This document shows positions 1 to 64,000 of a stretch of 64,000 bases of DNA, one piece after another; positions within the stretch are counted from its first letter, which is position 1, and every line of letters begins with the position of its first letter. A model generated the notes under the pieces. The model did not search any database, had not been told where the DNA came from, and was given only the letters and a program-made list of their open reading frames with translations. The position numbers and the translations under genes are program-made. Location of the stretch: the IMG/VR virus record IMGVR_UViG_3300046171_000252, positions 1 through 64,000 of that record, one strand, 5' to 3'.

Positions 1-2
1 CT

Positions 3-635
3 CTGAAGTCTCGTCGTCAGATGGCAGAGGGTTATATGTACAAACTCATTGAGATGAAAGAAAAGGTCCGTGAGTTTGACTTTAAGTGGGCAGATAAGGA
101 TAAAGCACAACCAATTTTTTGGGAAGAAGGTGGACCCGGTGGTGGTTCCAAGAAACTGTGTTGGTTTGATTTAGATGAACTTACACTGTCTCATTATCTG
201 AAGTCTTCTGAACTTGAGATTCGTGATCGTCTTCACCAGATGCAACATCTAGATAAGATTCTTGATAAATTGATGGAAAAGAATGATGGCAAACCAGTCA
301 CCCGAGAACAATTCCTTGATGCTGATGGGCAGTATTGGGAAAGAAGATTTGCCGATCAGGCTATGGATGAAATGATCGCGGCACAAACTGGCATCTCTAT
401 TGGTAACCTACACAGTATGCGTCGTGCTTCTGCACCTGCAATTGTTGATAAGAGAAATGAACTGCCAGAAGGTTATATGCCTCTGAATAAGATTCTTGAA
501 AGTCCTCAAGGTAAGATGGACTTCCTGAATGATCTGCAGAAGAAAGTTCTCACAGGTATCCAAGAAGTTACTGGTGAAAATCTTGGTATGATTGCCGGTT
601 CTCCAGAAGAGGAGCAAAAGAAACTCCAAGGTTGA
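3..635 (+). CDS. Hypothetical protein, probably 5'-truncated by the window edge; upstream-most gene of the Kelch/modification locus in this window
   Basis: Frame is open from position 3 (LKSRRQ) into ATG 21 and stops at TGA 633-635; next gene starts at 637. Confidence 0.75.
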   Translation: MKSRRQMAEGYMYKLIEMKEKVREFDFKWADKDKAQPIFWEEGGPGGGSKKLCWFDLDELTLSHYLKSSELEIRDRLHQMQHLDKILDKLMEKNDGKPVTREQFLDADGQYWERRFADQAMDEMIAAQTGISIGNLHSMRRASAPAIVDKRNELPEGYMPLNKILESPQGKMDFLNDLQKKVLTGIQEVTGENLGMIAGSPEEEQKKLQG

Positions 636-636
636 T

Positions 637-1170
637 ATGAACCAGAAGATTATTGTTGCCGATGACTTTTATGATATCGCACATCCATATCATAAAGGCA
701 TCGTAGAAGGTGAACCAATTTTTACTGATGAAGCACCCCAGAAAATTTCACATCTTCTGGGTCGTGAGATAAAAGTAGAGAACTTATTTAATGAAGTTGC
801 TCCATCCAAGACTCCAAATCCAATCACTGCTAATCTTGCCTGTGATTGGATTGCGGTTATCTATCTGACGATGCCTGGTGATTGTGTATCACAAAGAGGC
901 ATGAGTTTTTATAGTCATTTAAGTACAGGATTTGATGCATTCCCTGATGAGTATGCCCGTCAGTTACATGGAATACAGACACAAGAAGACATTATGGCAA
1001 CATTTAATATTGATAATAGAGAAGAGTGGAAAGAATATTCTAATGTATATGTAAAATATAATCGTATTGTATTATTCGGTGCTGATTTATGGCATTCATA
1101 TGGTAAAGGTTTTGGTGAGCAACTAAATAACTCAATGATATACCAGAAGCTGTTAATACAAAATGCCTAG
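637..1170 (+). CDS. DUF6445-like 2OG-Fe(II) oxygenase-fold protein, HxD motif degenerate
   Basis: Paralog of 5899-6516 (IIVxDDFY, WxAVIY, KYNRxVLF, LWHS); ATG 637 follows the stop of ORF1; the HxD position reads TxN. Confidence 0.7.
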   Translation: MNQKIIVADDFYDIAHPYHKGIVEGEPIFTDEAPQKISHLLGREIKVENLFNEVAPSKTPNPITANLACDWIAVIYLTMPGDCVSQRGMSFYSHLSTGFDAFPDEYARQLHGIQTQEDIMATFNIDNREEWKEYSNVYVKYNRIVLFGADLWHSYGKGFGEQLNNSMIYQKLLIQNA

Positions 1171-4100
1171 AGGAATATTTAGATTAAAACAGGTATATGA
1201 AGAGCAGTTATCTGGTAACTGGTCTGAGAAAAAAGATGTCTGGAATACTCCGAGTCCTTTTAATGCCACACATCCTTTTGGTTACTTTGGTGGTGGTCGT
1301 GCTCCAAGTGTAGTATCAACAGTAGATCGTATTGATTATTCTAATGATACGGCAACGGCATCACTAAAAGGACCATTAAGTGCTGCTATAAGCATTACGG
1401 GAGCAACAGGTAATGCCAACTTCGGTTACCATGGTGGTGGTTATCCTGGTCCAGTAGTATCAACAGTAGATCGTATTGATTATACTAATGATACTGCAAC
1501 TGCATCAACAAAAGGACCATTAAGTGTTGCTAGATATGCTCCAGCAGCAACCGGCAATACTTCCTTTGGTTACTTTGGTGGTGGTTATGCTGGTGGTGGT
1601 GTGTCAACAGTAGACCGTGTAGATTATTCTAATGATACTGGAACAGCACCAGCAAAAGGTCCATTAAGTGTTATCAGACACTATCATGGAGCAACAGGTA
1701 ATGCAGACTTTGGTTACTTTGGTGGTGGTTCTGGACCAAAATCATCAGTAGACCGTATTGATTACTCTAATGACACTGCAACAGCATCACCAAAAGGGCC
1801 ATTAAGTCTTGCTAGAGGTGGTCCAGCAGCAACAGGAAATTCATCCTTTGGATACTTTGGTGGTGGTTATCCTGGTCCAAGATCAACAGTAGATCGTATT
1901 GATTATTCTAATGACACTGCCACAGCAGTAGCAAAAGGACCATTAAGTAGTGCTAGATATTCACAGGGAGCAACGGGTAGTGCTTCCTTTGGTTATTTTG
2001 GTGGTGGCGAACCTGGTCCAGCAGTATCAAATGTAGACCGCATTGATTACTCTAATGATACGGCAACAGCATCACCAAAAGGACCATTGAATGTTGCTAG
2101 ATTTATGGCTGCAGCAACAAGTTCTCAGGCTAATGGAATCACGGATGAAACATTATTCCCGGCACCAACAGTAAGAGAAAATGTAGCACCACAAGGAACT
2201 GACTTTGGTTACTTTGGTGGTGGTAGAACTCCTGGTACTGTATCGACAGTAAACCGTATTGATTACTCTAATGATACGGCAACGGCATCAACAAAAGGAC
2301 CATTAAGTAGTGCTAGATATGGTTTAGCAGCAACAGGTAATGCTCCATTTGGATACTTTGCTGCTGGTAATCCTTCAAGTGCAGTATCAACAGTAGATCG
2401 TATTGATTACTCTAATGACACCGCAACGGCATCAGTCAAAGGACCATTAAGTGCTGTTAGTCCTGGTAGTGCTGCTAGTTTAGGCAATTCTAATTTTGGT
2501 TATTTTGCTGCTCCTTCTGCTACATCAACAGTAGAACGTATAGATTATTCTGATGACACTGCCACGGCATTAGTCAGAGGACCATTAAGTGTTTCCAAAT
2601 ATTCTAGAGCAGGAACAGGTAATGCTAATTTTGGATATGTTGGCGGTGGTGGTCCTGCAACATCGATAGTAGACCGTATTGATTACTCTAACGATACTGC
2701 TACAGCATCACCAAAAGGTCCATTAAGTCTTGCTAGAATATCTTTGGCAGCAACAGGTAATGCTTCATTCGGATACTTTGGTGGTGCTTTCCCCGGTCCA
2801 CATTCAACAGTAGACCGTATTGATTATTCTAATGACACCGCAACGGCATCACCTAAAGGACCATTGAGTTCTGCTAGAGGTCAATTTGCAGCAACAGGTA
2901 ATGCTGACTTTGGTTACTTTGGTGCAGGTTATGATGATAATCCTAATCGTGTGTCAACTGTGGACCGTGTTGATTACTCCAATGATACAGCAACGGCAGT
3001 GGCAAAAGGACCATTAAGTCAGGTTGTGATGAATCATGGAGCATGTAGTTCCAGAGCAAATGCAATCCCACTCAAAGGAACTGGTAACTTAGAAGTTCCA
3101 GTCTTAATGGGTGCTTTTAATGTCATAACACCACAAGGAACTGATTTTGGATACTTTGGTGGTGGACTTGCTCCCAGTTCTAGCTCATCAGTAGACCGTA
3201 TTGATTACTCTAATGACACTGCAACGGCAGCAGAAAAAGGACCATTCAGTGTTACTAGATATGGTGCGGCAGCAACAGGAAACCAATCATTCGGTTACTT
3301 TGCTGGTGGTCATGGTCCATTATCATCAGTAGACCGTATTAATTACTCTAACGATACCGCAACGGCATTAGAAAGAGGACCATTAACTGCTGGTAAACGA
3401 TACTATGGAGCAACTGGTAATTCATCTTTTGGTTACTTTGGTGGTGGGTCTGGTTCTGGTGGTGTTATATCATCAGTAGACCGTATTGATTACTCTAATG
3501 ACACTGCGACAGCAGTAGCAAAAGGACCATTAAGTGCTGCTAAGTATGTCACAGGAGCAACAGGTAATGCCAACTTTGGATATATTGGTGGTGGATTTGA
3601 TAATCCTAATCTCTATTCAACAGTAGAACGCATTGATTACTCTAATGACACCGCAACAGCATCACCAAAAGGACCATTAAGTGTTGCTAGACGGAGACTA
3701 GCAGCAACAGGTAATGCAGACTTTGGTTACTTTGGTGGTGGTAATGATCCCGAGCAGTCAACAGTAGATCGTGTTGATTATTCTAACGATACCGCAACAG
3801 CACCAGCAAAAGGACCATTAAGTCTTGCTAGAGCATACTTAGCAGCAACCGGTAATGCTTCTTTTGGTTACTTTGGTGGTGGTGAATCAGCACCTGGTCC
3901 AGGTGCAAGATCAACAGTAGATCGTGTTGATTATTCTAGTGATACTGCAACAGCAGCAGCAAAAGGACCATTAAGTGTTACTAGAAGATATTTTAGAGCA
4001 ACAAGTTCCAGAGACAATGCAATCCCAACTCAAAATATTGTAAATTATGCGATAGGAACTCTAGCAACTCCTAACACCGGTTACTTTGCTGGAGGTATGG

Positions 4101-5869
4101 CTGGTCCAGTATCAACAGTAGATCGTATTGATTATTCTAATGACACTGCAACAGCAACAGTAAAAGGATCATTAAGTGTTACTAGACGTGGAGTGGCAGG
4201 GACAGGTAATGCTTCCTTTGGTTATTTTGGTTGTTCTTATCCTGCTATATCAACAGTAGATCGTATTGATTATTTGAATGATACTACAACAGCATCACCT
4301 AAAGGACCGTTAACTGTTGCTAGAGCTTCTGGGGGAGCAACAGGTAATGCTAACTTTGGTTATTTTGGTGGTGGCAGTCCTAGTCCTGCAACAGTAGACC
4401 GTATTGATTACTCTAATGATACTGCAACAGCAGTAGCAAAAGGACCATTAAGTGTTGGTAGAAGATTATTAGGAGCAACAGGCAATAGTTCTTTTGGTTA
4501 CTTTGGTGGTGGTGTTCCTAATACAACAATAGTAGATCGTATTGATTATTCTAATGATACGGCAACGGCATCACCAAAAGGAACATTAACTGCTGTTAAA
4601 AGAAGAATAGCAGCAACAGGTAATGCTGACTTTGGATACTTTGGTGGTGGTGGTCCTAGTGCAGTATCAACAGTAGATCGTATTGATTATTCTAATGATA
4701 CTGCGACAGCATCACCAAAAGGACCATTAAGTGCTGCTAAACAATACACGGCAGCAACAGGAAACTCTAACTTTGGTTACTTTGGTGGTGGTGATCCTGG
4801 TCCAATGTCAACAGTAGACCGTATTGATTACTCTAATGATACTGCAACAGCATCAGTCAAAGGACCATTGAGTGCTGCTAGAAAATACTTTGCAGCATCA
4901 AGTGCCAGAGCCAATGGATTTACTGTAGTCGGTCCAGCACTGGTTTCTAATGCTGCTGCAATGGCAGTGCCTAATGCAAGATCATTTGGTTACTTTGGTG
5001 GTGGTCTTCCCAGTCAACCTACATCAAAAGTAGAACGTATTGATTATTCTAATGATACTGCAACAGCATCAGTCAAAGGACCATTAACTGATGTTGGGTA
5101 TGGTTTAGCAGCAACAGGTAATAGTTTCTTCGGTTACTTTGCTGGTGGTCAAGCTCCTTCTCCTGGTCCAACATCAAAAGTAGACCGTCTTGATTATTCT
5201 AATGACACTGCAACAGCAGTAGCAAAAGGACCATTAAGTGCAGTTGTATATAAAAATCGTGCAACTGGTAATAGTTCTTTTGGATATAATGGTGGTGGCA
5301 GAAACCCTTCTTCTGTACTATCAACAGTAGACCGTATTGATTATTCTAATGATACTGCAACAGCAGCAGTCAAAGGACCATTAAGTGTTGCTAGATATAG
5401 TCACGCAGCAACAGGTAATAGTTCTTTTGGATATTTTGCTGCTGGTCGTACTCCTACTACAAAATCAACAGTAGATCGTATTGATTACTCTAATGATACT
5501 GGAACAACACCATCAAAAGGACCATTAAGTGTTGCTAGATTTAATTTAGCAGCAACCGGCAATGCTGACTTTGGATACTTTGGTGGTGGCAGTAATCCCG
5601 AGTATTCAACAGTAGACCGCATTGATTATTCTAATGACACGGCAACGGCAGCAGTCAAAGGACCATTGAGTGCCGCTAAAACTTACTTTTCAGCAACAGG
5701 CAATGCTTCCTTTGGATACTTTGGTGGTGGTACTCCTGGTTCAGTATCAACAGTACAACGTATTGATTACTCTAATGATACTGCAACGGCATCAGTAAGA
5801 GGACCATTAAGTTCTGTTACACAAAGACAAGCAGGAGTGTCAGCAGCAGCAAATGGACTTCCACAATAG
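1163..5869 (+). CDS. Giant Kelch-like repeat protein, 1568 aa, 30 blades in five predicted 6-bladed beta-propellers
   Basis: 30 copies of the ~45-aa unit GYFGGG..STVDRIDYSNDTATA.KGPL..AR...AATGN (Kelch pattern GG...R), in groups of six separated by four unique linkers. Confidence 0.85.
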   Translation: MPRGIFRLKQVYEEQLSGNWSEKKDVWNTPSPFNATHPFGYFGGGRAPSVVSTVDRIDYSNDTATASLKGPLSAAISITGATGNANFGYHGGGYPGPVVSTVDRIDYTNDTATASTKGPLSVARYAPAATGNTSFGYFGGGYAGGGVSTVDRVDYSNDTGTAPAKGPLSVIRHYHGATGNADFGYFGGGSGPKSSVDRIDYSNDTATASPKGPLSLARGGPAATGNSSFGYFGGGYPGPRSTVDRIDYSNDTATAVAKGPLSSARYSQGATGSASFGYFGGGEPGPAVSNVDRIDYSNDTATASPKGPLNVARFMAAATSSQANGITDETLFPAPTVRENVAPQGTDFGYFGGGRTPGTVSTVNRIDYSNDTATASTKGPLSSARYGLAATGNAPFGYFAAGNPSSAVSTVDRIDYSNDTATASVKGPLSAVSPGSAASLGNSNFGYFAAPSATSTVERIDYSDDTATALVRGPLSVSKYSRAGTGNANFGYVGGGGPATSIVDRIDYSNDTATASPKGPLSLARISLAATGNASFGYFGGAFPGPHSTVDRIDYSNDTATASPKGPLSSARGQFAATGNADFGYFGAGYDDNPNRVSTVDRVDYSNDTATAVAKGPLSQVVMNHGACSSRANAIPLKGTGNLEVPVLMGAFNVITPQGTDFGYFGGGLAPSSSSSVDRIDYSNDTATAAEKGPFSVTRYGAAATGNQSFGYFAGGHGPLSSVDRINYSNDTATALERGPLTAGKRYYGATGNSSFGYFGGGSGSGGVISSVDRIDYSNDTATAVAKGPLSAAKYVTGATGNANFGYIGGGFDNPNLYSTVERIDYSNDTATASPKGPLSVARRRLAATGNADFGYFGGGNDPEQSTVDRVDYSNDTATAPAKGPLSLARAYLAATGNASFGYFGGGESAPGPGARSTVDRVDYSSDTATAAAKGPLSVTRRYFRATSSRDNAIPTQNIVNYAIGTLATPNTGYFAGGMAGPVSTVDRIDYSNDTATATVKGSLSVTRRGVAGTGNASFGYFGCSYPAISTVDRIDYLNDTTTASPKGPLTVARASGGATGNANFGYFGGGSPSPATVDRIDYSNDTATAVAKGPLSVGRRLLGATGNSSFGYFGGGVPNTTIVDRIDYSNDTATASPKGTLTAVKRRIAATGNADFGYFGGGGPSAVSTVDRIDYSNDTATASPKGPLSAAKQYTAATGNSNFGYFGGGDPGPMSTVDRIDYSNDTATASVKGPLSAARKYFAASSARANGFTVVGPALVSNAAAMAVPNARSFGYFGGGLPSQPTSKVERIDYSNDTATASVKGPLTDVGYGLAATGNSFFGYFAGGQAPSPGPTSKVDRLDYSNDTATAVAKGPLSAVVYKNRATGNSSFGYNGGGRNPSSVLSTVDRIDYSNDTATAAVKGPLSVARYSHAATGNSSFGYFAAGRTPTTKSTVDRIDYSNDTGTTPSKGPLSVARFNLAATGNADFGYFGGGSNPEYSTVDRIDYSNDTATAAVKGPLSAAKTYFSATGNASFGYFGGGTPGSVSTVQRIDYSNDTATASVRGPLSSVTQRQAGVSAAANGLPQ

Positions 5870-5902
5870 TATGCTATAATAAACAAAAGATTGATTATAT
5901 GA
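5840..5902 (+). repeat. 63-bp exact direct repeat, copy 1 (Kelch 3' end, stop, TGnTATAAT, ATG of next gene)
   Basis: Identical to 12029-12091 by direct comparison. Confidence 0.9.
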
Positions 5903-6516
5903 GACAAAATATTATTGTTGTTGATGACTTTTATGATAATCCAGAAGAGGTCAGGAACTTTTCACTGAACGCAGAGTTTCCTGATCCTGGTGATGACTAT
6001 ACATATCCTGGAAAAAACTCAGAAGGTTCATATTATTCTGAAGAAATTCATAAAAAATTTGAGGATCTTGCCAAAGAACCACTCATTCCTGCAGATAAGA
6101 ATGGATACTTTCGTCTTTCATTAGAAAAAGATAAGTATAGACAAGACGTTCATGTAGATCCATCATGGGAATGGGGTGCCGTAATTTATATGTCCGACCC
6201 AAAGGATTGTGTTGATGAGGGTGGCACATCATTTTGGAGACATAATACTCTGAAGTATGAGAACATTCCCAAGACAGATTTTGAAGCACAGCATCACGGA
6301 TGGCCAACATACAAAGAGTGTTGGTGGACGATGGTCTATGGTGATGGACTAGATAGAGATAAATGGACACGATACTTTCTGTGTCCGATGAAGTATAATC
6401 GTTTAGTATTATTCAGAACTCATCTGTGGCACTCGCATAATTATAATTTTGGTGATACACTAGAGAATGGTCGTATGGTCCAGTTGTTCTTTTTTAATCC
6501 GGTGAAGGAGTGGTGA
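5899..6516 (+). CDS. DUF6445-like 2OG-Fe(II) oxygenase
   Basis: HVD iron-binding motif, GGTSFW, YNRLVLF..HLWHS distal His. Confidence 0.75.
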   Translation: MRQNIIVVDDFYDNPEEVRNFSLNAEFPDPGDDYTYPGKNSEGSYYSEEIHKKFEDLAKEPLIPADKNGYFRLSLEKDKYRQDVHVDPSWEWGAVIYMSDPKDCVDEGGTSFWRHNTLKYENIPKTDFEAQHHGWPTYKECWWTMVYGDGLDRDKWTRYFLCPMKYNRLVLFRTHLWHSHNYNFGDTLENGRMVQLFFFNPVKEW

Positions 6517-7349
6517 ATGAAAACATATCATTTTATGGCAGGTCTTCCACGATCCGGAAGCACCTTATTGAAGAGTTTGATTGATCAGAATCCAAATATT
6601 CATACTGAACCTGTGAGTTCTGTAATGGAATTGATGTATCATACGGAAGAATACTTTAAGCAATCAGAACAGTATCAGGGATATCAAAAACCACAGAATG
6701 CTCATAAGATTATCAGTAGTTTTATAGAGAATCAATATTATGAAAGAGAAGAAGAGATAATCATTGACCACTGCCGTGCCTGGCCAAATAATATAGAACG
6801 ATTAAAGACTTACATTACACCTAATCCAAAAATCATATGCCCTGTTCGTAATATCACAGAAGTATTGACTTCATTTATTACAATGATACATCGCAACTCC
6901 GATGAATTTAATTTTATTGATAAGGCACTGATTGATGGTGGGTTCAGTGTGGATGATGATAATCGTTGTCAGTATTTGATGGGTGATGAGGGTATTGTAG
7001 AGCAGGCACTATGGGCACAGTCTCAGGCATTCATCGGCACGATGATAAGTATTTGTTGATGGTTGAGTATGATGATCTAGTCAATACTCCAGAAGAAACG
7101 ATGAGAAGAATTTATAATTTCTTGGAGGTTGATTACTATCATCATGATTTTAATAATGTGCAGAATAATCATAGAGAAAGTGAAGACCAGTGGAACCTAA
7201 AGGATATGCATTATGTCCGTGATAAGGTCAAGAAAATATCAAAGAAACCCGAAGATGTTTTATCTCCTTTTATTCTAAATAGGTATAAGAAACTGGAATA
7301 CTGGAAGTATCCGGACAGCCCTTATTTGGTAAAAAATGGCAGTAACTAA
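6517..7349 (+). CDS. PAPS-dependent sulfotransferase, split by a -1 frameshift near 7035 (ORFs 6517-7059 and 7011-7349)
   Basis: N-terminal GLPRSGSTLL 5'-PSB loop, CPVRNITEVLTS 3'-PB motif, C-terminal VEYDDLV..PEETMRRIYNFL; the span of 833 nt is one base short of a whole-codon length. Confidence 0.85.
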
Positions 7350-10300
7350 TAGAAGAGGAATATTTTCATTACTTGATGTAAGAGAAAGACAGGGTGCCGG
7401 AGTTTGGTCCACGAAAGAAGATGTCTGGAATACTCCGAGTCCTTTTTTGGTGCCACAAGGATTTGCTACTGGATATTTTGCTGGCGGGGCATATACAATT
7501 TCAACAGTAGATCGTATTGATTACTCTAATGACACTGCAACGGCATCGGTAAAAGGACCATTAAGTGTTGGTAGAAATTCTCTAGGAGCAACAGGTAATA
7601 AGGACTTTGGTTACGTTGGTGGTGGTGCGAGTCCTTCTGTAGTATCAACAGTAGACCGCATTGATTATTCTAGTGATACTGGAACAACACCAGCAAAAGG
7701 ACCACTTAGTGATGTTAGAAGACGTCAAGCAGCAACAGGTAATGCTTCCTTCGGTTACTTTGGTGGTGGTACTCCATCATCACAGGTTAGATTAACAACA
7801 GTAGACCGCATTGATTACTCTAATGATACTGCAACGGCATCACCAAAAGGACCATTAAGTTCTGCTAGATCATACCATGCGGCAACAGGTAATTCTTCCT
7901 TTGGATACTTTGCTGGTGGTTCCACTCCAAGTAAAGTAACAACAGTAGACCGTATTGATTATTCTAATGACACGGCAACAGCATCAGTCAAAGGACCATT
8001 AAGTCTTGCTAGAGATACTTCGGGAGCAACAGGTAATGCTGATTTTGGTTACTTTGGTGCTGGTTATGGATCTAGCATATTTTCAACAGTAGATCGTATT
8101 GATTATTCTAATGATACTGCGACAGCAGCAGCAAAAGGACCATTGAGTGCTGTTAAAGCAGCTTTAGGAGCAACTGGTAATAGTTCCTTTGGATACTTTG
8201 GTGGTGGTTATCCTGGTCCTGCATATTCAACAGTAGACCGTATTGATTACTCTAATGACACCGCAACGGCAGTCAGTCAAAGGACCATTAAGTCTTGCTA
8301 GATCATTCATGAAAGCATTAAGTTCCAGAGCTAATGCAATTCCCGCAAAATTATTACAACCGGCACCAACAGTAAGAACGGGTGAGATAGCACCACAAGG
8401 AACTGACTTTGGTTACTTTGGTGGAGGTTATGATGGTTCTACTACCGTATCAACAGTAGACCGTATTGATTATTCTAATGACACTGCAACGACAGTGGCA
8501 AAAGGACCATTAAGTGTTGCTAAAAATGGTATGGGAGCAACAGGTAATGCTCCCTTTGGATATTTTGGTGGTGGTAGTCCTGGACCATTATCATCAGTAG
8601 ACCGTATTGATTACTCTAATGACACTCCAACGGCATCAGCAAAAGGACCATTGAGTGTTGCTAGATATTATTTGGCAGCAACAGGTAATAGTGATTTTGG
8701 TTATTTTGCTGGTGGTGATACGATTATTTCAACAGTAGATCGTGTTGATTATAATAATGACACTGCAACAGCAGCAGTAAAAGGACCATTGAGTACTGCT
8801 AGAGATGAATTAGCAGCAACAGGTAATACTTCTTTCGGTTACTTTGGTGGAGGTGCAACACCTACTGTAGTATCATCAATAGATCGCATTAATTATGCTA
8901 ATGATACTGCTACTGCATCACCAAAAGGACTATTGAGTCAAGGTAGAAAAGATTTAGCAGCAACAGGTAATGCTTCTTTTGGATACTTTGGTGGTGGAGC
9001 TTCTCCTAGTAATGTATCAACAGTAGATCGTATTGATTACTCTAATGATACTGCTACGGCATCACCTAAAGGATCATTGAGTACTGCTAAGTTTTTTCTA
9101 AGTGCAACAGGTGATCAGAACTTTGGTTATTTTGGTGGTGGTCTTAATCCTGCTCTAAGTCCGGCTAGAAAAACAACAGTAGATCGTATTGATTACTCTA
9201 ATGATACTGTAACAGCATCACCTAAAGGTTCATTAAACACTGAAAAAACTGCTTTAGGAGCATCAAGTTCCAGAGCCAATGCAATACCACTCAAAGGACC
9301 TGGTAACTTAGAAGTTCCAGTCTTAATGGGTGCTTTTAGTCGTAATTTGGGACCACAAGGAACTGATTTTGGTTATGTTGGTGGTGGTTATCCCGCAAAA
9401 TCAACAATAGAACGTATTGATTACTCTAGCGATACTTCAACTGCATCAGTAAGAGGACCATTAAGTCTTGCTAGATATTCTTTAGGAGCAACAGGTAATA
9501 GTTCTTTTGGTTACTTTGGTGGTGGATATACTTCTAGTAATGTATCAACAGTAGACCGTATTGATTATTCTAATGACTCTGCAGATGCAGTAGCAAAAGG
9601 ACCATTGACTAGTGCTAAAAGATATATGGGAACAACAGGTACTCAAAGTTTTGGTTACTTTGGTGGTGGTTATGATAATTCTACTCCTGTATTATCAACA
9701 GTAGATCGTATTGATTATAATAATGATACCAATACGGCATCACCAAAAGGACCATTAAGTGTCGCCAGATATGAATTAGCAGCAACAGGTAATCAATCAT
9801 TCGGTTACTTTGCTGGTGGTGGTCCTGGTCCAAAATCAACAGTAGATCGTATTGATTATTCTAATGATACGGCAACGGCAGCAGTCAAAGGACCATTAAG
9901 TGCTGCTAGATGGGTTGTAAGTGCAACGGGAAATGCTTCATTCGGTTACTATGGGGGTGGGGGACAACCTGGTACAAGTTCGAAAGTAGATCGTATTGAT
10001 TACTCTAATGATACTGCAACTTCAATAGAGAAGGGTCCATTAAGTATTGCTAGGGAGAGTATGTCGGCAACAGGTAATCAATCATTTGGTTACTTTGCTG
10101 GAGGATATACTCCGACAATATCAACGATAGATCGTATTGATTATTCTAATGACACTGCCACGGCATCAGTAAGAGGTCCATTAACTGAGGTTAAGGGATA
10201 CACAGCAGCAACAAGTTCCAGAGCCAATGGAATTCCGACTGAAAATATTGTAAATTATGCGGCAGGAACTCTAGGGACTCCTAACACCGGTTACTTTGGT

Positions 10301-12058
10301 GGTGGTGCTTCTCTGAGTAGTATAGATCGTATTGATTATTCCAATGACACTGCAGCGGCAACAGTAAAAGGACCGATGAGTGTTGCTAGATATGGAGGAG
10401 CAGCAATAGGTAATGATTCGTTCGGTTACTTTGGTGGTGGTTCTCCTGGTCCAACATCATCAGTAGATCGTATTGATTACTTAAATGATACTGTAGATGC
10501 ATCACCCAAAGGACCATTGAGTGGCGCATTCCCTTATATCGCAGCAACAGGTAATCAATCGTTTGGATACGTTGGTGGTGGTTATCCTGCAAAATCAACA
10601 GTAGACCGCATTGATTATTCTAATGACACCGTAGCAGCACCAGCAAAAGGACCATTAAGTGTTGCTAGATTTGGTTTAGGAGCAACAGGTAATGCTTCCT
10701 TTGGTTATTTTGGTGGTGGTGGTCCTGGTGAAAAATCAACAGTAGACCGTATTGATTATTCTAATGACACCGCAACAGCATCAGCAAAAGGACCATTGAG
10801 TGCTGGTAGAAGATATTTTTCGGCAACTGGTAATGCTTCCTTTGGTTACTTTGGTGGTGGTGCAGGTGGTCAGACAATAGTAGACCGCATTGATTATTCT
10901 AATGACACCGCAACAGCAGTAGAAAAAATACAATTCAGTGGTGCCAGACAAGAACGAGGAGCAACGGGTAACTCTTCCTTCGGATATTTTGGTGGTGGTC
11001 ATCCTGGTCCAGCAGTATCAATAGTAGATCGTATTGATTATTCTAATGACACTGCAACGTTATCACCTAGAGGACCATTAAGTGTTGCTAGAAGATATTC
11101 TGCAGCAGCAAGTGCCAGAGCCAACGGATTCGTTCCAATCGGTCCAGCAGTGGTTTCTAATGCTGCTGCAATCGCAGGGTCATTTAATCCAACAACCTTT
11201 GGTTACTTTGGTGGTGGTAATACTGGATCTAATGCATCAACAGTAGATCGTATTGATTACTCTAATGATACTGCAACGGCATCAGTCAAAGGACCATTAA
11301 GTCTTGCTAGAAGATACCTAGCAGCAACAGGCAATAGTTTCTTCGGTTACTTTGGTGGTGGTGATCCTGCATTATCAACAGTAGACCGTATTGATTATTC
11401 TAATGACACTGCTACAGCAGCAGCAAAAGGACCATTGAGTAATGGTAGACATTCTTTGGCAGCAACGGGCAATGCTAACTTTGGTTACTTTGGTGGTGGT
11501 TGGGCTCCCAATTCGAGCTCATCAGTAGATCGTATTGATTATTCTAATGACACTCCAACAGCATCAGCAAAAGGACCATTAAGTGCTGCTAGAGATGGTT
11601 TAATAGCAACAGGAAACTTATCATTTGGTTACTTTGGTGGTGGTAGTCCTGGAGTATCAACAGTAGATCGTATTGATTATTCTAATGATACTGCAACGGC
11701 ATCACCAAAAGGACCATTAAGTTTTGGCAGAGATCAATTGGGAGCAACAGGTAATGCAGACTTTGGATATTTTGGTGCTGGTCATCCTGCAAAATCAACA
11801 GTAGATCGTATTGATTATTCTAATGATACTGCAACGGCATCAGTCAAAGGACCATTAAGTGTTGGTAGGCATGCTTTGGCAGCAACAGGTAATTCATCTT
11901 TTGGTTACTTTGGTGGTGGTACTCCTGGTCCAAAATCAACAGTAGATCGTATTGATTACTCAAATGATACTGCTACGGCAGCAGCAAAAGGACCATTAAG
12001 TGTTGCTAGATATGGTTTGGGAGCAACTTCAGCAGCAGCAAATGGACTTCCACAATAG
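7336..12058 (+). CDS. Second giant Kelch-like repeat protein (~1573 aa, 30 blades), split by a +1 frameshift near 8272 (ORFs 7336-8301 and 8243-12058)
   Basis: Same N-terminus (RGIF.L..V.E.Q..G.WS.K.DVWNTPSPF), 5x6 blades, same four linkers and same AAANGLPQ end as 1163-5869; acggcagtcagtcaaagga has one extra base versus the repeat consensus. Confidence 0.85.
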
Positions 12059-12091
12059 TATGCTATAATAAACAAAAGATTGATTATATGA
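12029..12091 (+). repeat. 63-bp exact direct repeat, copy 2
   Basis: Identical to 5840-5902. Confidence 0.9.
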
Positions 12092-12750
12092 TTGATAATC
12101 CACTGACACATATTTTGATCCGACCCAATGTAATTTCTCCTGAAGGTATTCGGGAGATGGTGGATCATATTAAACAATCACCTTGTGAAGACCTATCTGT
12201 ATTTGATTCGGAGACGACAAATAGAACAGGTGAGACATCATGGCAGGTTGATAAGAAGACAAGAGACACACAAATTGTTCCTATGGGAGATTTGTATCCC
12301 AAGATTACGGAACTTCTTCATCATGCCGTAAAAGAAGTTATCAATCCTTTCTATGGTATTGATGTAACCAGTAGTGAAGTCCCACAGGTTCTATCCTATG
12401 GTATTGGTGGACACTACAAACCTCATATTGATGGTGAGAGTATCTGGGTCACACCAAGAGGTGAAAAGATTTGGAAAAAATCTACGGACAGAGATATCTC
12501 TATGGTCTTTTATCTCAATGATGATTTTGAGGGTGGAGATTTTATTTTTCCAGAACATCACATTCGTGTAAGACCTGAACCTGGTATGATGGTTTGCTTC
12601 CCTTCCAGTCATTATTATATGCACGGAGTAGAACCAGTGACAAGAGGGAAAAGATATAGTATAGTGTGTTGGGCTACGGTAAAAGGTCAACCAAGTATGG
12701 ACGAAATTAATAATCAGTTATCTCAAGAGTATGGAGTCAAAGTAATTTAA
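12088..12750 (+). CDS. 2OG-Fe(II) oxygenase, prolyl 4-hydroxylase (P4Hc)-like
   Basis: YKPHID (HxD), FYLNDDFEGG, FPS..MHGVEPVTRGKRYS. Confidence 0.85.
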   Translation: MIDNPLTHILIRPNVISPEGIREMVDHIKQSPCEDLSVFDSETTNRTGETSWQVDKKTRDTQIVPMGDLYPKITELLHHAVKEVINPFYGIDVTSSEVPQVLSYGIGGHYKPHIDGESIWVTPRGEKIWKKSTDRDISMVFYLNDDFEGGDFIFPEHHIRVRPEPGMMVCFPSSHYYMHGVEPVTRGKRYSIVCWATVKGQPSMDEINNQLSQEYGVKVI

Positions 12751-12753
12751 ATT

Positions 12754-14163
12754 ATGGCAAACATTTTGGGATTGCAGTTCGGACATGATGGATCCGTTTG
12801 CCTTGTTAAGAATGGTAAGTTAGAGTTTGCCATTGGAACAGAAAGAATTACTGGTGTTAAAAAGCAACAAGGATTTACAGACGAGGTTATAAATTATGCT
12901 TTGGACTCTTGTGGTTTAACAGTTGATGATATTGATTGTGTTGCCACCAATGATTTTAAGCAAGAATTTTTTGGTAATGAATATCTTGTAGATAATTTTA
13001 TTATTCAGGGTAGAGAGATTAAGTGTTATATTATTTCTCACCATCTAGCACACTGTGCCTCTGCATATTATACTAGTCCATTTAATGAAGCACATTGTTT
13101 CAGTATGGATTGTAGTATGGGAAAGATAGAAGCAAACTCTGTGGTGGCATATGGTAAAGGGAAGAAACTTTTTGCCGAATATTGTCCCGGAGAAATGGTC
13201 GGAGTATTATATGGTGAAGTAACAGAGAAGTTAGGACTCGGACCTGCACTTCATAAGGCAGGAACAACAATGGGTCTCTCATCATATGGGACACCATTTG
13301 ATTTTGATTATCAATCTTATACTGATGACATCAAACATAAGATGGATGTGGCAGCATCCGTTCAGAATTTGTTTGAGAATAAAGTATTGAGTGTCTTGAA
13401 TGATATAGATCAGAACTCTGATAATCTTTGTCTCTCCGGAGGATCATTTTTAAATTGTAATGCTAACTCAGAGGTCGTAAGAAAATCTAAATTTAAACAG
13501 TTTCATCACTTTCCGGCATGTGGTGATGATGGAACGGCAGTTGGTTCTGCACTTTATGTTGCTCATCATATTCTTGGAGAGGCAAGGTATGATTATGAAC
13601 CACAAGACATCTGTTATACCGGAAGAGATTATCCAAGTCAGACACCGGACTATAATCACATAGCAAGACAAATTGCCGATGGTAAAATAATTGGTTGGTT
13701 TCAGGGCAAATCAGAGTTTGGTCCAAGAGCACTAGGTAATCGTTCTATTCTTGCAGACCCAAGAAACTTTCATAATCGTGAACTCATCAATCATGTCGTG
13801 AAGAATAGAGAATGGTTCCGTCCTTTTGCTCCTGTTGTATTAGAAGAGTGCTATCAAGATTGGTTTGACTTTCCTATCCCCAGTCCCTACATGCTTTATA
13901 CCGCACAGGTGAAGCAACCAGAAAAAGTTCCAGCCATAACTCATGTTGATGGGTCTGCCAGATTTCAGACAGTCACAGAGAAATCTAATAAGCACTACTA
14001 TAATATTATTAAAGCATTTGGAGAACTAACTGGTGTGCCTGTTCTACTGAATACAAGTTTAAATGGAAACGGACAACCCATATTAGAAACCGAAGAGGAC
14101 GCACAAGAGTTTTACAAAAATTCTAAACTTGATATGATGATTATCAATGGTGCTATAATATAA
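12754..14163 (+). CDS. O-carbamoyltransferase, NodU/CmcH/TobZ family
   Basis: GHDGS, SHHLAHCASAY, LSGGSFLNC, EFGPRALGNRSILADP, FRPFAP, THVDGSARFQTV, LLNTSLN. Confidence 0.93.
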   Translation: MANILGLQFGHDGSVCLVKNGKLEFAIGTERITGVKKQQGFTDEVINYALDSCGLTVDDIDCVATNDFKQEFFGNEYLVDNFIIQGREIKCYIISHHLAHCASAYYTSPFNEAHCFSMDCSMGKIEANSVVAYGKGKKLFAEYCPGEMVGVLYGEVTEKLGLGPALHKAGTTMGLSSYGTPFDFDYQSYTDDIKHKMDVAASVQNLFENKVLSVLNDIDQNSDNLCLSGGSFLNCNANSEVVRKSKFKQFHHFPACGDDGTAVGSALYVAHHILGEARYDYEPQDICYTGRDYPSQTPDYNHIARQIADGKIIGWFQGKSEFGPRALGNRSILADPRNFHNRELINHVVKNREWFRPFAPVVLEECYQDWFDFPIPSPYMLYTAQVKQPEKVPAITHVDGSARFQTVTEKSNKHYYNIIKAFGELTGVPVLLNTSLNGNGQPILETEEDAQEFYKNSKLDMMIINGAII

Positions 14164-14166
14164 ATA
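14159..14166 (+). promoter_or_regulatory. T4-type late promoter TATAAATA
   Basis: Exact consensus 22 nt upstream of ATG 14189. Confidence 0.6.
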
Positions 14167-14188
14167 TTTGAAAGTTATCTCACAAAAA

Positions 14189-14578
14189 ATGGCAAAATAT
14201 CTAAAGCATTATTGGAAGAAAAATGGTTCTTGGTTAACCGATCCCGGTACATATGTAGAACAACATCACCCAGAAGCAGACTATCCTGGTCTTGGAGTAA
14301 AGGTCTGGATGCACGACTCTGATGGTGTTGATGTCTGCCTTTCTGAAGTTCCTGATAGCACTACGATTTCTACTATTAATGTAGGTTCTAAGAAAGCTGT
14401 TATGGAACTGACCGAAACGCAATTTAATTCTGTCAAAACTCCTCTTGATGAAGAATCAGTTCTTCGCCAAGCAGCAATGGAGGCAGAAATGAGTGGTGAT
14501 ACTGACACCGCAGCAACTAAGAATACTGCTGCAGCTGCCAAAGCAACCGAAGCACAGAATGCACTGAATGCACTCTGA
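14189..14578 (+). CDS. Hypothetical protein, last gene of the Kelch locus
   Basis: ORF track entry; ATG 14189 preferred over TTG 14168. Confidence 0.75.
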   Translation: MAKYLKHYWKKNGSWLTDPGTYVEQHHPEADYPGLGVKVWMHDSDGVDVCLSEVPDSTTISTINVGSKKAVMELTETQFNSVKTPLDEESVLRQAAMEAEMSGDTDTAATKNTAAAAKATEAQNALNAL

Positions 14579-14579
14579 T

Positions 14580-14608
14580 TTGACGTAAAATCAAAGATGG
14601 TGTACAAT
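14580..14608 (+). promoter_or_regulatory. Sigma70-type promoter TTGACG-N17-TACAAT
   Basis: Near-consensus boxes with 17-nt spacing; predicted +1 near 14615. Confidence 0.75.
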
Positions 14609-14614
14609 ATGTAA

Positions 14615-14722
14615 GTCTTCAGCATCTTCGTAATTTTGAGACTGAAGACCCTTTCTGTGGTGGGAAAGGTGAGTTGGTGATATACTAAGTAGGGGGGGAA
14701 AGAACTTCTCCCCCCTTTCTTA
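14615..14722 (+). ncRNA. Candidate structured RNA or leader with three hairpins, possibly related to the cyanophage manA motif
   Basis: GTCTTCAG/CTGAAGAC (14615-14649), CCTTTC/GAAAGG (14650-14669), AGGGGGG/CCCCCCT plus T-tract (14691-14722); starts at the predicted +1. Confidence 0.45.
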
Positions 14723-14756
14723 TCTTATAAATTAATTTACAATCCCTTATAGACGT

Positions 14757-14993
14757 ATGAATTTCACGGTATTTTCTAAAAACAATTGCCCATACTGCGA
14801 GAAAATTAAAAAAGTTTTAGAGTTGACAAAAAGTGAGTTTGTGGTCTATACTCTAGGAGAAGATTTTGATCGGGAATCATTTTTTGATAAGTTTGAAGAA
14901 AACTCTACCTTTCCACAGGTTTTATGTGATGATAAAAAATTAGGAGGTTGTGTTGACACCATTAAATTCCTCCGAGAAAACAACGTCATCTGA
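14757..14993 (+). CDS. nrdC: Glutaredoxin (NrdC-like)
   Basis: CPYC active site, TFPQV, IGG-like LGGC. Confidence 0.9.
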   Translation: MNFTVFSKNNCPYCEKIKKVLELTKSEFVVYTLGEDFDRESFFDKFEENSTFPQVLCDDKKLGGCVDTIKFLRENNVI

Positions 14994-15099
14994 TTCCCCA
15001 CTAAATAAAGACACTCATCAAGTTAATCGTGGTATTGAGTTTATACTAAACAGGAGAAGAAAAAGTCTAAACGAAAAAATTAGTCCTGAGGTAAGATCT

Positions 15100-15327
15100 A
15101 TGTTAGCAGTAAGTTTAGTCTTTGGTTCATTTCTGACCGTTTTGTTTCTAATACTAGGACTCGTAATTGGTTGGACTGCTAGAGAATATATGATGAACTA
15201 TCGGGAAGTACCCAGACCTCACCCCGAAATGTTTGATGAACAGGGCAACCTGATTCCAGATGAGGTCATAGCATTTAATTTTGAAAACTATCATGACGAC
15301 AGCGAAGAAGATGACAACAACGACTAA
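15100..15327 (+). CDS. Conserved cyanophage hypothetical membrane protein
   Basis: GAGGT SD before ATG 15100; N-terminal hydrophobic helix; HPEMFDEQGN motif. Confidence 0.65.
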   Translation: MLAVSLVFGSFLTVLFLILGLVIGWTAREYMMNYREVPRPHPEMFDEQGNLIPDEVIAFNFENYHDDSEEDDNND

Positions 15328-15904
15328 GGCAAAGACAACCACTAAAAAGAAGACAACTTCATTTGTGGTGGATAATCTTCCAAGAAATCCACTAGCATTT
15401 GAAGTTTTTGACTTGGTATCTCGTTCAAGAACAAAGGCAAAGAAGATTGAAGTATTGAAAAAGTATAATGATCCTTCACTAAGAAGACTCTTTGTCTGGA
15501 ACTTTGATGAGTCCATCGTCTCTATTCTTCCTGATGGACCTGTTCCTTATGTTGGATACGATCAGCAAAACACTTATTCAGGAACTTTAACAACTAAAAT
15601 TGATCATGACATTCGTACAATGTATGAATCTGGAAATTTCTCTCTAGGTATTAGTGATAAACAGGGGCACACAACTATTCGTAGAGAATCAAAGCACTTC
15701 TATCACTTTGTTAAAGGTGGCAATAGCGGAATTAATGCAATTCGTCGTGAAACAATGTTTATTAATATTCTTCAAGGACTACATCCACTTGAAGCAGAAA
15801 TTTTAACTCTTGTTAAAGATAAACAACTAGAAACTAAGTATAAAATTTCAAAAGATATTGTTTCGGCAGCATATTCTGATATTATTTGGGGGGATCGCGC
15901 ATGA
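15281..15904 (+). CDS. Conserved T4-like phage protein (DUF6433-like)
   Basis: LPDGPVPY, RRETMFINILQGLHPLEAEIL motifs. Confidence 0.65.
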   Translation: MKTIMTTAKKMTTTTKAKTTTKKKTTSFVVDNLPRNPLAFEVFDLVSRSRTKAKKIEVLKKYNDPSLRRLFVWNFDESIVSILPDGPVPYVGYDQQNTYSGTLTTKIDHDIRTMYESGNFSLGISDKQGHTTIRRESKHFYHFVKGGNSGINAIRRETMFINILQGLHPLEAEILTLVKDKQLETKYKISKDIVSAAYSDIIWGDRA

Positions 15905-16242
15905 CAACAGCAGTAGAAGAAAAACAAACAACGCCAGAGGCAGGACAAGAAATGATTTCAATTAAAGAATCTGATTATGGATGTCAGATTCTTTTAGAAA
16001 AAACTACTATTGAAAAGGCAAAAGACAAGAGTTTTCCTACTGATGCCAAATTGATTTGGTATGTTGTTGATGGAGTGACATGTATAGATCTTACCCGTTG
16101 TGGAAAAGACTCTAGACTTTTTGATATGTACTATGATAAGTATGGCAAAGGTGCCGTTCAGAAGATTGATTTTGGATATGGTGGGGTCAATCCAAAGAGT
16201 TGGGGATATGAACCACCACCACCAACCAAAAAACGAAAATAA
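15901..16242 (+). CDS. Conserved cyanophage hypothetical protein
   Basis: ORF coupled to the previous stop; FDMYYDKYG..GYG..NPK.WGY. Confidence 0.7.
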   Translation: MTTAVEEKQTTPEAGQEMISIKESDYGCQILLEKTTIEKAKDKSFPTDAKLIWYVVDGVTCIDLTRCGKDSRLFDMYYDKYGKGAVQKIDFGYGGVNPKSWGYEPPPPTKKRK

Positions 16243-16306
16243 TTCCAAAAATAGTCGAAAAAAAATCCCGGCAAAATTTTGACCTGTAGGGATTTTTAAA
16301 AATTAC

Positions 16307-16335
16307 TTGACTATATATTAAAGAGGGTCTATAAT
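16307..16335 (+). promoter_or_regulatory. Sigma70-type promoter TTGACT-N17-TATAAT
   Basis: Near-perfect consensus just upstream of the riboswitch-like RNA. Confidence 0.8.
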
Positions 16336-16344
16336 AAGACCTGA

Positions 16345-16388
16345 CGTTCATCCCGCTCTAGGGTGGGACGCAAGTAAGTCGCGGAACG
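16345..16388 (+). ncRNA. Glutamine riboswitch-like aptamer 1 (glnA / Downstream-peptide class)
   Basis: CGTTCATCCC-loop-GGGACGCAAGTAAGTCGCGGAACG; P1 CGTTC/GAACG; lies upstream of a DUF4278-like ORF, the known context for these riboswitches. Confidence 0.7.
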
Positions 16389-16392
16389 GAGC

Positions 16393-16574
16393 CGTTCATC
16401 CCATGATTGAATTTCTTTTATACTCATCACTCAGTTGTTCCGATGCCGATGCAATTATGTTTCGGATGAGGAATCACAAGGATCTTGACAATCAAGTTAA
16501 GGTTGAACTAATAGAAGCCGTAAAGGAATCTACACCTGAGTGCTATCCATGGGACGCAAACGACTAAAGGAACG
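16393..16574 (+). ncRNA. Glutamine riboswitch-like aptamer 2 with a 54-aa ORF inside its P2 loop
   Basis: CGTTCATCCCATG ... CATGGGACGCAAACGACTAAAGGAACG reproduces both halves of aptamer 1 about 145 nt apart. Confidence 0.55.
16403..16567 (+). CDS. Small hypothetical protein, 54 aa (MIEFLLY...PWDAND)
   Basis: Manually translated; below the ORF-track cutoff. Confidence 0.6.
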   Translation: MIEFLLYSSLSCSDADAIMFRMRNHKDLDNQVKVELIEAVKESTPECYPWDAND

Positions 16575-16608
16575 GACCTAAAAATCCAACTACTTTAGGA
16601 GTAAACAA

Positions 16609-16776
16609 ATGAACACACTTCAAATGATTAAGAAGCAGATCAACAAAGCATCTGCACTGCATGACGCACAAGTTCTTCACACCTCATATCGTGGTGTTGA
16701 GTATGATACTCGTTGTGTAGAATCAAAAGAAATGCACGGTACATTCTGTTATCGTGGTCATATCTACAACAAGTGA
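16609..16776 (+). CDS. DUF4278-family small protein, 55 aa
   Basis: AGGAG SD; YRGVEY and FCYRGHIY motifs; manually translated. Confidence 0.75.
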   Translation: MNTLQMIKKQINKASALHDAQVLHTSYRGVEYDTRCVESKEMHGTFCYRGHIYNK

Positions 16777-16797
16777 GTCACTTACGTTAAAATTGTT

Positions 16798-16825
16798 AGG
16801 GGGGTTGACTAACCCCCCTTTTTTA
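16798..16825 (+). terminator. Intrinsic terminator
   Basis: AGGGGGGTT-gact-AACCCCCCT followed by a T-run. Confidence 0.85.
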
Positions 16826-16855
16826 TGTAAAATACCTATAATCATATACAATTTT

Positions 16856-17026
16856 ATGGAAAAGGATAGATTAAAACTAATTGTCCGGAATTTAGAATTG
16901 TTAGTCGATGCTCTAAAATCCGAAGTATATTCTGACAGAGAGTTATGTGTTTCCAAACAAGAAAACTTTGATGACCCAGCTTCTAACTATATCATGGACT
17001 ATGACGAAGTTTTTGAGGATGATTGA
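16856..17026 (+). CDS. Conserved cyanophage hypothetical protein
   Basis: MEKDRLKLIVRNLELLVDALKSEVYSD; ATG 16856 lies downstream of the terminator. Confidence 0.7.
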   Translation: MEKDRLKLIVRNLELLVDALKSEVYSDRELCVSKQENFDDPASNYIMDYDEVFEDD

Positions 17027-17187
17027 TGAAAACTAAGCAATTGATTAAAGACCTTAGAAGTGCAATTTCTCAAGATTATTTGTATAATAGTGATGAGCTT
17101 AAATACATGCAAGAGCAACTTGACCAACTGGAACTATCAGTAAAAAGAATTCCAAGAACAAAACCCAAAGGATTTGGTGAAAAATGA
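17026..17187 (+). CDS. Small hypothetical protein, 53 aa (ends KGFGEK)
   Basis: Manually translated; overlaps both neighbours by ATGA-type coupling. Confidence 0.65.
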   Translation: MKTKQLIKDLRSAISQDYLYNSDELKYMQEQLDQLELSVKRIPRTKPKGFGEK

Positions 17188-17819
17188 CTGTTAAACTTAT
17201 AAGTGTCACTCCTGATGCAGAACAAACCATGGCATATATTGCCAGGGTTTCGAATCCATCAAATCAGAATAATGAAAAGTATGCAGGTCTGCTGAAGTAT
17301 TGCATCAAACATAATCATTGGTCGGTATTTGAACAATCTACAATGACTCTGGAGATTGAGACTACTCGTGCCATTGCAGCTCAGATTTTAAGGCATCGTA
17401 GTTTTACATATCAGGAATTTTCACAACGATATGCTGATTCTTCAATGCTGGCAAAGAAAATTGCTTTACCAGAACTACGTCGTCAGGATGATAAGAATCG
17501 TCAAAACTCTATTGACGATCTAGATCCTTTTGAGGTTCAGATTCTAGAGAAACAGATGGCCACTTTGTTTGATTCCGCCATGTCATTGTATCAGCAAATG
17601 CTTGAGCGTGGTGTAGCAAAAGAATGTGCTCGTATGGTGCTTCCATTATGCACACCCACACGAATCTATATGACAGGTTCATGTCGTTCATGGATTCATT
17701 ACATCACCCTGAGGTCCGCACATGGCACTCAGAAAGAACATATGGACATCGCAGAAGCATGTAGAAAAGTCTTCATTGAACAGTTTCCTGCTGTTTCTGA
17801 ATCCCTTGAATGGGTCTAA
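17184..17819 (+). CDS. thyX: FAD-dependent thymidylate synthase ThyX
   Basis: HWSVFE, RHRSFTYQEFSQRY signature, ARMVLP, HGTQKEH. Confidence 0.97.
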   Translation: MTVKLISVTPDAEQTMAYIARVSNPSNQNNEKYAGLLKYCIKHNHWSVFEQSTMTLEIETTRAIAAQILRHRSFTYQEFSQRYADSSMLAKKIALPELRRQDDKNRQNSIDDLDPFEVQILEKQMATLFDSAMSLYQQMLERGVAKECARMVLPLCTPTRIYMTGSCRSWIHYITLRSAHGTQKEHMDIAEACRKVFIEQFPAVSESLEWV

Positions 17820-17844
17820 ATATTTTTATATTGAATTTTTAACA

Positions 17845-18093
17845 ATGGCAACATATCCTGTAATTAACAAAGAATCAGGTGAACAAAAGGAAGTAGTTCT
17901 GAGTGTTCATGACTGGCCTCAATGGTGCGACGATAATCCCGATTGGAAAAGAGATTGGTCTGACCCATCAACATGTCCTGGTGCAGGAGAAGTTGGTGAA
18001 TGGAAAGATAAATTAGTTGCTAAAAACCCCGGATGGAATGATGTCCTTGGAAAAGCATCCAAAGCACCCGGATCAAGAGTAAAGAAGATTTAG
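17845..18093 (+). CDS. Conserved cyanophage hypothetical protein
   Basis: MATYPVINKESGEQKEV; typical neighbour of phoH. Confidence 0.7.
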   Translation: MATYPVINKESGEQKEVVLSVHDWPQWCDDNPDWKRDWSDPSTCPGAGEVGEWKDKLVAKNPGWNDVLGKASKAPGSRVKKI

Positions 18094-18094
18094 T

Positions 18095-18850
18095 ATGCCT
18101 AGAAGAAAAAAGACTTCAGAAGAATCTATTGGAGTAGGTATGACTTCAATAAGAATGAAAAAGAAGAAACCTTTGAGTGCCAATTATTTGGTTGATATTA
18201 AACCTCTTTCTGACAATCAACAAAGGTTATTTGATTCATATAATAATGACAAACATTTAGTCGCATATGGATGTGCCGGTACAGGTAAGACTTTTATTAC
18301 TCTCTATAATGCATTGAAAGATGTTCTGGACGAGAATACTCCATATGAAAATGTGTATATCGTCAGATCTCTGATTGCCACTCGCGAGATTGGATTTCTG
18401 CCGGGAGATCATGAAGACAAGTCTTCTCTTTATCAGATTCCATACAAATCTATGGTAAAGTATATGTTCCAGATGACATCTGATGTGGATTTTGAAATGC
18501 TGTATGGCAATCTCAAAGCACAGGAGACTATCAAATTTTGGAGCACCTCTTTCCTGAGAGGAACAACTCTTGATAATGCAATCATCATCGTTGATGAATT
18601 CCAAAACTTGAATTTTCATGAACTTGATAGTATAATTACTCGTATTGGTGAAAACAGTAAAATTTGTTTCTGTGGTGATGCCAGACAATCAGATTTGACA
18701 AAAACCAATGATCGTAATGGTATTATGGATTTTATGAGTATTTTGAGAAAGATGCCTTCTTTTGATGTTATTGAATTTCAAATAGAAGACATTGTTCGTT
18801 CAGGTTTAGTTCGAGAATACATCGTCGCAAAAATAGAAGCAGGTTTGTAA
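18095..18850 (+). CDS. phoH: PhoH-family ATPase
   Basis: GCAGTGKT Walker A, IGFLPG, FLRGTT, IIVDEFQN, GDARQSD, IVRSGLV. Confidence 0.96.
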   Translation: MPRRKKTSEESIGVGMTSIRMKKKKPLSANYLVDIKPLSDNQQRLFDSYNNDKHLVAYGCAGTGKTFITLYNALKDVLDENTPYENVYIVRSLIATREIGFLPGDHEDKSSLYQIPYKSMVKYMFQMTSDVDFEMLYGNLKAQETIKFWSTSFLRGTTLDNAIIIVDEFQNLNFHELDSIITRIGENSKICFCGDARQSDLTKTNDRNGIMDFMSILRKMPSFDVIEFQIEDIVRSGLVREYIVAKIEAGL

Positions 18851-19530
18851 TGTTTAATCATGTTGATTTGAATCTCTCTCCTCTTGAGAGGGAGACTATT
18901 GATGGAGTCCGATACTATTCCGTTCCTCATGAAGAAGAACTCTTAAAACTAGTTTCCATCACTTCTGTAACCAGTCATTTTAATAAAGAGATTTTTGTTA
19001 AGTGGCGAAAAAAGGTTGGTGATGAAGAAGCAAATCGTGTCACAAAGGCTGCAACTGGTCGTGGAACGGATCTGCATACTTTGGTAGAATATCATCTCAA
19101 AAATGAAAATCTTCCTAAAGTTCGCCCTATTTCTGAGTTCTTATTTAAGATTTCTAAAGGAACTTTGAGAAACATTGACAATATTCATGCTCTAGAAACT
19201 TCCCTATATAGTAAGCAGTTAGGAATTGCGGGAACGGTTGATTGTATTGCAGAATATGATGGTGAGTTAGCAATAATTGACTTCAAGACTTCTAAGAAAC
19301 CGAAACCAAGAAATTGGATCGAAAACTATTTTGTCCAATGTGCGGCATATGCATGTATGCTGTATGAAATGACTGGTATTCCGGTCAAAAAATTTGTAAT
19401 CATTATGGCTTGTGAAAATGGAGAATGCGTCGTCTACGAAGAACGAGACAAATCAAAGTACATCAAACTTCTTACCGAATACATTAGAAAGTTTGTTACA
19501 GATAAATTGGAACTCTATGGAACCGAATAA
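18850..19530 (+). CDS. PD-(D/E)XK (RecB/Cas4-like) exonuclease
   Basis: SITSV, RGTDLH, AGTVDC, IIDFKTS, QCAAY. Confidence 0.9.
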   Translation: MFNHVDLNLSPLERETIDGVRYYSVPHEEELLKLVSITSVTSHFNKEIFVKWRKKVGDEEANRVTKAATGRGTDLHTLVEYHLKNENLPKVRPISEFLFKISKGTLRNIDNIHALETSLYSKQLGIAGTVDCIAEYDGELAIIDFKTSKKPKPRNWIENYFVQCAAYACMLYEMTGIPVKKFVIIMACENGECVVYEERDKSKYIKLLTEYIRKFVTDKLELYGTE

Positions 19531-19777
19531 AGAACTAGAGAAAGCGTTAGAAAGTAAATTTCTGACACCATCTAAGTTTTCTATGGAGATAGAAACCATA
19601 GTAGCAAAGGAAGGTATGAATTATATTGATGCCATTTGCTACTATTGCGAAATTAATAGTATTGAGGTAGACTCAGTAACAAAATTAATTTCAAAACCAC
19701 TGAAAGAAAGATTAAAGTATGATGCTATTAATCTTAATTTCATGAAGAAAACTTCAAGAGCAAAACTTCCACTATGA
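19517..19777 (+). CDS. gp33: Late transcription coactivator gp33
   Basis: NYIDAI..YCE....E...V.KLISKPLKERL..DA..LNF. Confidence 0.88.
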   Translation: MEPNKELEKALESKFLTPSKFSMEIETIVAKEGMNYIDAICYYCEINSIEVDSVTKLISKPLKERLKYDAINLNFMKKTSRAKLPL

Positions 19778-19971
19778 TTTCTCATGATGAACTCCTACAT
19801 CTTAAGATGCAGGCAGCAATAAGGGAACATAATATTCCCAAAACCGAGATCAAATATATTGGTCCCGGTGAAGGAACACACTGGTATCTAATTGCCAATA
19901 AGCACAGTGTTCCTGTTAATATGATTGAAGAATTTGAAAGAGTAGATGATGTTGAAAGTGACCCCGTTTGA
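19774..19971 (+). CDS. Hypothetical protein
   Basis: ORF coupled between gp33 and gp59. Confidence 0.65.
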   Translation: MISHDELLHLKMQAAIREHNIPKTEIKYIGPGEGTHWYLIANKHSVPVNMIEEFERVDDVESDPV

Positions 19972-20554
19972 AACATACCAGCACTATCTTTCATTAAAGA
20001 ATCATTTTACAAATCCAAAATATGATTTCTTTAAATATGGTGCAAAGACCCGTGCTTCAATGGCATCATTTAATAAAAGGAAGGATAAGTATTGGTTTGA
20101 AAAAACTTCCCGTAAGTATTCTAATAAAGAAATTGTTAATTTCCTTGTATCTAATTTTGTTTCCACCGACAACCCACAAAACCTATGGATTGGAGAAATT
20201 ATCAATTCTGGCGAAAGAAAGTACGCCGATTGGATGAAACGTCAGCAGAGTTTGACTTACTTATTCAAAGAACAAAGCAACGAATTACTATCGGAGAACG
20301 ACTTGGAGAGTCTATTCGATTGCTCCAGGGGACATCCCAAAATCCTAAAAAAATTTCTAGGAGGGAACATCTCTCTAGAAACTTTAACAATCTACGAAAT
20401 CATCTTCCATTTTTCAAAAAATTTCGATAAGAAGTTAAATGATCCGGTGTGGGAATCCGTCAATTTAAAAATAAAAAAATATACTCCCTTTCTAAATATT
20501 AATGTGTTCAACCATAAAAAAATAATAAAGGAGATTCTTGGTAATGGCTCTTAA
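19946..20554 (+). CDS. gp59: Helicase loader gp59
   Basis: YLSLKNHFT..KYDFFKY.AK, FNKRKDKYWFEK. Confidence 0.92.
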   Translation: MMLKVTPFETYQHYLSLKNHFTNPKYDFFKYGAKTRASMASFNKRKDKYWFEKTSRKYSNKEIVNFLVSNFVSTDNPQNLWIGEIINSGERKYADWMKRQQSLTYLFKEQSNELLSENDLESLFDCSRGHPKILKKFLGGNISLETLTIYEIIFHFSKNFDKKLNDPVWESVNLKIKKYTPFLNINVFNHKKIIKEILGNGS

Positions 20555-20741
20555 AAATGATGAAGTTCTTGCTCGTTTGCAGGAACAACTTGTTCAAACA
20601 AATGAAGAATTAACTGTTTTATCTAACACCCGCTTAAAGTTAATGGGTGCTATTGATGTCTTAATGCAAATTGAAAATAGTAAAGTTCAAGAAGAACAAA
20701 GTGAAGAACAAGAAGAAAACGTAGAAGAAGGAGAAGAGTAA
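20544..20741 (+). CDS. Hypothetical coiled-coil protein
   Basis: ORF with GGAG SD and an acidic tail. Confidence 0.65.
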   Translation: MALKNDEVLARLQEQLVQTNEELTVLSNTRLKLMGAIDVLMQIENSKVQEEQSEEQEENVEEGEE

Positions 20742-20742
20742 T

Positions 20743-21069
20743 ATGAGTTTTTTTAACTCTGAAATTGTTCGGGAAGAACTGGAAACTATTAATGAATTAC
20801 AAAATGATATATTTGAAGAATTATCATCTTTTCCCAATTTAACTACGCAACAAAAAAACGAACACATTGAAAAAATGACATCATTGTTGGAAAAGCAACA
20901 ACTGATGTATACGAGAGTGTCTCTTTCTGATGATCCGCAAGCGATTAGAATGAAAGAAGAATTGCAGAAGTCACTTATCTTGATGGGATTCCCGCCCAAT
21001 ACCAATGTCAATACATTTTTCGAAACCATGACTCAGACAATTAAAAATCTGAGATTGAATGTTGACTGA
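20743..21069 (+). CDS. DUF1825-like protein
   Basis: FFNSEIVREE, LEKQQLMYTRVSLSDDP. Confidence 0.75.
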   Translation: MSFFNSEIVREELETINELQNDIFEELSSFPNLTTQQKNEHIEKMTSLLEKQQLMYTRVSLSDDPQAIRMKEELQKSLILMGFPPNTNVNTFFETMTQTIKNLRLNVD

Positions 21070-21135
21070 CTGCAAAATTTTTGCTATAATATCCAAGTAA
21101 ATCCAATCAATCCTAATTAATCCGAGGTAATCCAA

Positions 21136-22050
21136 ATGTCTTTCGCAGACCTTAAAAAGCAATCCAAACTGGGTTCTTTGACTGCCAAACTGGTCAAAGA
21201 AGTAGAGAAGATGAATAATGCAGGTAGTTCAGGTGATGAACGCCTATGGAAACTAGAGTGTGATAAAGGCGGCAATGGTTATGCCGTTATTCGTTTCCTG
21301 CCTGCTCCTGAAGGAGAAGACCTTCCATTTGTAAAACTATACTCCCATGCCTTCCAAGGTCCTGGTGGATGGTATATTGAAAACTCTCTGACTACTCTGG
21401 GTCAGAAAGACCCTGTGTCAGAGTACAATACTTCTCTGTGGAACAATGGCACAGATGCAGGTAAAGAAACCGCACGTAAGCAGAAGCGTAAACTGACTTA
21501 TGTTGCAAACATCTATGTTGTCAAGGATCCTGCTAATCCTGACAATGAAGGTAGAGTCATGCTCTATAAATTCGGTAAGAAAATCTTTGACAAACTCACT
21601 GCTGCAATGCAACCCGAGTTTGAAGATGAGGAAGCAATTGATCCATTTGACTTCTGGCAGGGTGCTAACTTCAAGTTGAAGGCAAAGAACGTTGCCGGTT
21701 ATCGTAATTATGACTCTTCTGAGTTTGCCCGTCAGGATGCTCTCCTAGACGACGACGATGCGATGGAAGGAATCTGGAAGAAAGAATATTCTCTTGCAGA
21801 ATTCGTTGGTGCCGATCAATTCAAATCTTATGAAGACTTGAAGAAGCGTCTTGGATATGTTCTAGGCAACTCAATTCGCAATTCCACAGACGAAGAACTT
21901 GAGGATGAAAGTGAAGGTCGCGGTCCTGTACCTTCTTCACTTCCAGAAAATCTTCAGGATGAACTTAACAGTCTAAAACCGACTGCTTCAGTTGCATCAG
22001 TTGAAGAAGATGATGATACGCTATCTTACTTTGCTAAACTAGCAGAATAA
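21136..22050 (+). CDS. gp32: Single-stranded DNA-binding protein gp32
   Basis: GNGYAVIRFLP, GGWYIEN, YKFGKKIFDK, GYRNYDSSEF, acidic C-terminus. Confidence 0.97.
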   Translation: MSFADLKKQSKLGSLTAKLVKEVEKMNNAGSSGDERLWKLECDKGGNGYAVIRFLPAPEGEDLPFVKLYSHAFQGPGGWYIENSLTTLGQKDPVSEYNTSLWNNGTDAGKETARKQKRKLTYVANIYVVKDPANPDNEGRVMLYKFGKKIFDKLTAAMQPEFEDEEAIDPFDFWQGANFKLKAKNVAGYRNYDSSEFARQDALLDDDDAMEGIWKKEYSLAEFVGADQFKSYEDLKKRLGYVLGNSIRNSTDEELEDESEGRGPVPSSLPENLQDELNSLKPTASVASVEEDDDTLSYFAKLAE

Positions 22051-22054
22051 TTAC

Positions 22055-22079
22055 AAGAGGTCTTCGGACCTCTTTTTTT
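22055..22079. terminator. Bidirectional intrinsic terminator with UUCG loop
   Basis: AGAGGTC-TTCG-GACCTCT plus T-run between convergent gp32 and gp53. Confidence 0.9.
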
Positions 22080-22725
22080 ATGGTGAGGTTATTCTAGTAT
22101 TCTCTGTTCTTATCAAATTCTCATTCACATATTCAGATGATCTAGAGTAAATCATTTCTTCACGCATATCATTAAGGAATTGTTGCAGATATGATTCTTT
22201 TAGAAGAAAAATTGACCTCTTGGCATCATTCTTTCTAACTTCATATTCATAGTTAGAGATTCCATTGATTGGAGATATTGTTTCGATATAAAAGTCAGGA
22301 TTTGGAATTTTAAAAGTAGAATCAACAACCTTACCTTTGGGTAAAATCAATCTACCATTAGCATCTTTTACTTCTCTAGTTTCATAGTGATGCACATCAT
22401 TTAATTGAGTGCCATAAAGTTCTAGTGAATAATTATAAATCTGTCTATCCGAGAGTGGCCATTCATTTCTAACATTAATAATACCGGCAGTCATCAGAAC
22501 AACCCAATCAAGTTCTGCATCACCATATAATTCTTCTGCCACAGTATCGGGTCTTGCACCCTCTACAATCTCATACTTATTGAAGATAGTAAAAACACTC
22601 TGCAAGTCATCACGAAGTTTGCATCTCCTGAAGAGATTCTTGACTCTTAGATAGTTTGAAGATGAATCACTATCAGATAAAAATGACTGATAGTCTAGTT
22701 CTGGTAGTTCTCTGAAGTATCCCAT
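22078..22725 (-). CDS. gp53: Baseplate wedge subunit gp53
   Basis: YF..LP...Y, KNLFRR, GARPDTVAEELYGD..LDWVVL..N. Confidence 0.88.
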   Translation of the reverse strand: MGYFRELPELDYQSFLSDSDSSSNYLRVKNLFRRCKLRDDLQSVFTIFNKYEIVEGARPDTVAEELYGDAELDWVVLMTAGIINVRNEWPLSDRQIYNYSLELYGTQLNDVHHYETREVKDANGRLILPKGKVVDSTFKIPNPDFYIETISPINGISNYEYEVRKNDAKRSIFLLKESYLQQFLNDMREEMIYSRSSEYVNENLIRTENTRITSP

Positions 22726-22726
22726 T

Positions 22727-23818
22727 TTAGTATCCTACTCCTCCTGGGGCTAATATAATATCATCGCCCATGGCATCGCTTGTATAATTATCATCATAAT
22801 CAATATCATAAATTGGTGCGAGTTCTTTAAATGCTAAAGTCATCTCCATAGAAACTGGTGTTCCATCATCATAAGTTGAATACACACCTTCACCAGTATA
22901 ATTTACAGAAATATTTTCCAAGAAACACTGTTTAAATCTATGTAAGAACTGATGTTCTCCATTTCCTTGTCGATATCTTAATTCAAAAACATTAGGTGTC
23001 TTTAAGAATAAATTTCCAGAACCTGCTTTAGGAGCCATGCCTCTTTTGAAAAATCTAATTATCTGTTTTATCTCTTCTGCCTCACTTGAACTTCTTGGCA
23101 TCATCTTAAAGGTAAAATTAAAATTTCTCAGTGATGGTCCATTGAAAAGTAACTCCATGTTTGGGTTAAAGACCTGACCACTTTCTCTTGCCAATAATTG
23201 ATTAATGGAAACATTAGCACCAAAAAGGTTGACAGCTTGGGAGGCAAAATATTTTGTCGCTATATCTTGAGCGTTCTGAAGATCAATTCCACTTGCTCTT
23301 AATCCACCTCCGGCTTGTTCTACAAATATTTTTCCTGCTGTTCCAAAGTCTCCTCTGAGTACTGCTGGACCCACACCTTTCATTATTCCCTCTACCGAAC
23401 CCAATCCGGCACCAATTAATGAATTCATGCTGTCATCAGTATAATTTACTGAATTGCCATCTTGAATATTTGAAGGTATTGGAAGTAGAATAGTTCCTAA
23501 TGGTTGCTTATTGCTATTTCTCCTAAATCCTGATCTAATATCACGGGAATAACTACTGTACTTAGTTCTGTTTGCGCCAGTATCGTATGTTTCTTTTTTT
23601 GTGGGAATATCTGGACCAGGTGGTCCAACAAAAGTTGAATCTACAGGTACATCTCTAGTTCCCATAACATCTTCTTGCCCATCGGCCCGGGCAACAGGAA
23701 CATAATCCAACATATCAATCTGAAGATAATCGGTCCCAGCCGTAAACATCTTCAGTGGATATCTCAGAACTTGTTTATTGCGACCTCTACCACTACGATT
23801 AAATTTTACGGCTGCCAT
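22727..23818 (-). CDS. gp48: Baseplate tail-tube cap gp48
   Basis: NPNMELLFNGPSLRNFNFTFKMMPRS..EA..IKQIIRFFK. Confidence 0.85.
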   Translation of the reverse strand: MAAVKFNRSGRGRNKQVLRYPLKMFTAGTDYLQIDMLDYVPVARADGQEDVMGTRDVPVDSTFVGPPGPDIPTKKETYDTGANRTKYSSYSRDIRSGFRRNSNKQPLGTILLPIPSNIQDGNSVNYTDDSMNSLIGAGLGSVEGIMKGVGPAVLRGDFGTAGKIFVEQAGGGLRASGIDLQNAQDIATKYFASQAVNLFGANVSINQLLARESGQVFNPNMELLFNGPSLRNFNFTFKMMPRSSSEAEEIKQIIRFFKRGMAPKAGSGNLFLKTPNVFELRYRQGNGEHQFLHRFKQCFLENISVNYTGEGVYSTYDDGTPVSMEMTLAFKELAPIYDIDYDDNYTSDAMGDDIILAPGGVGY

Positions 23819-23843
23819 TACATGACTATTTTCGTTTCCATAT

Positions 23844-24191
23844 TTATTTAGTCACGAATTTCGCATAATTAATATTTTTTAAATCATCAAACTCATCAAT
23901 ATCAACAATATAAAGTTGTCCTGCAAGTTCTGCCCATGTATATGCTCTAGATTGTCTCCAGTGCATGTTAATTCCTACGAATCCCCACTGATAAACTCCG
24001 GTGCAGGCAATAAGTGGATGTTGATCATATTCAATGTTAGGTGTCTTTGCATTATAAACAAAAGTATAATAACCACCAGGATCAGGAACAGGAGTCACTG
24101 TTCCATTCAGAGCACTCATGATTTCCATCATTTGGTCTTCTGGATTAGTCATTCCGATAATCTTATCTTTAATTTTTTCTATACGATTCAT
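23844..24191 (-). CDS. gp2 DNA end protector-like protein, short form
   Basis: GGYYTFVYNAKT..IEYDQHPLI, GFVGINMHW. Confidence 0.5.
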   Translation of the reverse strand: MNRIEKIKDKIIGMTNPEDQMMEIMSALNGTVTPVPDPGGYYTFVYNAKTPNIEYDQHPLIACTGVYQWGFVGINMHWRQSRAYTWAELAGQLYIVDIDEFDDLKNINYAKFVTK

Positions 24192-24625
24192 CTGATACCC
24201 AACTCATCCTCTGTTAGAACTTTGAACTCCCATTGTCTATCTTCACAGAATTCTTTTGCTGCTTTCCACTTTGCCTGATTCTTGGCATACTCACAAACTT
24301 CATAGACATAACCCTTAGTCTTTCTTTTCTGAACTTTGGGTTCAATGCATTGTTTTTTAGGTTTGATTTCAATCACGTATTTTTTAATCTTACCACCTCT
24401 TTCTTTAACCTTGATATAAAAGTCAGGAAAGTATCTGTGATATCTATTATCAATGGGTGAAACATATGGTAATACAATCTCTTCACTTCCCCATTCTAAT
24501 ATATTCTCATTGGAATCACAATATTTCATAAACTTTAATTCCCACAAAGACCTATAAACAATATTAGTATAATCACCTCTATATTTTTCTGGATATGATG
24601 GACGATATTTTCCCTTATAAGACAT
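24188..24625 (-). CDS. gp4: Head completion nuclease gp4
   Basis: YRSLWE, WGSEE..LPY, HRYFPDF, IEIKP, NQAKWKAA. Confidence 0.92.
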   Translation of the reverse strand: MSYKGKYRPSYPEKYRGDYTNIVYRSLWELKFMKYCDSNENILEWGSEEIVLPYVSPIDNRYHRYFPDFYIKVKERGGKIKKYVIEIKPKKQCIEPKVQKRKTKGYVYEVCEYAKNQAKWKAAKEFCEDRQWEFKVLTEDELGIR

Positions 24626-24665
24626 CTAAATACTTAATAATGTAATACTCCTGAAAGGTATTTAG
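24626..24665. promoter_or_regulatory. Divergent pair of late promoters (CTAAATAC on each strand)
   Basis: CTAAATAC at 24626-24633 and its reverse complement GTATTTAG at 24658-24665. Confidence 0.5.
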
Positions 24666-24666
24666 A

Positions 24667-25719
24667 GTGGCAAATAGGATAGTTAAAAAGTTTGCGATGA
24701 AGGATATGAGAGAATTGGTCGGTGACCTTTCTCAGACAAATCATTATATGGTAAGTTTTTCTACATTGAATTCCACTCTGATGAGTTATATTCAAAAAAG
24801 AATTGGTTTTCAAGAAGATGTAAGAAATTTTTTATCTAGAAAAACTGGTCTTCTTTGTTCTGAGGCATCATTGCCAACGAGTTCATTTGCAACTGGTGAA
24901 GTACGAGATAATTTCATGGGTATTCCTCAGGAGTTTGCTCATACTCGTTTATATACTGATATTGACTTTACATTCTATGTTGATACGAATTATGTCAACC
25001 TAAAAATATTTGAATCATGGATGGATTATATTAGCGGTGGATCAGAAGCAGAAATATCAGAATTAAATGAGGACTATTATAGAAGGATGAGATATCCTGA
25101 TACTTATAAAGTTCAGACGATGTTCATCTCAAAGTTTGAAAGAGATTTCAACTCTCAAATAGATTATCAATTTATTAATGCATTTCCAAAATTAGTCACC
25201 GCAATTCCTGTATCGTATGGTGCGGCAGATTTACTAAAAGTTTCCGTCCAATTTACATATGACCGATACATTGTGAACCCCAGAGGATCTATCAAAAAAT
25301 CAAACACAAGTGGATTTAATGATATTACTCGTGTGGCAAATAATTCAAAGGCAAATGATTTACAAGCATTTATAGAGGATAACACAATATTACCAAATAA
25401 GTTGGCACCTGATCAAGGGTATAGTTCTGAACAATTAGCTATAATAGGAAATGGAGGATTTATAGAAACTGTTATTGATGAATCAACAGCAAACCCAGCA
25501 AAGAAAATATTAGAAAGACAACCTACATCCGGCGTACAGATGACAGAACGACCACCATATGAACAACCTTTTGATCGACCCGGAGATCAATCTGCTGCAG
25601 CAGCAGCTGCAAAGCAGGAAGCAGCAAAATTAAAAAACTACCAGCAAAGACAGAGAGAGGAAGCAGCACTTAAAGCAGATATTGAAGCGAGACGAAAAAT
25701 GTTTGGGACTCCATTTTAA
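24667..25719 (+). CDS. Tail tube-like / baseplate tube initiator (gp54/gp19-like)
   Basis: LLCSEASLP, FAHTRLY, FESWMDYI, FINAFP, VQFTYDRY; position between gp4 and gp26. Confidence 0.65.
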   Translation: MANRIVKKFAMKDMRELVGDLSQTNHYMVSFSTLNSTLMSYIQKRIGFQEDVRNFLSRKTGLLCSEASLPTSSFATGEVRDNFMGIPQEFAHTRLYTDIDFTFYVDTNYVNLKIFESWMDYISGGSEAEISELNEDYYRRMRYPDTYKVQTMFISKFERDFNSQIDYQFINAFPKLVTAIPVSYGAADLLKVSVQFTYDRYIVNPRGSIKKSNTSGFNDITRVANNSKANDLQAFIEDNTILPNKLAPDQGYSSEQLAIIGNGGFIETVIDESTANPAKKILERQPTSGVQMTERPPYEQPFDRPGDQSAAAAAAKQEAAKLKNYQQRQREEAALKADIEARRKMFGTPF

Positions 25720-25733
25720 ATTAAAAATAACTC

Positions 25734-25741
25734 TATAAATA
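25734..25741 (+). promoter_or_regulatory. T4-type late promoter TATAAATA
   Basis: Exact consensus upstream of gp26. Confidence 0.7.
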
Positions 25742-25769
25742 AAATTACTGAAGTGTTATTACAATTACT

Positions 25770-26492
25770 ATGCCTTTACCCAAGATTAATACACCGACTT
25801 ATGAGTTGGTGTTGCCTTCTACCGGAAAGAAGATTAAATATAGACCCTTCCTTGTAAGAGAAGAAAAAATTCTTATTATGGCAATGGAATCTGAGGACAT
25901 GAATCAGATTACCAGCGCAATCATTCAAATCATTAGTGATTGTATCCTAAACAAGGATATCAAAGTAGAATCTTTGGCAACTTTTGATATGGAATATTTG
26001 TTTTTGAATATTCGTGCAAAGTCTGTTGGTGAAACTGTAGAAGTCAATGTGACTTGTCCTGATGATGGTGAAACTCAGGTTGAGATGTCTATCAATATTG
26101 ATGATATCAAAGTTAAAAAGACTAGAGGACATAAGAACATCGTTAAACTTGATGATGAACTTTCAATGAAACTTAAGTATCCATCACTGGATCAGTTTAT
26201 TGAAAATAATTTTGATACAGGGCAGACAAATAATGATATCTCCCAATCCCTTTCAATGATTACTTCATGTATTGAAATGGTCTATAATCAAGAAGAAAGT
26301 TGGGAAGCAAAAGACTGCTCTCAGAAAGAACTCAGTGAGTTTGTAGAACAAATGAATACAAAACAGTTTAAGCAAATTGAAAAGTTTTTTACTACAATGC
26401 CTAAACTATCACATGAGATTGCAGTGAAAAATCCAAATACTGGTGTTGAATCTGAAGTAGTTCTTGAGGGATTAGCATCTTTTTTCAGCTAG
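25770..26492 (+). CDS. gp26: Baseplate hub subunit gp26
   Basis: MPLPKI..PTYEL.LPS, YRPFLVREEKIL, LFLNIRAKSVGE, GLASFF. Confidence 0.9.
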   Translation: MPLPKINTPTYELVLPSTGKKIKYRPFLVREEKILIMAMESEDMNQITSAIIQIISDCILNKDIKVESLATFDMEYLFLNIRAKSVGETVEVNVTCPDDGETQVEMSINIDDIKVKKTRGHKNIVKLDDELSMKLKYPSLDQFIENNFDTGQTNNDISQSLSMITSCIEMVYNQEESWEAKDCSQKELSEFVEQMNTKQFKQIEKFFTTMPKLSHEIAVKNPNTGVESEVVLEGLASFFS

Positions 26493-26494
26493 GT

Positions 26495-26674
26495 ATGTCT
26501 CATACGAATCTTGAGTCATACTTTAAGATAAATTTTGCTTTGATTCAGCATCATAAATACTCTTTAACAGAGATTGAAAATATGATTCCTTGGGAGAAGG
26601 ATATCTATCTAACACTACTTCAACAATACATTGAAGAAGAAAATCTAAAGGCACAACAAAATAGTGGAAACTAA
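26495..26674 (+). CDS. gp51: Baseplate hub assembly catalyst gp51, 59 aa
   Basis: Manually translated: NFALIQHHKYSLTEIENMIPWEKDIY. Confidence 0.85.
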   Translation: MSHTNLESYFKINFALIQHHKYSLTEIENMIPWEKDIYLTLLQQYIEEENLKAQQNSGN

Positions 26675-28328
26675 TCTAGAGCAGCAATCACCAAAACTAA
26701 ATGTTACGAATGTCTCCTCGGCAGTGTTCGGAAAAGAGGAAGGTGCTGCTTTAGGTGGGGAAAGTAGTATTGGAAAACTTGCAAGAATTTTAAGAACTAC
26801 TCGTCTTAAAGTAAATGAAGTTGAAAAAAGTATTACTGGAATATCTGCAAAATTTCTTGAAATAGAAAAAAGAATTACATTAAACACCGAGAATATAACC
26901 GGTAATATAGAAAAGACTGCATCAAATACTGAAAAAATAACAAGTAATATAGAAAAGACCGAAAAAAACGCCGAAGAAATAAAAGGCAATATAAAAAAAA
27001 GCAAAATAAACGCCAAAAAAATAACAAGTATTAAAAACACACTTCAAAATCAAAAAAGTAAAATAGGAGAAAAATTACCCGGAAGCACCGAAGAAAAAGA
27101 AAAGGCAAAGTTAAATACAACACTGACAGAAACCAATAGAATTCTTGTAGAGATTCAGAAGCAACTTGCTTATGACTTTGCCATGAGAGTGGCAGAGGAT
27201 AAACAAGAGGTAGCAGAGGATAAGGAAGCAACATCCAAGAAAAGATTTAAGAGAGAAGAAAGTGCTCTAGAAAAATCTGCAAAGGCCATGGTTTCCACAG
27301 TTAAAACCGCAACCAAGAAAATTGTTTCTCCGATTGGAAATATCTTTGAGAAACTACTGGCATTCATAGGAATTCTTGGTAAAGGTATAGCACTTAATGC
27401 TGCTTTTGAGTTTTTTAAAGATGAAGAGAATAGGAAAAAAATAACTAAATTCTTTAATATTTTAAAAGAAAACTGGCAATTACTTGCAAAAATATTGGGA
27501 GTTATTGGAGGAGCAATTTTACTAGGTAAAATAATTGGATTCATTGGTGCAATGACAAAATTTGGTGGTTTTATTTTAGGACTCGCTGCAAATCCACTTT
27601 TTCTTGCCGGTATTGGAATAATTATGGCAGCTGCTATGCAAGGATTGGGCGAACAAGAAAAAGAAGTTGTAAAACAATTGCAGGATCAAGATAAAGTTAA
27701 TCCTTTTTCGGCGGAAAATAGAAAGAAACTCCTGGAAAAATATAAAGATGAGTTAGACGGAATAATGAAACCAATACCAGGAACCGGACTTAACTATACA
27801 ACTAATCCTTTCATTGAAAATGAACTTAGACATAGAATTAGGTTCTTAGAAACTGGTAGATATGATTACGGCGGAGAAACTTTAACATTTGATTTTGGAG
27901 GTATTCCTTTTTTGGAGAATATTAATATAAATGCAGGTAGTAAGTTTAATTTTGAAACAGGAGAAGCGGAATCTCTTTCTGGTGATGGAAAACCCCCTGG
28001 AATTAGTATTCAACAAAGAGCAATGGGTGGTCCTGTAACAGCAAAAACTCCATATCTCGTGGGAGAATCCGGACCAGAAATCTTTACTCCAAATGTTGAT
28101 GGTTCTGTAATTAATAATATGAGAACAGAAAAAATATACCAAATGCTTTCGACCGGAAAAAAAGGTAGAACGAGAATTGTAGAGTTGCCACCACAAACAA
28201 TTGAAGGACCAAAACCAGAGATTAAAATGCCAAGAGGTCCGGCAACCAAGGCACCCAAGATTTCCAGTTCTAATTCTTTAGATGGTTATAGAAGTGTGAG
28301 TTCTGGAATTTACGGTATAATGGTGTAG
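26664..28328 (+). CDS. Baseplate hub / tape-measure-like protein
   Basis: Coiled coil, hydrophobic segment, RAMGGPV..TPYLVGESGPEIFTP motif. Confidence 0.6.
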   Translation: METNLEQQSPKLNVTNVSSAVFGKEEGAALGGESSIGKLARILRTTRLKVNEVEKSITGISAKFLEIEKRITLNTENITGNIEKTASNTEKITSNIEKTEKNAEEIKGNIKKSKINAKKITSIKNTLQNQKSKIGEKLPGSTEEKEKAKLNTTLTETNRILVEIQKQLAYDFAMRVAEDKQEVAEDKEATSKKRFKREESALEKSAKAMVSTVKTATKKIVSPIGNIFEKLLAFIGILGKGIALNAAFEFFKDEENRKKITKFFNILKENWQLLAKILGVIGGAILLGKIIGFIGAMTKFGGFILGLAANPLFLAGIGIIMAAAMQGLGEQEKEVVKQLQDQDKVNPFSAENRKKLLEKYKDELDGIMKPIPGTGLNYTTNPFIENELRHRIRFLETGRYDYGGETLTFDFGGIPFLENININAGSKFNFETGEAESLSGDGKPPGISIQQRAMGGPVTAKTPYLVGESGPEIFTPNVDGSVINNMRTEKIYQMLSTGKKGRTRIVELPPQTIEGPKPEIKMPRGPATKAPKISSSNSLDGYRSVSSGIYGIMV

Positions 28329-28332
28329 TATC

Positions 28333-30036
28333 ATGCCTTTACCTCTATTAGGATTAGCAACAGGAATAGGAAAAAAACTACTCGGCGGCGCAAAAAAAAC
28401 GGGCACTGCAGTAAAATCTGGTGCTAAAAAAACTATTTCTGGTGGCAAATTTTTAGCAAAAAAATCAGTAGATAAAGGTGCCGATCTTGCTCAAAGTGGT
28501 GTTGAGGTTGCAAAAAAGGGAACTACAAATGTTATAAAAGGAGCAAAATTTTTCAAAAAGAAAGTTGGCAGTGTAGGTGGTAGTATATCCAAAAGACTCA
28601 AAGAAAATGCAACTAGTATTAAAAATTTACTGAATAAGGAAAATAAAAAACAAGATAAGTTGAGAGCAAAAGGAACAGAAAGAAAAAAGAAGAAAGAAAG
28701 TATTGAAAAGAAACGAGAAAAAGAAAAAGAAGTAGAGTCAAAAAAATCAACCTCTGGACCAAAGAGAAATATTTTATCGGGTTTGGCAAAATCTCCGTTG
28801 AGTATTCTTGATAAATTATTTGGTTTTGGTGGAATTCTTCTTGGTGGAATTCTTGTCAATTCGGCAAAGGGTCTCATAGACAAAGCAAAACAATTTGTAG
28901 CAGACAATAAAGAACTTTTTGACACCATTGGAAACTTTCTGAGTGGTGTAAAAGATGCTGTCGTTGGATTATTGGATTCTTTTACTGGTCCAGAATCAAA
29001 AGAGGGTGCTTATGATTACTTGGCAAAATTTGATGATTCTGGAAAAGTAACTGGAGGAATACTCTTTGAAGTAGAAAAGGCATTTGATAATGTTGCTAAT
29101 GTTATTAATGCTGTAAACAAACTTACAGGTGGCAAAGGCGATATTGCAAACTTCCTATATTCTGATCAAGGGCAAGTTTTGGCAGAAAGAGGTGGTAAAG
29201 AAGGTATTCTTGATAAAAATACTGACAAATTTTATGAAAAACCATTCACTAAACAAGAAAGACAGAGATATGATAGGGGTGATACACAATTAGGTGGAAC
29301 ACCCACACCATCAGTATCTTCTAGCCAACAACCTTCCACATCTCACTCTGGACAATATGGTCCATTATTTGAGGTCATTTCTCGTGGAGAGGGAGGAGTA
29401 AACTCTGTCAATAAAGGAAATGCTGGTGATACTCCTGGTGGTGCAAAATCTATCTTTGGTAAAAATCTCACAGATATGACTGTAGATGAAATTTATGCTG
29501 CCCAAAGATCCGGAAGAGTTTTTGCTGTAGGCAAATTTCAGATTATTGATATAACGATGCCAGGATTCATTAAGTATTTAAAATCTAGAGGAATTGATAC
29601 TTCAACTGCAAAATTTACAGAAAAAATACAAGATTATTTTAAACCATATGTAGTAAATTATAAGAGACCTATAGTTGGTAAATATTTAAGAGGAGAAAGT
29701 AATAATAGGGCAGAAGCAGCACAAGCACTTGCTAGAGAATTTGCTTCTATTGGGGCATCTTATCCAGAGACAATACAAGGTTTTCAACCTGCAGATAGAG
29801 GAGATACTTTATATGGTGGTAGAGGAAACAACAGAGCTTCCATATCACCAGCAAAAATAGAGGCAGCACTTGATACAGCAAAAATAAAACCCAAACCAAA
29901 AATAAAACCAGTGCCAGATAAAAAGGATCAAGCAAGAGCAATCAATCAACCAGATCCTGCTGATGAAGAAGTAGCAACCATCTTCATTCAACGTGTAAAT
30001 ACTATACAGTATGTTCCATTTCCAGTAACAGCATAA
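28333..30036 (+). CDS. Tail-associated protein with a C-terminal lysozyme-like domain
   Basis: GEGGVNSVN..LTDMTVDEIYAAQ..FAVGKFQII..T..F...QD. Confidence 0.65.
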   Translation: MPLPLLGLATGIGKKLLGGAKKTGTAVKSGAKKTISGGKFLAKKSVDKGADLAQSGVEVAKKGTTNVIKGAKFFKKKVGSVGGSISKRLKENATSIKNLLNKENKKQDKLRAKGTERKKKKESIEKKREKEKEVESKKSTSGPKRNILSGLAKSPLSILDKLFGFGGILLGGILVNSAKGLIDKAKQFVADNKELFDTIGNFLSGVKDAVVGLLDSFTGPESKEGAYDYLAKFDDSGKVTGGILFEVEKAFDNVANVINAVNKLTGGKGDIANFLYSDQGQVLAERGGKEGILDKNTDKFYEKPFTKQERQRYDRGDTQLGGTPTPSVSSSQQPSTSHSGQYGPLFEVISRGEGGVNSVNKGNAGDTPGGAKSIFGKNLTDMTVDEIYAAQRSGRVFAVGKFQIIDITMPGFIKYLKSRGIDTSTAKFTEKIQDYFKPYVVNYKRPIVGKYLRGESNNRAEAAQALAREFASIGASYPETIQGFQPADRGDTLYGGRGNNRASISPAKIEAALDTAKIKPKPKIKPVPDKKDQARAINQPDPADEEVATIFIQRVNTIQYVPFPVTA

Positions 30037-30042
30037 TTTAAT

Positions 30043-31329
30043 ATGTCAAAGGCATCTGCAGCATCAAAATATGAAATCATGGTCATCTCCAAGAAAGGAA
30101 CAGAAGTTCGTTTGGAGGGAAAAACAGTTGCCTTTGATTATTATGAAAGTATATTATCACCTAATGTAACTGCAACAATGGCAGTTGTGGATACTGGCGG
30201 TTCGGTAGCATATACAAAAGATTATGATAAGCAGGAAAGATTAGGTTCAATTTATAATGCACTTCCTATTACTGGTAGAGAAGAATTAAAATTTAAAATT
30301 CGTTCTGCATCAGGTTTACTAGATTTTTCTAGAAAACCATTATTTGTGAATGCTGCAGTAAATCCGGATCAAAATTCTCAGAGAGAATCAATTGTATTGA
30401 GTCTTTTTTCTGAGGGAGCAAAACTTAATTCAGAATCTACTGTAATCAGGAAATATCAAGGTAATATTGGCGACTCTGTTAAAACTCTTATTAATCAATT
30501 TTTGACAGGTAAGAGTGATAGAGTCAAAATTAATGAGATACAGAATACTGCAAATGCATATAATTTTGTTGGAAATAGTGAATCTGTTTTTGAAATATGT
30601 TGCAATCTCGGATCAAAATCTACTGCCGCAAAAGATAGTGCCGGGTTTCTTTTCTTTGAAACACAGGATGGATTTAATTTCAAATCAATTGATAGTTTAG
30701 TTTCTCAGAAACCTGTGCAAGTATATTTTAGATCAGAAGTGTTGCGAGAAAATATTAATAGTCCTGAAAACGATTTTAAAATTTTATCATGCATTATTAG
30801 AAAAAATCAAAATGTTCTGAATGCTTTAAATGCAGGAGTTTTCTTTTCTAGAAACATTTATTTTAATCCAAAAACTTTTGAAGAAACTGAAATTGAATAT
30901 CGATTTACTGATGGCAAATTAGTAAAATCATTAGGTAAATCCGCAGAAGCACCTGATGTAAATGCATATACTAAAACAAATTATAATATTCTAGATATCG
31001 GCACACTTGAACCAACTGTTAAAGGTGGTGATAATAATGATCCCAACGATTATCAGGCACAGGCAGCAATGAGATATAATATATTATTCAGTCAATTAGT
31101 TGATATTCAAGTTCCCTGCAACCCGAATCTAAGGGCAGGAGATACAATTAGATGTGAATTTGAAATGATTACACAATCTAAAATAGAACAAGGATCTATG
31201 GACCCTGTTCAGAGTGGTAAATACTTAATAGTTGATTTATGCCATCATTATGAACCAACAAGGTCTATTACTTCATTAACACTGGCTCGTGATAGTTACG
31301 GTCTATATACGGAGAAAAATAAATCATGA
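30043..31329 (+). CDS. Baseplate hub protein (gp27-like)
   Basis: YYESILSP, FFETQDGFNFKSIDSL, LRAGDTI, SGKYLI..LCHH; position before the gp5-like gene. Confidence 0.55.
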   Translation: MSKASAASKYEIMVISKKGTEVRLEGKTVAFDYYESILSPNVTATMAVVDTGGSVAYTKDYDKQERLGSIYNALPITGREELKFKIRSASGLLDFSRKPLFVNAAVNPDQNSQRESIVLSLFSEGAKLNSESTVIRKYQGNIGDSVKTLINQFLTGKSDRVKINEIQNTANAYNFVGNSESVFEICCNLGSKSTAAKDSAGFLFFETQDGFNFKSIDSLVSQKPVQVYFRSEVLRENINSPENDFKILSCIIRKNQNVLNALNAGVFFSRNIYFNPKTFEETEIEYRFTDGKLVKSLGKSAEAPDVNAYTKTNYNILDIGTLEPTVKGGDNNDPNDYQAQAAMRYNILFSQLVDIQVPCNPNLRAGDTIRCEFEMITQSKIEQGSMDPVQSGKYLIVDLCHHYEPTRSITSLTLARDSYGLYTEKNKS

Positions 31330-32207
31330 AAAGCGCAACATTACCAGACGGTTTTTTCCTAGGACAAGTCCCACCTAATTGGACTGAATATGTGCGAACT
31401 CTATCATGGGAAGACGCACATAACAATAGAGTGAAGGTTAGAATACCAGGAAAACATTCCAAAGGACCTGAAATTCTTGATAAGGATTTGCCATGGGCTA
31501 TTGTATCTCAATCAACTTCTACTGGAAATCGTAATGGAGCATCAACCGGACTATCAGGTGGTGAATGGGTTATAGGATTTTATCTTGATGAAGATGAGCA
31601 ACTTCCAGTCATCATGCAGGTATTAGGAAGAAATGAAGTATCGGGGGCAAAGATAAAAGCATCAGAAAATGGCACGACACAATTCAGAGATGTTTCAAGA
31701 TTTGCTAGTTTTACTGCACCATCAACAATGTTGAAAGGTGGACCACCACCAGATGCATCTGCTGAACCATCTAAAGAAGAAATTAAGAAAGGAACACAGA
31801 GTCCACCACCACCAGCAGAAACAGGAGAAGAATTGCCAGGATTTGTGCCAGAAGCAGAAGCAGCAGCAGAAGCAGCAGAAGCACAGGCAGCAGCAGAAGC
31901 AAGAGCAATAGAAAACATTCCAGAACCAACTGGAGATGTGATTGATTTGAGTGATGCAACTGTAGACACCAGAACACAGGCACAGATACAAGCAGATATA
32001 GATGCAAGAATACAACAGCAGACAATTGAACGAGCATTTAGTAGAATGAATGCTGATGGTATTCAAGGTCAAGCTGGAGGAGTTGCTGTAAACAGAACTC
32101 CTACTCCAGATGAACTTCAACAATTTGAATCTAAAGGGTATAGATTTGTTCCCGGTTCTAATGGTCGTGGAACAATTGTTAAAGATGTGGGGCAAAACTA
32201 TGGGTGA
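31326..32207 (+). CDS. gp5-like baseplate spike protein, N-terminal OB-fold
   Basis: RVKVRIPGKH, LPWA, GEWVIGFYLD...QLPVIM. Confidence 0.75.
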   Translation: MKSATLPDGFFLGQVPPNWTEYVRTLSWEDAHNNRVKVRIPGKHSKGPEILDKDLPWAIVSQSTSTGNRNGASTGLSGGEWVIGFYLDEDEQLPVIMQVLGRNEVSGAKIKASENGTTQFRDVSRFASFTAPSTMLKGGPPPDASAEPSKEEIKKGTQSPPPPAETGEELPGFVPEAEAAAEAAEAQAAAEARAIENIPEPTGDVIDLSDATVDTRTQAQIQADIDARIQQQTIERAFSRMNADGIQGQAGGVAVNRTPTPDELQQFESKGYRFVPGSNGRGTIVKDVGQNYG

Positions 32208-32238
32208 TAAATACGAGCATAAGGAGGTAAAATCATAG

Positions 32239-34709
32239 ATGTCCCAATCACCAGATGAACAGGCAGTTATACCAAAAGAAAAAGTAAAAGTATCCAATCC
32301 CAAAGATCTCGCCCCAGAGGTACTTAGGAGTGCAAATGCAATTAATGATCAAGTAGATGTTGTCAATAAATTAATAAAAGATAATGAAGGAACTGCATAT
32401 CCTCAATGGAGTGATGAACTAAAAGCAGAATATAATAATGAACTCAACAAATTAGCAGAACTAGACGAAGAATTTAAAGAACTTGCATCCGATAATGATT
32501 TTGCTAAGTGTTTGGCAAGGGAAACTATAGGTAAATCATGGAGTCTTCCAGGAGCTCCTGACTGCACAACATTCAGAAAGACTGCGGCATATCAAAAAGC
32601 ACTTAGTCTTTTAAACTCCCCAGTAGATTTACCAGATCCATGTGGGAAAAGTGATCTATCCAAAATTAACACTGCATTATTAAAATTTTTCAATGATCTT
32701 AAAGCAATAAGAAAATTTGGAGACACCTATATTAATAGTTCATTTAATGAAATATACAGGGTTACGAATTTAGTTAGAAATACGGCATCAACAATTGGTG
32801 CTGTATTAAAAGGTATAATGCAGAATCTTCGTAATTGGTTATTGGATAAGATTAGACGAGGTATTCAAGATTTACTTGATCGGTTATTTCCGACTCTTGT
32901 CAAACAATTTAAGAATACAATAATCGGAGAAATCATTGAAAAGGTTTTATGTAAGTTTAAAGATATAATAAAAAATCTTCGCAATCTCGTTGGAGATTTC
33001 TTATTTGAACTTATTGGTAAAGTTGTAAATGCTCCTCTTTGTGCGGTTCAACAATTTACAAATGGATTAATTAACAACGTTGTTGCCAAAGTAGATGAAG
33101 CACTGGGACCAATACTAGATGGCATCAGTAATCTTCTAGGTGGTGTTGGCAAAATTGCAGGATCAGCATTTGAGGCACTTGATTTTATTCTTGGATTTGA
33201 AGCATATCTTTGCCAAAAACCAAATTGCCCTGAAATTAAGTCAACAGTATTGGGACCATGGGCAAACTCCCCCAACAAACCTTTTGGAGATGGGTTTGAT
33301 AATTTTATTAACAATGCCGAAGAAGATTTCTCAGAGGAGGGAATACAAAAATATGTAAATGGATTATCAATTTTTGGTGGCACACTAGGAGACTTGGCAG
33401 ATGCTCCTGCAACAGCATTCCCATGTGATACAAATCCATTCCAATGTGGTCCGCCTAGTGTTGAAATTTTTGGTGGCGGTGGTATTGGTGCCGTTGGAAA
33501 GGCAGTTATTAATGATCTAGGACAAATTTATGGTAGTCAACATAGAAAATGGAGGTTCTGGATATTCAAAACCTCCATTTGTAAGTATTATTGATCCATG
33601 TGATAATGGTAGAGGTGCATCTGGATATGCAGTAATTGATTATGAAACTGGACAAGTTATTGATATTCCAATAATTACTCATGGAAATGGATATCCAAAC
33701 GCACCAACTGGTCGTGATGAATTTGGCAATTCGGTAGATTCAACATCGCCTGGTGTTGGAACTCCTGGTGGTATAACTCCTGGAACTCCTGGTGGTGGAA
33801 CTCCCGGAACTCCCGGAACTCCTGGTGGTGGAACTCCTGGGACTCCTGGTGATGGAATTCCTGGGACTCCTGGGACTCCTGGTGGTGGAACTCCTGGTGG
33901 TATAACTCCTGGTGGTGGAACTCCCGGAACTCCTGGTGATTATAGACTCCTGAGTAGAGGAGTTAATGATTATATTGTTTGTTTAGAAGGATTTGATATT
34001 ATTTCAACAGGACTTGGATATTCTCAATTAGATAAAATGATAATTCACACCAGATCTCCCAATCTAGAGGCATCTGTGAGAATGACAGAGGCAGGTCAAA
34101 TTATAAGTATAACCCTAGCAGAAAGAATTTGTGGTCTCACTGATATTCCAACTATCCTAATAGAGAGTTTGACAGGAGAAGGTGCTAAAATTAAACCAAA
34201 ATTCTCCTTCATCAAAATTACTGACGATATTGAAGAAGAACTGCCACCACAAACAATTCTTCCCATTGATAGAACAACTACTAGCGATGAAAGTATTGCC
34301 GTTCTTGCACAAAGAAATGTTGTTCGTGTAATTGATTGTGTTGGTAATACACCTCCTGTCATTGGATATGTTAATGGTAGACCATATTCTGGTCCGTTCC
34401 ATGTTCATCCATCTACTGGCGTGAAGATGGTTGGTGCCTTCCACATTTCGGGATATCATGATACAATTTATGATACTGCTCAAGAGAGCTTAAATAGAAC
34501 GAAAATCATCTACTCAATATCCCAGCACATCTACTCCTACTTCCACACCATCAACCCCCGCATCATCAACTCCTGCACCATCTCCTGCTCCGAGACCCGC
34601 CCCAAGTCCTTCTCCTTCTCCCTCTCCAAGTCCTTCTCCTTCTCCCTCTCCAAGTCCTTCACCTTCACCACCACCCTCCGGAGGAGGTGGATATGGTGGT
34701 GGATATTAA
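32239..34709 (+). CDS. Baseplate/virion structural protein (~822 aa) with two +1 frameshifts (~33534 and ~34503), GTP repeats and an SP-rich tail
   Basis: ORFs 32239-33594 and 33530-34756 overlap. A third frame gives SSTQYPS...(SP)n...GGGGYGGGY with TAA at 34707-34709; the span of 2471 nt is 823 codons plus 2. Confidence 0.7.
33762..33938 (+). repeat. Coding tandem GTP/GTPG repeat
   Basis: Repeated ggaactcctggt-type units giving GTPGGITPGTPGGGTPGTPGTPG... Confidence 0.85.
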
Positions 34710-34721
34710 ATATAAAACATT

Positions 34722-35312
34722 ATGACATTTATCCCAGAACATATAGTAACAGATAATCCTCATGGAATATTATCCTTCGGTCCCATAGCACCAGAGGATA
34801 AGGATGATAATACTGCAATGCTTTTGTCCTTAGATGGGGGGCATACTATTTTATGCAACAAAAATGGAAATAAAGCAGAAATTAATCCAGGAAAATCTGA
34901 AGAACTTTGTGGAACTCAATTAGTACAGGGTGATCAACAAGAGGCATCAGAAGAAGCAATTGCAAAAATTATTACTGCGAAAAATGGCGACATTTGCATC
35001 ATTGCCGAAAATGGAAACATAAAATTGAAGGCAAAAAATATATACGCAGAATGTATAGGTGATGGTAATGATGGGTCATTTTTATTAAAGGCAAATGATC
35101 ATATAACAATGACTGCCGGAGAACAAATAACCATAAGTGGTTCTAAATTATGCATGTTGTCATCCGATGCCATTACTTTAAATGCTCAGGGTTTTTTAAA
35201 TTTATTCTATGCTGATGTAATTCAATCATCTCCTCTTAATGTGGTTTCAAAATTATTAACTGGAGATATTATTGGTGGTTTTATAGATACTGTTAGAAAA
35301 ACTTGTGGATAA
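34722..35312 (+). CDS. Putative baseplate spike-associated structural protein
   Basis: Beta-strand-rich repeats (IIAENGNIKLKAKNI); located in the structural module. Confidence 0.55.
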   Translation: MTFIPEHIVTDNPHGILSFGPIAPEDKDDNTAMLLSLDGGHTILCNKNGNKAEINPGKSEELCGTQLVQGDQQEASEEAIAKIITAKNGDICIIAENGNIKLKAKNIYAECIGDGNDGSFLLKANDHITMTAGEQITISGSKLCMLSSDAITLNAQGFLNLFYADVIQSSPLNVVSKLLTGDIIGGFIDTVRKTCG

Positions 35313-35321
35313 GGAGTAGAA

Positions 35322-36134
35322 ATGGCATTTGAATATTTGGAAGTACATCATCTAGATGTTTTCAACTCTTTTGTGGGTGGAGGTCTTGTATTTCCAAAAG
35401 CACTTACAGAACCCGGTGGAGGTGTTCTATCGGCATATAAGGGACACTTTGGACAGGGATCTAGTACAATTCCTTATAGTGCATCATTAGTTTCTGGACC
35501 TTCTGGTGTTGGTGGTGTTGGTCCTATTCCCACTCCATTATCATGGAACTTTTTGGGTTTTGGTGTTGAAACTGGAACGAGAAATTTAATTGGAGCAGAT
35601 ATAAAACTTGGTTCAGATATATCACTAGGAGCAATCGCGGCAAGATATAGTGCATTATTCAATAAAATAACCGGAAAAGAAGTAACTGTAGCTCCGGCAG
35701 ATACTTCTGTGGCACCGAAAGAAACACATGTAGCTGCTAAGGGAGATTTATTTGGACACTGGGCATATAATGGACTCTCACTTGCTCTTCTTCATACTCA
35801 CTCCGATTCAAGATTAAAAAAGAAAATTGAATCTATTCCCAATTCCACATCCTTGACAAAGGTGCTACAATTAAACCCAGTATATTATGAATGGAGAGAA
35901 GATATTCTTCCCTCGGCATTTGTCAAAAATCACAAACCGGGGAGGCAGATCGGATTAATAGCACAGGAGATTGAAGACATCATTCCCGAAGTTGTAAAAG
36001 AAGAAAAAATTTATGACGAAAAATGGAAAGGTGTCAACTACGAGAAACTTACTGCCGTATTAATTGGAGCAGTCAAAGAACAACAAGAACAAATTGAAGA
36101 ATTGAAAACTAGAATTACTGAATTAGAATCATGA
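35322..36134 (+). CDS. Structural protein with a C-terminal intramolecular chaperone (peptidase S74) domain
   Basis: SDSRLKKKI, LNPVYYEW, GLIAQEIEDIIPEVV, VNYEKLTAVLIGAVKEQ. Confidence 0.8.
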   Translation: MAFEYLEVHHLDVFNSFVGGGLVFPKALTEPGGGVLSAYKGHFGQGSSTIPYSASLVSGPSGVGGVGPIPTPLSWNFLGFGVETGTRNLIGADIKLGSDISLGAIAARYSALFNKITGKEVTVAPADTSVAPKETHVAAKGDLFGHWAYNGLSLALLHTHSDSRLKKKIESIPNSTSLTKVLQLNPVYYEWREDILPSAFVKNHKPGRQIGLIAQEIEDIIPEVVKEEKIYDEKWKGVNYEKLTAVLIGAVKEQQEQIEELKTRITELES

Positions 36135-37054
36135 ATGAAAATTTAACAAACAGGGCTCTTGAAGTTGTAAACAGGGATCAGGATCAATTAAAAGGTGTAT
36201 ATGAAAATCAATCGGAATATAATGCTCCGGATAAAATAGAAAAGATAACCATCACAGAAAACTCTGATGGAACTTGGAATCAGAATAAAGAGACTGTTGA
36301 CAGTGGATTAAAAGATGGTGGAGTGATTGGTGTAAGAGAGGCAGAAATTGAAGAGGAAGCAGAAGTATTGCAAGAATTTTGTGCAGATGTAGATAATAAA
36401 ATTATTGGTATTTTAACTCAGATTGATGATAAGAAAAGAGAAATTGTGACACTTTCTCTTCAGGCAGGAATTTCAAGTGGAACAGAAGGTAGTCCACTCA
36501 ATTTTTGCAATTCATCGGCAGGTATTGGTATTACATTATTTAATATACAAGAAGATACAGAGACAGTTCACATATACACCAAGATGGCAGGTCCTAATGT
36601 TGATTATGGAACAGAAAATCCATTTGAACCTGATACTACTATTTCATTAAGTGGAGTAACAACACATTATGCAGGATTTGGATACGAGAATGATGCAGAA
36701 CCATTAATTTACAAAAATAGTGCCGGATCTGTGACTGGACTAAAAACAGATGGAAGTGGACCAGGAATTTCTACAAATGGCAGACTTGATTTATCTGGAA
36801 CCGGAATACCTTTTAGTGGTTCTTTATCATGTGCTCAAATAAAAACTCAAATCGATTCCTTGTATACTGATATTATTGTGCTCCGAAATGAAATAGGAAC
36901 ACTCAGAGGTAATCTTAATATTGTTAAAAATAAAAAATCCGAAAAAGAACTACAAAACTGGGGATGTAAAAATACTAAACATGATGTTGATGCAAGAGCA
37001 ACTTCCGAAGCAACTACAATAGCTGCAATAACCGGACTATCAACAGCTATATAA
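36131..37054 (+). CDS. Putative virion structural protein
   Basis: ORF coupled within the tail module. Confidence 0.6.
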   Translation: MNENLTNRALEVVNRDQDQLKGVYENQSEYNAPDKIEKITITENSDGTWNQNKETVDSGLKDGGVIGVREAEIEEEAEVLQEFCADVDNKIIGILTQIDDKKREIVTLSLQAGISSGTEGSPLNFCNSSAGIGITLFNIQEDTETVHIYTKMAGPNVDYGTENPFEPDTTISLSGVTTHYAGFGYENDAEPLIYKNSAGSVTGLKTDGSGPGISTNGRLDLSGTGIPFSGSLSCAQIKTQIDSLYTDIIVLRNEIGTLRGNLNIVKNKKSEKELQNWGCKNTKHDVDARATSEATTIAAITGLSTAI

Positions 37055-37076
37055 TGCCAGATATGGATATATTCAT

Positions 37077-37295
37077 ATGGGGAATGAAAATGTCAGCAAC
37101 ATTTTAATTGATGTTTGCAAAAGAACCGTCATTGTACTCGGTAATGAAGGCGATACAAGACTAGTAGAATGCGAAACCATAAACGAGTTTATGAACGTTC
37201 TAAAAATTGTTGAAAAATATATTGATCCAGAAATGGTGTTGTATGCCAAACCTTTAGTGCTTAAGAGAAAAAAATCAATTAATAAAGGTAACTAA
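37077..37295 (+). CDS. Hypothetical protein
   Basis: ORF track entry. Confidence 0.6.
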   Translation: MGNENVSNILIDVCKRTVIVLGNEGDTRLVECETINEFMNVLKIVEKYIDPEMVLYAKPLVLKRKKSINKGN

Positions 37296-37332
37296 ATAGA
37301 ATATAGAAATATTTCAGCAGTAAAATAATCCC

Positions 37333-40300
37333 ATGCCTCTGAATAAACTAGATAATTTCATCAAGAATACTGAAGGTCGAATCTTATATGTAAGTCCATC
37401 GGATTTGGATGCAACTGATAGTATTAATAACCAGGGCAATTCCCTTGCTCAACCATTCAAAACTCTTCAGAGAGCACTCTTAGAGTCGGCAAGATTTTCT
37501 TATGTTCAAGGAAATAGTAATGATTTAGTAGAGAAGACCACTATTCTTCTCATGCCCGGAATTCATGAAGTTGATAATAGACCGGGATTTGCAGTAAAAA
37601 ATGATGGTGGAGTTGCAAAAGTAATTTCTCCTGGTGGTGGAGAAACTGCGGCATCTGATACTTTAAATTTACAACTTGATTCTAATTTTGATATTAATCA
37701 AGAAGATAATATTCTTTATAAGTTCAATAGTGTCAATGGTGGTATTATTATCCCCAGAGGAACATCCGTTGTTGGTCTTGACTTAAGAAAGACCAAAGTT
37801 CGTCCAAAATATGTTCCTAATCCTACAGATTTAGCAGTTGCCAATTCGGCAATCTTCAGAATTACTGGCACATGTTATTTTTGGCAGTTCTCCTTCTTTG
37901 ATGGAGATGATGCAGGTGTAGTATATACCGACCCCGTTGATTTCTCAGTAGATAATAGGTCTAAACCAACATTCTCACACCACAAACTTACTTGTTTTGA
38001 GTATGCCGATGGTGTTAATAATGTCAGTGGTTATGATCTCACTGACCTTGACATGTATTATGCAAAACTTGGTAATGCATATAATCAGGCATCGGGTAGA
38101 ATTATTGACCAAAAATATCCTGCCAACCCACAAGGATTTGAGAAGCAAAGACCTGAATGGGAAATTGTTGGTGCTTTTGCATCTGACCCACTAGAGGTTA
38201 GTGCCATTGTATCTGGTTCGGGTGGAACTCCTACGAGTGTGGTTACTGTAACCACGGCAACCGATCATAAATTGCAGGCAGGAACTCCAATAAAAATTAA
38301 AGGAGTTGTTCCTGACGACTACAATATTTCAACGAAAGTTCAGAGTGTTTCTACAGATAATCCAAAAGTATTCACATATTTACTTCCAGATTTTAGAAAG
38401 AATTTAGAGACACCTGGTAATACATCAAGTGCCACTGTAACGATTGAAACTGATACTGTAACTGGTGCATCACCATATATCTTTAATATCTCTCTGCGTT
38501 CTGTTTTTGGCATGAATGGAATGAAAGCCGATGGTGCTAAGGCATCCGGTTTCCGTTCAATGGTTGTGGCTCAATTTACTGGAGTCAGTCTCCAAAAAGA
38601 TGATCGTGCCTTTGTAAAGTATAGCAAGTCAAATAGAACATATGAAGGCATTGGTATTGGTAAAGTAACTGGATCTGCATTATCCACACAATCATCATCT
38701 ACCAATGCCAGCACTGTTTATCATCTAGATTCAGGTGCCGTCTATAGAAAGGATTGGGAGACCGCACACATTTCAATGGTAAATGATGCAATCCTTCAGA
38801 TTGTTTCTGTCTTTGCTATTGGATATAACCAACACTTCTTTGCCGATACTGGTGGTGATGCATCTATCACCAACTCAAACTCAAACTTTGGACAACTAGC
38901 TCTTATATCCGCAGGATTTAAGAAAGAAGCATTTGCAAAAGACAACAAAGGATTTATCACTAATATCATTGCTCCTAGAGCAATTACGAGTTTAGAGGAG
39001 AATATTGACTGGCAAACAATTGATGTTGGTGTCACAACTTCTGTTGCAAATAACAAAAGACTATATCTCTTTGGTTTCACAGAAGCAGACATCAAACCAT
39101 CAATTCTCACTCAAGGTTTTAGAGTTGGTGCAAAAGTAGAAGATGTATTAAGTGTAGACTTCAGTGCCGTTACAGGTTATGGCATAAGTGAAGCAAGAAT
39201 TTTGATGAGTGATGAGGAAACAAGTAGTGTTAAAGAATATAGAGTAGTATCAGGTCCAACATCAAATCAGTTTGCAATCGGTGCTCATAATTTATCAACC
39301 GGCGAGAAAATTATTATCAAGAGTGATGATGCCGACTTACCAGAAAACCTTACTCCAGAAAGAACCTACTATGTAATTGATAGTGGAGATAATAACAATA
39401 TTAAATTGGCATCTTCCTATGCAGCATCTGTTAATGGAACTCCAATTACAGTTTATGGCGGAACAAACCTTGTAATTTTGAGTAGAGTATCTGATAAAGA
39501 TGCAGGAGACATTGGTCATCCGGTCCAGTATGACTCTACACAAGGTCAATGGTATATTAACACTAATGCAGGCAATGACATTTATAATGCTCTAACTCAA
39601 GTTGGTGTTCAAACTAATAATGGATTGGATGCCAGAACGGAAGTCTCATTCTTAAAAAGAACATCAGATACTAGAAGTCTTGATGAAAAGATTTACAAAC
39701 TTAGAGTTGTAGTTCCAAAAGAGGTTTCTAATGGAAAGAATCCAGAAAGTGGATTCATTCTTCAAGAATCTAGCACAACTGGATTAAGAACTGATGCCGA
39801 TGCATCTCTCTCGTCCATTACGATAGATGATTACGATTTCAACAAAAATTCAAGATTCATTGGTAGTTGCACATTCTCTGGTGGAACAGTAACTGTTAGA
39901 TCTGAATTACCACACAATGTATCTGTTGGTGATGTAATCATTACCAAAAATATACAAGATACATCCAATACTGTTGGCACTGCTAATAGTGGATATAACG
40001 GAACATTTACCGTTGTATCAATTCCTAATGATATGGAGTTCACCTATGAAACAGGTGCATCTCTTGGACCTGCATTAACAAATGATTTAACTAACAGAAC
40101 AACATCTCTGCCGAGATATGAGGTAAATGATTTACAGAATAAACTTTTCGTTTATAGAAATGAAATCATCACTGACTATATTCAAGATGTTCAGGACGGA
40201 ATCTATCATCTGTATGCACTAAATGCAAACCTCAGTGTTCCGACTGAATTTACAAATTACGAATATAATCAAAATGTTGTTGACCTCTATCCTCAGTTAG

Positions 40301-42822
40301 ATAGAGATAATGTCAATGATAATCCACAATCTGCTAAGTCGTTTGCACTGAGAGAACCACTTGGGGAAGTTCAAACTAATGATCTCAAGAAGAGTATCAC
40401 AAAAGAATCTACTGACTCATTCAATAAGAAGTTCAGAAAGCACCTAGAAGTATCTGCCGAGTCGGATTTGAGTGTTGTTGCAGGTATTGCCACACTAACA
40501 TTCACTAGAAATCATGGTTTATCAGGAATTGTGACTCATGAGGGTGCAATTACTGGTGGTTCTGGTCATACAAATGGCACACACTATAATGTAAAACTCT
40601 TTAATGAGGTTGGACTATCCAGTTGGAATGGTGCCACTGCCATCGTCGGTGTATCTGGTGGTGCTGTTGTCAGCATGGATATTCAATCACCCGGTTCTGG
40701 TTATCAATCTGGTGCCACATTATACTTTGACACCGCAGTAATTGGTGGATCTGCTAATGCAACAATCACCGTTGCTCAAAGAGGATTATCTGCCAGTAGT
40801 CTTTCTGCAACTGATGGTGCCGTTGTTCAGGTTACTGGTATTGGAACAACTGCATTTGGTCTTTATAGAACTTCTAGTATTCCTGCCAAAGATAAAGTTG
40901 CCATTGCAAAAACAGCAGGAGATCCTGAAAGTATTCTTGGGCAATATGTTTATATTGTTGCTCCAACAGGAAAAGTTTCATCCAATTCATATAACTCTAC
41001 CACAGGAGTTCAACAATTTAACTGCTCCACTCCTCACGGATTAGTTGCAGGAAGTAGGTTCAGAGTTCTTGATAGTAGCAATAACAATCTTGGAGATTAT
41101 CTGGTTAAGTCTAGAGTTGGTGTCAATACATTTACTGCCACCACCAATTCAAGTCTGTCGGCACAATATGTTCTCAAGCATGGTATGTCGTCAAATGATG
41201 GCATATCCGATCCAACTGAAGAGAACATTGATGCTCGTGGCGTCTCTCTATTTGATACCGAGTCTCTAACACTTGGTGGATTTAATGGCGATACTAAGTT
41301 ACAAGTAGCTTCGCCTTATTCTGGTATTGCAACCACTAAGAGATTCCCTCTCGGTTCATACCTTCAGGTTGATGAAGAGATTATGAGAGTTGTAACTGAT
41401 ACCATCACTGGTACTGGTAGCAATGAAATAACTGTGGCACGAGGAGCATTAGGCACAGGAATCTCTACTCATGATTCTGGTTCTTTACTGAATAAAGTAG
41501 ATCCAATCGCGATTGAATTCCGCAGACCATCTATCATTCGTGCATCAGGTCATACATTTGAATATCTTGGATATGGTCCTGGTAACTACTCAACGGGTCT
41601 TCCACAAGTTCAGGACAGAACACTCACAGAGACCGAAGAATTCCTCTCTCAGGCGCAGGAAAGAAGGGGTGGTATTGTTGTTTATACAGGTATGAATAAC
41701 AAGGGTGATTTTTATATTGGAAACAGAAGAACATCATCTTCAACAGGTGAAGAAAAAACTTATGACATTCCAGTTTCGACAGTTACTGGCGAAGATCCAT
41801 CTAGTCTCAGTGTAGTTTTTGATGAAGTTATCGTCAAAAATAATCTTGTAGTTGAGGGTGGAGATTCGGGACAGATTCTTTCACAATTTGATGGTCCAGT
41901 TACACTTAATGGAGAAGTCACCTTTAAAGATAATTTAACGGCAAAAGGTCCAGTCAAGATTGCAAATACTACACAATCAACAACTAAAACTACTGGAGCA
42001 CTTGTCGTTGATGGTGGTGCTGGTATTGTTGGTGATTTAAATATTGGAGGAAACATTACCTTTGAGAATAATGTAACTGGTGCTGGTGCTACTTTCGGTA
42101 ATATTCAGATTGCGATCACCGAAGACAATACGATTGATACCACCACGGGCGATTTAATCCTCAATTCTGCTTCTGGTGAAGTTGAAATTAATGACAACCT
42201 AGATTTAAACGGAACATTAAATGTTTCTTCAACATCAATATTTGCAGGACAGGCAGTATTTAATACTGGCATCGTCCCAGATGCTGATGAGGGTGCATAT
42301 CTTGGCACTGCATCATTACCATTCTCCGAGGCACACATTGACGAGATTAGAATTGGTGTAAGTGGCAATGGAGAAATTGATACTGCATCTGGCAATTTAA
42401 CACTTGATTCTACTGGTGGAACAACAACAGTTGATGACAACTTGATTGTTAGTGGCACATCTACATTACAGAGCAACACTGCCATCACCGGAACATTAAC
42501 AGTCACTGATGACATCACCGCATTCTTCTCATCTGATGAAAGATTAAAATTAGATATTACACCGATTAAAGAACCTCTTGCCAAGATTCGTTCAATCAGT
42601 GGTAATACATTCACCTGGATTGAGGGTGGTGTTCATGAAGGTGAAGATACGGGTGTCATCGCACAAGAAATTGCTGCTCTTGGACTTCCCGGACTCACTA
42701 CTATCAGAGAGACTGGTTATATGGCAGTCAAATATGACAAACTCACTGCACTACTTATTGAAGCAGTTAAGGAATTATCAGCTAAGGTTGAAATTCTAGA
42801 GCAAAAATTATCAGATAAATAA
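37333..42822 (+). CDS. Long tail fibre / virion structural protein, 1829 aa, with a C-terminal S74 chaperone
   Basis: MPLNKLDNFIKN N-terminus typical of cyanomyophage fibres; SDERLK..GVIAQE..VKYDKLTALLIEAVKEL at the C-terminus. Confidence 0.85.
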   Translation: MPLNKLDNFIKNTEGRILYVSPSDLDATDSINNQGNSLAQPFKTLQRALLESARFSYVQGNSNDLVEKTTILLMPGIHEVDNRPGFAVKNDGGVAKVISPGGGETAASDTLNLQLDSNFDINQEDNILYKFNSVNGGIIIPRGTSVVGLDLRKTKVRPKYVPNPTDLAVANSAIFRITGTCYFWQFSFFDGDDAGVVYTDPVDFSVDNRSKPTFSHHKLTCFEYADGVNNVSGYDLTDLDMYYAKLGNAYNQASGRIIDQKYPANPQGFEKQRPEWEIVGAFASDPLEVSAIVSGSGGTPTSVVTVTTATDHKLQAGTPIKIKGVVPDDYNISTKVQSVSTDNPKVFTYLLPDFRKNLETPGNTSSATVTIETDTVTGASPYIFNISLRSVFGMNGMKADGAKASGFRSMVVAQFTGVSLQKDDRAFVKYSKSNRTYEGIGIGKVTGSALSTQSSSTNASTVYHLDSGAVYRKDWETAHISMVNDAILQIVSVFAIGYNQHFFADTGGDASITNSNSNFGQLALISAGFKKEAFAKDNKGFITNIIAPRAITSLEENIDWQTIDVGVTTSVANNKRLYLFGFTEADIKPSILTQGFRVGAKVEDVLSVDFSAVTGYGISEARILMSDEETSSVKEYRVVSGPTSNQFAIGAHNLSTGEKIIIKSDDADLPENLTPERTYYVIDSGDNNNIKLASSYAASVNGTPITVYGGTNLVILSRVSDKDAGDIGHPVQYDSTQGQWYINTNAGNDIYNALTQVGVQTNNGLDARTEVSFLKRTSDTRSLDEKIYKLRVVVPKEVSNGKNPESGFILQESSTTGLRTDADASLSSITIDDYDFNKNSRFIGSCTFSGGTVTVRSELPHNVSVGDVIITKNIQDTSNTVGTANSGYNGTFTVVSIPNDMEFTYETGASLGPALTNDLTNRTTSLPRYEVNDLQNKLFVYRNEIITDYIQDVQDGIYHLYALNANLSVPTEFTNYEYNQNVVDLYPQLDRDNVNDNPQSAKSFALREPLGEVQTNDLKKSITKESTDSFNKKFRKHLEVSAESDLSVVAGIATLTFTRNHGLSGIVTHEGAITGGSGHTNGTHYNVKLFNEVGLSSWNGATAIVGVSGGAVVSMDIQSPGSGYQSGATLYFDTAVIGGSANATITVAQRGLSASSLSATDGAVVQVTGIGTTAFGLYRTSSIPAKDKVAIAKTAGDPESILGQYVYIVAPTGKVSSNSYNSTTGVQQFNCSTPHGLVAGSRFRVLDSSNNNLGDYLVKSRVGVNTFTATTNSSLSAQYVLKHGMSSNDGISDPTEENIDARGVSLFDTESLTLGGFNGDTKLQVASPYSGIATTKRFPLGSYLQVDEEIMRVVTDTITGTGSNEITVARGALGTGISTHDSGSLLNKVDPIAIEFRRPSIIRASGHTFEYLGYGPGNYSTGLPQVQDRTLTETEEFLSQAQERRGGIVVYTGMNNKGDFYIGNRRTSSSTGEEKTYDIPVSTVTGEDPSSLSVVFDEVIVKNNLVVEGGDSGQILSQFDGPVTLNGEVTFKDNLTAKGPVKIANTTQSTTKTTGALVVDGGAGIVGDLNIGGNITFENNVTGAGATFGNIQIAITEDNTIDTTTGDLILNSASGEVEINDNLDLNGTLNVSSTSIFAGQAVFNTGIVPDADEGAYLGTASLPFSEAHIDEIRIGVSGNGEIDTASGNLTLDSTGGTTTVDDNLIVSGTSTLQSNTAITGTLTVTDDITAFFSSDERLKLDITPIKEPLAKIRSISGNTFTWIEGGVHEGEDTGVIAQEIAALGLPGLTTIRETGYMAVKYDKLTALLIEAVKELSAKVEILEQKLSDK

Positions 42823-42844
42823 CTCCATGGAGATGCACAAGTAG

Positions 42845-45208
42845 ATGGCAAATTATAGAAAGTCTTTTAATTTTCGTAATGGTGTTCAGGTTGATAACGA
42901 CAACTTTATTGTAGATGCAAATGGACTGGTCGGAATTGGCACCTCTGTTCCCTCCGAGTTTCTTGATGTAAGAGGAACTGCGAAAGTTAGTGGTATTGTA
43001 TCAACTGCGGACTTATTTGTCACTGAAGACGTATTTGTATCAGGTGCCTCAACAGTAACAGTGTTAGATGCAACCAGTCTTAATGCAACTGGTATTGTAA
43101 CAGCACAACAATTTTTTGGTGATGGTAGTCAATTATCTGGTGTTGTTGCCGTTGCAAGAACCGGATGGTCTATTACTGATGCAGGAATCTCCACAATAGC
43201 TAATGTTGGAGTAGGCACCACCAATCCCGTATCATTATTGCAAATTGGTGATGATCCAACATCGGCAACTTATGGTGTTGGTATTGATTCAACCGGACAA
43301 GGAAACTTTACAGGTATTTTAACAGCAGGTTCATTTCAATCTACCGGTATTATAACTGGTTCCAATTTGCTTGCATCGGGATTCTCTACATTCTTCTCCA
43401 GTGTTCAGATAACGAATGATGTAAATGTTGGTGGTGTTGTAACTGCAACCACCTTCATTGGAGATTTGACCGGAGAAGTTAATGCCGCAAAATTTGATAC
43501 AAATTCTACGGGTATCGTTGTATCTGGTATTGCAACTTTTACCGATGATGCACAAATCACTGCTGGTGGATTAGTCGTTACTGGTGTCACCACTTCAACG
43601 AGTTTTGTTGGTAATATCACTGGTAGTGTAACTGGAAATGTTACTGGTGATGTAATGGGTAATGTCACAGGATATTTGAGTGGTGTTGCACAGACAGCAG
43701 GTTTTGCATCAACTTCATTCGGACTTGATGGCACACCTGCTATTACAGTAGGAAATATTGTTGGTTCATCTGCAACTGTAACCGCACTGGTAGTTGATAA
43801 TAAACTTGGTATTGGTTCTGATACTCCTGCATCTGATATTGAAATCAGAAAGATTACAAATACAGCAATAGATGTTATTACATCTAGCAATACCTCTAGA
43901 ATCAGTGTCGGACAATCTGTAGGAACAGGTAATAGCAGTGGTGTTTTAAGTTTCAACTCTGGAACACTAAGTCTCTCTAACTACGATCTTGGTGGAGTTA
44001 ATATCAATCTCCATTCTGGATCTGGTGCCGGAACAACAGAAAGTTTCAAGGTTAGATACGACGATAATACTAAATTTGAGACCACATATGATGGTAAGGT
44101 AGGTGTTAATCGTCATGGTATTACATTAACACGAGAACTGGAAGTCGGTGGAAATACATTCATAAGTGGTTACGGACAGGTTGCAGGTATTCTTACCGTA
44201 GGACAAGGTGCTAATCAACTCACTCTTGGTGATGGTAGTGCCCTACCAATTTCTAGTAGTGCTGTTATTAGCGTAACCAGCGGAATTTCTACATTCAATG
44301 ATCTTCTTGTTAGTCGCAATTTCCAAGTTGGAAGTGGCATCGGAACTTTCTTAGGAGATACTTTTGTTGGTGGAAAGTTGGGGATTGGTACAGCATCTGA
44401 GACTGGATTCCCATCTGGAGGTGGTTTTGACTCTGCTGTCTTTGGTGATTTTTATTCAGATGGAAGAATTATTTCTACAACACAACTTGGAATGTCAACC
44501 AGCACTGATGGTTCATTCATATCTGATCCAAGAACGAGTGTAGATGCATTGGGACAAATTGTTCCTGATTTTGCAAATGGAAGTTTCCAAACACAAAATA
44601 GTTTCGTCATGTTTGGTGGAAGTGGATTATTTGTTCCAACTGCTCCTATTATTGCGGCAGGATATGGACAAACTAATCAAGGATTAGTTCCCACTGATGC
44701 AGGCGATAAAAAATATCTGACTAGAATCGGAATCAATACTTACTTTGCAAGATCTGTTCTTGATGTTGGTATGGCAAGCACCACGATGAACAGTTATGTC
44801 GTTATGCCTTCACTTAATAATGAAGAATTAGACATCGTTGCTAACCTCTGGTCCGGCAATGCTGGTGGTAATCAGAATGTGAATCCAGTTCAATCTGGAT
44901 TTGGAACAGCAATTGCCAAGAAACTTCTTGCACCTGATGGTGTTCCTGGTGGTTCAGTCGTTTATAACAATGAATCTAGAAGACTTAATGTTAGCACAGG
45001 TGGCACAGTATTCTGTGGTGTTGCAACATTAACACAAAACCAATCTGGATATGATTCACTTGCAATTCCCACATTCAATAGCACCAAGAGAAACTTAATG
45101 AGTGGTTATGGAAACCTTCCCAAAGGTGCAATCATGTATAACACAACCACAAACAAACTTAACTTCTGGAATGGTTCTGCATGGGAGGCAGTAACAAGTT
45201 CAACGTAA
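42845..45208 (+). CDS. Tail fibre protein, 787 aa
   Basis: Gly/Thr/Ser-rich VGIGT and GIVTA repeats; IMYNTTTNKLNFWNGSAWEAV C-terminus. Confidence 0.8.
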   Translation: MANYRKSFNFRNGVQVDNDNFIVDANGLVGIGTSVPSEFLDVRGTAKVSGIVSTADLFVTEDVFVSGASTVTVLDATSLNATGIVTAQQFFGDGSQLSGVVAVARTGWSITDAGISTIANVGVGTTNPVSLLQIGDDPTSATYGVGIDSTGQGNFTGILTAGSFQSTGIITGSNLLASGFSTFFSSVQITNDVNVGGVVTATTFIGDLTGEVNAAKFDTNSTGIVVSGIATFTDDAQITAGGLVVTGVTTSTSFVGNITGSVTGNVTGDVMGNVTGYLSGVAQTAGFASTSFGLDGTPAITVGNIVGSSATVTALVVDNKLGIGSDTPASDIEIRKITNTAIDVITSSNTSRISVGQSVGTGNSSGVLSFNSGTLSLSNYDLGGVNINLHSGSGAGTTESFKVRYDDNTKFETTYDGKVGVNRHGITLTRELEVGGNTFISGYGQVAGILTVGQGANQLTLGDGSALPISSSAVISVTSGISTFNDLLVSRNFQVGSGIGTFLGDTFVGGKLGIGTASETGFPSGGGFDSAVFGDFYSDGRIISTTQLGMSTSTDGSFISDPRTSVDALGQIVPDFANGSFQTQNSFVMFGGSGLFVPTAPIIAAGYGQTNQGLVPTDAGDKKYLTRIGINTYFARSVLDVGMASTTMNSYVVMPSLNNEELDIVANLWSGNAGGNQNVNPVQSGFGTAIAKKLLAPDGVPGGSVVYNNESRRLNVSTGGTVFCGVATLTQNQSGYDSLAIPTFNSTKRNLMSGYGNLPKGAIMYNTTTNKLNFWNGSAWEAVTSST

Positions 45209-45212
45209 TAGA

Positions 45213-45241
45213 TTGACAGAATCATGAAAACCCTATAGACT
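45213..45241 (+). promoter_or_regulatory. Sigma70-type promoter TTGACA-N17-TAGACT
   Basis: Consensus -35 with 17-nt spacer. Confidence 0.55.
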
Positions 45242-45298
45242 ACCTTTGTCCGGGTTGAAGAGGAAGTCTTAAGACACTATAGAAACCGGTTGCAAAAC

Positions 45299-45339
45299 TG
45301 TCACACCACCTCCTAATCGGGGTGGTTTTCTGCTATAAT
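45299..45339 (+). promoter_or_regulatory. Repeated early-promoter element, copy 1 of 10 (TGNCAC-N29/30-TATAAT with an internal hairpin)
   Basis: TGTCAC 45299, TATAAT 45334; other copies have TGNCAC at 46544, 49058, 49958, 50690, 53901, 60311, 60652, 61391, 61942. Confidence 0.7.
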
Positions 45340-45364
45340 ATATTCATACCAAACAGGACAGCAC

Positions 45365-46540
45365 TTGGTCACCCTTCGCCCACACCAGAAGAAAGCACTG
45401 AATGCAATGCTGGCATATGACAAGGGTCAGGTCATCATCCCTACGGGTGGTGGTAAGACCATGTGTATGATACATGATATTATTGAGAATCAAAAGTATA
45501 TTGATAATGGTTCTACTATTGTTGTTGTAGCACCTCGTATTCTTCTGGCAGAGCAACTCTGCAAAGAGTTTCTTGAAGTGATTGATACTAATCACACTCA
45601 TGTGATGCAGGTTCATAGTGGTGATGTTGAGTATTTCAGCACTACCAAAGCAGACACGATTCACTTGTTTGCCAATACTGCACGGACTGCTGGTGAGAAT
45701 GTCATCATCTTCACCACATATCACTCACTACATCGTCTTGTAGAGGCAGACATTGAAGTGAATACAATTTACTTTGATGAGGCACATAACTCAGTTCAAC
45801 GTAATTTCTTTCCTGCAACTGAGTTCTTCAGTAGCGATTCTGATCGTTGCTATTTCTTTACTGCGACTCCTAAGCACTCGTTGTCTGTATTCAAACCAGG
45901 AATGAATGATCCTGAGGTTTATGGTCAGGTCATTTGTAATGTTCCTGCACCTCAACTTGTCAAAGAAGGTTATATCCTTCCTCCTAAGGTTGTGGTTCAT
46001 CAACTACCTCAGGGTGATTTCAAACTATCTGATGATAAGAATCTGTTGAATACGATTGATGCAAACTCACTCAATAAGATTCTGATTGCAGCACGTTCTA
46101 CTAAGCAGATTCTGCGTATGGTAAGTCAGTCTGATTTTTGTCAGCAATTACATGAGCGTGGATACAACTGGATGTATATTACATCTAAGACCGGTGCAAT
46201 CATCAATGGTAAGAAGGTTTCCCGTGAGGAATTCTTCAAGACCTTGAATACTTGGGGTCAGGATGATACTCGTTTTGTTGTCATGCACCACTCTATCTTG
46301 TCTGAAGGTATCAATGTCAAGGGACTGGAGGCAGTTCTATTCATGCGGAACATGAACTACATTGGAATCAGTCAGTCTATCGGTCGTGTGATCCGTCTGG
46401 GTGGTGCTGAGAAGACCTTTGGACTGGTCTGCGTGCCAGTCTTTGATAAGGTGGGAATCAGCACTGCTAAGAGCGTTCAGGCAGTGGTTGACACCGTATT
46501 TGAGCAGGGTGAACCTGCCATCTCAGTGGTCCGGAAGTAG
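45365..46540 (+). CDS. SF2 DEAH-box helicase (type III restriction Res-like)
   Basis: PTGGGKT, FTTYHSL, YFDEAH, FTATP, LSEGINV, QSIGRVIR. Confidence 0.88.
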   Translation: MVTLRPHQKKALNAMLAYDKGQVIIPTGGGKTMCMIHDIIENQKYIDNGSTIVVVAPRILLAEQLCKEFLEVIDTNHTHVMQVHSGDVEYFSTTKADTIHLFANTARTAGENVIIFTTYHSLHRLVEADIEVNTIYFDEAHNSVQRNFFPATEFFSSDSDRCYFFTATPKHSLSVFKPGMNDPEVYGQVICNVPAPQLVKEGYILPPKVVVHQLPQGDFKLSDDKNLLNTIDANSLNKILIAARSTKQILRMVSQSDFCQQLHERGYNWMYITSKTGAIINGKKVSREEFFKTLNTWGQDDTRFVVMHHSILSEGINVKGLEAVLFMRNMNYIGISQSIGRVIRLGGAEKTFGLVCVPVFDKVGISTAKSVQAVVDTVFEQGEPAISVVRK

Positions 46541-46609
46541 AACTGTCACACCAGGAGCAGAATCCTGCTCCACTCTGCTATAATACAAAAGTAATCAGGG
46601 GAACATCCC

Positions 46610-46750
46610 ATGAAGTGCAAAGTTCAACTCTATGTGTCTGGCACCGTCTTTGATGAGATTGTCATCGCACGGAACTATGAAGAAGCAAGAAAAACTGCAC
46701 TTGCACGCAATCCTACGGCAACAGTTGTAAGTGTTACTGCCGTCTTCTAA
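46610..46750 (+). CDS. Small conserved cyanophage protein, 46 aa
   Basis: Manually translated MKCKVQLYVSG...ARNPTA; follows promoter copy 2 and an AGGGG SD. Confidence 0.65.
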   Translation: MKCKVQLYVSGTVFDEIVIARNYEEARKTALARNPTATVVSVTAVF

Positions 46751-46983
46751 TGAGTGAATCAAAAGATTACCGAAAGTTCTATACTTGTCCCAATAAGGAC
46801 ATTTTAGAAAGCAAAGTTGGGTATCCGAGTGGTTATGTAACCAAGGATGGTATGTGGGCAGCTGTTCCACTTGCAAAATCAAAAAAGTTTGTGATTATCA
46901 ACAACGGATCAATTGTTCACACTTCAAAAAATTATCCATCTGCTGTTTCATACATAGAAAAAAATATGAAGAAAAAACGATGA
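46750..46983 (+). CDS. Hypothetical protein
   Basis: ORF track entry; TAATG coupling. Confidence 0.65.
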   Translation: MSESKDYRKFYTCPNKDILESKVGYPSGYVTKDGMWAAVPLAKSKKFVIINNGSIVHTSKNYPSAVSYIEKNMKKKR

Positions 46984-47177
46984 AGGATCAAAACAGCATT
47001 AAAGATTGTGAAAGCAAACAGGAAAAGTGGAATCGTGGACTTGATATCTTTATTGAATCCGTAATTAAACCTGATGCATCTCTTCGTGATTGTGCTCGTA
47101 ATCAAAAATGTTATCATGAACTGATGGATGTTCGCAATGATGTTTTGGATTATCTCAAAACAAAGAGATGGCAATAA
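46980..47177 (+). CDS. Hypothetical protein
   Basis: ATGA overlap with the previous stop. Confidence 0.65.
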   Translation: MKDQNSIKDCESKQEKWNRGLDIFIESVIKPDASLRDCARNQKCYHELMDVRNDVLDYLKTKRWQ

Positions 47178-47207
47178 TATAACTAATAAAGAACTATAGT
47201 TAAAGTT

Positions 47208-47369
47208 ATGGATCCTGAAGAAATTACTTTAAGTACAACAAGCAGACAATTTACCTATGAAAAGATGTCTCGCAATCTTGATGGTTTAACTCCTGATGAA
47301 TTGAGAGATATGTGTAAATGTTATATGAAACTTTACCTCAAACAACAAGAAGTTCTCAAGACTATATGA
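47208..47369 (+). CDS. Small helical protein, 53 aa, possible NblA-like
   Basis: Manually translated ITLSTTSRQFTYEKMSRNLDGLTPDELRDMCKCYMKLYLKQQEVL; size and pattern resemble the NblA helix-loop-helix. Confidence 0.4.
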   Translation: MDPEEITLSTTSRQFTYEKMSRNLDGLTPDELRDMCKCYMKLYLKQQEVLKTI

Positions 47370-47521
47370 CAGTAAGTACATCATCCTAGGCATAAATTTT
47401 TATTTCAGAAACTTGCAAATGTCAGCAATTCGTGATAAATATTAGGGAGAACTTCGGAGGAACGATGATCTGAAAATTTTTATATTATGTCTTTTGCTTA
47501 TCTAATACATGGAGGTTCATC

Positions 47522-47683
47522 ATGCACAATCTAATATCATTTAATCAATTAGCAGGTTTTAAACTGGATGAAAACAAGTCCGAAATTTCTGATAATTTAA
47601 TCAACGAGTATTATGAATGTCTGGTAGAATGTGACAATAATCAGTCAGTCTGTAAAAGAATCTGTCGGGAGGTTCTAATTTAA
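47522..47683 (+). CDS. Small Cys-rich protein, 53 aa (MHNLISFNQL...YYECLVEC....CKRIC)
   Basis: GGAGGT SD; manually translated. Confidence 0.65.
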   Translation: MHNLISFNQLAGFKLDENKSEISDNLINEYYECLVECDNNQSVCKRICREVLI

Positions 47684-47762
47684 GTTTACACACAGTCAGT
47701 TAGAGGTAAAAATGTTAGTTTATCTGCACCCGCCTTGATTATTCAGAGAATTTAATAAGATT

Positions 47763-47786
47763 AACCCTCGCAAGAGGGTTTTTTTA
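47763..47786 (+). terminator. Intrinsic terminator with GCAA loop
   Basis: AACCCTC-GCAA-GAGGGTT plus T-run. Confidence 0.85.
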
Positions 47787-47830
47787 ATGCAAAGTTGTTA
47801 AATACTTAAAACATCCAAATAAAACTTAAA

Positions 47831-47983
47831 GTGGATTTATCCGACAAAAAAGCATCAAAAAAAATTATCAAAAGATTCAAGAAACACCCTGAGTGGTATA
47901 CACCAGAGGAGGTTTTGTATGCTAAAATGATTAGAAAGCAATTAAAGAAAAATGGAAGACAGTCTGAAAGTAGAACAGAATAA
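47831..47983 (+). CDS. Small basic hypothetical protein, 50 aa, GTG start
   Basis: Manually translated DKKASKKIIKRFKKHPEWYTPEEVLYAKM. Confidence 0.5.
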   Translation: MDLSDKKASKKIIKRFKKHPEWYTPEEVLYAKMIRKQLKKNGRQSESRTE

Positions 47984-48113
47984 AGATGGCACATTCACTA
48001 TAGAATGGGATAATGATGATCCCAGATGGAATTTTTTGAATAACTTGACAAGTAAAGAAATTAGTACTATGATAGAGACCCTAGTCAAAGATAATCTAGA
48101 TGAAACCATTTAA
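47952..48113 (+). CDS. Small hypothetical protein, 53 aa
   Basis: Manually translated MEDSLKVEQNKDGTFTIEWD. Confidence 0.6.
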   Translation: MEDSLKVEQNKDGTFTIEWDNDDPRWNFLNNLTSKEISTMIETLVKDNLDETI

Positions 48114-48507
48114 TGAGCACGAAGATTACTCACTGAATATGTTATCCGATTGGGTTAAGGAATCATTAGAGTCTTCACATACTCCACAACAAGTGTATGA
48201 AACAATTGTAAGAGCTGTCAGGGAGAAAAGAGACTATTATGAAACATGCTATAACCATAGCAAGAAACTTTTAGAACTTCTAAAAGGTGAATTGACACCT
48301 CTGCCAGAACATTATGATGACTTTGAGTGTCCTATTCCAGAGCAAGAAACTATTACTTTTTCGGGACAAGATGGATCTGCAGAATCTTTAAGAAATTGGG
48401 AAAATTTTTGGTATGATGAGAATCATTTAACATTCAATTCTTCTTTACAACAAGAGGTGGATAGAATTGGTAAGGAAGGTGGATATGAATGGACACCAGG
48501 AACCTAG
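48100..48507 (+). CDS. Hypothetical protein
   Basis: ORF track entry. Confidence 0.7.
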   Translation: MKPFNEHEDYSLNMLSDWVKESLESSHTPQQVYETIVRAVREKRDYYETCYNHSKKLLELLKGELTPLPEHYDDFECPIPEQETITFSGQDGSAESLRNWENFWYDENHLTFNSSLQQEVDRIGKEGGYEWTPGT

Positions 48508-48601
48508 CACAATATTTGTAAAGCAATTACAAAGAAAATCTTAAATTACTAACTAATTTTGTGCGGAAACGCTAAAATATCTCAGTAAAAGCAAGACACC
48601 T

Positions 48602-48766
48602 ATGACTCTTCCCCAAAATGGCAAGAAATTGACAGAAATAGAGAAGAAAAGCATGAAAATTGCTTTAAAAGAGGCAGACATTCGTGCAATTCATCCCGAA
48701 AGGATGGAAGCACTTGCTGATTCTATGGTTCAAAGACTCAAGAATAGTGCAAATGTAGCACTTTGA
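48602..48766 (+). CDS. Small hypothetical protein, 54 aa (IHPERMEALA)
   Basis: Manually translated. Confidence 0.6.
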   Translation: MTLPQNGKKLTEIEKKSMKIALKEADIRAIHPERMEALADSMVQRLKNSANVAL

Positions 48767-48811
48767 ACCATTAATCAAAATAAATAAGTAAAACAAATTA
48801 CAAAACTTCGC

Positions 48812-49039
48812 ATGGACACAATCGAGCAGCATATTGAGGTGGATAAACAGATCCTTGACAATCCTCTAACTTCTCCTAATCAACGTCGTCACATTGAAGG
48901 TGAGCTACATGAATTAGAAGATTATGTAGAGCATCATCAGAAAGAAATTGAAGCAGGTGATCATCATGACCCCACCGCACTTGAACTTTATTGTGATTCT
49001 AACCCATCAGAACCTGAATGTAAAGTTTATGAGGACTGA
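48812..49039 (+). CDS. cp12: CP12 Calvin-cycle inhibitor
   Basis: C-terminal LELYCDSNPSEPECKVYED signature. Confidence 0.92.
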   Translation: MDTIEQHIEVDKQILDNPLTSPNQRRHIEGELHELEDYVEHHQKEIEAGDHHDPTALELYCDSNPSEPECKVYED

Positions 49040-49199
49040 TTGAGACAGTTCAATAAGTGTCACAAGGGGGGTTTCATACCCCCCTTTTTCGTGTATATTA
49101 GATGAGTGGAGGGGAGACCCGACACAACACACCCAGAGGCAACACACATAAGAGCAGAGACAAACTTCTGCCGCCTCTCATCCACCTTCTCTTTCTAGC

Positions 49200-49628
49200 A
49201 TGGCAACTCGCTCACGCATTGGCATTCAACTCTCAGATGACTCTATTCTTTCTGTTTATCATCACTGGGATGGTTATCCTACTTGGTTGGGTCGGATTCT
49301 CAAGACGCACTACAATACAAAGGAGAAAGTAGCAGAACTGATTGATGGTGGCGATATGTCATCTTGCTGGACAAAGGATCGCTGGACTGGTAAGCAAGTT
49401 GCAAAATATGTGATCGAAAATGTTGAGGTTGAGGAATATGGTCCTCAGTATTATTCTGCTCGTGGTGAGAGTTGCCCTCCTCGTCTTGATGATGATATCA
49501 CTGAATTTCTGGACAATGGTGAAGAGTATTCTTACATCTTCACTCGTGCTGATGAGTGGATCTGCTACGATTTGCACGACATCACTGGAAAACTGACTGA
49601 GATTCCAGAAGGAGCACTTGCAGTATGA
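49200..49628 (+). CDS. Conserved phage hypothetical protein (YHHWDGYP family)
   Basis: MATRSRIG..YHHWDGYP..LG. Confidence 0.75.
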   Translation: MATRSRIGIQLSDDSILSVYHHWDGYPTWLGRILKTHYNTKEKVAELIDGGDMSSCWTKDRWTGKQVAKYVIENVEVEEYGPQYYSARGESCPPRLDDDITEFLDNGEEYSYIFTRADEWICYDLHDITGKLTEIPEGALAV

Positions 49629-49960
49629 CATCAATGCTTTTCACTTCCGGACAATCATCACACTCACATCTTGCTCAAAGTGTATTTGAGTTCTTTACAT
49701 CACTCTATGGTGTAAAGAGTGATGTTGAAGTATTTCATACAGATCTTACTGATGACAATGCATTTGGTTTTACTGAAATCAATGGTGATGAGCAATTCAT
49801 TCAGATTCATAATAATTTGAATGAGAAGGATTACATTACCACACTATTGCATGAACTTGTTCATGTTGTTCAGAATGAAAATGGTCAGTTTGATGACACT
49901 CGGAGAGAGGAGGAGGCATATGGGTTAGAGTCTATCCTGTTCAACCAGTTCAGGAAGTGA
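49625..49960 (+). CDS. Putative zincin-like metallopeptidase-fold protein
   Basis: TLLHELVHVVQ (HExxH) followed by EEEAY. Confidence 0.6.
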   Translation: MTSMLFTSGQSSHSHLAQSVFEFFTSLYGVKSDVEVFHTDLTDDNAFGFTEINGDEQFIQIHNNLNEKDYITTLLHELVHVVQNENGQFDDTRREEEAYGLESILFNQFRK

Positions 49961-50024
49961 CACAAGGGGCGTTCCACTGCCTCTCCCCATGCTATAATTA
50001 ATTCATACCAAGGGAAACCACCCC

Positions 50025-50291
50025 ATGCAACTCACCAACTCCGTCTGTATCGTTGATTTCTTCCCTGAGGCATTCATTGCCGAGGCAGATCCTATCACAG
50101 GAATGAAGGTTGTTGTTAAGCGTTTCCAGAAGCGTGTTACTTTCCGTGCTAATGGTCAAAAATCTTATAGCACTGTGACTATGCTCACTGCCAAGAATGA
50201 GTGGGCAGAGCGTATTGCCAACGGTGCAACAGTTACTAACTACAACACCGACAAAATGGATCGTTCCGAGTACACTCCAATGGGTTGCTGA
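50025..50291 (+). CDS. Hypothetical early protein
   Basis: Follows promoter copy 4 and an AGGGA SD. Confidence 0.7.
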   Translation: MQLTNSVCIVDFFPEAFIAEADPITGMKVVVKRFQKRVTFRANGQKSYSTVTMLTAKNEWAERIANGATVTNYNTDKMDRSEYTPMGC

Positions 50292-50293
50292 TT

Positions 50294-50440
50294 ATGTTTA
50301 CTACAGAAGACCATGAGTTTATCGATTTTCTCTTCGGTAAACTCACTTGCCTCACTGATACTGAGATGATTGATTTGCACGATGATGATTCTTGTGATGA
50401 TCATCTTCAATTTGAACAACTTACTCTTCCCGAATCATGA
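50294..50440 (+). CDS. Small acidic hypothetical protein, 48 aa
   Basis: Manually translated. Confidence 0.5.
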   Translation: MFTTEDHEFIDFLFGKLTCLTDTEMIDLHDDDSCDDHLQFEQLTLPES

Positions 50441-50685
50441 ACCCACAATTTACTGGTGTATTTACAACGGTCAAAGAGCATGGTGGAGTCTATGCAGTTT
50501 GTACTGAGGGTGAATTATTTTACTCTCCAATGTATGAAGATGGTAGTGTGAATTTTGAGGAGTTTGAAATTGTAGATTTTTGGGATTCTGAAATTGACCC
50601 AGAGGAACTTGAAAAAATTCAATCTGTATTGATTGATATGATGCAGATTGCTGGTCTTTATTTCAAGTCCATGGTGCCAGTTTAA
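50437..50685 (+). CDS. Hypothetical protein
   Basis: ORF track entry; its last codons (CCA GTT TAA) lie in the 84-bp repeat. Confidence 0.65.
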   Translation: MNPQFTGVFTTVKEHGGVYAVCTEGELFYSPMYEDGSVNFEEFEIVDFWDSEIDPEELEKIQSVLIDMMQIAGLYFKSMVPV

Positions 50686-50760
50686 CTAGTGTCACACGGC
50701 ATGTTGAAACCCCATCAGGATGCCCTATAATACATTCATACAAGGGAAACCACCCATGAC
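50677..50760 (+). repeat. 84-bp exact direct repeat, left copy (stop codon, promoter, SD, ATG)
   Basis: Identical to 53888-53971 by direct comparison. Confidence 0.92.
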
Positions 50761-50938
50761 CACCTTTGACTTTGATACAGAATATTACTGGGGTGCTCTC
50801 ATGGTCAAACTGGTTCCCTTGTTTGCCATGGATGTTTACAAAGCATCCGATGATGAGTTGGTATGGGTTTTTGATGTGAACAACCCTGATAATGGGTATC
50901 ATGTTCCTGCTCGCAATCTTTCCACCTATTCTTATTGA
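50756..50938 (+). CDS. Hypothetical protein, 60 aa
   Basis: ATG 50756 and SD lie inside the repeat. Confidence 0.65.
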   Translation: MTTFDFDTEYYWGALMVKLVPLFAMDVYKASDDELVWVFDVNNPDNGYHVPARNLSTYSY

Positions 50939-51237
50939 TTATGTACTCCATCGAAATTATTGAAGAGTTTATCCGCAATCAAATTGCAAAGCCAACTGCC
51001 GATCCTACCATTTTCCGTAGTTGGTATAAGTATGCTAATGCCTCTGGTGAGTGGAATTTAACTAAAGGACATGCACCTGGATTTTGTCGTCTTGCAAAAA
51101 TTGCAGGCAAAAATATCAACGAAGAGTTTGGGTTTGATGTAATCAAGATGCACTTCTATGGTATCTGGAAAAACAATGAGATTAATAATCCCGAATTTAT
51201 GATTTGGGAAAAAGATCACGACTTCACACTGGTTTGA
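50935..51237 (+). CDS. Hypothetical protein
   Basis: ORF track entry; overlaps the previous stop. Confidence 0.65.
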   Translation: MIMYSIEIIEEFIRNQIAKPTADPTIFRSWYKYANASGEWNLTKGHAPGFCRLAKIAGKNINEEFGFDVIKMHFYGIWKNNEINNPEFMIWEKDHDFTLV

Positions 51238-51239
51238 TT

Positions 51240-51920
51240 ATGTCTGACAATCGCCCTACACTTGCAGAAGGATTTGCAAATGCCAAACAATATGAGGGAA
51301 AGAAAGTGGTTGATGTTCTGAGTAACATTACTAGACGCAATAAGGGTTCTGTTGGTAGCGAATTTGAGAAGAAGATTGGTATTCCTAAGTCTTCTGAAAG
51401 ATGTGATTACATTGATAGTGGTGATTGTAAGACTCTAAAATTCAAAAACAACAAACCCGCAGAATGTTGTGATATTATTATGCTTCAAGAGATTCTCCAT
51501 GAAGCGATGAACAACATCTCATTCTATGATAGTGCTGTATATGAAAAGATTCAACAAGTTCATTTTGCACCTATTAACAAGGATGGTGATATTGACGAGT
51601 GGACATTTGGTGAGAACTTTGTAATTTCTAAAGACACTAATCCTGCACTTTACAATCAAATGGAGAAGGATTACAATCATATCACTGAACGTATTCGCAC
51701 TCTAGTTAATTCTGGTCAGTATATTAGTGCTAGTGATGTGAATCAACGTTCGGCAGTTAAAATCCTTGAGATTCGTCCCAAGGGTGCAGGTGGTGGTTCA
51801 AGTAGAAACACTTGGAATGGTGTTGTTATCACCAAACCAGATGCACAATCTGCTTATTCTTATTACTTTAAGCAATCTGGTGTCAAGTACATCTACAACA
51901 ACCGATTGACAAATAATTAA
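51240..51920 (+). CDS. MutH/Sau3AI-family PD-(D/E)XK endonuclease
   Basis: NKGSVGSEFEKKIG..DY..GDCKTLK matches the MutH KG.G..E..D..E-x-K layout; LEIRPKGA motif; SYYFKQS. Confidence 0.65.
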   Translation: MSDNRPTLAEGFANAKQYEGKKVVDVLSNITRRNKGSVGSEFEKKIGIPKSSERCDYIDSGDCKTLKFKNNKPAECCDIIMLQEILHEAMNNISFYDSAVYEKIQQVHFAPINKDGDIDEWTFGENFVISKDTNPALYNQMEKDYNHITERIRTLVNSGQYISASDVNQRSAVKILEIRPKGAGGGSSRNTWNGVVITKPDAQSAYSYYFKQSGVKYIYNNRLTNN

Positions 51921-51934
51921 AAACCTGCTACACT
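51906..51934 (+). promoter_or_regulatory. Sigma70-type promoter TTGACA-N17-TACACT with extended TG
   Basis: Consensus -35 and correct spacing; upstream of the 52008 ORF and methylase. Confidence 0.7.
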
Positions 51935-52007
51935 GAATACATCGACAGAATACTCAACCATTACCGAGTTCTGTTATTCCTAACCATTATCCGGAAGCAT
52001 TACCACT

Positions 52008-53390
52008 ATGAAAACTATTTCATTCACAAAACAAAAAACTTGGAAAGAGAAAGTAGTTGACCAAGTTGTCAACACAGAGAAAAAATCTTTCAATACCAAA
52101 ATAAAAATTTTTGGAGAACTTCTTGTTCGTAAGGGAAATCGTTGGGTAAAGAGTACCGACCCAGTTACGATGCAAAGAGATTCTTCAAAGAGAGCAAAAA
52201 CTGATATTGTTGATGCTTATTATTTCAAAAAGAATCCAAACACAGATCGATGTCGTGGATATGATCATACTGCATCAAATATGGGAAATACTCTCATAGT
52301 TACTACCAAAGACATTGTTGATACTTTTGGTGAAAAAATTCCTGCCTTTAGTATCCTTCAACTTAACGGAAATACCAACCTTGTTGCTCAGTGTCAACTT
52401 CTCAATGGTGATATTACTATTCCTAATGATTATCAACTGAGTGATTTCATTGCATCAAAAGATGAAGAATTAGATTTTAATGTAATAGTCATTAGCAATC
52501 AAGCAGATTATAATTTTTACTATAAAATTGTTGACAATACTGTTAGTGCTAAATCAAAAGATGACAACTATTCTTCTTGCTTAGTTGGTCATAAACTTCT
52601 CAATTATGAAACTGGAGAAACAGATCTCATTACTTGGGTAACAAGAGCAATGGATCGACCTCTTTCATATTTGAATCTTAGTGCTGTTCCCAAAGATATT
52701 CCTGAGATGAATAAAATCTTCTCAGAATATAAGGGAGTAATTGTTAATGTAAGAGAAGAAACATCACCCATTGTCAACAATGGTGGCAGCAATCAATCTG
52801 TCTGGAAAGCATTTTGTTTAGACCTTTCTAAACTTGAACTTTCTGGAAAACTTTCTCCTCTTCAACTTTCTTCAGTCCTTGACAATCTAGGAAAAGAAAT
52901 TACCCAAGCATCTGACAAAAATGTTGAAGAATATTGGAACAATAAATTCTTTGGCATTAAGAAGAAACGAGGTTCTTCAATGATTGACACTAAACTTACA
53001 AATTTCAATAAATTTGTTTGTTCTCCAAAGTCTTCATGGACTCAACTAAGTTTTACTATTGAAGACTGGATTCTTTGGGAATTGTTTAGTGTAACTCGTG
53101 ATGATATTCGGGATGCACAAGATCATCGTCTTTATGGTCACGGCGGTGGTGACATTCTTGGTGGAAAAGATAGAACTGACGTTGCACATCAATCACTCAA
53201 CTTTTTAAGAACAATGTTGTTGTATGCTAATCACATTAACTTCGAAAGTCGTTTTACTGCTATTAAAGCATTTGAGTGGGCAGAAGAGAACATTTGCACG
53301 AAATTTGCAGCGGTTGACCAAGTTGATCGTCTTGACATTCTTGCAGATAAAAAAGTAAAATTAGCACTAAAGTCTCACATTTATTCATGA
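52008..53390 (+). CDS. Hypothetical protein, 460 aa
   Basis: Long ORF coupled (ATGA) to the methylase; no family recognised. Confidence 0.8.
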   Translation: MKTISFTKQKTWKEKVVDQVVNTEKKSFNTKIKIFGELLVRKGNRWVKSTDPVTMQRDSSKRAKTDIVDAYYFKKNPNTDRCRGYDHTASNMGNTLIVTTKDIVDTFGEKIPAFSILQLNGNTNLVAQCQLLNGDITIPNDYQLSDFIASKDEELDFNVIVISNQADYNFYYKIVDNTVSAKSKDDNYSSCLVGHKLLNYETGETDLITWVTRAMDRPLSYLNLSAVPKDIPEMNKIFSEYKGVIVNVREETSPIVNNGGSNQSVWKAFCLDLSKLELSGKLSPLQLSSVLDNLGKEITQASDKNVEEYWNNKFFGIKKKRGSSMIDTKLTNFNKFVCSPKSSWTQLSFTIEDWILWELFSVTRDDIRDAQDHRLYGHGGGDILGGKDRTDVAHQSLNFLRTMLLYANHINFESRFTAIKAFEWAEENICTKFAAVDQVDRLDILADKKVKLALKSHIYS

Positions 53391-53896
53391 CATCATCCAC
53401 ACTCAAAGTATTAACAGCAAGCACAGGTAATCGTAAAGACACATGGAACACTCCCCCCGAATTTGTGGGGGATGTTGTTAAGTTCTTCGGTGGTAGGATT
53501 GGATTAGACCCGTGCTCTAATAGTATGGATGAACCTAATGTTCCTGCCGACAAAGTTTATACTGAAGAAATGGATGGACTTCAACAAAGTTGGGTTGCTG
53601 ATAGTGTTTTCATGAATCATCCATATTCTGCTAGTAAAAAATGGATTCCCCATGCTGCTGCCCAATACGAAAATGGAAATGCGAAAGAAATGGTTCTTCT
53701 CATTAAGTTGGACGTTTCTACCAAATGGTGGAGATCTATTGAGAAATATCCATGGATAGGAGTCAATAGACGGTTAAGATTCGGTGCTGCCAAAAGTGCA
53801 GCACCATTTCAGTCTGCTATCATATACCTTGGGACTGATCTTGACCGATTTAAGAACACTTTTGGTAAGTATGGAACCCTTTATGCACCAGTTTAA
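53387..53896 (+). CDS. Phage DNA N6-adenine methyltransferase (Dam-like, PF05869 type)
   Basis: DTWNTPP, LDPCS, DGLQQSW, VFMNHPY (motif IV variant), TKWW. Confidence 0.85.
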   Translation: MTSSTLKVLTASTGNRKDTWNTPPEFVGDVVKFFGGRIGLDPCSNSMDEPNVPADKVYTEEMDGLQQSWVADSVFMNHPYSASKKWIPHAAAQYENGNAKEMVLLIKLDVSTKWWRSIEKYPWIGVNRRLRFGAAKSAAPFQSAIIYLGTDLDRFKNTFGKYGTLYAPV

Positions 53897-53971
53897 CTAG
53901 TGTCACACGGCATGTTGAAACCCCATCAGGATGCCCTATAATACATTCATACAAGGGAAACCACCCATGAC
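53888..53971 (+). repeat. 84-bp exact direct repeat, right copy
   Basis: Identical to 50677-50760. Confidence 0.92.
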
Positions 53972-54353
53972 TGCCACCTTCACCGACTACGTTGCTCAAC
54001 AGGATGCACGTAACACCATTCAGTTGAATGTCACTAAGTATGCTCTCATGCTTTGTGATGCACTGCAACAGTCTTATCAACGTCAGTATCCAAATGGTCG
54101 CAACTATTCTTATGCACTGATCTCCGGTCGTAAGTATCACAAAGTGATGCAGTGTGTAGATGGTCAAACTGAATCAGTTCATGCCTTCATTGATAAGAAA
54201 ACTGGTGAAGTATACAAACCAGCATCCGTCAAGGCACCGGCAAAAGGTGTTCGTTTCAATCTACTAATCATCGAAGAACGTGAGTTTGTGTTGGAGAACT
54301 GTGATTGGGCAGGTGGTTATCTCTACCGCAATGCATACTATCAAGGTGCATGA
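53967..54353 (+). CDS. Conserved phage hypothetical protein
   Basis: GRKYHKV..VHAFIDKKTGEVYKPAS.KAPAKGVRFNL. Confidence 0.75.
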   Translation: MTATFTDYVAQQDARNTIQLNVTKYALMLCDALQQSYQRQYPNGRNYSYALISGRKYHKVMQCVDGQTESVHAFIDKKTGEVYKPASVKAPAKGVRFNLLIIEEREFVLENCDWAGGYLYRNAYYQGA

Positions 54354-54490
54354 TAGAATTTAATGAAGAACAATACTGCCTCATTATAGAGGCAGTAGAG
54401 GATTACGCTATGTTAGTTGATGAAGAAACCTCCTTCAAATGTGAGGAGATTAACTCTATTATTCAGGCACATCTTGATGAATTACACTAA
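54350..54490 (+). CDS. Small hypothetical protein
   Basis: ATGA-coupled ORF. Confidence 0.55.
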   Translation: MIEFNEEQYCLIIEAVEDYAMLVDEETSFKCEEINSIIQAHLDELH

Positions 54491-54677
54491 AGCACAATTG
54501 GTTGATGCACTTGTGGCAGAGTGGGACTATCTTTGTCATGATGATTATGACCCAGAAGATCCAACACCAGAAGAATATCGCAAAGAGATGGAAGAACTCA
54601 CAATCGAAGAATTGATTGAAGAAACATCAACTGGCGAAGGTTACACTCTTGACGAATTTATGGAGAATTACGGATGA
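54477..54677 (+). CDS. Small acidic hypothetical protein
   Basis: ORF track entry, internal ATG chosen. Confidence 0.6.
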   Translation: MNYTKAQLVDALVAEWDYLCHDDYDPEDPTPEEYRKEMEELTIEELIEETSTGEGYTLDEFMENYG

Positions 54678-54832
54678 ATGTATCATGTGATCGATGGGTT
54701 GTTTCATGGAAACGTGAGAAGAAAAATGGTTACACTTCAACCCAGCAGGTTGTAGTCTATGGAATCGAAAATGTTGAGCACGTCATCAACACAATGGTTC
54801 CGACAGATGAATGGAGTGTAACACCGGCATGA
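54674..54832 (+). CDS. Small hypothetical protein, 52 aa
   Basis: Manually translated; ATGA coupling. Confidence 0.55.
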   Translation: MNVSCDRWVVSWKREKKNGYTSTQQVVVYGIENVEHVINTMVPTDEWSVTPA

Positions 54833-54982
54833 CTGCCACACACAAACTAATCTTTATAGCATCTTTCATGTGGTTTATGAATTGGGGAACACGACTCACC
54901 TATTCTCTTCTGAGTGGATTATGATTGAAATTCCTCCATTGACATGTGGTATAAATTAAAGTAAAATAGTAGCACACTTGAG

Positions 54983-55168
54983 GTGAATCACATGGAAGAA
55001 AGACTTTTCAAAATTCAAGAGTTGAGTACAGTCGGGTGGGAAGATGTTGTTGAGGACGACAATTCTAATCGTAAATTGACTAAGGAACAATGTAATGCCA
55101 AACTGCAAGGTTATCTCGGAATTGGAATCGCACCAGACAGACTCAGAGCAGTTATTGACAACGATTGA
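54983..55168 (+). CDS. Small hypothetical protein
   Basis: GAGGTG SD; ORF track entry. Confidence 0.6.
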   Translation: MNHMEERLFKIQELSTVGWEDVVEDDNSNRKLTKEQCNAKLQGYLGIGIAPDRLRAVIDND

Positions 55169-55457
55169 ACTTCCGCGTGATTTCATACATCAATCTCCAA
55201 AAGGTTTCTCATATGAAGTTACAGAGCATAGAAAAAATATGCTTGCTATTTGGATTCTCAATCATGGCATGTTCTCTTATACTGATACACCTCCCCGATC
55301 AATCTGGGGATTCTACAGCACAAAGAAGAGATGCTATCATGCGCCTATTAACTCCACCAAGCACGGAGATAAGGTAGATATTAGTTCTACGACTCCATAT
55401 ACCGCAATGCAACTCAATCTCAACCCTCTTGAATATGCACTATACTCCAAAAGTTGA
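55095..55457 (+). CDS. Conserved cyanophage hypothetical protein, start uncertain
   Basis: SIWGFY..K..YHAPINSTK.G..V....TTPYTAMQLNL. Confidence 0.7.
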   Translation: MPNCKVISELESHQTDSEQLLTTIELPRDFIHQSPKGFSYEVTEHRKNMLAIWILNHGMFSYTDTPPRSIWGFYSTKKRCYHAPINSTKHGDKVDISSTTPYTAMQLNLNPLEYALYSKS

Positions 55458-55731
55458 TGACTATGTTATTTGGAATCATAATGGTTTAGTTCATAAGGGT
55501 TGGGTGTATTTTGTGGATGAAATGTATATTACGATTGAGACTGGTATCAAACCAAAACCTAATTGTCAATATACAAAGAATGAGAAACACAAATACATTC
55601 ATACACTCTTACTATGTCATCCACACTATTGGAAAGATTTAGAGTATGTTTATACAAGGAAGAATAAGTACGGCAAAACCTTAGATGAGATGGATACATA
55701 CAATCGGTTTGATAATGTTGAGGTAGATTAA
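55429..55731 (+). CDS. Hypothetical protein
   Basis: ORF track entry. Confidence 0.65.
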   Translation: MNMHYTPKVDDYVIWNHNGLVHKGWVYFVDEMYITIETGIKPKPNCQYTKNEKHKYIHTLLLCHPHYWKDLEYVYTRKNKYGKTLDEMDTYNRFDNVEVD

Positions 55732-55735
55732 ATTT

Positions 55736-56386
55736 GTGAATCCATATAAAAAGGTATTATTCCCGATACACATCTTCCAGGCTCATATCAAAGAGAATGA
55801 GTTAATTAAGGAGGAATTGTCTCATGCGATTGAGAACTATCGTGATAAGGGAGATTCAAAAGTACCCGAAGGATGGTTGACTGATAATCTACTGACATCA
55901 TTTGATGCAGATAATTTTAACTTCAAACTCTTTTCCGAGAGTCAAGTGACACAGAGATTATATGAAAAATATATTCTTAAGTTCTTTGATAGACCGACAA
56001 AGGTCAATGTACTCGAAATGTGGTTTAATTATTATAGTAATGGTGAGTATCAAGAAGTGCATACACATGTGCAACCTGATATGTTTGCACCACGCCCACA
56101 TTTCTCATGTATTCATTACTTAAAGTTTGATCCTGAGGTACATCAACCAGTGGTATTCAATGACCCAATCGGAATACTAAGGCAAACCAATTCAATTGAA
56201 CTGGACTCTAATAACTATAATGATAAGTATGAACCACAATTAAGGGAGGGTAGTATTATTATGTTCCCTCCATACTTAGAGCACTATGTACCAAAATCAG
56301 AACCAACACCGAACAATCCAAGAATTAGTGTGGCATTTAATATTATCCTGACAGAATATGGAGAGGACAAATTGTATGGACCTTAA
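55736..56386 (+). CDS. Putative 2OG-Fe(II) oxygenase (PF13759/TIGR02466-like)
   Basis: WFNYY..GEYQEVHTH, FSCIHYL, EGSIIMFPPYLEHYV, RISVAFN. Confidence 0.8.
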   Translation: MNPYKKVLFPIHIFQAHIKENELIKEELSHAIENYRDKGDSKVPEGWLTDNLLTSFDADNFNFKLFSESQVTQRLYEKYILKFFDRPTKVNVLEMWFNYYSNGEYQEVHTHVQPDMFAPRPHFSCIHYLKFDPEVHQPVVFNDPIGILRQTNSIELDSNNYNDKYEPQLREGSIIMFPPYLEHYVPKSEPTPNNPRISVAFNIILTEYGEDKLYGP

Positions 56387-56855
56387 TTATATCGATCAGT
56401 TCTTTTCTGAGGAAGAGCATCAGGTTATTCATGAGTATTGTATGAGTGCAGAGTATTCATATGGTGAGAGAGATGATATGAATTTACCGGTGACGGGTAT
56501 GATTCATAATATACCAGAGACAGAGTTTGTATATAAACTGATTAAAAAGAAGTTAAAAGATTCATCAGAGCAAGTGCAGGGTAAGAAACTTTACCGAATG
56601 TATGTGAATTGTTTTGTACCATGTGAGCGTCCATATTTTCATACCGATGGAGAGGAAGGAATTACATTCATCTATTATCCGAATATGGGATGGGACAAAG
56701 ATGATGGAGGAGAGACACAATTTCTAATGAATGATGAAATGTATGGTGTGCTACCAATACCGAATCGTATGGTCGTGTTTAGTGCGAATCTATTACATCG
56801 TGCCACAACATTTAGAAATGACCACCGATTCACCGTCGCAATTAAATATATGTGA
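56379..56855 (+). CDS. 2OG-Fe(II) oxygenase
   Basis: YFHTD (HxD), GGETQF, NRMVVF..LLHRA, RFTVA. Confidence 0.8.
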   Translation, partial: DLNYIDQFFSEEEHQVIHEYCMSAEYSYGERDDMNLPVTGMIHNIPETEFVYKLIKKKLKDSSEQVQGKKLYRMYVNCFVPCERPYFHTDGEEGITFIYYPNMGWDKDDGGETQFLMNDEMYGVLPIPNRMVVFSANLLHRATTFRNDHRFTVAIKYM

Positions 56856-56887
56856 ATAAATAAATATGGGTAAAAACTGTTTCTGTA

Positions 56888-58069
56888 ATGGCAATTAATA
56901 ACACACAAACCAAATACTTTACTTCCGGAGAAATTAAATTCAGTGCCATTCGGGATACTTTTGGTGATTTAGCAGGAACGAATGTAAGTGCATCTGATTA
57001 TCTAAGAAATGCCGGTGATGATATAGATTGGTCCGATGATTCTAATATCACTCCCAGAGTACCAAATGCGACAGAGAATGCGGATGTTGCGACATCATCT
57101 AATTGGAGTACATCACAATTAAGAGATTCGATTGTAGAATATAATATCACACAAAGTGGAAATGATGAAGAATTAGAATTTGCGGATACGAATGCATCAC
57201 AATGGAATTCTAATTTATCAAAGAATGTTCCAAAGAGAATGGATGTGGAGGGTGTTGTTTATGCGAATGAGGTGAGTAAGTATGCACTGAAGTTTAGTGA
57301 GGGAGAATATAATAATCTAACGATTAATGTACCGGACGGTGGTGCAATCTATGGTGAGGGTGGTGCTGCCGGAGGAGGAAATGGTGGTGGTGCCCTGTAT
57401 ATTGAGAATACTGCCAGTTATGATAATGTATCAATCACATTAGGAAGTAATGGTCGAATATGGGCCGGAGGTGGCGGTGGAAATAGTGGAAATAGTGGAA
57501 ATAGTGGTTCATCTATTAGTTGTTCTGTTAATAGTAACAATATTACTGGTAATTATACTAGTAACGGAAGAAATTATCCTGGAAATGCGGCAGGAATTAG
57601 TGCCTGTCAGCAAAATACTGGTTTTGGTGTGAATAGTGTAATTTCTGCCAATCCAAATAGTGTAAGAAATCGTTGTCGTGGTGGATCATTTCGTGCGGGA
57701 CAAGGATGGAATCCGAATTCAAAGAGCGGATATCAATGTAGTCCAAATTGGTCATTTGTTTGTAGTGGATCATCATCCAATAATATTGGTGGTGGTAATG
57801 GAGGTTCTGGAGGTAGTGGAGGAGTCGGACAAGGATTCAGTAATCAGAGTGGACCCGGTGCCGGTAATCCTGGTAATAGTGGTAATACTAACTCATGTGG
57901 AAACTCAGGTGCAAGTAGCAGTGGAAATCCCGGAAATAGTGGTGGTACAGGAGGAACATGGGGAGTTTCTGCCGGAGGTAGTGCCGGAATTGCGATTAAG
58001 AAGAAGAGTACAAGTGTCAATCAAGGATTATCGGCTAATACTGTCAAGGGCGGAATCAGTAATATATAA
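56888..58069 (+). CDS. Gly-rich tail fibre tip / gp38-like adhesin
   Basis: IYGEGGAAGGGNGGGAL, GRIWAGGGGG, Gly/Asn/Ser repeats with Cys-containing segments, GGSAGIAI near the C-terminus. Confidence 0.6.
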   Translation: MAINNTQTKYFTSGEIKFSAIRDTFGDLAGTNVSASDYLRNAGDDIDWSDDSNITPRVPNATENADVATSSNWSTSQLRDSIVEYNITQSGNDEELEFADTNASQWNSNLSKNVPKRMDVEGVVYANEVSKYALKFSEGEYNNLTINVPDGGAIYGEGGAAGGGNGGGALYIENTASYDNVSITLGSNGRIWAGGGGGNSGNSGNSGSSISCSVNSNNITGNYTSNGRNYPGNAAGISACQQNTGFGVNSVISANPNSVRNRCRGGSFRAGQGWNPNSKSGYQCSPNWSFVCSGSSSNNIGGGNGGSGGSGGVGQGFSNQSGPGAGNPGNSGNTNSCGNSGASSSGNPGNSGGTGGTWGVSAGGSAGIAIKKKSTSVNQGLSANTVKGGISNI

Positions 58070-58090
58070 TTGAAAGTATGATATAATAGT

Positions 58091-58429
58091 ATGATGAATG
58101 ATGTGAAACTATCAACAATTGTATTTCGTTTTCTGGATGAATTCTTTTTACAGGAAGCATCCGGAAAGGAATGGAGAGCATCAAAGAACTGTCAAAAGGA
58201 AAGGTGGTCAATTTGTGATGGATGTGAGTACTTTGATGAACCCGAAGAAGGATGTAAGTATTGTGGATGTTATCTACCACATAAGATAAAGGATCCATTT
58301 GGTGATTGTCCATTGGATAAGTGGATATCAAATAGTGAGCAGTGGTATGATGAGGACTATGATTATCTCAAACAATTAATTATTGAAAAGAACCCAGAAC
58401 TGAAGGAGTATTTGAATGGAAACAGTTGA
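58091..58429 (+). CDS. Cys-rich small protein (DUF6171-like)
   Basis: R..ICDGC...CKYCGCYL..K....CP..KW. Confidence 0.7.
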   Translation: MMNDVKLSTIVFRFLDEFFLQEASGKEWRASKNCQKERWSICDGCEYFDEPEEGCKYCGCYLPHKIKDPFGDCPLDKWISNSEQWYDEDYDYLKQLIIEKNPELKEYLNGNS

Positions 58430-59018
58430 ACTCAAAGGTGAATATCATGATTTTATAGGAACATATTCGAATGTATATGATTCTAAGTTCTGTGATAGTA
58501 TTATAAAGTCTTTTGATTATTATCAGGATATTGATGCAGTCTTCTGTGAAGATAATCAATTTGAGAACAGTAATGCCGGACGATTTGATTGGGCATTAGA
58601 TTTGGCAGAGATGAATCCTGCAATGAAAGATAATCAGTCACAATTGTTAAATGAGACATTACAACCATGTTTTGATGAATATGTAAATGTCTTCGGTCAT
58701 CTAAAGACTGTACCAATGTATTCACTCTCACAGAAGATACAGAAGACTCCTGCCGGTGGTGGTTATCATGTCTGGCACGATGAGAACTCAAACTTAGAAC
58801 AATCCAATCGTTGTCTTGTATGGATGATCTATTTGAATGATGATTATCAGGGTGGAGAAACAGAGTTCCTATATTATAAGAAAAGAATACAACCTGAGAA
58901 GGGAAAGTTATTAATATGGCCCGCAGGTATGACACATTGCCATAGAGGAGGATTAGTATTGGAAGGAACAAAGTATATTGCAACAGGTTGGTTCTATCTG
59001 GCAAATTACAATGGATGA
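58416..59018 (+). CDS. 2OG-Fe(II) oxygenase, P4Hc-like
   Basis: GYHVWHDE, WMIYLND..GGETEF, GKLLIWPA..THCHRG, KYIATGW. Confidence 0.85.
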   Translation: METVELKGEYHDFIGTYSNVYDSKFCDSIIKSFDYYQDIDAVFCEDNQFENSNAGRFDWALDLAEMNPAMKDNQSQLLNETLQPCFDEYVNVFGHLKTVPMYSLSQKIQKTPAGGGYHVWHDENSNLEQSNRCLVWMIYLNDDYQGGETEFLYYKKRIQPEKGKLLIWPAGMTHCHRGGLVLEGTKYIATGWFYLANYNG

Positions 59019-59283
59019 TAATAATAATAAGGAAGAGTTTCCTACAATTAAGGAACAAGGAAAGAGTCTTGCAAAGTTTACATTTGAAGTGGTTAAGGAT
59101 AGTGTATTCAATCTATCACCAGGAGAAGTATTCGCAAGTGATGAATTAAAGAAAGAACGATTGGATATATGTAAGAAGTGTGAGTATTATAGTATGAGAC
59201 AGAATAGATGTAAACACTGTGGTTGTTGGTTAGAACATAAGGTTAAGTTCAAGGTAAGTGAGTGTCCTATCTACAAATGGTGA
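59011..59283 (+). CDS. Second Cys-rich small protein (DUF6171-like)
   Basis: RLDICKKC...CKHCGCWL..K....CP..KW. Confidence 0.7.
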   Translation: MDDNNNKEEFPTIKEQGKSLAKFTFEVVKDSVFNLSPGEVFASDELKKERLDICKKCEYYSMRQNRCKHCGCWLEHKVKFKVSECPIYKW

Positions 59284-59540
59284 ATGATAATGAATGCTTG
59301 GTGAGAGAGGTAATTAAGGTATGGAAGTATACTCTGGGTAGTTTTAATGATGAAAAGACTGAGAGATATGATAATATTATTTGTATTCTAAGAACGGGTA
59401 TATTACTGACTTATCTGTTGACGAATGTCTTTATTGTGGCAGGAGTGGTGAGACATTGGGACACTTCGCGTCCCTCACCCCTTCGGGATTGGAATCAGAG
59501 TAAAAGTGTATCCATTGATACAGAATACATTAAAAAATAG
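59280..59540 (+). CDS. Hypothetical membrane protein
   Basis: KVWKYTLGSFNDEKT, hydrophobic segment. Confidence 0.55.
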   Translation: MNDNECLVREVIKVWKYTLGSFNDEKTERYDNIICILRTGILLTYLLTNVFIVAGVVRHWDTSRPSPLRDWNQSKSVSIDTEYIKK

Positions 59541-59584
59541 GTTTTAAATAGTATTATAAATATAAAACTGTTTTTTAACAAGGT

Positions 59585-59645
59585 TGTGGAAAAGTGTATT
59601 ATTTGTGTGGATAAACCCTAATATTAGATGTTTATCTGTGGAAAA
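59585..59645 (-). other. Cluster of three DnaA-box-like 9-mers beside an AT-rich tract
   Basis: TGTGGATAA 59606-59614 (TTATCCACA on minus strand); TGTGGAAAA at 59585 and 59637. Confidence 0.45.
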
Positions 59646-59891
59646 CTATGAGTATAGTATCTTCTAAGTATCTTCTAAACATCAGATCTTATGCAAGTTT
59701 AGCGAGCGTATCATGGAGAGCGCGGTTTGTCAACCCACGGGGCGCGAAATTTTTCTCGACGAGATATAAATTGTAACATAAAGACATCTTATAGTATAAA
59801 TATATTGATTATAAATCTCGTCTAGATCTTACACTTGACATAGAACGAGATTACATGATATAATCATACAATAGATATCTCGACGAGAACC

Positions 59892-60071
59892 ATGAACGAC
59901 TACGAGACATTCTACATATGGGACTACGAGACATCATGTCATGATACTCGCGACGAGATGTATATGCTCGACGAGATGCATCATGATACACAATACACAT
60001 ATGATCTAGATGATGAATATGCACGAGATAGCACAGACTATCAAGCACTTGCATATAGACATTACGCATGA
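59892..60071 (+). CDS. Small acidic hypothetical protein, 59 aa
   Basis: Manually translated ...DLDDEYARDSTDYQALAYRHYA; TTGACA-N18-TATAAT upstream at 59835-59864. Confidence 0.5.
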   Translation: MNDYETFYIWDYETSCHDTRDEMYMLDEMHHDTQYTYDLDDEYARDSTDYQALAYRHYA

Positions 60072-60101
60072 TATAATACGTAAACATCACACGAGATACA
60101 C

Positions 60102-60254
60102 ATGTACGCACAGAAACGAATTGTGAGTGTTACATTAGACATTGAGTGTTATGAAGATCTAGATGTAGAGAATATCGATTGGACTGATATTCTAGGTCTA
60201 GAAGGTGATGAACATATTGACATTAGTATAAAAGAAACAGTTAACAACTACTAG
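60102..60254 (+). CDS. Small hypothetical protein, 50 aa
   Basis: Manually translated. Confidence 0.55.
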   Translation: MYAQKRIVSVTLDIECYEDLDVENIDWTDILGLEGDEHIDISIKETVNNY

Positions 60255-60403
60255 TGTGTCAGTTTGTAGATTGGCACACTTAAACTAGTGTCTTGTGGCA
60301 ATCGAACTAGTGTCACACGGTTTTGGCACAGACCTGAAAATCGTGTATTGTTATTTTTGTGGGTCGAAAATGTTACCTACTTCCCCACAAATTCTTTTCA
60401 CAA

Positions 60404-60622
60404 ATGAACAACACAATTCTCGTAATTCTTCACACTTTGAACATTCTGGCATTCGTGATAGAAATTGCCACAGAATCTGCAGTTCGTGTCATCGCACTTG
60501 CAATTGTCCTGGGTGAGTATACCTGGACCGGCGCACAAGTTCTTTACAACAATCGTCGTGAAATCCTGGAGAACATTAACATTTTTCGTGAGACCGTTGG
60601 ATCTTACTTTGTGTATGCATGA
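60404..60622 (+). CDS. Hypothetical protein
   Basis: Follows promoter copy 7. Confidence 0.6.
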   Translation: MNNTILVILHTLNILAFVIEIATESAVRVIALAIVLGEYTWTGAQVLYNNRREILENINIFRETVGSYFVYA

Positions 60623-60717
60623 TAAGTAACACCATGTGCCAAAAGTACTAGTGGCACAGTAAATGAGCACAGACCCCAAAATCGTGTATTGTAGTTAAGT
60701 CATCAGGAATTCACCAA

Positions 60718-60957
60718 ATGCAAGGTTACAACGGTTGGGCAAATTGGGAGACCTGGAATGTTGCTCTCTGGATCGGAAATGATCCTGGTTTGTATGAACT
60801 GGCATGTGAAACTGCAAGGGATGGTGGAACTTATGGTCATCTGGTGAGTATGATTCACGATTGTGGAAGTAAAGAAACACCAGACGGATGTAAGTGGGAC
60901 GATATAAAGATAGACGGAATACGGATAAATGAAATGATGAAAGAACTTGTAGACTAA
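60718..60957 (+). CDS. Conserved phage hypothetical protein (YNGW.NWETW family)
   Basis: YNGWANWETWNVALWIGND; follows promoter copy 8. Confidence 0.75.
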   Translation: MQGYNGWANWETWNVALWIGNDPGLYELACETARDGGTYGHLVSMIHDCGSKETPDGCKWDDIKIDGIRINEMMKELVD

Positions 60958-60999
60958 GTAACCCTTACTCAACTCACACTAACTAACACTTTTTTTCAA

Positions 61000-61149
61000 A
61001 TGGATTACGACACTTTCGACACTGACATTTTCTCTGAGATTAATGACATGCCCGGAGAGATTTATGATGTGATTGAATACAAGGAAGAATATGAAGATGA
61101 TAAGAAGTTTGATGTAGAAAAATATATTGAAGGAAATACAGACTACTAA
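61000..61149 (+). CDS. Small acidic hypothetical protein, 49 aa
   Basis: Manually translated. Confidence 0.5.
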   Translation: MDYDTFDTDIFSEINDMPGEIYDVIEYKEEYEDDKKFDVEKYIEGNTDY

Positions 61150-61185
61150 GTAACACTCACTCATTCACCCCTATTTGATACTACC

Positions 61186-61341
61186 ATGACCGAACTTGAA
61201 ATGCAAGCAATTGAAGTCCTTGAAATCGTTGAGGATTCAGTAGAATACATTTGTGGCGAACATGTTATCAGTGGAGAAAAGGTCTGGACTATGGTAGCAG
61301 CACTTGCCGATGCCAAACTTGCACAATTCCCTGATAATTGA
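61186..61341 (+). CDS. Small hypothetical protein, 51 aa
   Basis: Manually translated. Confidence 0.55.
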   Translation: MTELEMQAIEVLEIVEDSVEYICGEHVISGEKVWTMVAALADAKLAQFPDN

Positions 61342-61455
61342 GAGACTAAGTAACACAAACCATTCGGCCGCCCGTGGACGGTTGAGTTAGTGTCACACGA
61401 TTTTGGCACTACCCTCAAAACCGTGTATTGTAGAAGGGTGAAAGAAATCAACCAA

Positions 61456-61671
61456 ATGCAGACCTACACCGACCCTTGCACCTATGCCATGCAAAGTGAC
61501 ATGCGCCAACTGAAAGAGATGATCGCATCAGACCTTGCAAACTACATGCTGGAAATGATGCCACCACTTGACATGTGCGTCGATTGGGTATGTGATCGTT
61601 TTGCACTGAATGCAACCGACGAACTGATTGATTTCGTTGCTGATTGTCATGATGAGTTCTTCGGTAACTGA
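61456..61671 (+). CDS. Hypothetical protein
   Basis: Follows promoter copy 9. Confidence 0.6.
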   Translation: MQTYTDPCTYAMQSDMRQLKEMIASDLANYMLEMMPPLDMCVDWVCDRFALNATDELIDFVADCHDEFFGN

Positions 61672-62035
61672 TACAAACCTATGAAATTTACCATCGTTAA
61701 GTTCAAAGGTCGTTGGGTCAAAGTATCCAACAAACTATCACCCCCGACTGAATGGGTTACAGTCATCAACAAAGCAAACCTTAAGTAACACAAACTCATG
61801 CGTATTTGTCTTTCTGCCATTGTGATTTTGTTGGGTGCCAATCTTCTCATCGATTTGTTAGATTCTGATATGGTACAAATCATGCAAGAGCGTAACGAAA
61901 CAATCCAGCGCAGCATAGACCGCATGTGACAGTCGGACTAGTGCCACACGGTTTCGTTTTGGACCTTAAAACCGTGTATTGTATAGAAGTGGAGGGGACA
62001 ACGCCCGCCACACGCTCTAAACCTCTTCTCTTCTC

Positions 62036-62362
62036 ATGCGTAAAATCGAAACCCAGATGAACGCCGCCATCCAGGCAAACCAAGACTGGAAGTCGGGCAA
62101 CACTCAGGTGATCACCATTGAGGGTGTGAGTTTCGTCTATCTCCACGGCAATCAGATCGCGACAGTCGATGAAGACTCCATGACCATCTTCGATGGCGGT
62201 TGGCAGTCGGTCACCACCAAATCCCGTCTCAACGCTCTCTGTGATGCGTTCGGTTATTCTGGCGAGAGCGTATTCCAGAAGAACTGGACCTGGTTCGTCC
62301 GTCTCTGGACTGGCACCGAATTCCATACCACCGAGTTCCGGAACGGGATGCGCCTCGCCTGA
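62036..62362 (+). CDS. Conserved phage hypothetical protein
   Basis: VYLHGNQIA, GWQSVTTKSRLNAL; GC-richer than its neighbours. Confidence 0.75.
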   Translation: MRKIETQMNAAIQANQDWKSGNTQVITIEGVSFVYLHGNQIATVDEDSMTIFDGGWQSVTTKSRLNALCDAFGYSGESVFQKNWTWFVRLWTGTEFHTTEFRNGMRLA

Positions 62363-62403
62363 TACAAACCTCCCTCTAATCCTTCAAAATCCTAATTCAC
62401 AAC

Positions 62404-63316
62404 ATGACAAAAAATCTTCACATCGAACATCCCGAAGACACAATCCTTACCGGAGATACTTCGTTTTTAGTATCTCTCAAACTGAAGGGTGATTTATCAG
62501 TGAAGATTGACGGCGCTCCTGCCATCGTATGGGGGACTAATCCTGCATCGGGTGAGTTCTTCGTCGGGACCAAATCCGTATTTAATAAGGTAAAGATCAA
62601 AATCAACGAATCGCATCAGGACATTGATGCGAACCACACGGGAGAGGTTGCAACAATTCTGCATAAGTGCTTCGACTATCTACCACGGGTCGGGGGTATT
62701 ATTCAGGGGGACTTCATCGGATTCGGTGGTGCTGATGAATACACACCGAACACAATCACGTATAAGTTCGATGACACCGTAAGCGAGGAAATCATCGTCG
62801 CGCCGCATACTCTCTACACGGCAGAATCCGACCTACGTGATGCCGTGGCAGAACCGCTAAGGTTCATGATTACCGATACAGTTTATTGTAAGTTCGTGTT
62901 CCCTAAGGCATACATCTGGAGCGGTCAGTATGATGACGGATTGGATCAGTTTGAGATTCCTCTCGTCATAGACTTGATTCGTCAGGTATATGATAAGACC
63001 GTGTTCGTAAGTGATAGAGACGCAGCACAGAATCAAGCAAAATGTGAATAAGTCAATTCGCGAAGGTTATCCTATGACGAATGAGGACTTCATGGGCAAT
63101 GAATCACTTATGCACCTCTACGGGTTGATGATAGTTTTGAAAGAAGAGTTGATGAATCAGTGCCGCAATGTAGGTCCTGAGGCATACCTCGGTCAGGACA
63201 GAATCGATGGTGAGGGTTATGTCTACTCCACTGAGTTAGGTACATATAAGTTGGTTAATCGTCAGCAGTTTTCTGTTGCTAACTTCAACAACACTAAGTT
63301 CACAACAGTCGCATAA
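62404..63316 (+). CDS. Conserved phage protein (DUF6267-like), split by a +1 frameshift near 63027
   Basis: NLHIEHPED, SVKIDGAPAIVWG, GTKSVFNK, QGDF; second ORF has EGYV...YKLVNR..FS.ANF; the span of 913 nt is 304 codons plus 1. Confidence 0.65.
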
Positions 63317-63337
63317 TCAGTCGTTCGTGAATACAGC

Positions 63338-63363
63338 AGTCCCCCCGTTAAAGGGGGGGCGTT
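63338..63363. terminator. GC-rich hairpin, probable terminator
   Basis: CCCCCC-gttaaa-GGGGGG after the last early gene. Confidence 0.5.
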
Positions 63364-63475
63364 TATAAAAACCCATGACTCCCCTAACCTACAAAGGTTT
63401 CCAAGAGCGCGATAAAATTCCAAGGCACATAAAATTTTTTTTCGCTATATAAAATCAAGTGTAAGGTTCGCGTAT

Positions 63476-63652
63476 ATGCAAAAAAATTCCGAGAAAATTT
63501 TTAGTGAAGTAGAGGTCGATCCTGTGACTGGAGATTATTATGTAACGGTGCCCGAAGTAATTTTGAATGAGATGCAATGGTATGAGGGCACTACTTTAAG
63601 GTGGTTAGTGGATGGAGATGAGATTGTCTTAGCAGAAGAAAAGAGCTCTTGA
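63476..63652 (+). CDS. AbrB/SpoVT-like DNA-binding small protein, 58 aa
   Basis: Manually translated YYVTVPEVILNEMQWYEGTTLRWLVDGDEIVL. Confidence 0.6.
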   Translation: MQKNSEKIFSEVEVDPVTGDYYVTVPEVILNEMQWYEGTTLRWLVDGDEIVLAEEKSS

Positions 63653-63677
63653 CAATCGCTATATAATGTTGTATGAT
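63649..63677 (+). promoter_or_regulatory. Sigma70-type promoter TTGACA-N17-TATGAT
   Basis: Near-consensus; 22 nt upstream of ATG 63700. Confidence 0.75.
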
Positions 63678-63699
63678 TCGAAAGTAAATTGTTATTCTT

Positions 63700-64000
63700 A
63701 TGGCAAAGGGATTCACAGTAAAGGCAAAAACGCCGGTCAAAAAAACTGCAGAGTGGGATTACGATAAAGCAAAAGAGATGGTAAGAGGAAAGGCAATTGT
63801 CTTTTGTCTTCCTGGGAGAGGATGTTCTTATGCGTATCTAAAGAATTTTGTACAACTTTGTTTTGACTTAGTACAATCGGGAGCAAGCATCCAGATTTCG
63901 CAGGACTACTCGTCCATGGTTAACTTTGCAAGATGCAAGTGTCTTGGAGCAAATGTATTGCGTGGTCCGGACCAATTGCCCTGGGACGGAAAATTAAAGT
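63700..64000 (+). CDS. Conserved cyanophage protein, possible GT-A fold, 3'-truncated by the window edge
   Basis: Manually translated MAKGFTVKAK...IVFCLPGRGCSY...SSMVNFARCKCLGANVLRG; open to the window end. Confidence 0.7.
   Translation, partial: MAKGFTVKAKTPVKKTAEWDYDKAKEMVRGKAIVFCLPGRGCSYAYLKNFVQLCFDLVQSGASIQISQDYSSMVNFARCKCLGANVLRGPDQLPWDGKLK

What the first reader, a model, noticed from the sequence alone, without database searches (positions are those of the whole stretch)
45283..61982. Ten copies of a palindrome / hairpin / -10 promoter cassette with fixed spacing
Seen: TGNCAC at 45299, 46544, 49058, 49958, 50690, 53901, 60311, 60652, 61391 and 61942. Each lies 29 or 30 nt before a -10 hexamer (TATAAT, TATATT or TATTGT). 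Five copies have a left half exactly 10 nt upstream (GAGACA 49042, GTGCCA 50674, GTGGCA 60295, GTGCCA 60636, GTGACA 61926), giving the inverted repeat GTGNCA-N10-TGNCAC. Copies 1-6 have a stem-loop between palindrome and -10 (e.g. GGAGCAG/CTGCTCC) in place of a -35. Known: PeSL cassettes in RB49-like T4 phages mediate modular shuffling, and I recall an unexplained upstream motif in Syn9 early promoters (not verified). Inference: an activator-dependent early regulon bound by a dimeric factor, doubling as recombination joints.
Basis: partly seen in the sequence, partly recalled or inferred. Interest (0 to 1): 0.7.

Follow-up and report, generated by a model that had tools for sequence, protein, structure and literature searches.

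The report
Cyanophage early promoter-terminator shuffling cassettes
The ten repeats are real: they are short promoter-plus-hairpin cassettes in front of small genes of a marine T4-like cyanophage. They carry a conserved 24-bp palindrome upstream, and related phages gain and lose gene modules exactly at them, so this is a cyanophage version of elements known from coliphages.

Summary
TGNCAC-N29/30-TATWNT occurs exactly ten times on the + strand at the stated coordinates. It occurs 0 times on the - strand, against 0.36 expected by chance.

The window is the first 64 kb of a 207.6-kb T4-like cyanomyovirus genome from seawater. Each cassette has four parts:
- a 24-bp imperfect palindrome, TGnGMCAGTT-N4-AASTGKCACA, centred near -53;
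- a 29-30-bp spacer holding a hairpin (class 1) or a conserved T.GGCA -35-like box (class 2);
- a -10 box;
- an ~18-nt leader with ribosome-binding site and start codon of a small conserved phage gene.

The same cassette is present in Syn9 and in hundreds of marine viral contigs. It is not enriched in five marine Synechococcus genomes.

At least 11 of 16 indels between this phage and close relatives have breakpoints inside cassettes, and chimeric cassettes are visible at base level. Cassettes 5 and 6 are an 84-bp exact repeat flanking a 3.1-kb module that a relative lacks.

This matches PeSL-type modular shuffling. It probably also matches the 'novel early regulatory element' reported for Syn9, but that paper was not readable here. 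No transcription start data could be obtained, and the factor that binds the palindrome is inferred only.

The parts
45282..45339 (+). Cassette 1 (class 1). Palindrome 45282-45305, terminator-like hairpin CCACCTCC/GGGGTGG plus TTTT in spacer 45305-45333, TGC-TATAAT 45334-45339. It precedes the UvsW-like helicase gene (TTG start 45365).
46527..46584 (+). Cassette 2 (class 1). Palindrome 46527-46550 overlaps the helicase stop codon (ORF ends 46540). Hairpin GGAGCAG/CTGCTCC, TATAAT 46579-46584, then ATG 46610 (phrog_685).
49041..49099 (+). Cassette 3 (class 1). Palindrome 49041-49064, G6/C6 hairpin plus T5 (best terminator-like hit of the region), TATATT 49094-49099. A long leader beginning AGATGAGTGGAGGGGA follows.
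49941..49998 (+). Cassette 4 (class 1). Palindrome 49941-49964, with the TGA of TGACAC serving as the stop codon of the upstream ORF. Hairpin, TATAAT 49993-49998, ATG 50025 (phrog_500).
50673..50731 (+). Cassette 5 (class 1). Palindrome 50673-50696, TTGAAA-16-TATAAT (50726-50731), ATG 50756. It is part of the 84-bp exact repeat 50677-50760.
53884..53942 (+). Cassette 6 (class 1). Palindrome 53884-53907, TATAAT 53937-53942, ATG 53967 (phrog_818). It is part of the 84-bp exact repeat 53888-53971, the second copy of 50677-50760.
50761..53887 (+). 3.1-kb gene module between the two 84-bp repeat copies. It includes a Dam-type methyltransferase gene (53387-53896). It is absent from relative L023, which has one chimeric cassette instead, and has lower depth than its flanks in two seawater metagenomes.
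60255..60278 (.). Extra palindrome without a -10 box (GTGTCA-N10-TGGCAC), 39 nt upstream of cassette 7. It scores better on the - strand.
60294..60351 (+). Cassette 7 (class 2). Palindrome 60294-60317, TTGGCA 17 bp before TATTGT (60346-60351), conserved spacer CAGACCTGAAAATCGTG.
60635..60692 (+). Cassette 8 (class 2). Palindrome 60635-60658 (GTGCCA-N10-TGGCAC), TATTGT 60687-60692, ATG 60718 (phrog_871).
61374..61431 (+). Cassette 9 (class 2). Palindrome 61374-61397, TTGGCA-17-TATTGT (61426-61431), ATG 61456 (phrog_10297).
61925..61982 (+). Cassette 10 (class 2). Palindrome 61925-61948, TATTGT 61977-61982, a 53-nt stretch beginning ATAGAAGTGGAGGGGA, ATG 62036 (phrog_554).

Best explanation
These are composite terminator-promoter cassettes at the head of small-gene transcription units in the variable (hyperplastic) region of a marine T4-like cyanophage.

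Shown:
- The anatomy: a 24-bp imperfect palindrome, a fixed 29-30-bp spacer, a -10 box, an ~18-nt leader, a ribosome-binding site and a start codon.
- Strict co-orientation with the genes.
- Conservation across cyanomyovirus genera, including Syn9.
- Their role as the places where gene modules are gained, lost and swapped between related phages.

Inferred:
- Host RNA polymerase with its primary sigma factor starts about 7 nt after the -10 box right after infection. It relies on the -10 (often with an adjacent TG) and a weak or variant -35.
- A dimeric DNA-binding protein sits on the palindrome centred near -53 and helps recruit the polymerase. This is probably not a host regulator with its own host regulon, and it may be delivered with the virion.
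- The hairpin in the spacer ends or stabilises transcripts coming from the upstream gene.
- Because the same 60-100 bp recur every 1-3 kb in one orientation, ordinary homologous recombination between copies, within a genome or between co-infecting phages, deletes, inserts and exchanges the modules between them.
For: Anatomy and statistics:
- 10 matches against 0.36 expected, all on the + strand; profile E-values 2e-13 to 9e-9.
- The gap to the -10 is 29-30 nt in 87 of 98 non-redundant cassettes.
- The -10 consensus is TATAAT, TATATT or TATTGT with invariant T1, A2 and T6. The start codon lies 24-26 nt after the -10 in at least five of the ten window cassettes.
- The downstream ORFs belong to PHROG families.

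Palindrome:
- In 48 non-redundant copies C(-12) is present in 47/48, G(+1) in 48/48 and A(-2) in 48/48, and the mirror-symmetric consensus spans 24 bp.
- There is no covariation at the degenerate mirrored positions: A-G 11, C-T 10, C-G 9, A-T 8.

Hairpin:
- 40 of 48 spacers fold at -5 kcal/mol or better (mean z -2.8).
- 12 of the 37 spacers reaching -5 kcal/mol in a spacer-only refold are followed by a T-run.
- Copies 1 and 3 are the top terminator-like hits.
- U-G intermediates and one compensated pair occur among orthologues.

Conservation:
- The same cassette occurs in Syn9 at 46.3, 48.6, 51.0, 51.2, 53.0, 127.5 and 148.8 kb, ahead of gp63, gp73, gp78, gp79 and gp89/90.
- 117 profile hits in 752 kb and 202 in 543 kb of related viral contigs, all but 6 on the gene strand.
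- The exact class-2 core is in 115 IMG/VR contigs.

Recombination:
- At least 11 of 16 distinct indels of 150 bp or more, against relatives of 85% identity or more, have a breakpoint inside a cassette.
- Base-level chimeras are visible at cassettes 2, 3 and 4.
- L023 has a single cassette made of the left flank of cassette 5 and the right flank of cassette 6.
- There is an 84-bp exact repeat.
- Paralogous cassettes within a genome share variants that their orthologues lack.
- The repeat assembles as a separate contig of double depth in the probable source metagenome.
- Joints that skip genes between cassettes 7-10 appear in contigs from other samples.

Host check:
- The palindrome with up to 3 mismatches occurs 1-8 times per marine Synechococcus genome, against 16-24 for the control pattern. 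It occurs 7 times in the 0.21-Mb phage genome.
Against: - There is no direct evidence of transcription starts. Metatranscriptome contigs cross several cassettes and come from diverged strains.
- Public Syn9 RNA data could not be used.
- 'Early' rests on my memory of the abstract of Doron et al. 2016 (ISME J 10:1437), which is not held in the library. The identity of their motif with this one is therefore unverified.
- Only a third of the hairpins have a T-run, and + strand and - strand folds are equally stable (p 0.30). The terminator role is therefore not general.
- In five copies the left arm of the palindrome lies in the coding end of the upstream gene and is much less conserved than the right arm. 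The apparent symmetry could therefore be partly incidental.
- Module boundaries would tend to lie near promoters even without cassette-driven recombination.
Confidence: 0.55

Rival explanations
1. These are ordinary primary-sigma promoters with no dedicated factor. The polymerase uses the -10, the adjacent TG and a weak -35, and perhaps contacts the upstream DNA with its alpha subunits. The palindrome and spacer stay alike only because the cassettes keep homogenising each other by recombination.
For: A weak TTG..A signal lies 17 bp from the -10. Class 2 has T.GGCA-17-TATTGT, and cassettes 5 and 6 have TTGAAA-16-TATAAT. Concerted evolution of paralogous copies is visible. Marine picocyanobacterial promoters often lack a clear -35 (my own knowledge).
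Against: Conservation is position-specific. C(-12), A(-2), G(+1), C(+3) and C(+5) are nearly invariant while neighbouring positions vary freely. This holds across 98 copies of under 80% identity and between Syn9 and this phage. The 29-30-bp spacing is kept although the spacer sequences differ. Canonical TTGACA/TATAAT promoters in the same region have no palindrome.
Confidence: 0.2
2. The palindrome is an operator for a phage-made protein that switches these promoters off, or otherwise modulates them, later in infection. It is not an activator site.
For: It is a palindromic protein-type site without covariation. It is specific to the phage and not enriched in host genomes. A double palindrome lies upstream of cassette 7.
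Against: The site lies at -64 to -41, upstream of the core promoter. Repressors seldom act from there alone. The fixed phase with the -10 box suggests contact with the polymerase.
Confidence: 0.15
3. The palindrome is the target of a site-specific nuclease or recombinase. Breaks or strand exchange there make the cassettes mobile, and the promoter is a passenger.
For: Indel breakpoints cluster at the cassettes, several within or next to the palindrome. T4-like phages carry homing-type endonucleases (PMC2988022, title only; my own knowledge).
Against: Breakpoints are spread from -49 to +64 relative to TGNCAC rather than sitting at one point. That fits homologous exchange along the shared sequence, as in PeSL mini-circles (PMC2839356). 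The fixed spacing to the -10 has no role in this model.
Confidence: 0.07
4. The palindrome acts in RNA, as a hairpin at the 3' end of upstream transcripts or as a processing site.
For: Positions -12/+1 and -11/0 can pair in 47 or 48 of 48 copies if G-U pairs are allowed.
Against: Mirrored positions -13/+2 and -10/-1 show no covariation and are unpaired in most copies, so no stable stem forms. No Rfam family matches the region.
Confidence: 0.03

Closest known systems
PeSL cassettes (promoter-early stem-loops) of T4-type phages RB49/phi1, T4/PST and KVP40/nt-1 (Arbiol et al. 2010, PMC2839356; Comeau et al. 2014, PMC4122927)
   Same: Both follow the same order: stop codon of the upstream gene, an upstream element, a sigma70-type promoter with an embedded stem-loop, a Shine-Dalgarno sequence, and the start codon of a small ORF. 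Both are dense in the hyperplastic region and lie in one orientation. In both, indels and replacements between close relatives are bounded by cassettes, and a single chimeric cassette sits where a relative has two.
   Different: The upstream element here is a conserved, GC-containing 24-bp palindrome instead of an AT-rich tract. The -35 is weak or a variant (T.GGCA) rather than near-consensus TTGACA. The host is a cyanobacterium. Mini-circles are untested. A 2015 study of cyanophage S-PM2 judged PeSL-type shuffling unlikely for its ORFan region (PMC4503421).
'Novel regulatory element' of early genes of cyanophage Syn9 and other T4-like cyanophages (Doron et al. 2016, ISME J 10:1437; from memory of the abstract, paper not held)
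   Same: The cassette found here is present in Syn9 ahead of runs of small genes (gp63-, gp73-, gp78-, gp79-, gp89/90-). It is abundant in marine viral contigs, as that paper states for its element. Canonical host-like promoters form a second class in the same region.
   Different: I could not read the published motif or its start-site list, so identity is likely but unverified. I do not know whether the palindrome, the hairpin or the recombination role are described there.
Activator-dependent cyanobacterial promoters that lack a -35, such as NtcA sites (GTA-N8-TAC near -41.5), which also occur in cyanophage genomes (PMC3037559)
   Same: Both have a -10 box without a good -35, plus a palindromic site upstream at a fixed distance.
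   Different: The sequence is not GTA-N8-TAC. The centre is near -53, not -41.5. No host sites were found.
T4 MotA/AsiA middle promoters
   Same: In both, a phage-specific box replaces normal -35 recognition in a T4-type phage.
   Different: The Mot box is a non-palindromic motif at about -30. Cyanophages lack motA and asiA (my own knowledge). Here the box lies further upstream and is symmetric.

Membership tests
PeSL (promoter-early stem-loop) cassettes | Intergenic, between small ORFs of a hyperplastic region, co-oriented with the genes, with the upstream stop codon and the downstream SD and start codon as part of the unit | tested here: met
   All ten copies are on the gene strand. The upstream stop codon lies inside or within 4 nt of the palindrome in copies 2 and 4-6 (18 nt upstream of TGNCAC in copy 3). 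The start codon lies 24-26 nt after the -10.
PeSL (promoter-early stem-loop) cassettes | Sigma70-like -35 and -10 boxes about 17 bp apart | tested here: inconclusive
   The -10 is clear. The -35 is only weak in class 1 (T 18-22/47, A 33/47 at the expected positions) and is a variant T.GGCA in class 2. Copies 5 and 6 have TTGAAA-16-TATAAT.
PeSL (promoter-early stem-loop) cassettes | Stable stem-loop within or next to the promoter | tested here: met
   40 of 48 non-redundant spacers fold at -5 kcal/mol or better (mean z -2.8). G-rich and C-rich arms flank the -35 position.
PeSL (promoter-early stem-loop) cassettes | [quoted passage not shown] | tested here: not met
   That place is taken by the conserved palindrome TGnGMCAGTT-N4-AASTGKCACA.
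PeSL (promoter-early stem-loop) cassettes | Indels and replacements between close relatives bounded by cassettes, with chimeric single cassettes | tested here: met
   At least 11 of 16 events have a breakpoint in a cassette, with base-level chimeras.
PeSL (promoter-early stem-loop) cassettes | Excised mini-circles formed during infection | not testable with these tools
   This needs inverse PCR on infected cells or virions.
Early-gene regulatory element of T4-like cyanophages (Doron et al. 2016) | Lies upstream of mapped early transcription start sites | not testable with these tools
   Only assembled metatranscriptome contigs were available, and they were uninformative.
Early-gene regulatory element of T4-like cyanophages (Doron et al. 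2016) | Conserved and abundant among T4-like cyanophages and in marine metagenomes | tested here: met
   Present in Syn9, in 160 related IMG/VR loci and in 115 contigs with the exact class-2 core.
Early-gene regulatory element of T4-like cyanophages (Doron et al. 2016) | Sequence agrees with the published motif | not tested
   The paper is not held in the library.
NtcA-activated promoters | GTA-N8-TAC centred near -41.5 | tested here: not met
   The consensus is CAGTT-N4-AASTG flanked by GTG/CAC, centred near -53.
Sigma-54 promoters | TGGCAC-N5-TTGCW with the start 12 nt downstream | tested here: not met
   After TGGCAC-N5 the class-2 copies read TTCGG or TTTGG, not TTGC. The gene starts fit the TATAAT/TATTGT box 29-30 nt further on. 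Cyanobacteria lack rpoN (my own knowledge).

The most novel reading that the evidence does not exclude
A so far unidentified dimeric DNA-binding protein recognises the 24-bp palindrome at about -53. It either arrives with the virion or is a host protein with no host regulon of its own. It stands in for -35 recognition and so defines the immediate-early regulon of marine T4-like cyanophages. The same 60-100-bp cassettes are the crossover points that move ORFan modules among co-infecting cyanophages in the sea.
Probability: 0.3. Interest if true: 0.65.

Novelty: new variant of a known kind. Interest (0 to 1): 0.45.

Why it matters
T4-like cyanophages are among the most abundant viruses in the ocean. 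How they start their infection programme without the T4 factors Alt, MotA and AsiA is not settled.

This analysis gives a defined 24-bp palindrome with fixed phase to the -10 box, present across genera and absent from host genomes. That is a concrete bait for finding the missing factor.

The base-level evidence that gene modules are exchanged at these cassettes extends the PeSL shuffling model from enterobacterial and vibrio phages to marine cyanophages. It explains how their ORFan-rich regions turn over, and it offers portable promoter parts for cyanobacterial work.

Tried and rejected
- First scan with the spacing read as start-to-start (N23-24): it missed all ten sites, and the gap is 29-30.
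- Palindrome as an RNA or DNA hairpin: rejected, because the degenerate mirrored positions do not covary.
- Sense-strand RNA hairpin test by comparing folds of the two strands: no difference (p 0.30).
- Alignment-based covariation of the cassette-2 hairpin: only one compensated pair, so weak.
- Host regulon: the palindrome is not enriched in five marine Synechococcus genomes.
- Rfam: no match at E up to 1.
- Start sites from metatranscriptome contigs: the contigs are from diverged strains, cross the cassettes and give no ends.
- Doron et al. 2016 and the S-PM2 genome paper: not held. Several citing papers do not describe the motif.
- One IMG/VR scan used a wrong gap length and found almost nothing. 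The corrected scan is.
- BLAST of one cassette against isolate phages is too insensitive for a short motif: 13 records.
- NtcA, sigma-54, CRP-type, LexA-type and CIRCE consensus sequences, compared from memory: none fits.

Full report
**What the window is.** The window is the first 64 kb of a single 207,616-bp contig with 37% G+C. BLAST places it among T4-like Synechococcus myoviruses, with no close isolate. Its DNA is found in seawater metagenomes. Between 45 and 63 kb nearly all genes lie on the + strand. They are a UvsW-type helicase, a Dam-type methyltransferase, several 2OG-Fe(II) oxygenases, a DUF6267 protein and many small ORFs that belong to PHROG families of unknown function. This is the kind of variable region that in T4-type phages holds early genes.

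**The observation.** The stated 29 or 30 nt is the gap between the end of TGNCAC and the start of the -10 hexamer. A first scan that read it as start-to-start found none of them.

The pattern TGNCAC-N29-30-TATWNT occurs ten times on the + strand of the window, exactly at the ten sites, and not once on the - strand. In 200 dinucleotide-preserving shuffles the mean count was 0.36 and the maximum 3.

A profile made from the ten copies re-finds them in the whole genome at E 2e-13 to 9e-9. It finds one weaker copy at 113504, again on the + strand. The five left halves and the hairpins of copies 1-6 are as described. Copies 1 and 3 are the two best intrinsic-terminator-like sites of the region.

**Anatomy from many copies.** I fetched 160 related loci from IMG/VR, half around the helicase gene and half around the DUF6267 gene.
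- The profile gave 117 hits in 752 kb, all on the gene strand, and 202 hits in 543 kb, of which 196 were on the gene strand.
- After removing near-duplicates, 48 copies from the first set plus the window, and later 98 from both sets, were compared without gaps, anchored on TGNCAC.
- The upstream consensus is T G n G M C A G T T - (G A A n) - A A S T G K C A C A. This is a 24-bp imperfect palindrome whose centre lies 5.5 nt upstream of TGNCAC.
- Its strongest positions are mirror images: C at -12 (47/48) and G at +1 (48/48), A at -11 and T at 0, T at -9 and A at -2 (48/48).
- The right arm is better kept than the left. In copies 2-6 the left arm lies in the last codons of the upstream gene or just past its stop codon.
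- At the degenerate mirrored positions the two sides vary independently. For -13/+2 the counts are A-G 11, C-T 10, C-G 9 and A-T 8. This is what a site for a symmetric protein looks like, not a stem.
- The gap to the -10 box is 29 or 30 nt in 87 of 98 copies. With the -10 hexamer at -12 to -7, the palindrome centre sits near -53.

**The spacer and the two classes.** In class 1 (window copies 1-6) the spacer sequence differs from copy to copy, but 40 of 48 fold at -5 kcal/mol or better, with a mean z of -2.8 against shuffles.
- A G-rich arm lies at -40 to -38 and a C-rich arm at -27 to -22. The loop falls on the -35 position, where a weak TTG..A signal is seen.
- In a spacer-only refold, 12 of the 37 hairpins at -5 kcal/mol or better are followed by a T-run.
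- Among orthologues of cassette 2 the stem shows U-G intermediates and one compensated pair.
- The two strands fold equally well. The RNA-level role is therefore supported only where a T-run is present.

In class 2 (copies 7-10 and most copies near the DUF6267 gene) the spacer itself is conserved. It reads T.GGCA, then CAGACCYCAAAAYCGTG, then TATTGT. This gives a -35-like hexamer 17 bp from the -10 box.

After the -10 box come a few recurrent leader types with a ribosome-binding site. The start codon lies 24-26 nt after the -10 in at least five of the ten window copies. Canonical TTGACA-17/18-TATAAT promoters without any palindrome also occur in the region, for example at 59835 and 54939. Two promoter types are therefore interleaved.

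**Conservation beyond close relatives.** Syn9, a member of another genus, carries the same cassette: GTGCCAGTT-N6-AGTGKCAC, about 29 nt, then CGTGTATTCT or TGCTATAAT. It occurs at about 46.3, 48.6, 51.0, 51.2, 53.0, 127.5 and 148.8 kb. The first five lie ahead of runs of small hypothetical genes starting with gp63, gp73, gp78, gp79 and gp89/90. The exact class-2 core (21 specified bases) is found in 115 IMG/VR contigs.

From memory, the abstract of Doron et al. 2016 (ISME J 10:1437) says three things: a novel regulatory element controls early-gene transcription in Syn9, host-like promoters drive middle genes, and these elements are abundant among T4-like cyanophages. What I see fits that description. 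The paper is not in the library and the citing papers I could read do not give the motif. Identity is therefore likely but unverified.

**Is there a host regulon?** The full palindrome with up to three mismatches occurs 1-8 times in each of five marine Synechococcus genomes. That is fewer than the control pattern (16-24), and no site has fewer than two mismatches. The 0.21-Mb phage genome has seven such sites and Syn9 eight. The site is therefore a phage feature. If a host protein binds it, that protein does not use it widely in the host. The region matches no Rfam family.

**Recombination joints.** I aligned the window with relatives of 85% identity or more and listed every break of collinearity of 150 bp or more. 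This gave about 16 distinct events between 45 and 62.4 kb, and at least 11 of them have a breakpoint inside a cassette. Only about 10 of some 43 gene junctions carry a cassette.

The base-level picture is the same each time. Where a relative has an extra module, that module is flanked by two cassette-like elements. The window's single cassette matches the left one up to somewhere between the palindrome and the -10 box, and the right one from there on. This holds for:
- cassette 2 against L025-L027;
- cassette 3 against L023 and L027;
- cassette 4 against L017, L018 and L023.

The reverse case lies in the window itself. Cassettes 5 and 6 contain an 84-bp exact direct repeat (50677-50760 and 53888-53971) around a 3.1-kb module that includes the methyltransferase gene. 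L023 has one cassette with the left flank of cassette 5 and the right flank of cassette 6.

Further support:
- The two copies in the window share variants (CCCCATC) that differ from those shared by the two copies in L017 (CTCCTTC). The copies of one genome therefore keep exchanging sequence.
- In the probable source metagenome the repeat assembles as a separate 84-bp contig at twice the depth of its flanks. In two other samples the module is several-fold rarer than its flanks.
- Contigs from other samples join cassette 7 to cassette 8. They also carry other joints that begin or end in or beside cassettes 7-10, or at the start of a downstream gene, skipping the genes between.
- Breakpoints are spread from -49 to +64 relative to TGNCAC. 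This fits homologous exchange along the shared sequence rather than cutting at one point.

**Comparison with what is known.** PeSL cassettes of RB49/phi1, T4/PST and KVP40/nt-1 have the same layout and the same evolutionary behaviour. The layout is an upstream stop codon, an upstream element, a sigma70-type promoter with a stem-loop that often lies between or over the boxes, a Shine-Dalgarno sequence and a start codon.

The present cassettes differ in three ways. A conserved palindrome stands where PeSLs have an AT-rich tract. The -35 is weak or a variant. The host is a cyanobacterium. The PeSL papers do not mention cyanophages. A study of S-PM2 looked for PeSLs around its ORFan region and thought the mechanism unlikely there.

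I therefore file this as a cyanophage variant of the PeSL kind that most likely uses the early-promoter element already reported for Syn9. It is neither an NtcA site nor a sigma-54 promoter (see the membership rows).

**What is shown and what is inferred.**
- Shown: the repeat family, its anatomy and spacing, its orientation and position relative to genes, its conservation, its absence from host genomes, and its coincidence with module boundaries, including chimeric cassettes.
- Inferred: that transcription starts after the -10 boxes, that it is early, that a dimeric protein binds the palindrome and activates, and that the hairpins end upstream transcripts.
- No transcription start data could be obtained. 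The metatranscriptome runs are held only as assembled contigs from diverged strains.

**Verdict.** It is a new variant of known kinds of element rather than a new kind. Its main value is the sharply defined palindrome as a handle on the unknown early-transcription factor of marine cyanophages, together with clear evidence for cassette-mediated module exchange in these phages.

Noticed in passing
window 59835-59864, 54939-54967, 48045-48073: Canonical TTGACA-17/18-TATAAT-type promoters with AT-rich upstream DNA and no palindrome lie among the cassettes. This is a second promoter class in the same region, perhaps the host-like middle promoters reported for Syn9.
   Followed up: partly
window 60255-60278: A further palindrome (GTGTCA-N10-TGGCAC) without its own -10 box lies 39 nt upstream of cassette 7. 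Together with cassette 7's palindrome it forms a tandem pair of sites.
   Followed up: partly
window 49100-49199 and 61983-62035: Cassettes 3 and 10, and many copies in relatives, are followed by a shared leader beginning A.A..AGTGGAGGGGA. The distance to the first ATG is unusually long (about 100 and 53 nt), and the leader can pair with a CT-rich tract just before the start codon. It may be a structured 5' leader.
   Followed up: partly
genome 161665-161735 (outside the window; L354:166-236): A nearly perfect palindrome GTGCCAG-N8-CTGGCAC directly abuts a canonical TTGACT-17-TATAAT promoter. Its gap to the -10 is shorter (25 nt). Syn9 has a similar site at 165790 with the same kind of leader.
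   Followed up: partly
genome 113487-113545 (outside the window; L353): An eleventh full cassette with a terminator-like hairpin and TATTAT lies far from the others. It precedes a 704-aa ORF without a Pfam match, which is followed by an AAA_5 ATPase gene.
   Followed up: partly
genome 162365-163386 (L354:866-1887): Two adjacent ORFs of 168 and 156 aa match the N-terminal and C-terminal halves of NAD-dependent epimerase/dehydratase. An intact 347-aa paralogue lies next to them. This could be a split or frameshifted gene.
   Followed up: no
window 50924-53683: The stretch from about 50.9 to 53.7 kb, which includes the Dam-type methyltransferase gene, has several-fold lower depth than its flanks in two seawater metagenomes. 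Several contigs diverge exactly at 50943, which is a module boundary that is not at a cassette.
   Followed up: partly
window 37333-42822: A 1829-aa ORF ends in a Peptidase_S74 (endosialidase chaperone) domain. It is probably a tail fibre with an intramolecular chaperone.
   Followed up: no
L023:7650-7720, L027:5110-5180: Some cassette-like elements in relatives keep the inner palindrome CAGTT-N4-AACTGG but have TGGTTC or TGGAGT instead of TGNCAC. The profile misses them, so the family is larger and more varied than the counts given.
   Followed up: no
phage records HQ633071/NC_020851 (S-SKS1): BLAST of cassette 9 also hits Synechococcus phage S-SKS1, a 208-kb phage reported as a siphovirus (my own knowledge). 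The cassette may not be confined to T4-like myoviruses.
   Followed up: no

What the first reader, a model, noticed from the sequence alone, without database searches (positions are those of the whole stretch)
50677..53971. 3.2-kb nuclease-methylase cassette bounded by identical 84-bp promoter repeats
Seen: exact repeats 3,211 bp apart enclose five ORFs (two small ORFs, a MutH/Sau3AI-like nuclease, a 460-aa orphan, a Dam-like methylase). Each repeat supplies the last two codons and stop of the upstream gene (both end Pro-Val-stop), then promoter, SD and ATG-AC of the downstream gene, so gain or loss is seamless. Inference: a recently acquired, excisable module moving by recombination at the promoter element with no integrase. 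A toxic nuclease with a protective methylase could make it addictive.
Basis: partly seen in the sequence, partly recalled or inferred. Interest (0 to 1): 0.8.

Follow-up and report, generated by a model that had tools for sequence, protein, structure and literature searches.

The report
Promoter-bounded nuclease–methylase cassette in cyanophage
A marine T4-like cyanophage carries a 3.2-kb nuclease-plus-methylase gene cassette sitting between two identical copies of an early-promoter element, and close relatives show the same site empty or holding a different nuclease, so this is a clean natural example in a cyanophage of the promoter-mediated gene shuffling already known from T4-type coliphages.

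Summary
Exact 84-nt direct repeats (50677-50760 and 53888-53971) bracket five genes. Each repeat holds the upstream stop codon, a near-consensus sigma-70 promoter, an SD and the next ATG.

The window is the first 64 kb of a 207.6-kb S-SKS1-like cyanomyovirus contig. Close relatives show three alleles with breakpoints exactly at the element:
- empty site with one element (four contigs);
- short cassette: ORF60, PD-(D/E)XK nuclease, Dam;
- long cassette (this window).

An empty and a short-cassette contig are 99.7% identical in their flanks. The element belongs to a dispersed promoter plus stem-loop family (8 copies at 49-62 kb). Two neighbouring copies are also indel sites that hold other nuclease/methylase pairs in relatives.

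This matches PeSL-mediated modular shuffling (Arbiol 2010; Comeau 2014). I found no report of it in cyanomyoviruses.

ORF226 has a MutH/Sau3AI fold with the catalytic D..D-x-K motif. It is always linked to an adenine methylase, and is fused to one in phage S-8S29. ORF460 is not an orphan: it is a small, isolated family with a confident fold that matches nothing solved, and it is coupled to methylases.

Circles, GATC specificity and direction of change are untested. "Addiction" is unlikely.

The parts
50437..50685 (+). Upstream flanking gene (82 aa, unknown function). Its last two codons and its stop lie inside the left repeat.
   Evidence: ORF list. Homologues at 90-96% identity lie directly upstream of the single element in the empty-site relatives.
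50677..50760 (+). Left copy of the 84-nt promoter element. It holds the stop codon, the upstream box ACTAGTGTCACACGG, a weak hairpin over the -35 box, TTGAAA-16-TATAAT, an SD and ATGAC.
50756..50938 (+). ORF60 (phrog_12800, unknown function). It is the first gene of both the long and the short cassette and often precedes the MutH-like gene in other contigs.
50941..51237 (+). ORF98 (unknown function). It is 73% identical to the 100-aa gene that accompanies the MutH-like nuclease in L114.
51240..51920 (+). ORF226, a MutH/Sau3AI-fold endonuclease with putative catalytic residues D56, D62 and K64.
   Evidence: NCBIfam MutH E 2.5e-6 and PADLOC REase_II E 1.6e-8. The only significant Foldseek hits are MutH (2aor, 2azo, 1azo) and Sau3AI (4pxg). 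Alignment to E. coli MutH. The three residues are invariant in the family.
52008..53390 (+). ORF460, a conserved protein of unknown function with a confident predicted fold that has no solved relative. Its stop overlaps the Dam start (ATGA).
53387..53896 (+). Dam-type N6-adenine DNA methyltransferase (PF05869). Motif IV reads NHPY. Its last two codons and its stop lie inside the right repeat.
53888..53971 (+). Right copy of the 84-nt promoter element, identical to the left copy. It drives the DUF7717 gene.
53967..54353 (+). Downstream flanking gene (128 aa, DUF7717).
   Evidence: Pfam PF24835, E 1.8e-55. It lies directly after the single element in the empty-site relatives.
49036..49135 (+). 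Related element copy after the CP12 gene ('slot 1', empty here). It contains a G6/C6 hairpin followed by a T-run. In L005 this site holds a 1,385-nt insertion with a putative REase and a PF01555 methylase.
49946..50030 (+). Weaker related element copy ('slot 2', empty here). In L005 this site holds a 1,798-nt REase + MTase pair. In L008 and L010 it holds a 1,620-nt insertion with a 375-aa methylase.
60290..62018 (+). Four further copies of the same promoter-element family (60290-60387, 60630-60728, 61370-61466, 61920-62018), each upstream of small ORFs.
   Evidence: (family D13).

Best explanation
The window is the hyperplastic early region of an S-SKS1-like T4-type cyanomyovirus. In this region, genes are organised as cassettes separated by copies of a composite regulatory element of about 95 nt. 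Each copy holds the upstream stop codon, a conserved palindromic box, a stem-loop over the -35 box and spacer, a sigma-70 promoter, an SD and an ATG.

The 3.2-kb block is one such cassette. It was inserted or lost by homologous recombination between element copies, using the phage's own T4-type recombination machinery. This is the PeSL 'modular shuffling' mechanism. The recombination leaves every gene intact and every downstream gene with a promoter.

Shown here:
- the element's anatomy;
- its dispersed family;
- three natural alleles with breakpoints at the element;
- a near-isogenic empty/filled pair;
- the same behaviour at two neighbouring slots.

Inferred:
- that the recombination is homologous rather than site-specific;
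- that a circular intermediate exists;
- that the change in this genome is recent. The evidence is 0/84 differences between the two copies, against about 5/84 to the orthologous copy in relatives.

The cargo most likely works as a phage-borne restriction-modification-like pair. An early-expressed MutH/Sau3AI-fold endonuclease would cut or nick unmethylated GATC-type sites in host DNA or in co-infecting phages. The Dam-type methylase would protect the phage's own roughly 3 GATC sites per kb. ORF460, ORF98 and ORF60 are conserved accessory partners of unknown role. I put the recombination part at about 0.85 and the R-M-like function at about 0.5.
For: Structure:
- Exact repeats and promoter.

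Element family:
- nhmmer finds 8 copies, all between 49 and 62 kb, and none in 1-49 kb.
- Alignments A1 and A6.
- Hairpins between the upstream box and the -10 are significant in most copies, with z from -2.7 to -5.8 and three different stem sequences.

Alleles:
- L005, L006, L007 and L008 have one element joining the two flanks, with exactly 3,211 nt less.
- L009 and L010 have ORF60, a PF20472 PD-(D/E)XK nuclease and Dam between two element copies.
- L008 and L010 are 99.67-99.79% identical over 7.5 kb of flanks.
- The neighbouring slots behave the same way.
- In run X3 a relative's flanks are at 112-136x while the cassette is at 7.9x. The cassette is identical in four runs from four studies.

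Function:
- MutH/Sau3AI fold with the catalytic triad aligned and invariant.
- Nuclease-methylase linkage is kept while the methylase family changes between PF05869 and PF02086.
- Phage S-8S29 has a D12 methylase fused to a MutH-like domain: hhalign probability 95%, E 2e-8.
- The window has 192 GATC sites in 64 kb.

Literature:
- PeSL definition and model.
Against: - No circle or deletion joint could be seen. Only k=31 contigs were available and they break at the 84-nt repeat.
- The direction of change (gain or loss) is not resolved. The chimeric pattern of the L008/L010 elements fits either.
- The stem-loop in the two cassette-flanking copies is degraded (z = -0.8 to -1.4).
- The AT-rich tract of enterobacterial PeSLs is replaced by a conserved box.
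- ORF226 scores far below the curated MutH thresholds (26.8 bits against 243). MutH itself is a latent nickase that needs MutL.
- GATC specificity and methyl-sensitivity are inferred from family membership only.
- The methylase's motif IV is the unusual NHPY.
- ORF460 + methylase pairs exist without any MutH-like gene, so the nuclease may not be the methylase's essential partner.
Confidence: 0.7

Rival explanations
1. Site-specific rather than homologous recombination. The conserved palindromic box (TGTGNCA-N10-TGNCACA) at the left end of every element would be a recombination site for a phage or host recombinase, which would make the region an integron-like cassette array.
For: - The box is the most conserved part of the family and is palindromic, with one position that co-varies between copies.
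- In the L008/L010 pair the crossover maps to the extreme left edge of the element, next to the box.
- In slots 1 and 2 the left and right copies share little beyond the box and the -10 region, which gives poor substrates for homologous exchange.
- Arbiol and Comeau left this option open.
Against: - No recombinase gene lies in or next to the cassettes.
- The 84-nt identity extends far beyond the box, to the ATG, as expected from homologous exchange or gene conversion.
- T4-type phages recombine short homologies efficiently (established knowledge of the UvsX/UvsY system).
Confidence: 0.1
2. The cassette is ancestral at this site, and the empty sites are repeated deletions. On this view it is not a recent acquisition. 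The identity of the two repeats is maintained by gene conversion.
For: - Deletion between direct repeats is mechanistically the easier step.
- The short and long cassettes share ORF60 and Dam at their ends, which suggests an older resident cassette whose middle was swapped.
- The L008 element looks like an L010 left flank joined to the L010 right copy.
Against: - Only 2 of 80 DUF7717-bearing viral contigs carry a cassette here.
- S-SKS1 and more distant relatives have other arrangements.
- Related cassettes sit at other genomic sites, for example after CP12 in L125-128, in L118 and in L108, so insertion events must occur.
Confidence: 0.25
3. The cargo is not an R-M-like pair. The Dam is an orphan anti-restriction methylase, which is the usual reading for cyanophage Dam. 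The MutH-like protein then acts separately, either as a homing-type or selfish nuclease or as a nickase serving phage recombination, replication or repair.
For: - Cyanophage Dam is commonly interpreted as counter-defence (PMC12801897). PADLOC's best models for it are 'orphan methyltransferase'.
- ORF460 + methylase pairs occur without the nuclease.
- MutH is a nickase, not a restriction enzyme (PMC3848065).
- Free-standing homing nucleases are typical of T4-type hyperplastic regions (established knowledge).
Against: - Every ORF226 homologue context examined has an adenine methylase one or two genes downstream, even when the methylase family differs.
- A nuclease-methylase fusion exists in S-8S29.
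- The alternative allele also pairs a nuclease, of a different fold, with the same Dam.
- The neighbouring slots hold REase + MTase pairs.
Confidence: 0.25
4. Assembly artefact. The repeat identity or the placement of the cassette results from a mis-join through a repeated promoter in a metagenome assembly.
For: In a de Bruijn graph, flank-repeat-cassette-repeat-flank cannot be told apart from an empty site plus a separate circle. Logan contigs break at the repeat.
Against: - The flank, cassette and flank depths are equal (5.9, 5.6, 5.95) and the repeat is at 12.6 in the source run.
- An independent JGI assembly from another sample spans the 82-aa gene, the element and ORF60 through to Dam (L130).
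- Two independent contigs span both junctions of the short allele, which has the same end genes.
Confidence: 0.03

Closest known systems
PeSLs (promoter-early stem-loops) and PeSL-mediated modular shuffling in T4-type phages: phi1/RB49, T4/PST and KVP40/nt-1 (Arbiol et al. 2010, PMC2839356; Comeau et al. 2014, PMC4122927)
   Same: - A composite intergenic element of about 100 nt that holds the upstream stop codon, a sigma-70 early promoter, a stem-loop, an SD and the start codon.
- Many copies concentrated in hyperplastic regions upstream of ORFans.
- Indels and replacements between closely related phages bounded by the elements.
- No dedicated recombinase.
   Different: - The host is a marine Synechococcus-type cyanobacterium, and the element has its own sequence.
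- A conserved palindromic box replaces the AT-rich tract upstream of the -35.
- The stem-loop is degraded in the two copies flanking this cassette.
- The cargo is a multi-gene nuclease/methylase module rather than single ORFans.
- Mini-circles are not demonstrated here.
- The one cyanophage paper that considered PeSLs (S-PM2, PMC4503421) judged them unlikely to be responsible there.
Virus-encoded type II R-M systems of chloroviruses, for example R.CviAI/M.CviAI (GATC) of PBCV-1 (PMC7248222)
   Same: A lytic virus of a phototroph carries an early-expressed adenine methylase of Dam type next to a site-specific nuclease. The viral genome retains many GATC sites and must be methylated.
   Different: - The proteins are unrelated and the host is eukaryotic.
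- The specificity and activity of the cyanophage pair are untested.
- Here the pairs sit in exchangeable promoter-bounded slots.
MutH / Sau3AI family of GATC endonucleases (PDB 2aor, 2azo, 4pxg)
   Same: The predicted fold matches only these structures (E 4e-6 to 5e-4, TM about 0.6). The D-x6-(D/E)-x-K catalytic motif and the 'IRPK' segment align.
   Different: - About 16-20% identity.
- Far below the curated MutH HMM cut-offs, so it is not an orthologue.
- Single domain like MutH, not two-domain like Sau3AI.
- Encoded by a phage and linked to a methylase rather than to mutS/mutL.
Mobile gene cassettes proposed in cyanomyoviruses (Sullivan et al. 2010, PMC3037559)
   Same: Groups of accessory genes are found at variable positions in hypervariable regions of T4-like cyanophages.
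   Different: Those cassettes were proposed to move through tRNA sites, homing endonucleases or a plasmid-stability gene. Promoter-element boundaries were not described.

Membership tests
PeSL (promoter-early stem-loop) regulatory cassette | Strong sigma-70-like -35/-10 promoter | tested here: met
   TTGAAA-16-TATAAT, 11 of 12 consensus positions, in both copies. Promoter activity itself was not assayed.
PeSL (promoter-early stem-loop) regulatory cassette | Stable stem-loop within or overlapping the promoter | tested here: inconclusive
   Most family copies have a significant hairpin between the upstream box and the -10: w49036 z -3.75, S-SKS1 copy -3.27, L005 single copy -2.74, L011 copies -5.84 and -3.23. 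The two cassette-flanking copies have only a 5+4-bp interrupted stem (z -0.83 and -1.41).
PeSL (promoter-early stem-loop) regulatory cassette | [quoted passage not shown] | tested here: not met
   That position is occupied by a conserved, GC-balanced palindromic box, TGTGNCAGT..ACTAGTGTCACACGG.
PeSL (promoter-early stem-loop) regulatory cassette | The element spans the upstream stop codon to the SD and start codon of the downstream gene (about 100 bp) | tested here: met
   Direct reading of 50677-50760 and 53888-53971.
PeSL (promoter-early stem-loop) regulatory cassette | Many copies, concentrated in hyperplastic regions upstream of ORFans | tested here: met
   8 nhmmer hits, all at 49-62 kb of the 64-kb window, each upstream of small or unknown ORFs.
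PeSL (promoter-early stem-loop) regulatory cassette | Indels and replacements between closely related phages are bounded by the elements | tested here: met
   Three slots and three alleles at this slot, including a pair with 99.7% identical flanks.
PeSL (promoter-early stem-loop) regulatory cassette | Formation of mini-circles by exchange between flanking elements | not testable with these tools
   All available runs are held only as k=31 contigs that end at the repeat, and no joints were recoverable.
MutH/Sau3AI endonuclease family (ORF226) | MutH-type fold | tested here: met
   AF2 model with pLDDT 70.9 and pTM 0.71. The only Foldseek PDB hits with E<1e-3 are MutH and Sau3AI.
MutH/Sau3AI endonuclease family (ORF226) | Catalytic D-(x)n-(D/E)-x-K residues | tested here: met
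   D56, D62 and K64 align with E. coli MutH D70, E77 and K79 (the residue roles come from established knowledge). They are invariant in 21 homologues. The S-8S29 homologue has D..E-L-K.
MutH/Sau3AI endonuclease family (ORF226) | Passes the curated family HMM thresholds | tested here: not met
   NCBIfam MutH gives 26.8 bits against a cut-off of 243. There is no Pfam hit. It is a distant relative, not a MutH orthologue.
MutH/Sau3AI endonuclease family (ORF226) | GATC recognition and sensitivity to adenine methylation | not testable with these tools
   This needs a biochemical assay.
Type II restriction-modification system (cargo) | Nuclease and methylase genes linked, with the linkage conserved across genomes | tested here: met
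   All contexts examined keep an adenine methylase 1-2 genes downstream of the nuclease. There is one fusion protein.
Type II restriction-modification system (cargo) | Nuclease and methylase share one recognition sequence, and methylation blocks cleavage | not testable with these tools
   Inferred only from the families involved (Dam-type methylases; MutH/Sau3AI nucleases).
Phage Dam N6-adenine methyltransferase (PF05869) | Passes Pfam's gathering threshold and has an intact catalytic motif IV | tested here: inconclusive
   65.6 bits against 28.1. Motif IV reads N-H-P-Y instead of (D/N)-P-P-Y, but it is invariant in six homologues at 69-86% identity.

The most novel reading that the evidence does not exclude
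The early hyperplastic region of this cyanomyovirus lineage is an integron-like array of at least three consecutive promoter-bounded slots. The slots specialise in exchanging alternative nuclease + methylase (R-M-like) modules, which the phages use offensively to destroy unmethylated host DNA or competing co-infecting phages. The conserved palindromic box would serve as the exchange or regulatory site. ORF460 would be a new class of methylase-coupled effector with a fold not seen in solved structures.
Probability: 0.2. Interest if true: 0.75.

Novelty: new member of a known kind. Interest (0 to 1): 0.5.

Why it matters
It provides a clean, population-level example of how T4-like cyanophages gain and lose accessory genes. 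There are three alleles and one near-isogenic pair. These phages are among the most abundant viruses in the ocean.

The mechanism shown here is promoter-element recombination, with no integrase, tRNA site or homing nuclease needed. Until now it was documented only for phages of enterobacteria and vibrios, and it was considered unlikely in the one cyanophage examined.

It also shows that what is usually annotated as an 'orphan' cyanophage Dam can be part of swappable nuclease-methylase modules. That suggests phage-borne restriction as a weapon against host DNA or rival phages.

Finally, it flags testable unknowns: ORF460, the MutH-like nuclease, and a Dam::MutH-like fusion in a cultured phage.

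Tried and rejected
- Profile searches of the ORF226 and ORF460 families against PDB sequences gave nothing useful. The only hit was a marginal cyanovirin match, E 0.06.
- Pfam scans of ORF60, ORF98, ORF226 and ORF460 were empty.
- The ESM Atlas gave only chance-level named hits for ORF460.
- A deep HMM search of 1.84 billion representatives found no remote relatives of ORF460.
- hhalign of ORF460 against the roughly 330-aa DGQH-motif 'middle' protein of other cassettes found no relationship.
- Laying contigs of four runs gave no 3,211-nt skip or back-joint. I regard this as uninformative rather than negative.
- GC content does not mark the cassette as foreign. It is 31-41% against 39-43% for the flanks, but other parts of the window are equally AT-rich.
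- GATC under-representation (O/E 0.62) is the same in relatives with and without the cassette, so it does not discriminate.
- S-SKS1 first looked like an empty site. It has a different gene between the element and DUF7717, and the 82-aa gene lies elsewhere.
- I considered 'addiction' and rejected it as the main force, for the reasons given in the interpretation verdict.

Full report
**1. Observation.** The repeat finder reports an exact 84-nt direct repeat at 50677-50760 and 53888-53971, spaced 3,211 nt apart. A 33-nt core of it occurs only at these two places, against 0 expected in shuffles. Reading the sequence, each copy starts with CCA GTT TAA, the Pro-Val-stop of the upstream gene. It then carries the box AACTAGTGTCACACGG, TTGAAA-16-TATAAT (11 of 12 consensus positions), a GGGAAA SD-like stretch and ATGAC of the next gene. 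Between the copies lie five + strand ORFs of 60, 98, 226, 460 and 169 aa.

**2. What genome this is.** The window equals the first 64 kb of IMG/VR contig IMGVR_UViG_3300046171_000252, which is 207,616 bp long. Its nearest deposited relatives are T4-like Synechococcus myoviruses. The closest is S-SKS1 (208 kb), with patchy 72-91% nucleotide identity.

**3. The repeat is one member of a regulatory-element family.** The upstream box recurs in the window 6 times, against 0.2 expected. An nhmmer profile finds 8 copies, all between 49 and 62 kb. The copies share this order:
- the end of the upstream gene;
- TGTGNCAGT-N-ACTAGTGNCACA;
- a hairpin;
- the -10 box;
- an SD and ATG (alignments A1 and A6).

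The hairpin has three different sequences in three sub-families. It is significant in most copies, with z from -2.7 to -5.8, and one copy is a G6/C6 stem followed by a T-run. It is degraded in the two copies flanking the cassette, with z -0.8 to -1.4.

**4. Relatives show the predicted empty site, and more.** I searched IMG/VR with the two flanking proteins and compared the loci by blastn. Three alleles appear.
- **Empty site.** L005, L006, L007 and L008 are 91-97% identical to the window. They have a single element joining the 82-aa gene to DUF7717, which is exactly 3,211 nt less than the window.
- **Short cassette.** L009 and L010 have element, ORF60, a 140-aa gene, Dam, element. The 140-aa gene passes Pfam's threshold for a PD-(D/E)XK nuclease: PF20472, 31.6 bits against 23.7.
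- **Long cassette.** This is the window.

L008 (empty) and L010 (short cassette) are 99.67-99.79% identical over 7.5 kb of flanks. They form a near-isogenic gain/loss pair like phi1/RB49.

The window's two copies differ at 0 of 84 positions. The orthologous single copy in L005 differs from them at about 5 positions, and the two copies in L010 differ from each other at 2. That fits a recent event or gene conversion.

Among 80 DUF7717-bearing viral contigs, 2 carry a cassette here, 4 are empty, and the rest have other neighbours.

**5. Neighbouring slots behave the same way.**
- **Slot 1.** The element after CP12 (49036-49135) is a single copy in the window. In L005 it is split by a 1,385-nt insertion that encodes a weak REase_II-like protein and a PF01555 methylase.
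- **Slot 2.** The element at 49946-50030 is split in L005 by a 1,798-nt insertion that encodes phrog 'restriction endonuclease II' (E 2e-130) and a methyltransferase (E 1e-199). In L008 and L010 it is split by a 1,620-nt insertion with a 375-aa methylase.

In each case the window's single element is a hybrid of the relatives' left and right copies.

**6. Not an artefact.** In the source run the 84-nt repeat is its own unitig at depth 12.6, against 5.9 for the flanks and 5.6 for the cassette. The cassette is present with zero differences in three further runs from other studies. In run X3 a diverged relative's flanks are at 112-136x while the cassette is at 7.9x. An independent JGI assembly (L130) spans the 82-aa gene, the element and ORF60 through to Dam. 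No circle or deletion joints were seen, but all runs are stored as k=31 contigs that end at the repeat, so this test was uninformative.

**7. Cargo: the methylase.** The 169-aa protein is a PF05869 Dam-type methylase. It has an invariant NHPY at motif IV. Its conserved C-terminal Y-V/A-P-V codons coincide with the element's TGTGNCAGT box, which explains why both upstream genes end in Pro-Val-stop.

**8. Cargo: the nuclease.** ORF226 gives weak HMM matches to MutH (E 2.5e-6, far below the cut-off) and to a PADLOC type II REase model (E 1.6e-8). Its AF2 model (pLDDT 70.9) matches only MutH and Sau3AI in the PDB, with E from 4e-6 to 5e-4. Aligned to authentic E. coli MutH, its D56, D62 and K64 fall on MutH D70, E77 and K79. 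All three are invariant in the family.

In every context examined, ORF226 homologues are followed after one variable gene by an adenine methylase. The methylase is either PF05869 or the unrelated-in-sequence PF02086 D12 class. The cultured phage S-8S29 encodes a D12 methylase fused to a MutH-like domain with D..E-L-K: hhalign probability 95%, E 2e-8. The window has 192 GATC sites, so a GATC nuclease would require self-protection.

**9. Cargo: ORF460 and the small ORFs.** ORF460 has 74 homologues. It belongs to a small, isolated family with 17 representatives in 1.84 billion clusters. It has no match in 50,697 phage records. Its model is confident (pLDDT 88) yet has no PDB match. There are only low-TM matches to uncharacterised cyanophage proteins and faint GmrSD-N/DndB-like hints. 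It is translationally coupled to the methylase here. In L125-128 it is coupled to a D12 methylase with no MutH-like gene present. ORF98 is 73% identical to the small partner of the nuclease in L114. The function of ORF60 is unknown (phrog_12800).

**10. Comparison with what is known.** The anatomy and behaviour match PeSLs and PeSL-mediated modular shuffling in T4-type phages (PMC2839356 and PMC4122927). The exceptions are a conserved box in place of the AT-rich tract, a degraded stem-loop in these two copies, and mini-circles that remain untested. In the searched literature PeSLs are mentioned for cyanophages only to be judged unlikely in S-PM2 (PMC4503421). Cyanophage cassettes have been ascribed to other mobilisers (PMC3037559). 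Cyanophage Dam is usually read as an orphan counter-defence enzyme (PMC12801897). The closest functional analogue of a virus-borne GATC R-M pair is chlorovirus CviAI (PMC7248222).

**11. Verdict.** 'Addiction' is unlikely, because excision removes both genes together and empty alleles predominate. I file this as a new member of a known kind, of moderate interest. The R-M-like cargo, the multi-slot pattern, ORF460 and the S-8S29 fusion are the parts most worth following up.

Noticed in passing
window 1256-12072: A very large array of more than 50 diverged repeat units of about 138-147 nt (about 48 aa, with a recurring FGYFGGG-type motif). It is probably one or two giant repeat-containing structural or fibre proteins.
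   Followed up: no
window 33734-33958 and 34570-34677: Collagen-like (G-T-P-G-G) short tandem repeats, and a Pro/Ser-rich 12-nt-period repeat, inside large + strand ORFs.
   Followed up: no
window 49036-49135 and 49946-50030; L005:1516-2901 and 3788-5586; L010:3959-5579: Two further promoter-element 'slots' are empty in the window. In close relatives they hold other nuclease/methylase or methylase-only cassettes, so the region looks like a hotspot for DNA-modification modules.
   Followed up: partly
window 52008-53390; L125:6001-8207: The ORF460 family has a confident predicted fold with no solved relative and very few relatives in 1.84 billion protein clusters. It is translationally coupled to Dam-type methylases of two different families, sometimes without any MutH-like gene.
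   Followed up: partly
L133:1538-3013 (Synechococcus phage S-8S29, OQ504979.1): A 492-aa protein annotated 'DNA adenine methylase' is a fusion of a D12-class methylase with a C-terminal MutH-like nuclease domain carrying D..E-L-K. This is a single-chain R-M-like enzyme in a cultured cyanophage.
   Followed up: partly
window 50684-50699, 53895-53910, 60305-60320, 61385-61400, 61936-61951, 49052-49067: A conserved palindromic box (TGTGNCA-N10-TGNCACA) lies upstream of the -35 in every element copy, with one co-varying position. It could be an operator or activator site, an attenuator stem or a recombination site. It remains unexplained.
   Followed up: partly
window 48812-49039, 49625-49960, 55736-56855: Accessory genes around the cassette: CP12 (an auxiliary metabolic gene), an IrrE/Peptidase_M78-like 111-aa protein, and two adjacent 2OG-Fe(II) oxygenase genes.
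   Followed up: no
window 54354-54477: A 123-nt segment containing a terminator-like palindrome (54374-54397) is absent from L008 and L010. L005 has a 383-nt insertion at 54667-54670. These indels do not lie at recognised element copies.
   Followed up: no
L109:878-1876, L111:5786-6772: In other cassettes the gene between the MutH-like nuclease and Dam is a roughly 330-aa protein with an invariant DGQH motif. It gives weak ParB-like and DUF6551 matches and is unrelated to ORF460.
   Followed up: partly

What the first reader, a model, noticed from the sequence alone, without database searches (positions are those of the whole stretch)
51240..53896. Putative phage-encoded restriction-modification or anti-competitor system
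Seen: a solitary-domain MutH/Sau3AI-like nuclease under the early promoter; the methylase with its own sigma70 promoter shared with the orphan; methylase motif IV reads NHPY rather than NPPY. GATC is abundant in this window (e.g. many Kelch blades), so a GATC cutter would require self-protection. Known: MutH and Sau3AI recognise GATC, MutH only on the unmethylated strand; characterised PF05869 phage enzymes include GATC Dam methylases. Inference: marks self DNA and cuts host or co-infecting phage DNA. Specificity is unproven.
Basis: partly seen in the sequence, partly recalled or inferred. Interest (0 to 1): 0.72.

Follow-up and report, generated by a model that had tools for sequence, protein, structure and literature searches.

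The report
Cyanophage MutH-like nuclease plus Dam cassette
A marine cyanophage carries a small swappable gene cassette that pairs a MutH-type DNA-nicking enzyme with a Dam-type DNA methylase. It most likely lets the phage mark its own DNA and cut the unmarked DNA of its host or of rival phages; the same pairing recurs in many ocean cyanophages and, as far as I could find, has not been tested.

Summary
ORF1 (51240-51920, 226 aa) is a single-domain MutH/Sau3AI-fold protein. Its only significant fold matches are MutH and Sau3AI, and every MutH catalytic and GATC/methyl-sensing residue I checked is conserved. ORF3 (53387-53896) is a PF05869 methylase whose motif IV reads NHPY. That variant is present in 119 of its 120 closest homologues, so it is a selected clade trait, not decay.

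Comparative genomics supports a functional link. In all 15 loci with downstream DNA, the nuclease is followed within two genes by a Dam-type methylase, either PF05869 or the unrelated PF02086 (a close E. coli Dam homologue). A distant 197-aa sister nuclease abuts Dam in cultured Synechococcus myophages and is fused to Dam in phage S-8S29. Cellular relatives pass Pfam MutH and sit between GATC-type methylases.

The "orphan" ORF2 is a conserved third partner, probably of ParB/DUF262-like fold. The cassette is bracketed by an 84-nt perfect repeat and is absent from relative S-SKS1. Published surveys report that picocyanobacterial hosts lack both Dam and MutH.

Best reading (0.55): a phage-borne, methylation-sensitive GATC nicking/cutting module. 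Specificity, methyl sensitivity and the in-vivo target remain untested.

The parts
50677..50760 (+). Left copy of the 84-nt perfect direct repeat. It holds the last 9 nt of the upstream gene, a TTGAAA-16-TATAAT promoter-like site (50704-50731), a ribosome-binding site and ATGAC.
   Evidence: There are only two copies in the 207.6-kb genome. S-SKS1 has one copy at 92% identity.
50756..50938 (+). orfA, 60 aa, phrog_12800 (unknown function). It travels with the nuclease or with Dam.
   Evidence: A homologue lies directly upstream of the PF02086 Dam in S-RIM12.
50935..51237 (+). orfB, 100 aa, unknown function; a mobile companion of the nuclease.
   Evidence: It is 71% identical to the 100-aa ORF between the nuclease and Dam in L010. 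Its position varies between loci.
51240..51920 (+). ORF1, a single-domain MutH/Sau3AI-fold PD-(D/E)XK endonuclease (226 aa). The predicted catalytic residues are E43, D56, D62 and K64. R179, K181 and Y209 align with MutH R184, K186 and Y212.
   Evidence: dN/dS is 0.11-0.24.
51906..51934 (+). Internal sigma70-like promoter (TTGACA-17-TACACT, extended TG) for ORF2 and ORF3.
   Evidence: The TTGACA is invariant across six loci, even those with different middle genes.
52008..53390 (+). ORF2, 460 aa, a rare family with no HMM match. Its N-terminal part is probably of ParB/DUF262 (GmrSD_N)-like fold. It is the 'middle gene' of the module.
   Evidence: dN/dS is 0.15 against its 93%-identical homologue.
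53387..53896 (+). ORF3, a PF05869 (phage Dam-type) N6-adenine DNA methyltransferase, 169 aa.
   Evidence: dN/dS is 0.17-0.22.
53615..53626 (+). Motif IV codons AAT CAT CCA TAT = N-H-P-Y (residues 77-80).
   Evidence: NHPY is present in 119 of the 120 closest homologues.
53888..53971 (+). Right copy of the 84-nt repeat. It overlaps the last 9 nt of ORF3 and supplies the promoter, ribosome-binding site and start codon of the DUF7717 gene (53967-54353).

Best explanation
The region 50677-53971 is a mobile cassette shared among marine cyanophages. It encodes a GATC-directed, methylation-sensitive endonuclease of the single-domain MutH type (ORF1). It also encodes a Dam-type N6-adenine methylase (ORF3, the NHPY variant of PF05869) and an accessory protein probably of ParB/DUF262-like fold (ORF2).

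Proposed mechanism:
- The methylase, driven with ORF2 from its own conserved promoter, keeps the phage's roughly 640 GATC sites methylated.
- The nuclease, like MutH, incises any GATC strand whose adenine is unmethylated.
- Published surveys report that marine picocyanobacteria lack a GATC methylase, so the host chromosome is the default substrate, along with the DNA of co-infecting phages that lack Dam.
- The outcome would be host DNA breakdown or shut-off, nucleotide salvage, and/or exclusion of competitors. This is a phage-borne type II R-M-like device.

Shown here:
- the fold and conserved active-site and recognition residues of ORF1;
- family membership of ORF3 and conservation of its motif;
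- gene linkage across non-homologous methylases, plus a fusion;
- purifying selection on all three genes;
- promoter conservation and the cassette boundaries.

Inferred:
- GATC specificity of both enzymes;
- blockage of the nuclease by m6A;
- nuclease activity without a MutL-like activator;
- the in-vivo target;
- the role of ORF2.
For: ORF1 is MutH-like.
- Its only significant fold matches are MutH and Sau3AI.
- In an alignment with E. coli MutH, MutH K48, E56, D70, E77, K79, K116, R184, K186 and Y212 align to ORF1 K35, E43, D56, D62, K64, K103, R179, K181 and Y209. Each of these columns is identical in all eleven aligned sequences, except that the E77 position is D in the ORF1 family and E elsewhere.
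- Tyr212 is reported as the residue that reads methylation status (PMC3848065).

Linkage to Dam.
- In 15 of 15 loci with downstream DNA, the ORF1 family is followed within two genes by a Dam-type methylase: PF05869 in 8 and PF02086 in 7.
- L038 has a 93%-identical ORF2 and an 88%-identical ORF1 fragment, but a PF02086 methylase.
- The PF02086 partner is a close homologue of E. coli Dam, M.DpnII and T4 Dam, all GATC enzymes.
- A distant 197-aa relative (hhalign probability 92%) overlaps the NHPY methylase in abundant marine contigs.
- That relative is present in 25 cultured-Synechococcus-phage records. It follows Dam in the two checked, S-RIM8 A.HR1 and WH25-B.
- It is fused to Dam in S-8S29 with its catalytic residues intact.

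Cellular relatives and selection.
- Cellular relatives pass Pfam MutH. In a Zixiibacteria genome one lies between a PF02086 and a PF01555 methylase, a DpnII-like layout.
- dN/dS is 0.1-0.25 for all three genes.
- NHPY is present in 119 of 120 homologues.

Host and genome context.
- mutH is absent from all cyanobacteria (PMC5101192).
- GATC is not avoided in the phage genome.
Against: - No specificity or activity has been measured for any of the three proteins.
- E. coli MutH is nearly inactive without MutL, and no MutL-like gene is in the cassette.
- MutH cuts hemimethylated sites best, so a MutH-like enzyme would nick the phage's own newly replicated DNA unless methylation is fast.
- Sau3AI, the restriction enzyme of this fold, is paired with a C5-cytosine methylase rather than an m6A methylase.
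- The NHPY methylase family (492 clusters) is far commoner than the ORF1 family (46 clusters), and it occurs without any MutH-like neighbour. Its main role may therefore be independent of the nuclease.
- The genome has a second, non-Dam-like PF02086 methylase.
- The ORF1 model is only of moderate confidence, with pLDDT below 50 around the catalytic loop 54-63.
Confidence: 0.55

Rival explanations
1. Methyl-directed nicking of the phage's own DNA. Dam marks parental strands, and the MutH-like enzyme nicks the nascent, still unmethylated strand at hemimethylated GATC. That would feed strand-directed repair, or create 3' ends for recombination-dependent replication. The target is self, not the host.
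For: The full MutH residue set, including the Tyr212 equivalent, is kept. MutH prefers hemimethylated sites (PMC3848065). The module lies beside a DEAD/ResIII helicase in many loci. The host has no MutH of its own.
Against: No MutS or MutL homologue was seen in any of the cassettes. Cellular relatives sit in R-M-like layouts with two methylases, not in repair operons. The Dam::nuclease fusion and the free exchange of methylase family fit toxin/antidote logic better than a repair pathway.
Confidence: 0.17
2. The functional pair is ORF2 plus ORF3: a ParB/DUF262-like DNA-binding or NTPase protein acting with the methylase. This could be a targeting, regulating or modification-sensing unit, or ORF2 could be the true cognate nuclease. 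ORF1 would then be a facultative add-on with a separate role.
For: ORF2 and ORF3 overlap by ATGA and share a conserved promoter. An ORF2-like 479-aa gene abuts PF05869 with no MutH-like gene on the contig. Other members of the NHPY clade are preceded by a PDDEXK_11 nuclease. RNA-library contigs cover ORF2 and ORF3 but not ORF1.
Against: ORF2 also occurs with the unrelated PF02086 methylase (L038, L031, L034). The nuclease occurs next to Dam with no middle gene at all (L010, L011). ORF2 shows no recognisable nuclease motif and only weak fold matches. The contigs are only 3-4 kb long, so a nuclease could lie beyond them.
Confidence: 0.12
3. The methylase is simply an orphan anti-restriction enzyme that protects phage DNA from host R-M systems. 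The MutH-like gene is an unrelated nuclease that happens to lie in the same hyperplastic, promoter-shuffled region.
For: PADLOC classes ORF3 as an orphan methyltransferase. The methylase family is about ten times more diverse and abundant than the nuclease family. The region is visibly shuffled relative to S-SKS1.
Against: Chance adjacency does not explain three things: linkage in 15 of 15 loci through a swap of methylase family, the independent pairing of the 197-aa sister family, and a fusion protein.
Confidence: 0.1
4. ORF1 is a catalytically dead GATC-binding protein, like the C-terminal effector domain of Sau3AI or functionally like SeqA, that reads methylation state for regulation.
For: Sau3AI contains such an inactive MutH-like domain, and it appears among the fold matches (7XM0, 2REU). 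The model is poorly confident around the catalytic loop.
Against: E43, D56, D62, K64 and K103 are invariant across the family, its 197-aa sister family and the fusion. A non-enzyme would not be expected to keep them.
Confidence: 0.05

Closest known systems
E. coli MutH with Dam (methyl-directed mismatch repair)
   Same: Same fold and size (226 vs 229 aa). The same catalytic and GATC/methyl-sensing residues are present. The partner is an m6A Dam-type methylase.
   Different: MutH and dam are unlinked chromosomal genes, and MutH needs MutS and MutL. Here the genes are linked or fused, they are phage-borne, no MutS or MutL is present, and the hosts lack MutH and Dam. Sequence similarity is far below the family cut-offs.
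Sau3AI-type type II R-M (GATC)
   Same: The restriction enzyme has a MutH fold (4PXG match; PADLOC REase_II). It forms a nuclease plus methylase gene pair.
   Different: Sau3AI has two MutH-like domains (about 490 aa) and, from established knowledge, a C5-cytosine methylase. ORF1 has a single domain and its partner is an N6-adenine methylase.
DpnII-type GATC R-M (two methylases of classes PF02086 and PF01555)
   Same: A cellular relative of ORF1 in a Zixiibacteria genome lies between exactly these two methylase classes. The cyanophage PF02086 partner matches M.DpnII.
   Different: R.DpnII belongs to another nuclease family (established knowledge). The window uses a PF05869 methylase and adds a ParB/DUF262-like gene.
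BcnI/MvaI monomeric restriction enzymes
   Same: These are single-domain MutH-related enzymes that cut both strands by two sequential nicks. The 197-aa sister family and the cellular relatives give weak Pfam MvaI_BcnI hits.
   Different: They have different recognition sites (CCSGG, CCWGG). ORF1 itself gives no hit to that family.
Chlorovirus-encoded R-M systems
   Same: These are virus-encoded methylase plus nuclease pairs, with host DNA degradation beginning within minutes of infection (PMC7019647). This is the closest functional analogue of the proposed role.
   Different: They belong to a eukaryotic algal virus, the enzymes are packaged in the virion, and the nuclease families are unrelated.
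Phage T1/Tls-type Dam (PF05869)
   Same: Same family, with shared motif I Asp and the N..PY core of motif IV.
   Different: Tls Dam is 246 aa and has NPPY. The cyanophage clade is about 170 aa and has NHPY. It scores below the TIGR01712 equivalog cut-off (56.5 vs 97.05 bits).
DUF262/ParB-like proteins of DNA-modification and restriction systems (GmrSD, BrxU, SspE, DndB)
   Same: ORF2's model gives its only thematically consistent matches to these. The alternative middle genes X332 and X328 carry a DGQH motif and hit a ParB-like PHROG.
   Different: All matches are weak (TM by hit <=0.55 for the named clusters, Z <=4.2). ORF2 has NGNT where DGQ(Q/H)R would lie. No fused nuclease domain was recognised.

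Membership tests
MutH family (Pfam PF02976 / NCBIfam TIGR02248, NF003458) | Profile score above the curated cut-off | tested here: not met
   No Pfam hit at E<=0.1. NF003458 scores 26.8 bits against a cut-off of 243, and TIGR02248 scores 22 against 229.9. Cellular relatives at 25% identity do pass PF02976, at 51 and 56 bits against 23.
MutH family | MutH/Sau3AI fold | tested here: met
   All 11 Foldseek PDB matches with E<=1e-3 are MutH or Sau3AI; the best is 2AOR at E 2.5e-8, TM 0.63. The model's pLDDT is 71.5.
MutH family | Catalytic E56, D70, E77, K79 and K116 | tested here: met
   They align to ORF1 E43, D56, D62 (a conservative E-to-D change), K64 and K103. These positions are conserved across the ORF1 family, the 197-aa family and the fusion.
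MutH family | GATC-recognition and methyl-sensor residues R184, K186 and Y212 | tested here: met
   They align to ORF1 R179, K181 and Y209, which are invariant. The role of Tyr212 is from PMC3848065. F94 aligns to M81.
MutH family | Acts in MutS/MutL-dependent mismatch repair | not testable with these tools
   No MutS or MutL is in the cassette. Cyanobacteria lack mutH.
Type II restriction-modification system | Adjacent nuclease and methylase genes, with the linkage conserved across genomes | tested here: met
   Linkage holds in 15 of 15 loci and with two methylase families. A fusion exists in S-8S29.
Type II restriction-modification system | Both enzymes share one recognition sequence, and methylation blocks cleavage | not testable with these tools
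   This is inferred only, from MutH-like recognition residues and from the E. coli Dam-like alternative partner.
Sau3AI-type restriction enzyme | Two tandem MutH-like domains (catalytic plus allosteric) | tested here: not met
   ORF1 is 226 aa and aligns one-to-one with the 229-aa MutH. It covers only positions 44-247 of the 527-position PADLOC model.
PF05869 phage Dam methyltransferase | Profile score above the Pfam gathering threshold | tested here: met
   65.6 bits against 28.1, and phrog_111 at E 3e-33. It falls below the NCBIfam equivalog cut-off, 56.5 against 97.05.
PF05869 phage Dam methyltransferase | Canonical motif IV (D/N)PP(Y/F) | tested here: not met
   It reads NHPY. N77, P79 and Y80 are conserved, but the first Pro is His. 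The variant is present in 119 of 120 close homologues, and NHPF occurs in a Vibrio phage enzyme.
PF05869 phage Dam methyltransferase | Methylates adenine in GATC | not testable with these tools
   The only evidence is indirect: the gene occupies the same slot as an E. coli Dam-like enzyme beside near-identical ORF1 and ORF2.
ParB/Srx - DUF262 (GmrSD_N) - DndB superfamily (for ORF2) | Profile match, or the DGQ(Q/H)R motif | tested here: not met
   No hit in Pfam, PHROGs, NCBIfam or PADLOC. ORF2 has NGNT at the structurally equivalent spot.
ParB/Srx - DUF262 (GmrSD_N) - DndB superfamily (for ORF2) | Shared fold | tested here: inconclusive
   AFDB clusters: best E 2e-3, with names ParB/Sulfiredoxin, DndB, DUF262 and DGQHR. 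VIA Z 3.1-4.0 to sulfiredoxin, BrxU and PadC. ESM Atlas: GmrSD_N clusters at TM by hit 0.55. The PDB Foldseek search found nothing.

The most novel reading that the evidence does not exclude
The three genes form an autonomous phage 'methyl-directed DNA destruction' machine. The ParB/DUF262-like middle protein (ORF2, or the DGQH-type X332/X328 in other phages) would take the place of MutL as the loader or activator of a latent MutH-type nickase. Dam methylation would be the only self mark. This would give hmC-less cyanophages the functional equivalent of T4's modified-base plus EndoII/IV strategy for destroying Dam-less picocyanobacterial chromosomes. It would be a new three-component architecture for R-M-like systems.
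Probability: 0.15. Interest if true: 0.78.

Novelty: new variant of a known kind. Interest (0 to 1): 0.6.

Why it matters
T4-like and other marine cyanophages recycle host DNA. They lack the hydroxymethyl-cytosine system that lets T4 tell its own DNA from the host's, so how they discriminate is not settled.

A Dam mark combined with a methylation-sensitive MutH-type nuclease would be a simple answer, working in hosts that are reported to lack GATC methylation. The module is common in ocean metagenomes and is present in cultured phage-host pairs (S-RIM8, S-IOM18 and S-CAM7 on Synechococcus WH7803), so the idea is directly testable.

It would also do three further things:
- add a stand-alone MutH-like enzyme with an m6A partner to the known GATC R-M types;
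- show that NHPY is a working motif-IV variant;
- give a function to two PHROG families (15364 and 2558) now listed as unknown.

The free exchange of two unrelated Dam families in one slot is a clean natural example of non-orthologous displacement within a toxin/antidote-like pair.

Tried and rejected
- Sequence searches of the PDB with ORF1 alone and with its family profile found no MutH. Only fold comparison and NCBIfam/PADLOC profiles did.
- hhalign of the ORF1 family against a single E. coli MutH sequence gave only 8% probability, E 0.004. I used that alignment only for residue correspondence, together with MAFFT.
- ORF2 had no hit in Pfam, PHROGs, NCBIfam or PADLOC, including a scan of all eight family members. 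Its family profile found nothing in the PDB by sequence or by Foldseek.
- hhalign of the ORF2 family against X332 and X328 found nothing. The idea that all the middle genes share a fold therefore rests on weak structure matches only.
- An exhaustive HMMER search found just 13 ORF2 relatives.
- Complex prediction for ORF2 with ORF1 returned no verdict (score 0.00). This is evidence neither for nor against binding.
- I considered whether the 84-nt repeat is a genome-wide promoter family of the T4 PeSL kind. It is not: there are only two copies.
- The genome-contig scan gave only two cellular relatives.
- I considered that the second methylase in the genome might make ORF3 redundant. This is not supported, because it is not Dam-like.
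- RNA-library contigs cannot be taken as proof of transcription.
The models therefore rest on the shallower alignments A1 and A2.
Full report
**Source and setting.** The window is the first 64 kb of a 207.6-kb IMG/VR virus record. Its nearest named relative is the Synechococcus WH7803 phage S-SKS1 (Llyrvirus, 208 kb). S-SKS1 matches the flanks of the finding but not the finding itself.

**The three ORFs.** The stretch 51240-53896 holds three co-oriented ORFs.
- ORF1, 51240-51920, 226 aa.
- ORF2, 52008-53390, 460 aa.
- ORF3, 53387-53896, 169 aa, overlapping ORF2 by ATGA.

**The cassette.**
- An 84-nt perfect direct repeat lies at 50677-50760 and at 53888-53971. These are the only two copies in the genome.
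- Each copy carries the last 9 nt of the upstream gene, a TTGAAA-16-TATAAT promoter-like site, a ribosome-binding site and an ATG.
- The repeat brackets a five-gene cassette: orfA (60 aa), orfB (100 aa), ORF1, ORF2 and ORF3.
- S-SKS1 has a single copy of this promoter element at 92% identity and lacks the cassette. Neighbouring genes are also rearranged between the two phages.
- Contigs identical to the cassette over 2-3 kb occur in two further marine metagenomes from other studies, so this is not an assembly artefact.

**ORF1 is a single-domain MutH-type nuclease.**
- Pfam is silent.
- NCBIfam MutH models hit at E 2.5e-6, well below their cut-offs. A PADLOC type II restriction-enzyme model of Sau3AI-like length hits at E 1.6e-8.
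- The AF2 model has pLDDT 71.5 and pTM 0.72. It has exactly eleven PDB matches with E<=1e-3, all MutH (2AOR, 2AOQ, 1AZO, 2AZO) or Sau3AI (4PXG, 7XM0, 2REU).
- I aligned ORF1 with E. coli MutH taken from NC_000913.3. MutH K48, E56, D70, E77, K79, K116, R184, K186 and Y212 correspond to ORF1 K35, E43, D56, D62, K64, K103, R179, K181 and Y209.
- Each of those columns is identical in all eleven aligned sequences, except that the E77 position is Asp in the ORF1 family and Glu elsewhere.
- Tyr212 is described as the residue that reads the methylation state of GATC. MutH cuts the unmethylated strand of hemimethylated sites as well as fully unmethylated sites, and it barely touches fully methylated DNA (PMC3848065).
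- dN/dS against six homologues is 0.11-0.24.
- Two cellular relatives at 25% identity, 203 and 209 aa, pass the Pfam MutH threshold. They bridge ORF1 to the family.

**ORF3 is a PF05869 methylase with a selected NHPY motif.**
- It scores 65.6 bits against the Pfam cut-off of 28.1.
- Motif IV is NHPY (window 53615-53626). Tls, staphylococcal and lactococcal phage enzymes have NPPY there. The Asn, the second Pro and the Tyr are conserved, and a Vibrio phage enzyme has NHPF.
- NHPY is present in 119 of the 120 closest homologues, which are 65-95% identical. dN/dS is 0.17-0.22.
- The His is therefore a selected clade character, and an inactive enzyme is unlikely.
- Its specificity cannot be read from sequence.

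**Linkage, the main new evidence.**
- The ORF1 family is small: 46 clusters, all at least 65% identical and all from marine metagenomes.
- Among the 23 loci I could examine, every one of the 15 that extends downstream has a Dam-type methylase within two genes of the nuclease. Eight have PF05869 and seven have the unrelated PF02086.
- L038 carries an ORF2 that is 93% identical and an ORF1 fragment that is 88% identical to the window's, followed by PF02086 instead of PF05869.
- That PF02086 partner is a close homologue of E. coli Dam (E 1e-65), M.DpnII and T4 Dam, all GATC enzymes.
- A more distant 197-aa MutH-like family (hhalign probability 92% to the ORF1 family; same PHROG 15364; catalytic residues kept) overlaps the NHPY methylase in very abundant marine contigs.
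- That family is present in 25 cultured-Synechococcus-phage records. In the two I checked, S-RIM8 A.HR1 and WH25-B, it follows a PF02086-type Dam by about 70 bp. One record annotates it as MutH and the rest as hypothetical.
- It is fused to Dam in a single 492-aa protein in S-8S29.
- In a Zixiibacteria genome, the cellular relative lies between a PF02086 and a PF01555 methylase. This is the two-methylase layout of DpnII-type GATC systems.
- Replacement of the methylase by a non-homologue, independent pairing in a sister family, and a fusion together argue that the nuclease depends on Dam-type (most simply GATC) methylation.

**The 'orphan' ORF2.**
- It belongs to a very rare family, with 13 representatives among 1.8 billion proteins, and it is under purifying selection.
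- The slot between nuclease and methylase holds one of three things: ORF2-type proteins (460-479 aa), an unrelated 328-355-aa family, or nothing. The 328-355-aa family is PHROG 2558, with a DGQH motif, a ParB-like secondary PHROG hit and a weak DUF6551 hit.
- An ORF2-type gene also abuts the NHPY methylase on contigs without a MutH-like gene.
- The ORF2 model is good (pLDDT 83.5, pTM 0.80) but has no significant PDB neighbour.
- The weak matches all point the same way.
  - AFDB clusters are named ParB/Sulfiredoxin, DndB, DUF262 and DGQHR.
  - VIA gives Z 3-4 to sulfiredoxin, the BrxU N-domain, PadC and SspE for residues ~25-180.
  - ESM Atlas by shape finds viral clusters of 329-335 aa (TM by hit 0.70) and GmrSD_N clusters (TM by hit 0.55).
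  - ESM Atlas by sequence features gives GmrSD_N and ParB_N leads.
- I treat 'ParB/DUF262-like accessory' as a lead, not a finding.
- The spacer after the nuclease stop carries TTGACA, about 17 nt, then TAcAcT. The TTGACA is invariant in six loci, even where the middle gene differs.

**Host side.**
[quoted passage not shown] It also reports that TGATCA is the most over-represented hexamer in many genomes of that group (PMC4390886).
- mutH is absent from all cyanobacteria (PMC5101192).
- The phage genome keeps 644 GATC sites (observed/expected 0.92 by composition). It strongly avoids GGCC, AGCT, GTAC and TCGA. GATC is therefore not under avoidance, as expected if it is protected by methylation.

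**Mechanism proposed (confidence 0.55).** The methylase marks phage GATC sites. The MutH-type enzyme incises unmethylated GATC strands. Unmethylated host DNA, or the DNA of co-infecting phages without Dam, is the target. The closest functional precedent is the chlorovirus R-M systems, which begin degrading host DNA within minutes (PMC7019647).

**Weak points.**
- MutH's own latency without MutL.
- Its preference for hemimethylated DNA, which would endanger replicating phage DNA.
- The much wider distribution of the methylase than of the nuclease.
- The absence of any biochemical data.

**Rivals.**
- Self-directed nicking for repair or recombination (0.17).
- An ORF2-ORF3 functional pair with ORF1 facultative (0.12).
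- Coincidental adjacency to an anti-restriction methylase (0.10).
- A catalytically dead GATC reader (0.05).

**Comparison with what is known and novelty.**
- By fold and residues ORF1 works like MutH. It fails the profile cut-offs of the MutH family and lacks the MutS/MutL context, so I do not file it as MutH proper.
- It is not Sau3AI-type, because it has one domain and an m6A partner.
- ORF3 is a member of PF05869 with a non-canonical motif IV.
- Dam plus MutH-like pairs are visible in deposited cyanomyophage genomes, but I found no paper treating them, and PHROGs lists the families as unknown.
- I rate this a new variant of a known kind, interest 0.6. It is a stand-alone MutH-type nuclease wired to interchangeable Dam families, with a third ParB/DUF262-like gene, carried in a promoter-bracketed cassette.

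**RNA libraries.** Contigs identical to ORF2 (52443-52908) and near-identical to ORF3 (53664-53814) occur in an oligo-dT marine RNA-seq run. In a second metatranscriptome, a diverged ORF2 contig runs on into a PF02086-type methylase start. No RNA-library contig covered ORF1. This fits separate, stronger expression of ORF2 and the methylase, but DNA carry-over cannot be excluded.

Noticed in passing
window 50677-50760 and 53888-53971; L002 4001-4080: The 84-nt perfect repeat begins inside the last three codons (Pro-Val-stop) of both upstream genes and ends at ATGAC of both downstream genes. S-SKS1 has one copy at about 92% identity and no cassette. This looks like the footprint of cassette insertion or duplication by recombination at a shared promoter/ribosome-binding-site element, possibly from a cyanomyovirus: orfA and DUF7717 are 86-89% identical at the DNA level to S-RIM12 and ACG-2014d.
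   Followed up: partly
L014:2038-3516 (Synechococcus phage S-8S29, OQ504979.1): A 492-aa protein annotated 'DNA adenine methylase' is a fusion of a PF02086 Dam domain (residues 8-254) and a MutH-like domain (about 321-474) with the E, D and ExK residues intact. In S-RIM8 and WH25-B the same two parts are separate genes.
   Followed up: partly
G000:C1:120829-121524 (L012:1474-2370): The phage genome has a second adenine methylase (PF02086, 298 aa). Its best solved relative is 7M6B rather than E. coli Dam, so it probably has another specificity. It is followed by a 308-aa ORF with no family.
   Followed up: partly
whole genome G000: There is strong avoidance of GGCC, AGCT, GTAC, TCGA, ACGT, GCGC and CGCG (observed/expected 0.18-0.33 by composition), while GATC (0.92) and CCGG (1.23) are not avoided. 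This suggests pressure from host restriction systems with those sites.
   Followed up: no
L021:3508-3975 and L022:3508-3975: In another abundant cyanophage lineage, the NHPY methylase is preceded by a 155-aa PDDEXK_11 nuclease-family protein instead of a MutH-like one. The methylase may therefore partner with several unrelated small nucleases.
   Followed up: no
L005:878-1876, L007:6786-7772: The alternative middle genes (332 and 328 aa, PHROG 2558, 28% identical to each other) carry a DGQH(K/T) motif typical of ParB/DndB/DUF262-type domains.
   Followed up: partly
L043:350-946 (Vibrio phage K233): A distant PF05869 methylase (31% identical) has NHPF at motif IV and a Cys-rich insertion of about 30 aa after it. 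The Pro-to-His change therefore arose, or is kept, in more than one phage lineage.
   Followed up: no
window 49625-49960: A 111-aa ORF has an IrrE/M78-type zinc-peptidase motif (HELVH; Pfam Peptidase_M78, E 2.4e-7), just upstream of the cassette region.
   Followed up: no
window 56888-58069: A 393-aa ORF is extremely rich in Gly/Ser/Asn repeats (GGxGG, GNSGN runs). It coincides with a jump in GC skew at 56-60 kb.
   Followed up: no
window 50600-54000 in runs X2 and X3: Word depth at the two repeat copies and their outer flanks is about 10-fold higher than inside the cassette (about 85-112 against 7.9 in X2). The promoter/DUF7717 flanks are therefore shared by many more phage genomes in those samples than the cassette is.
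   Followed up: no
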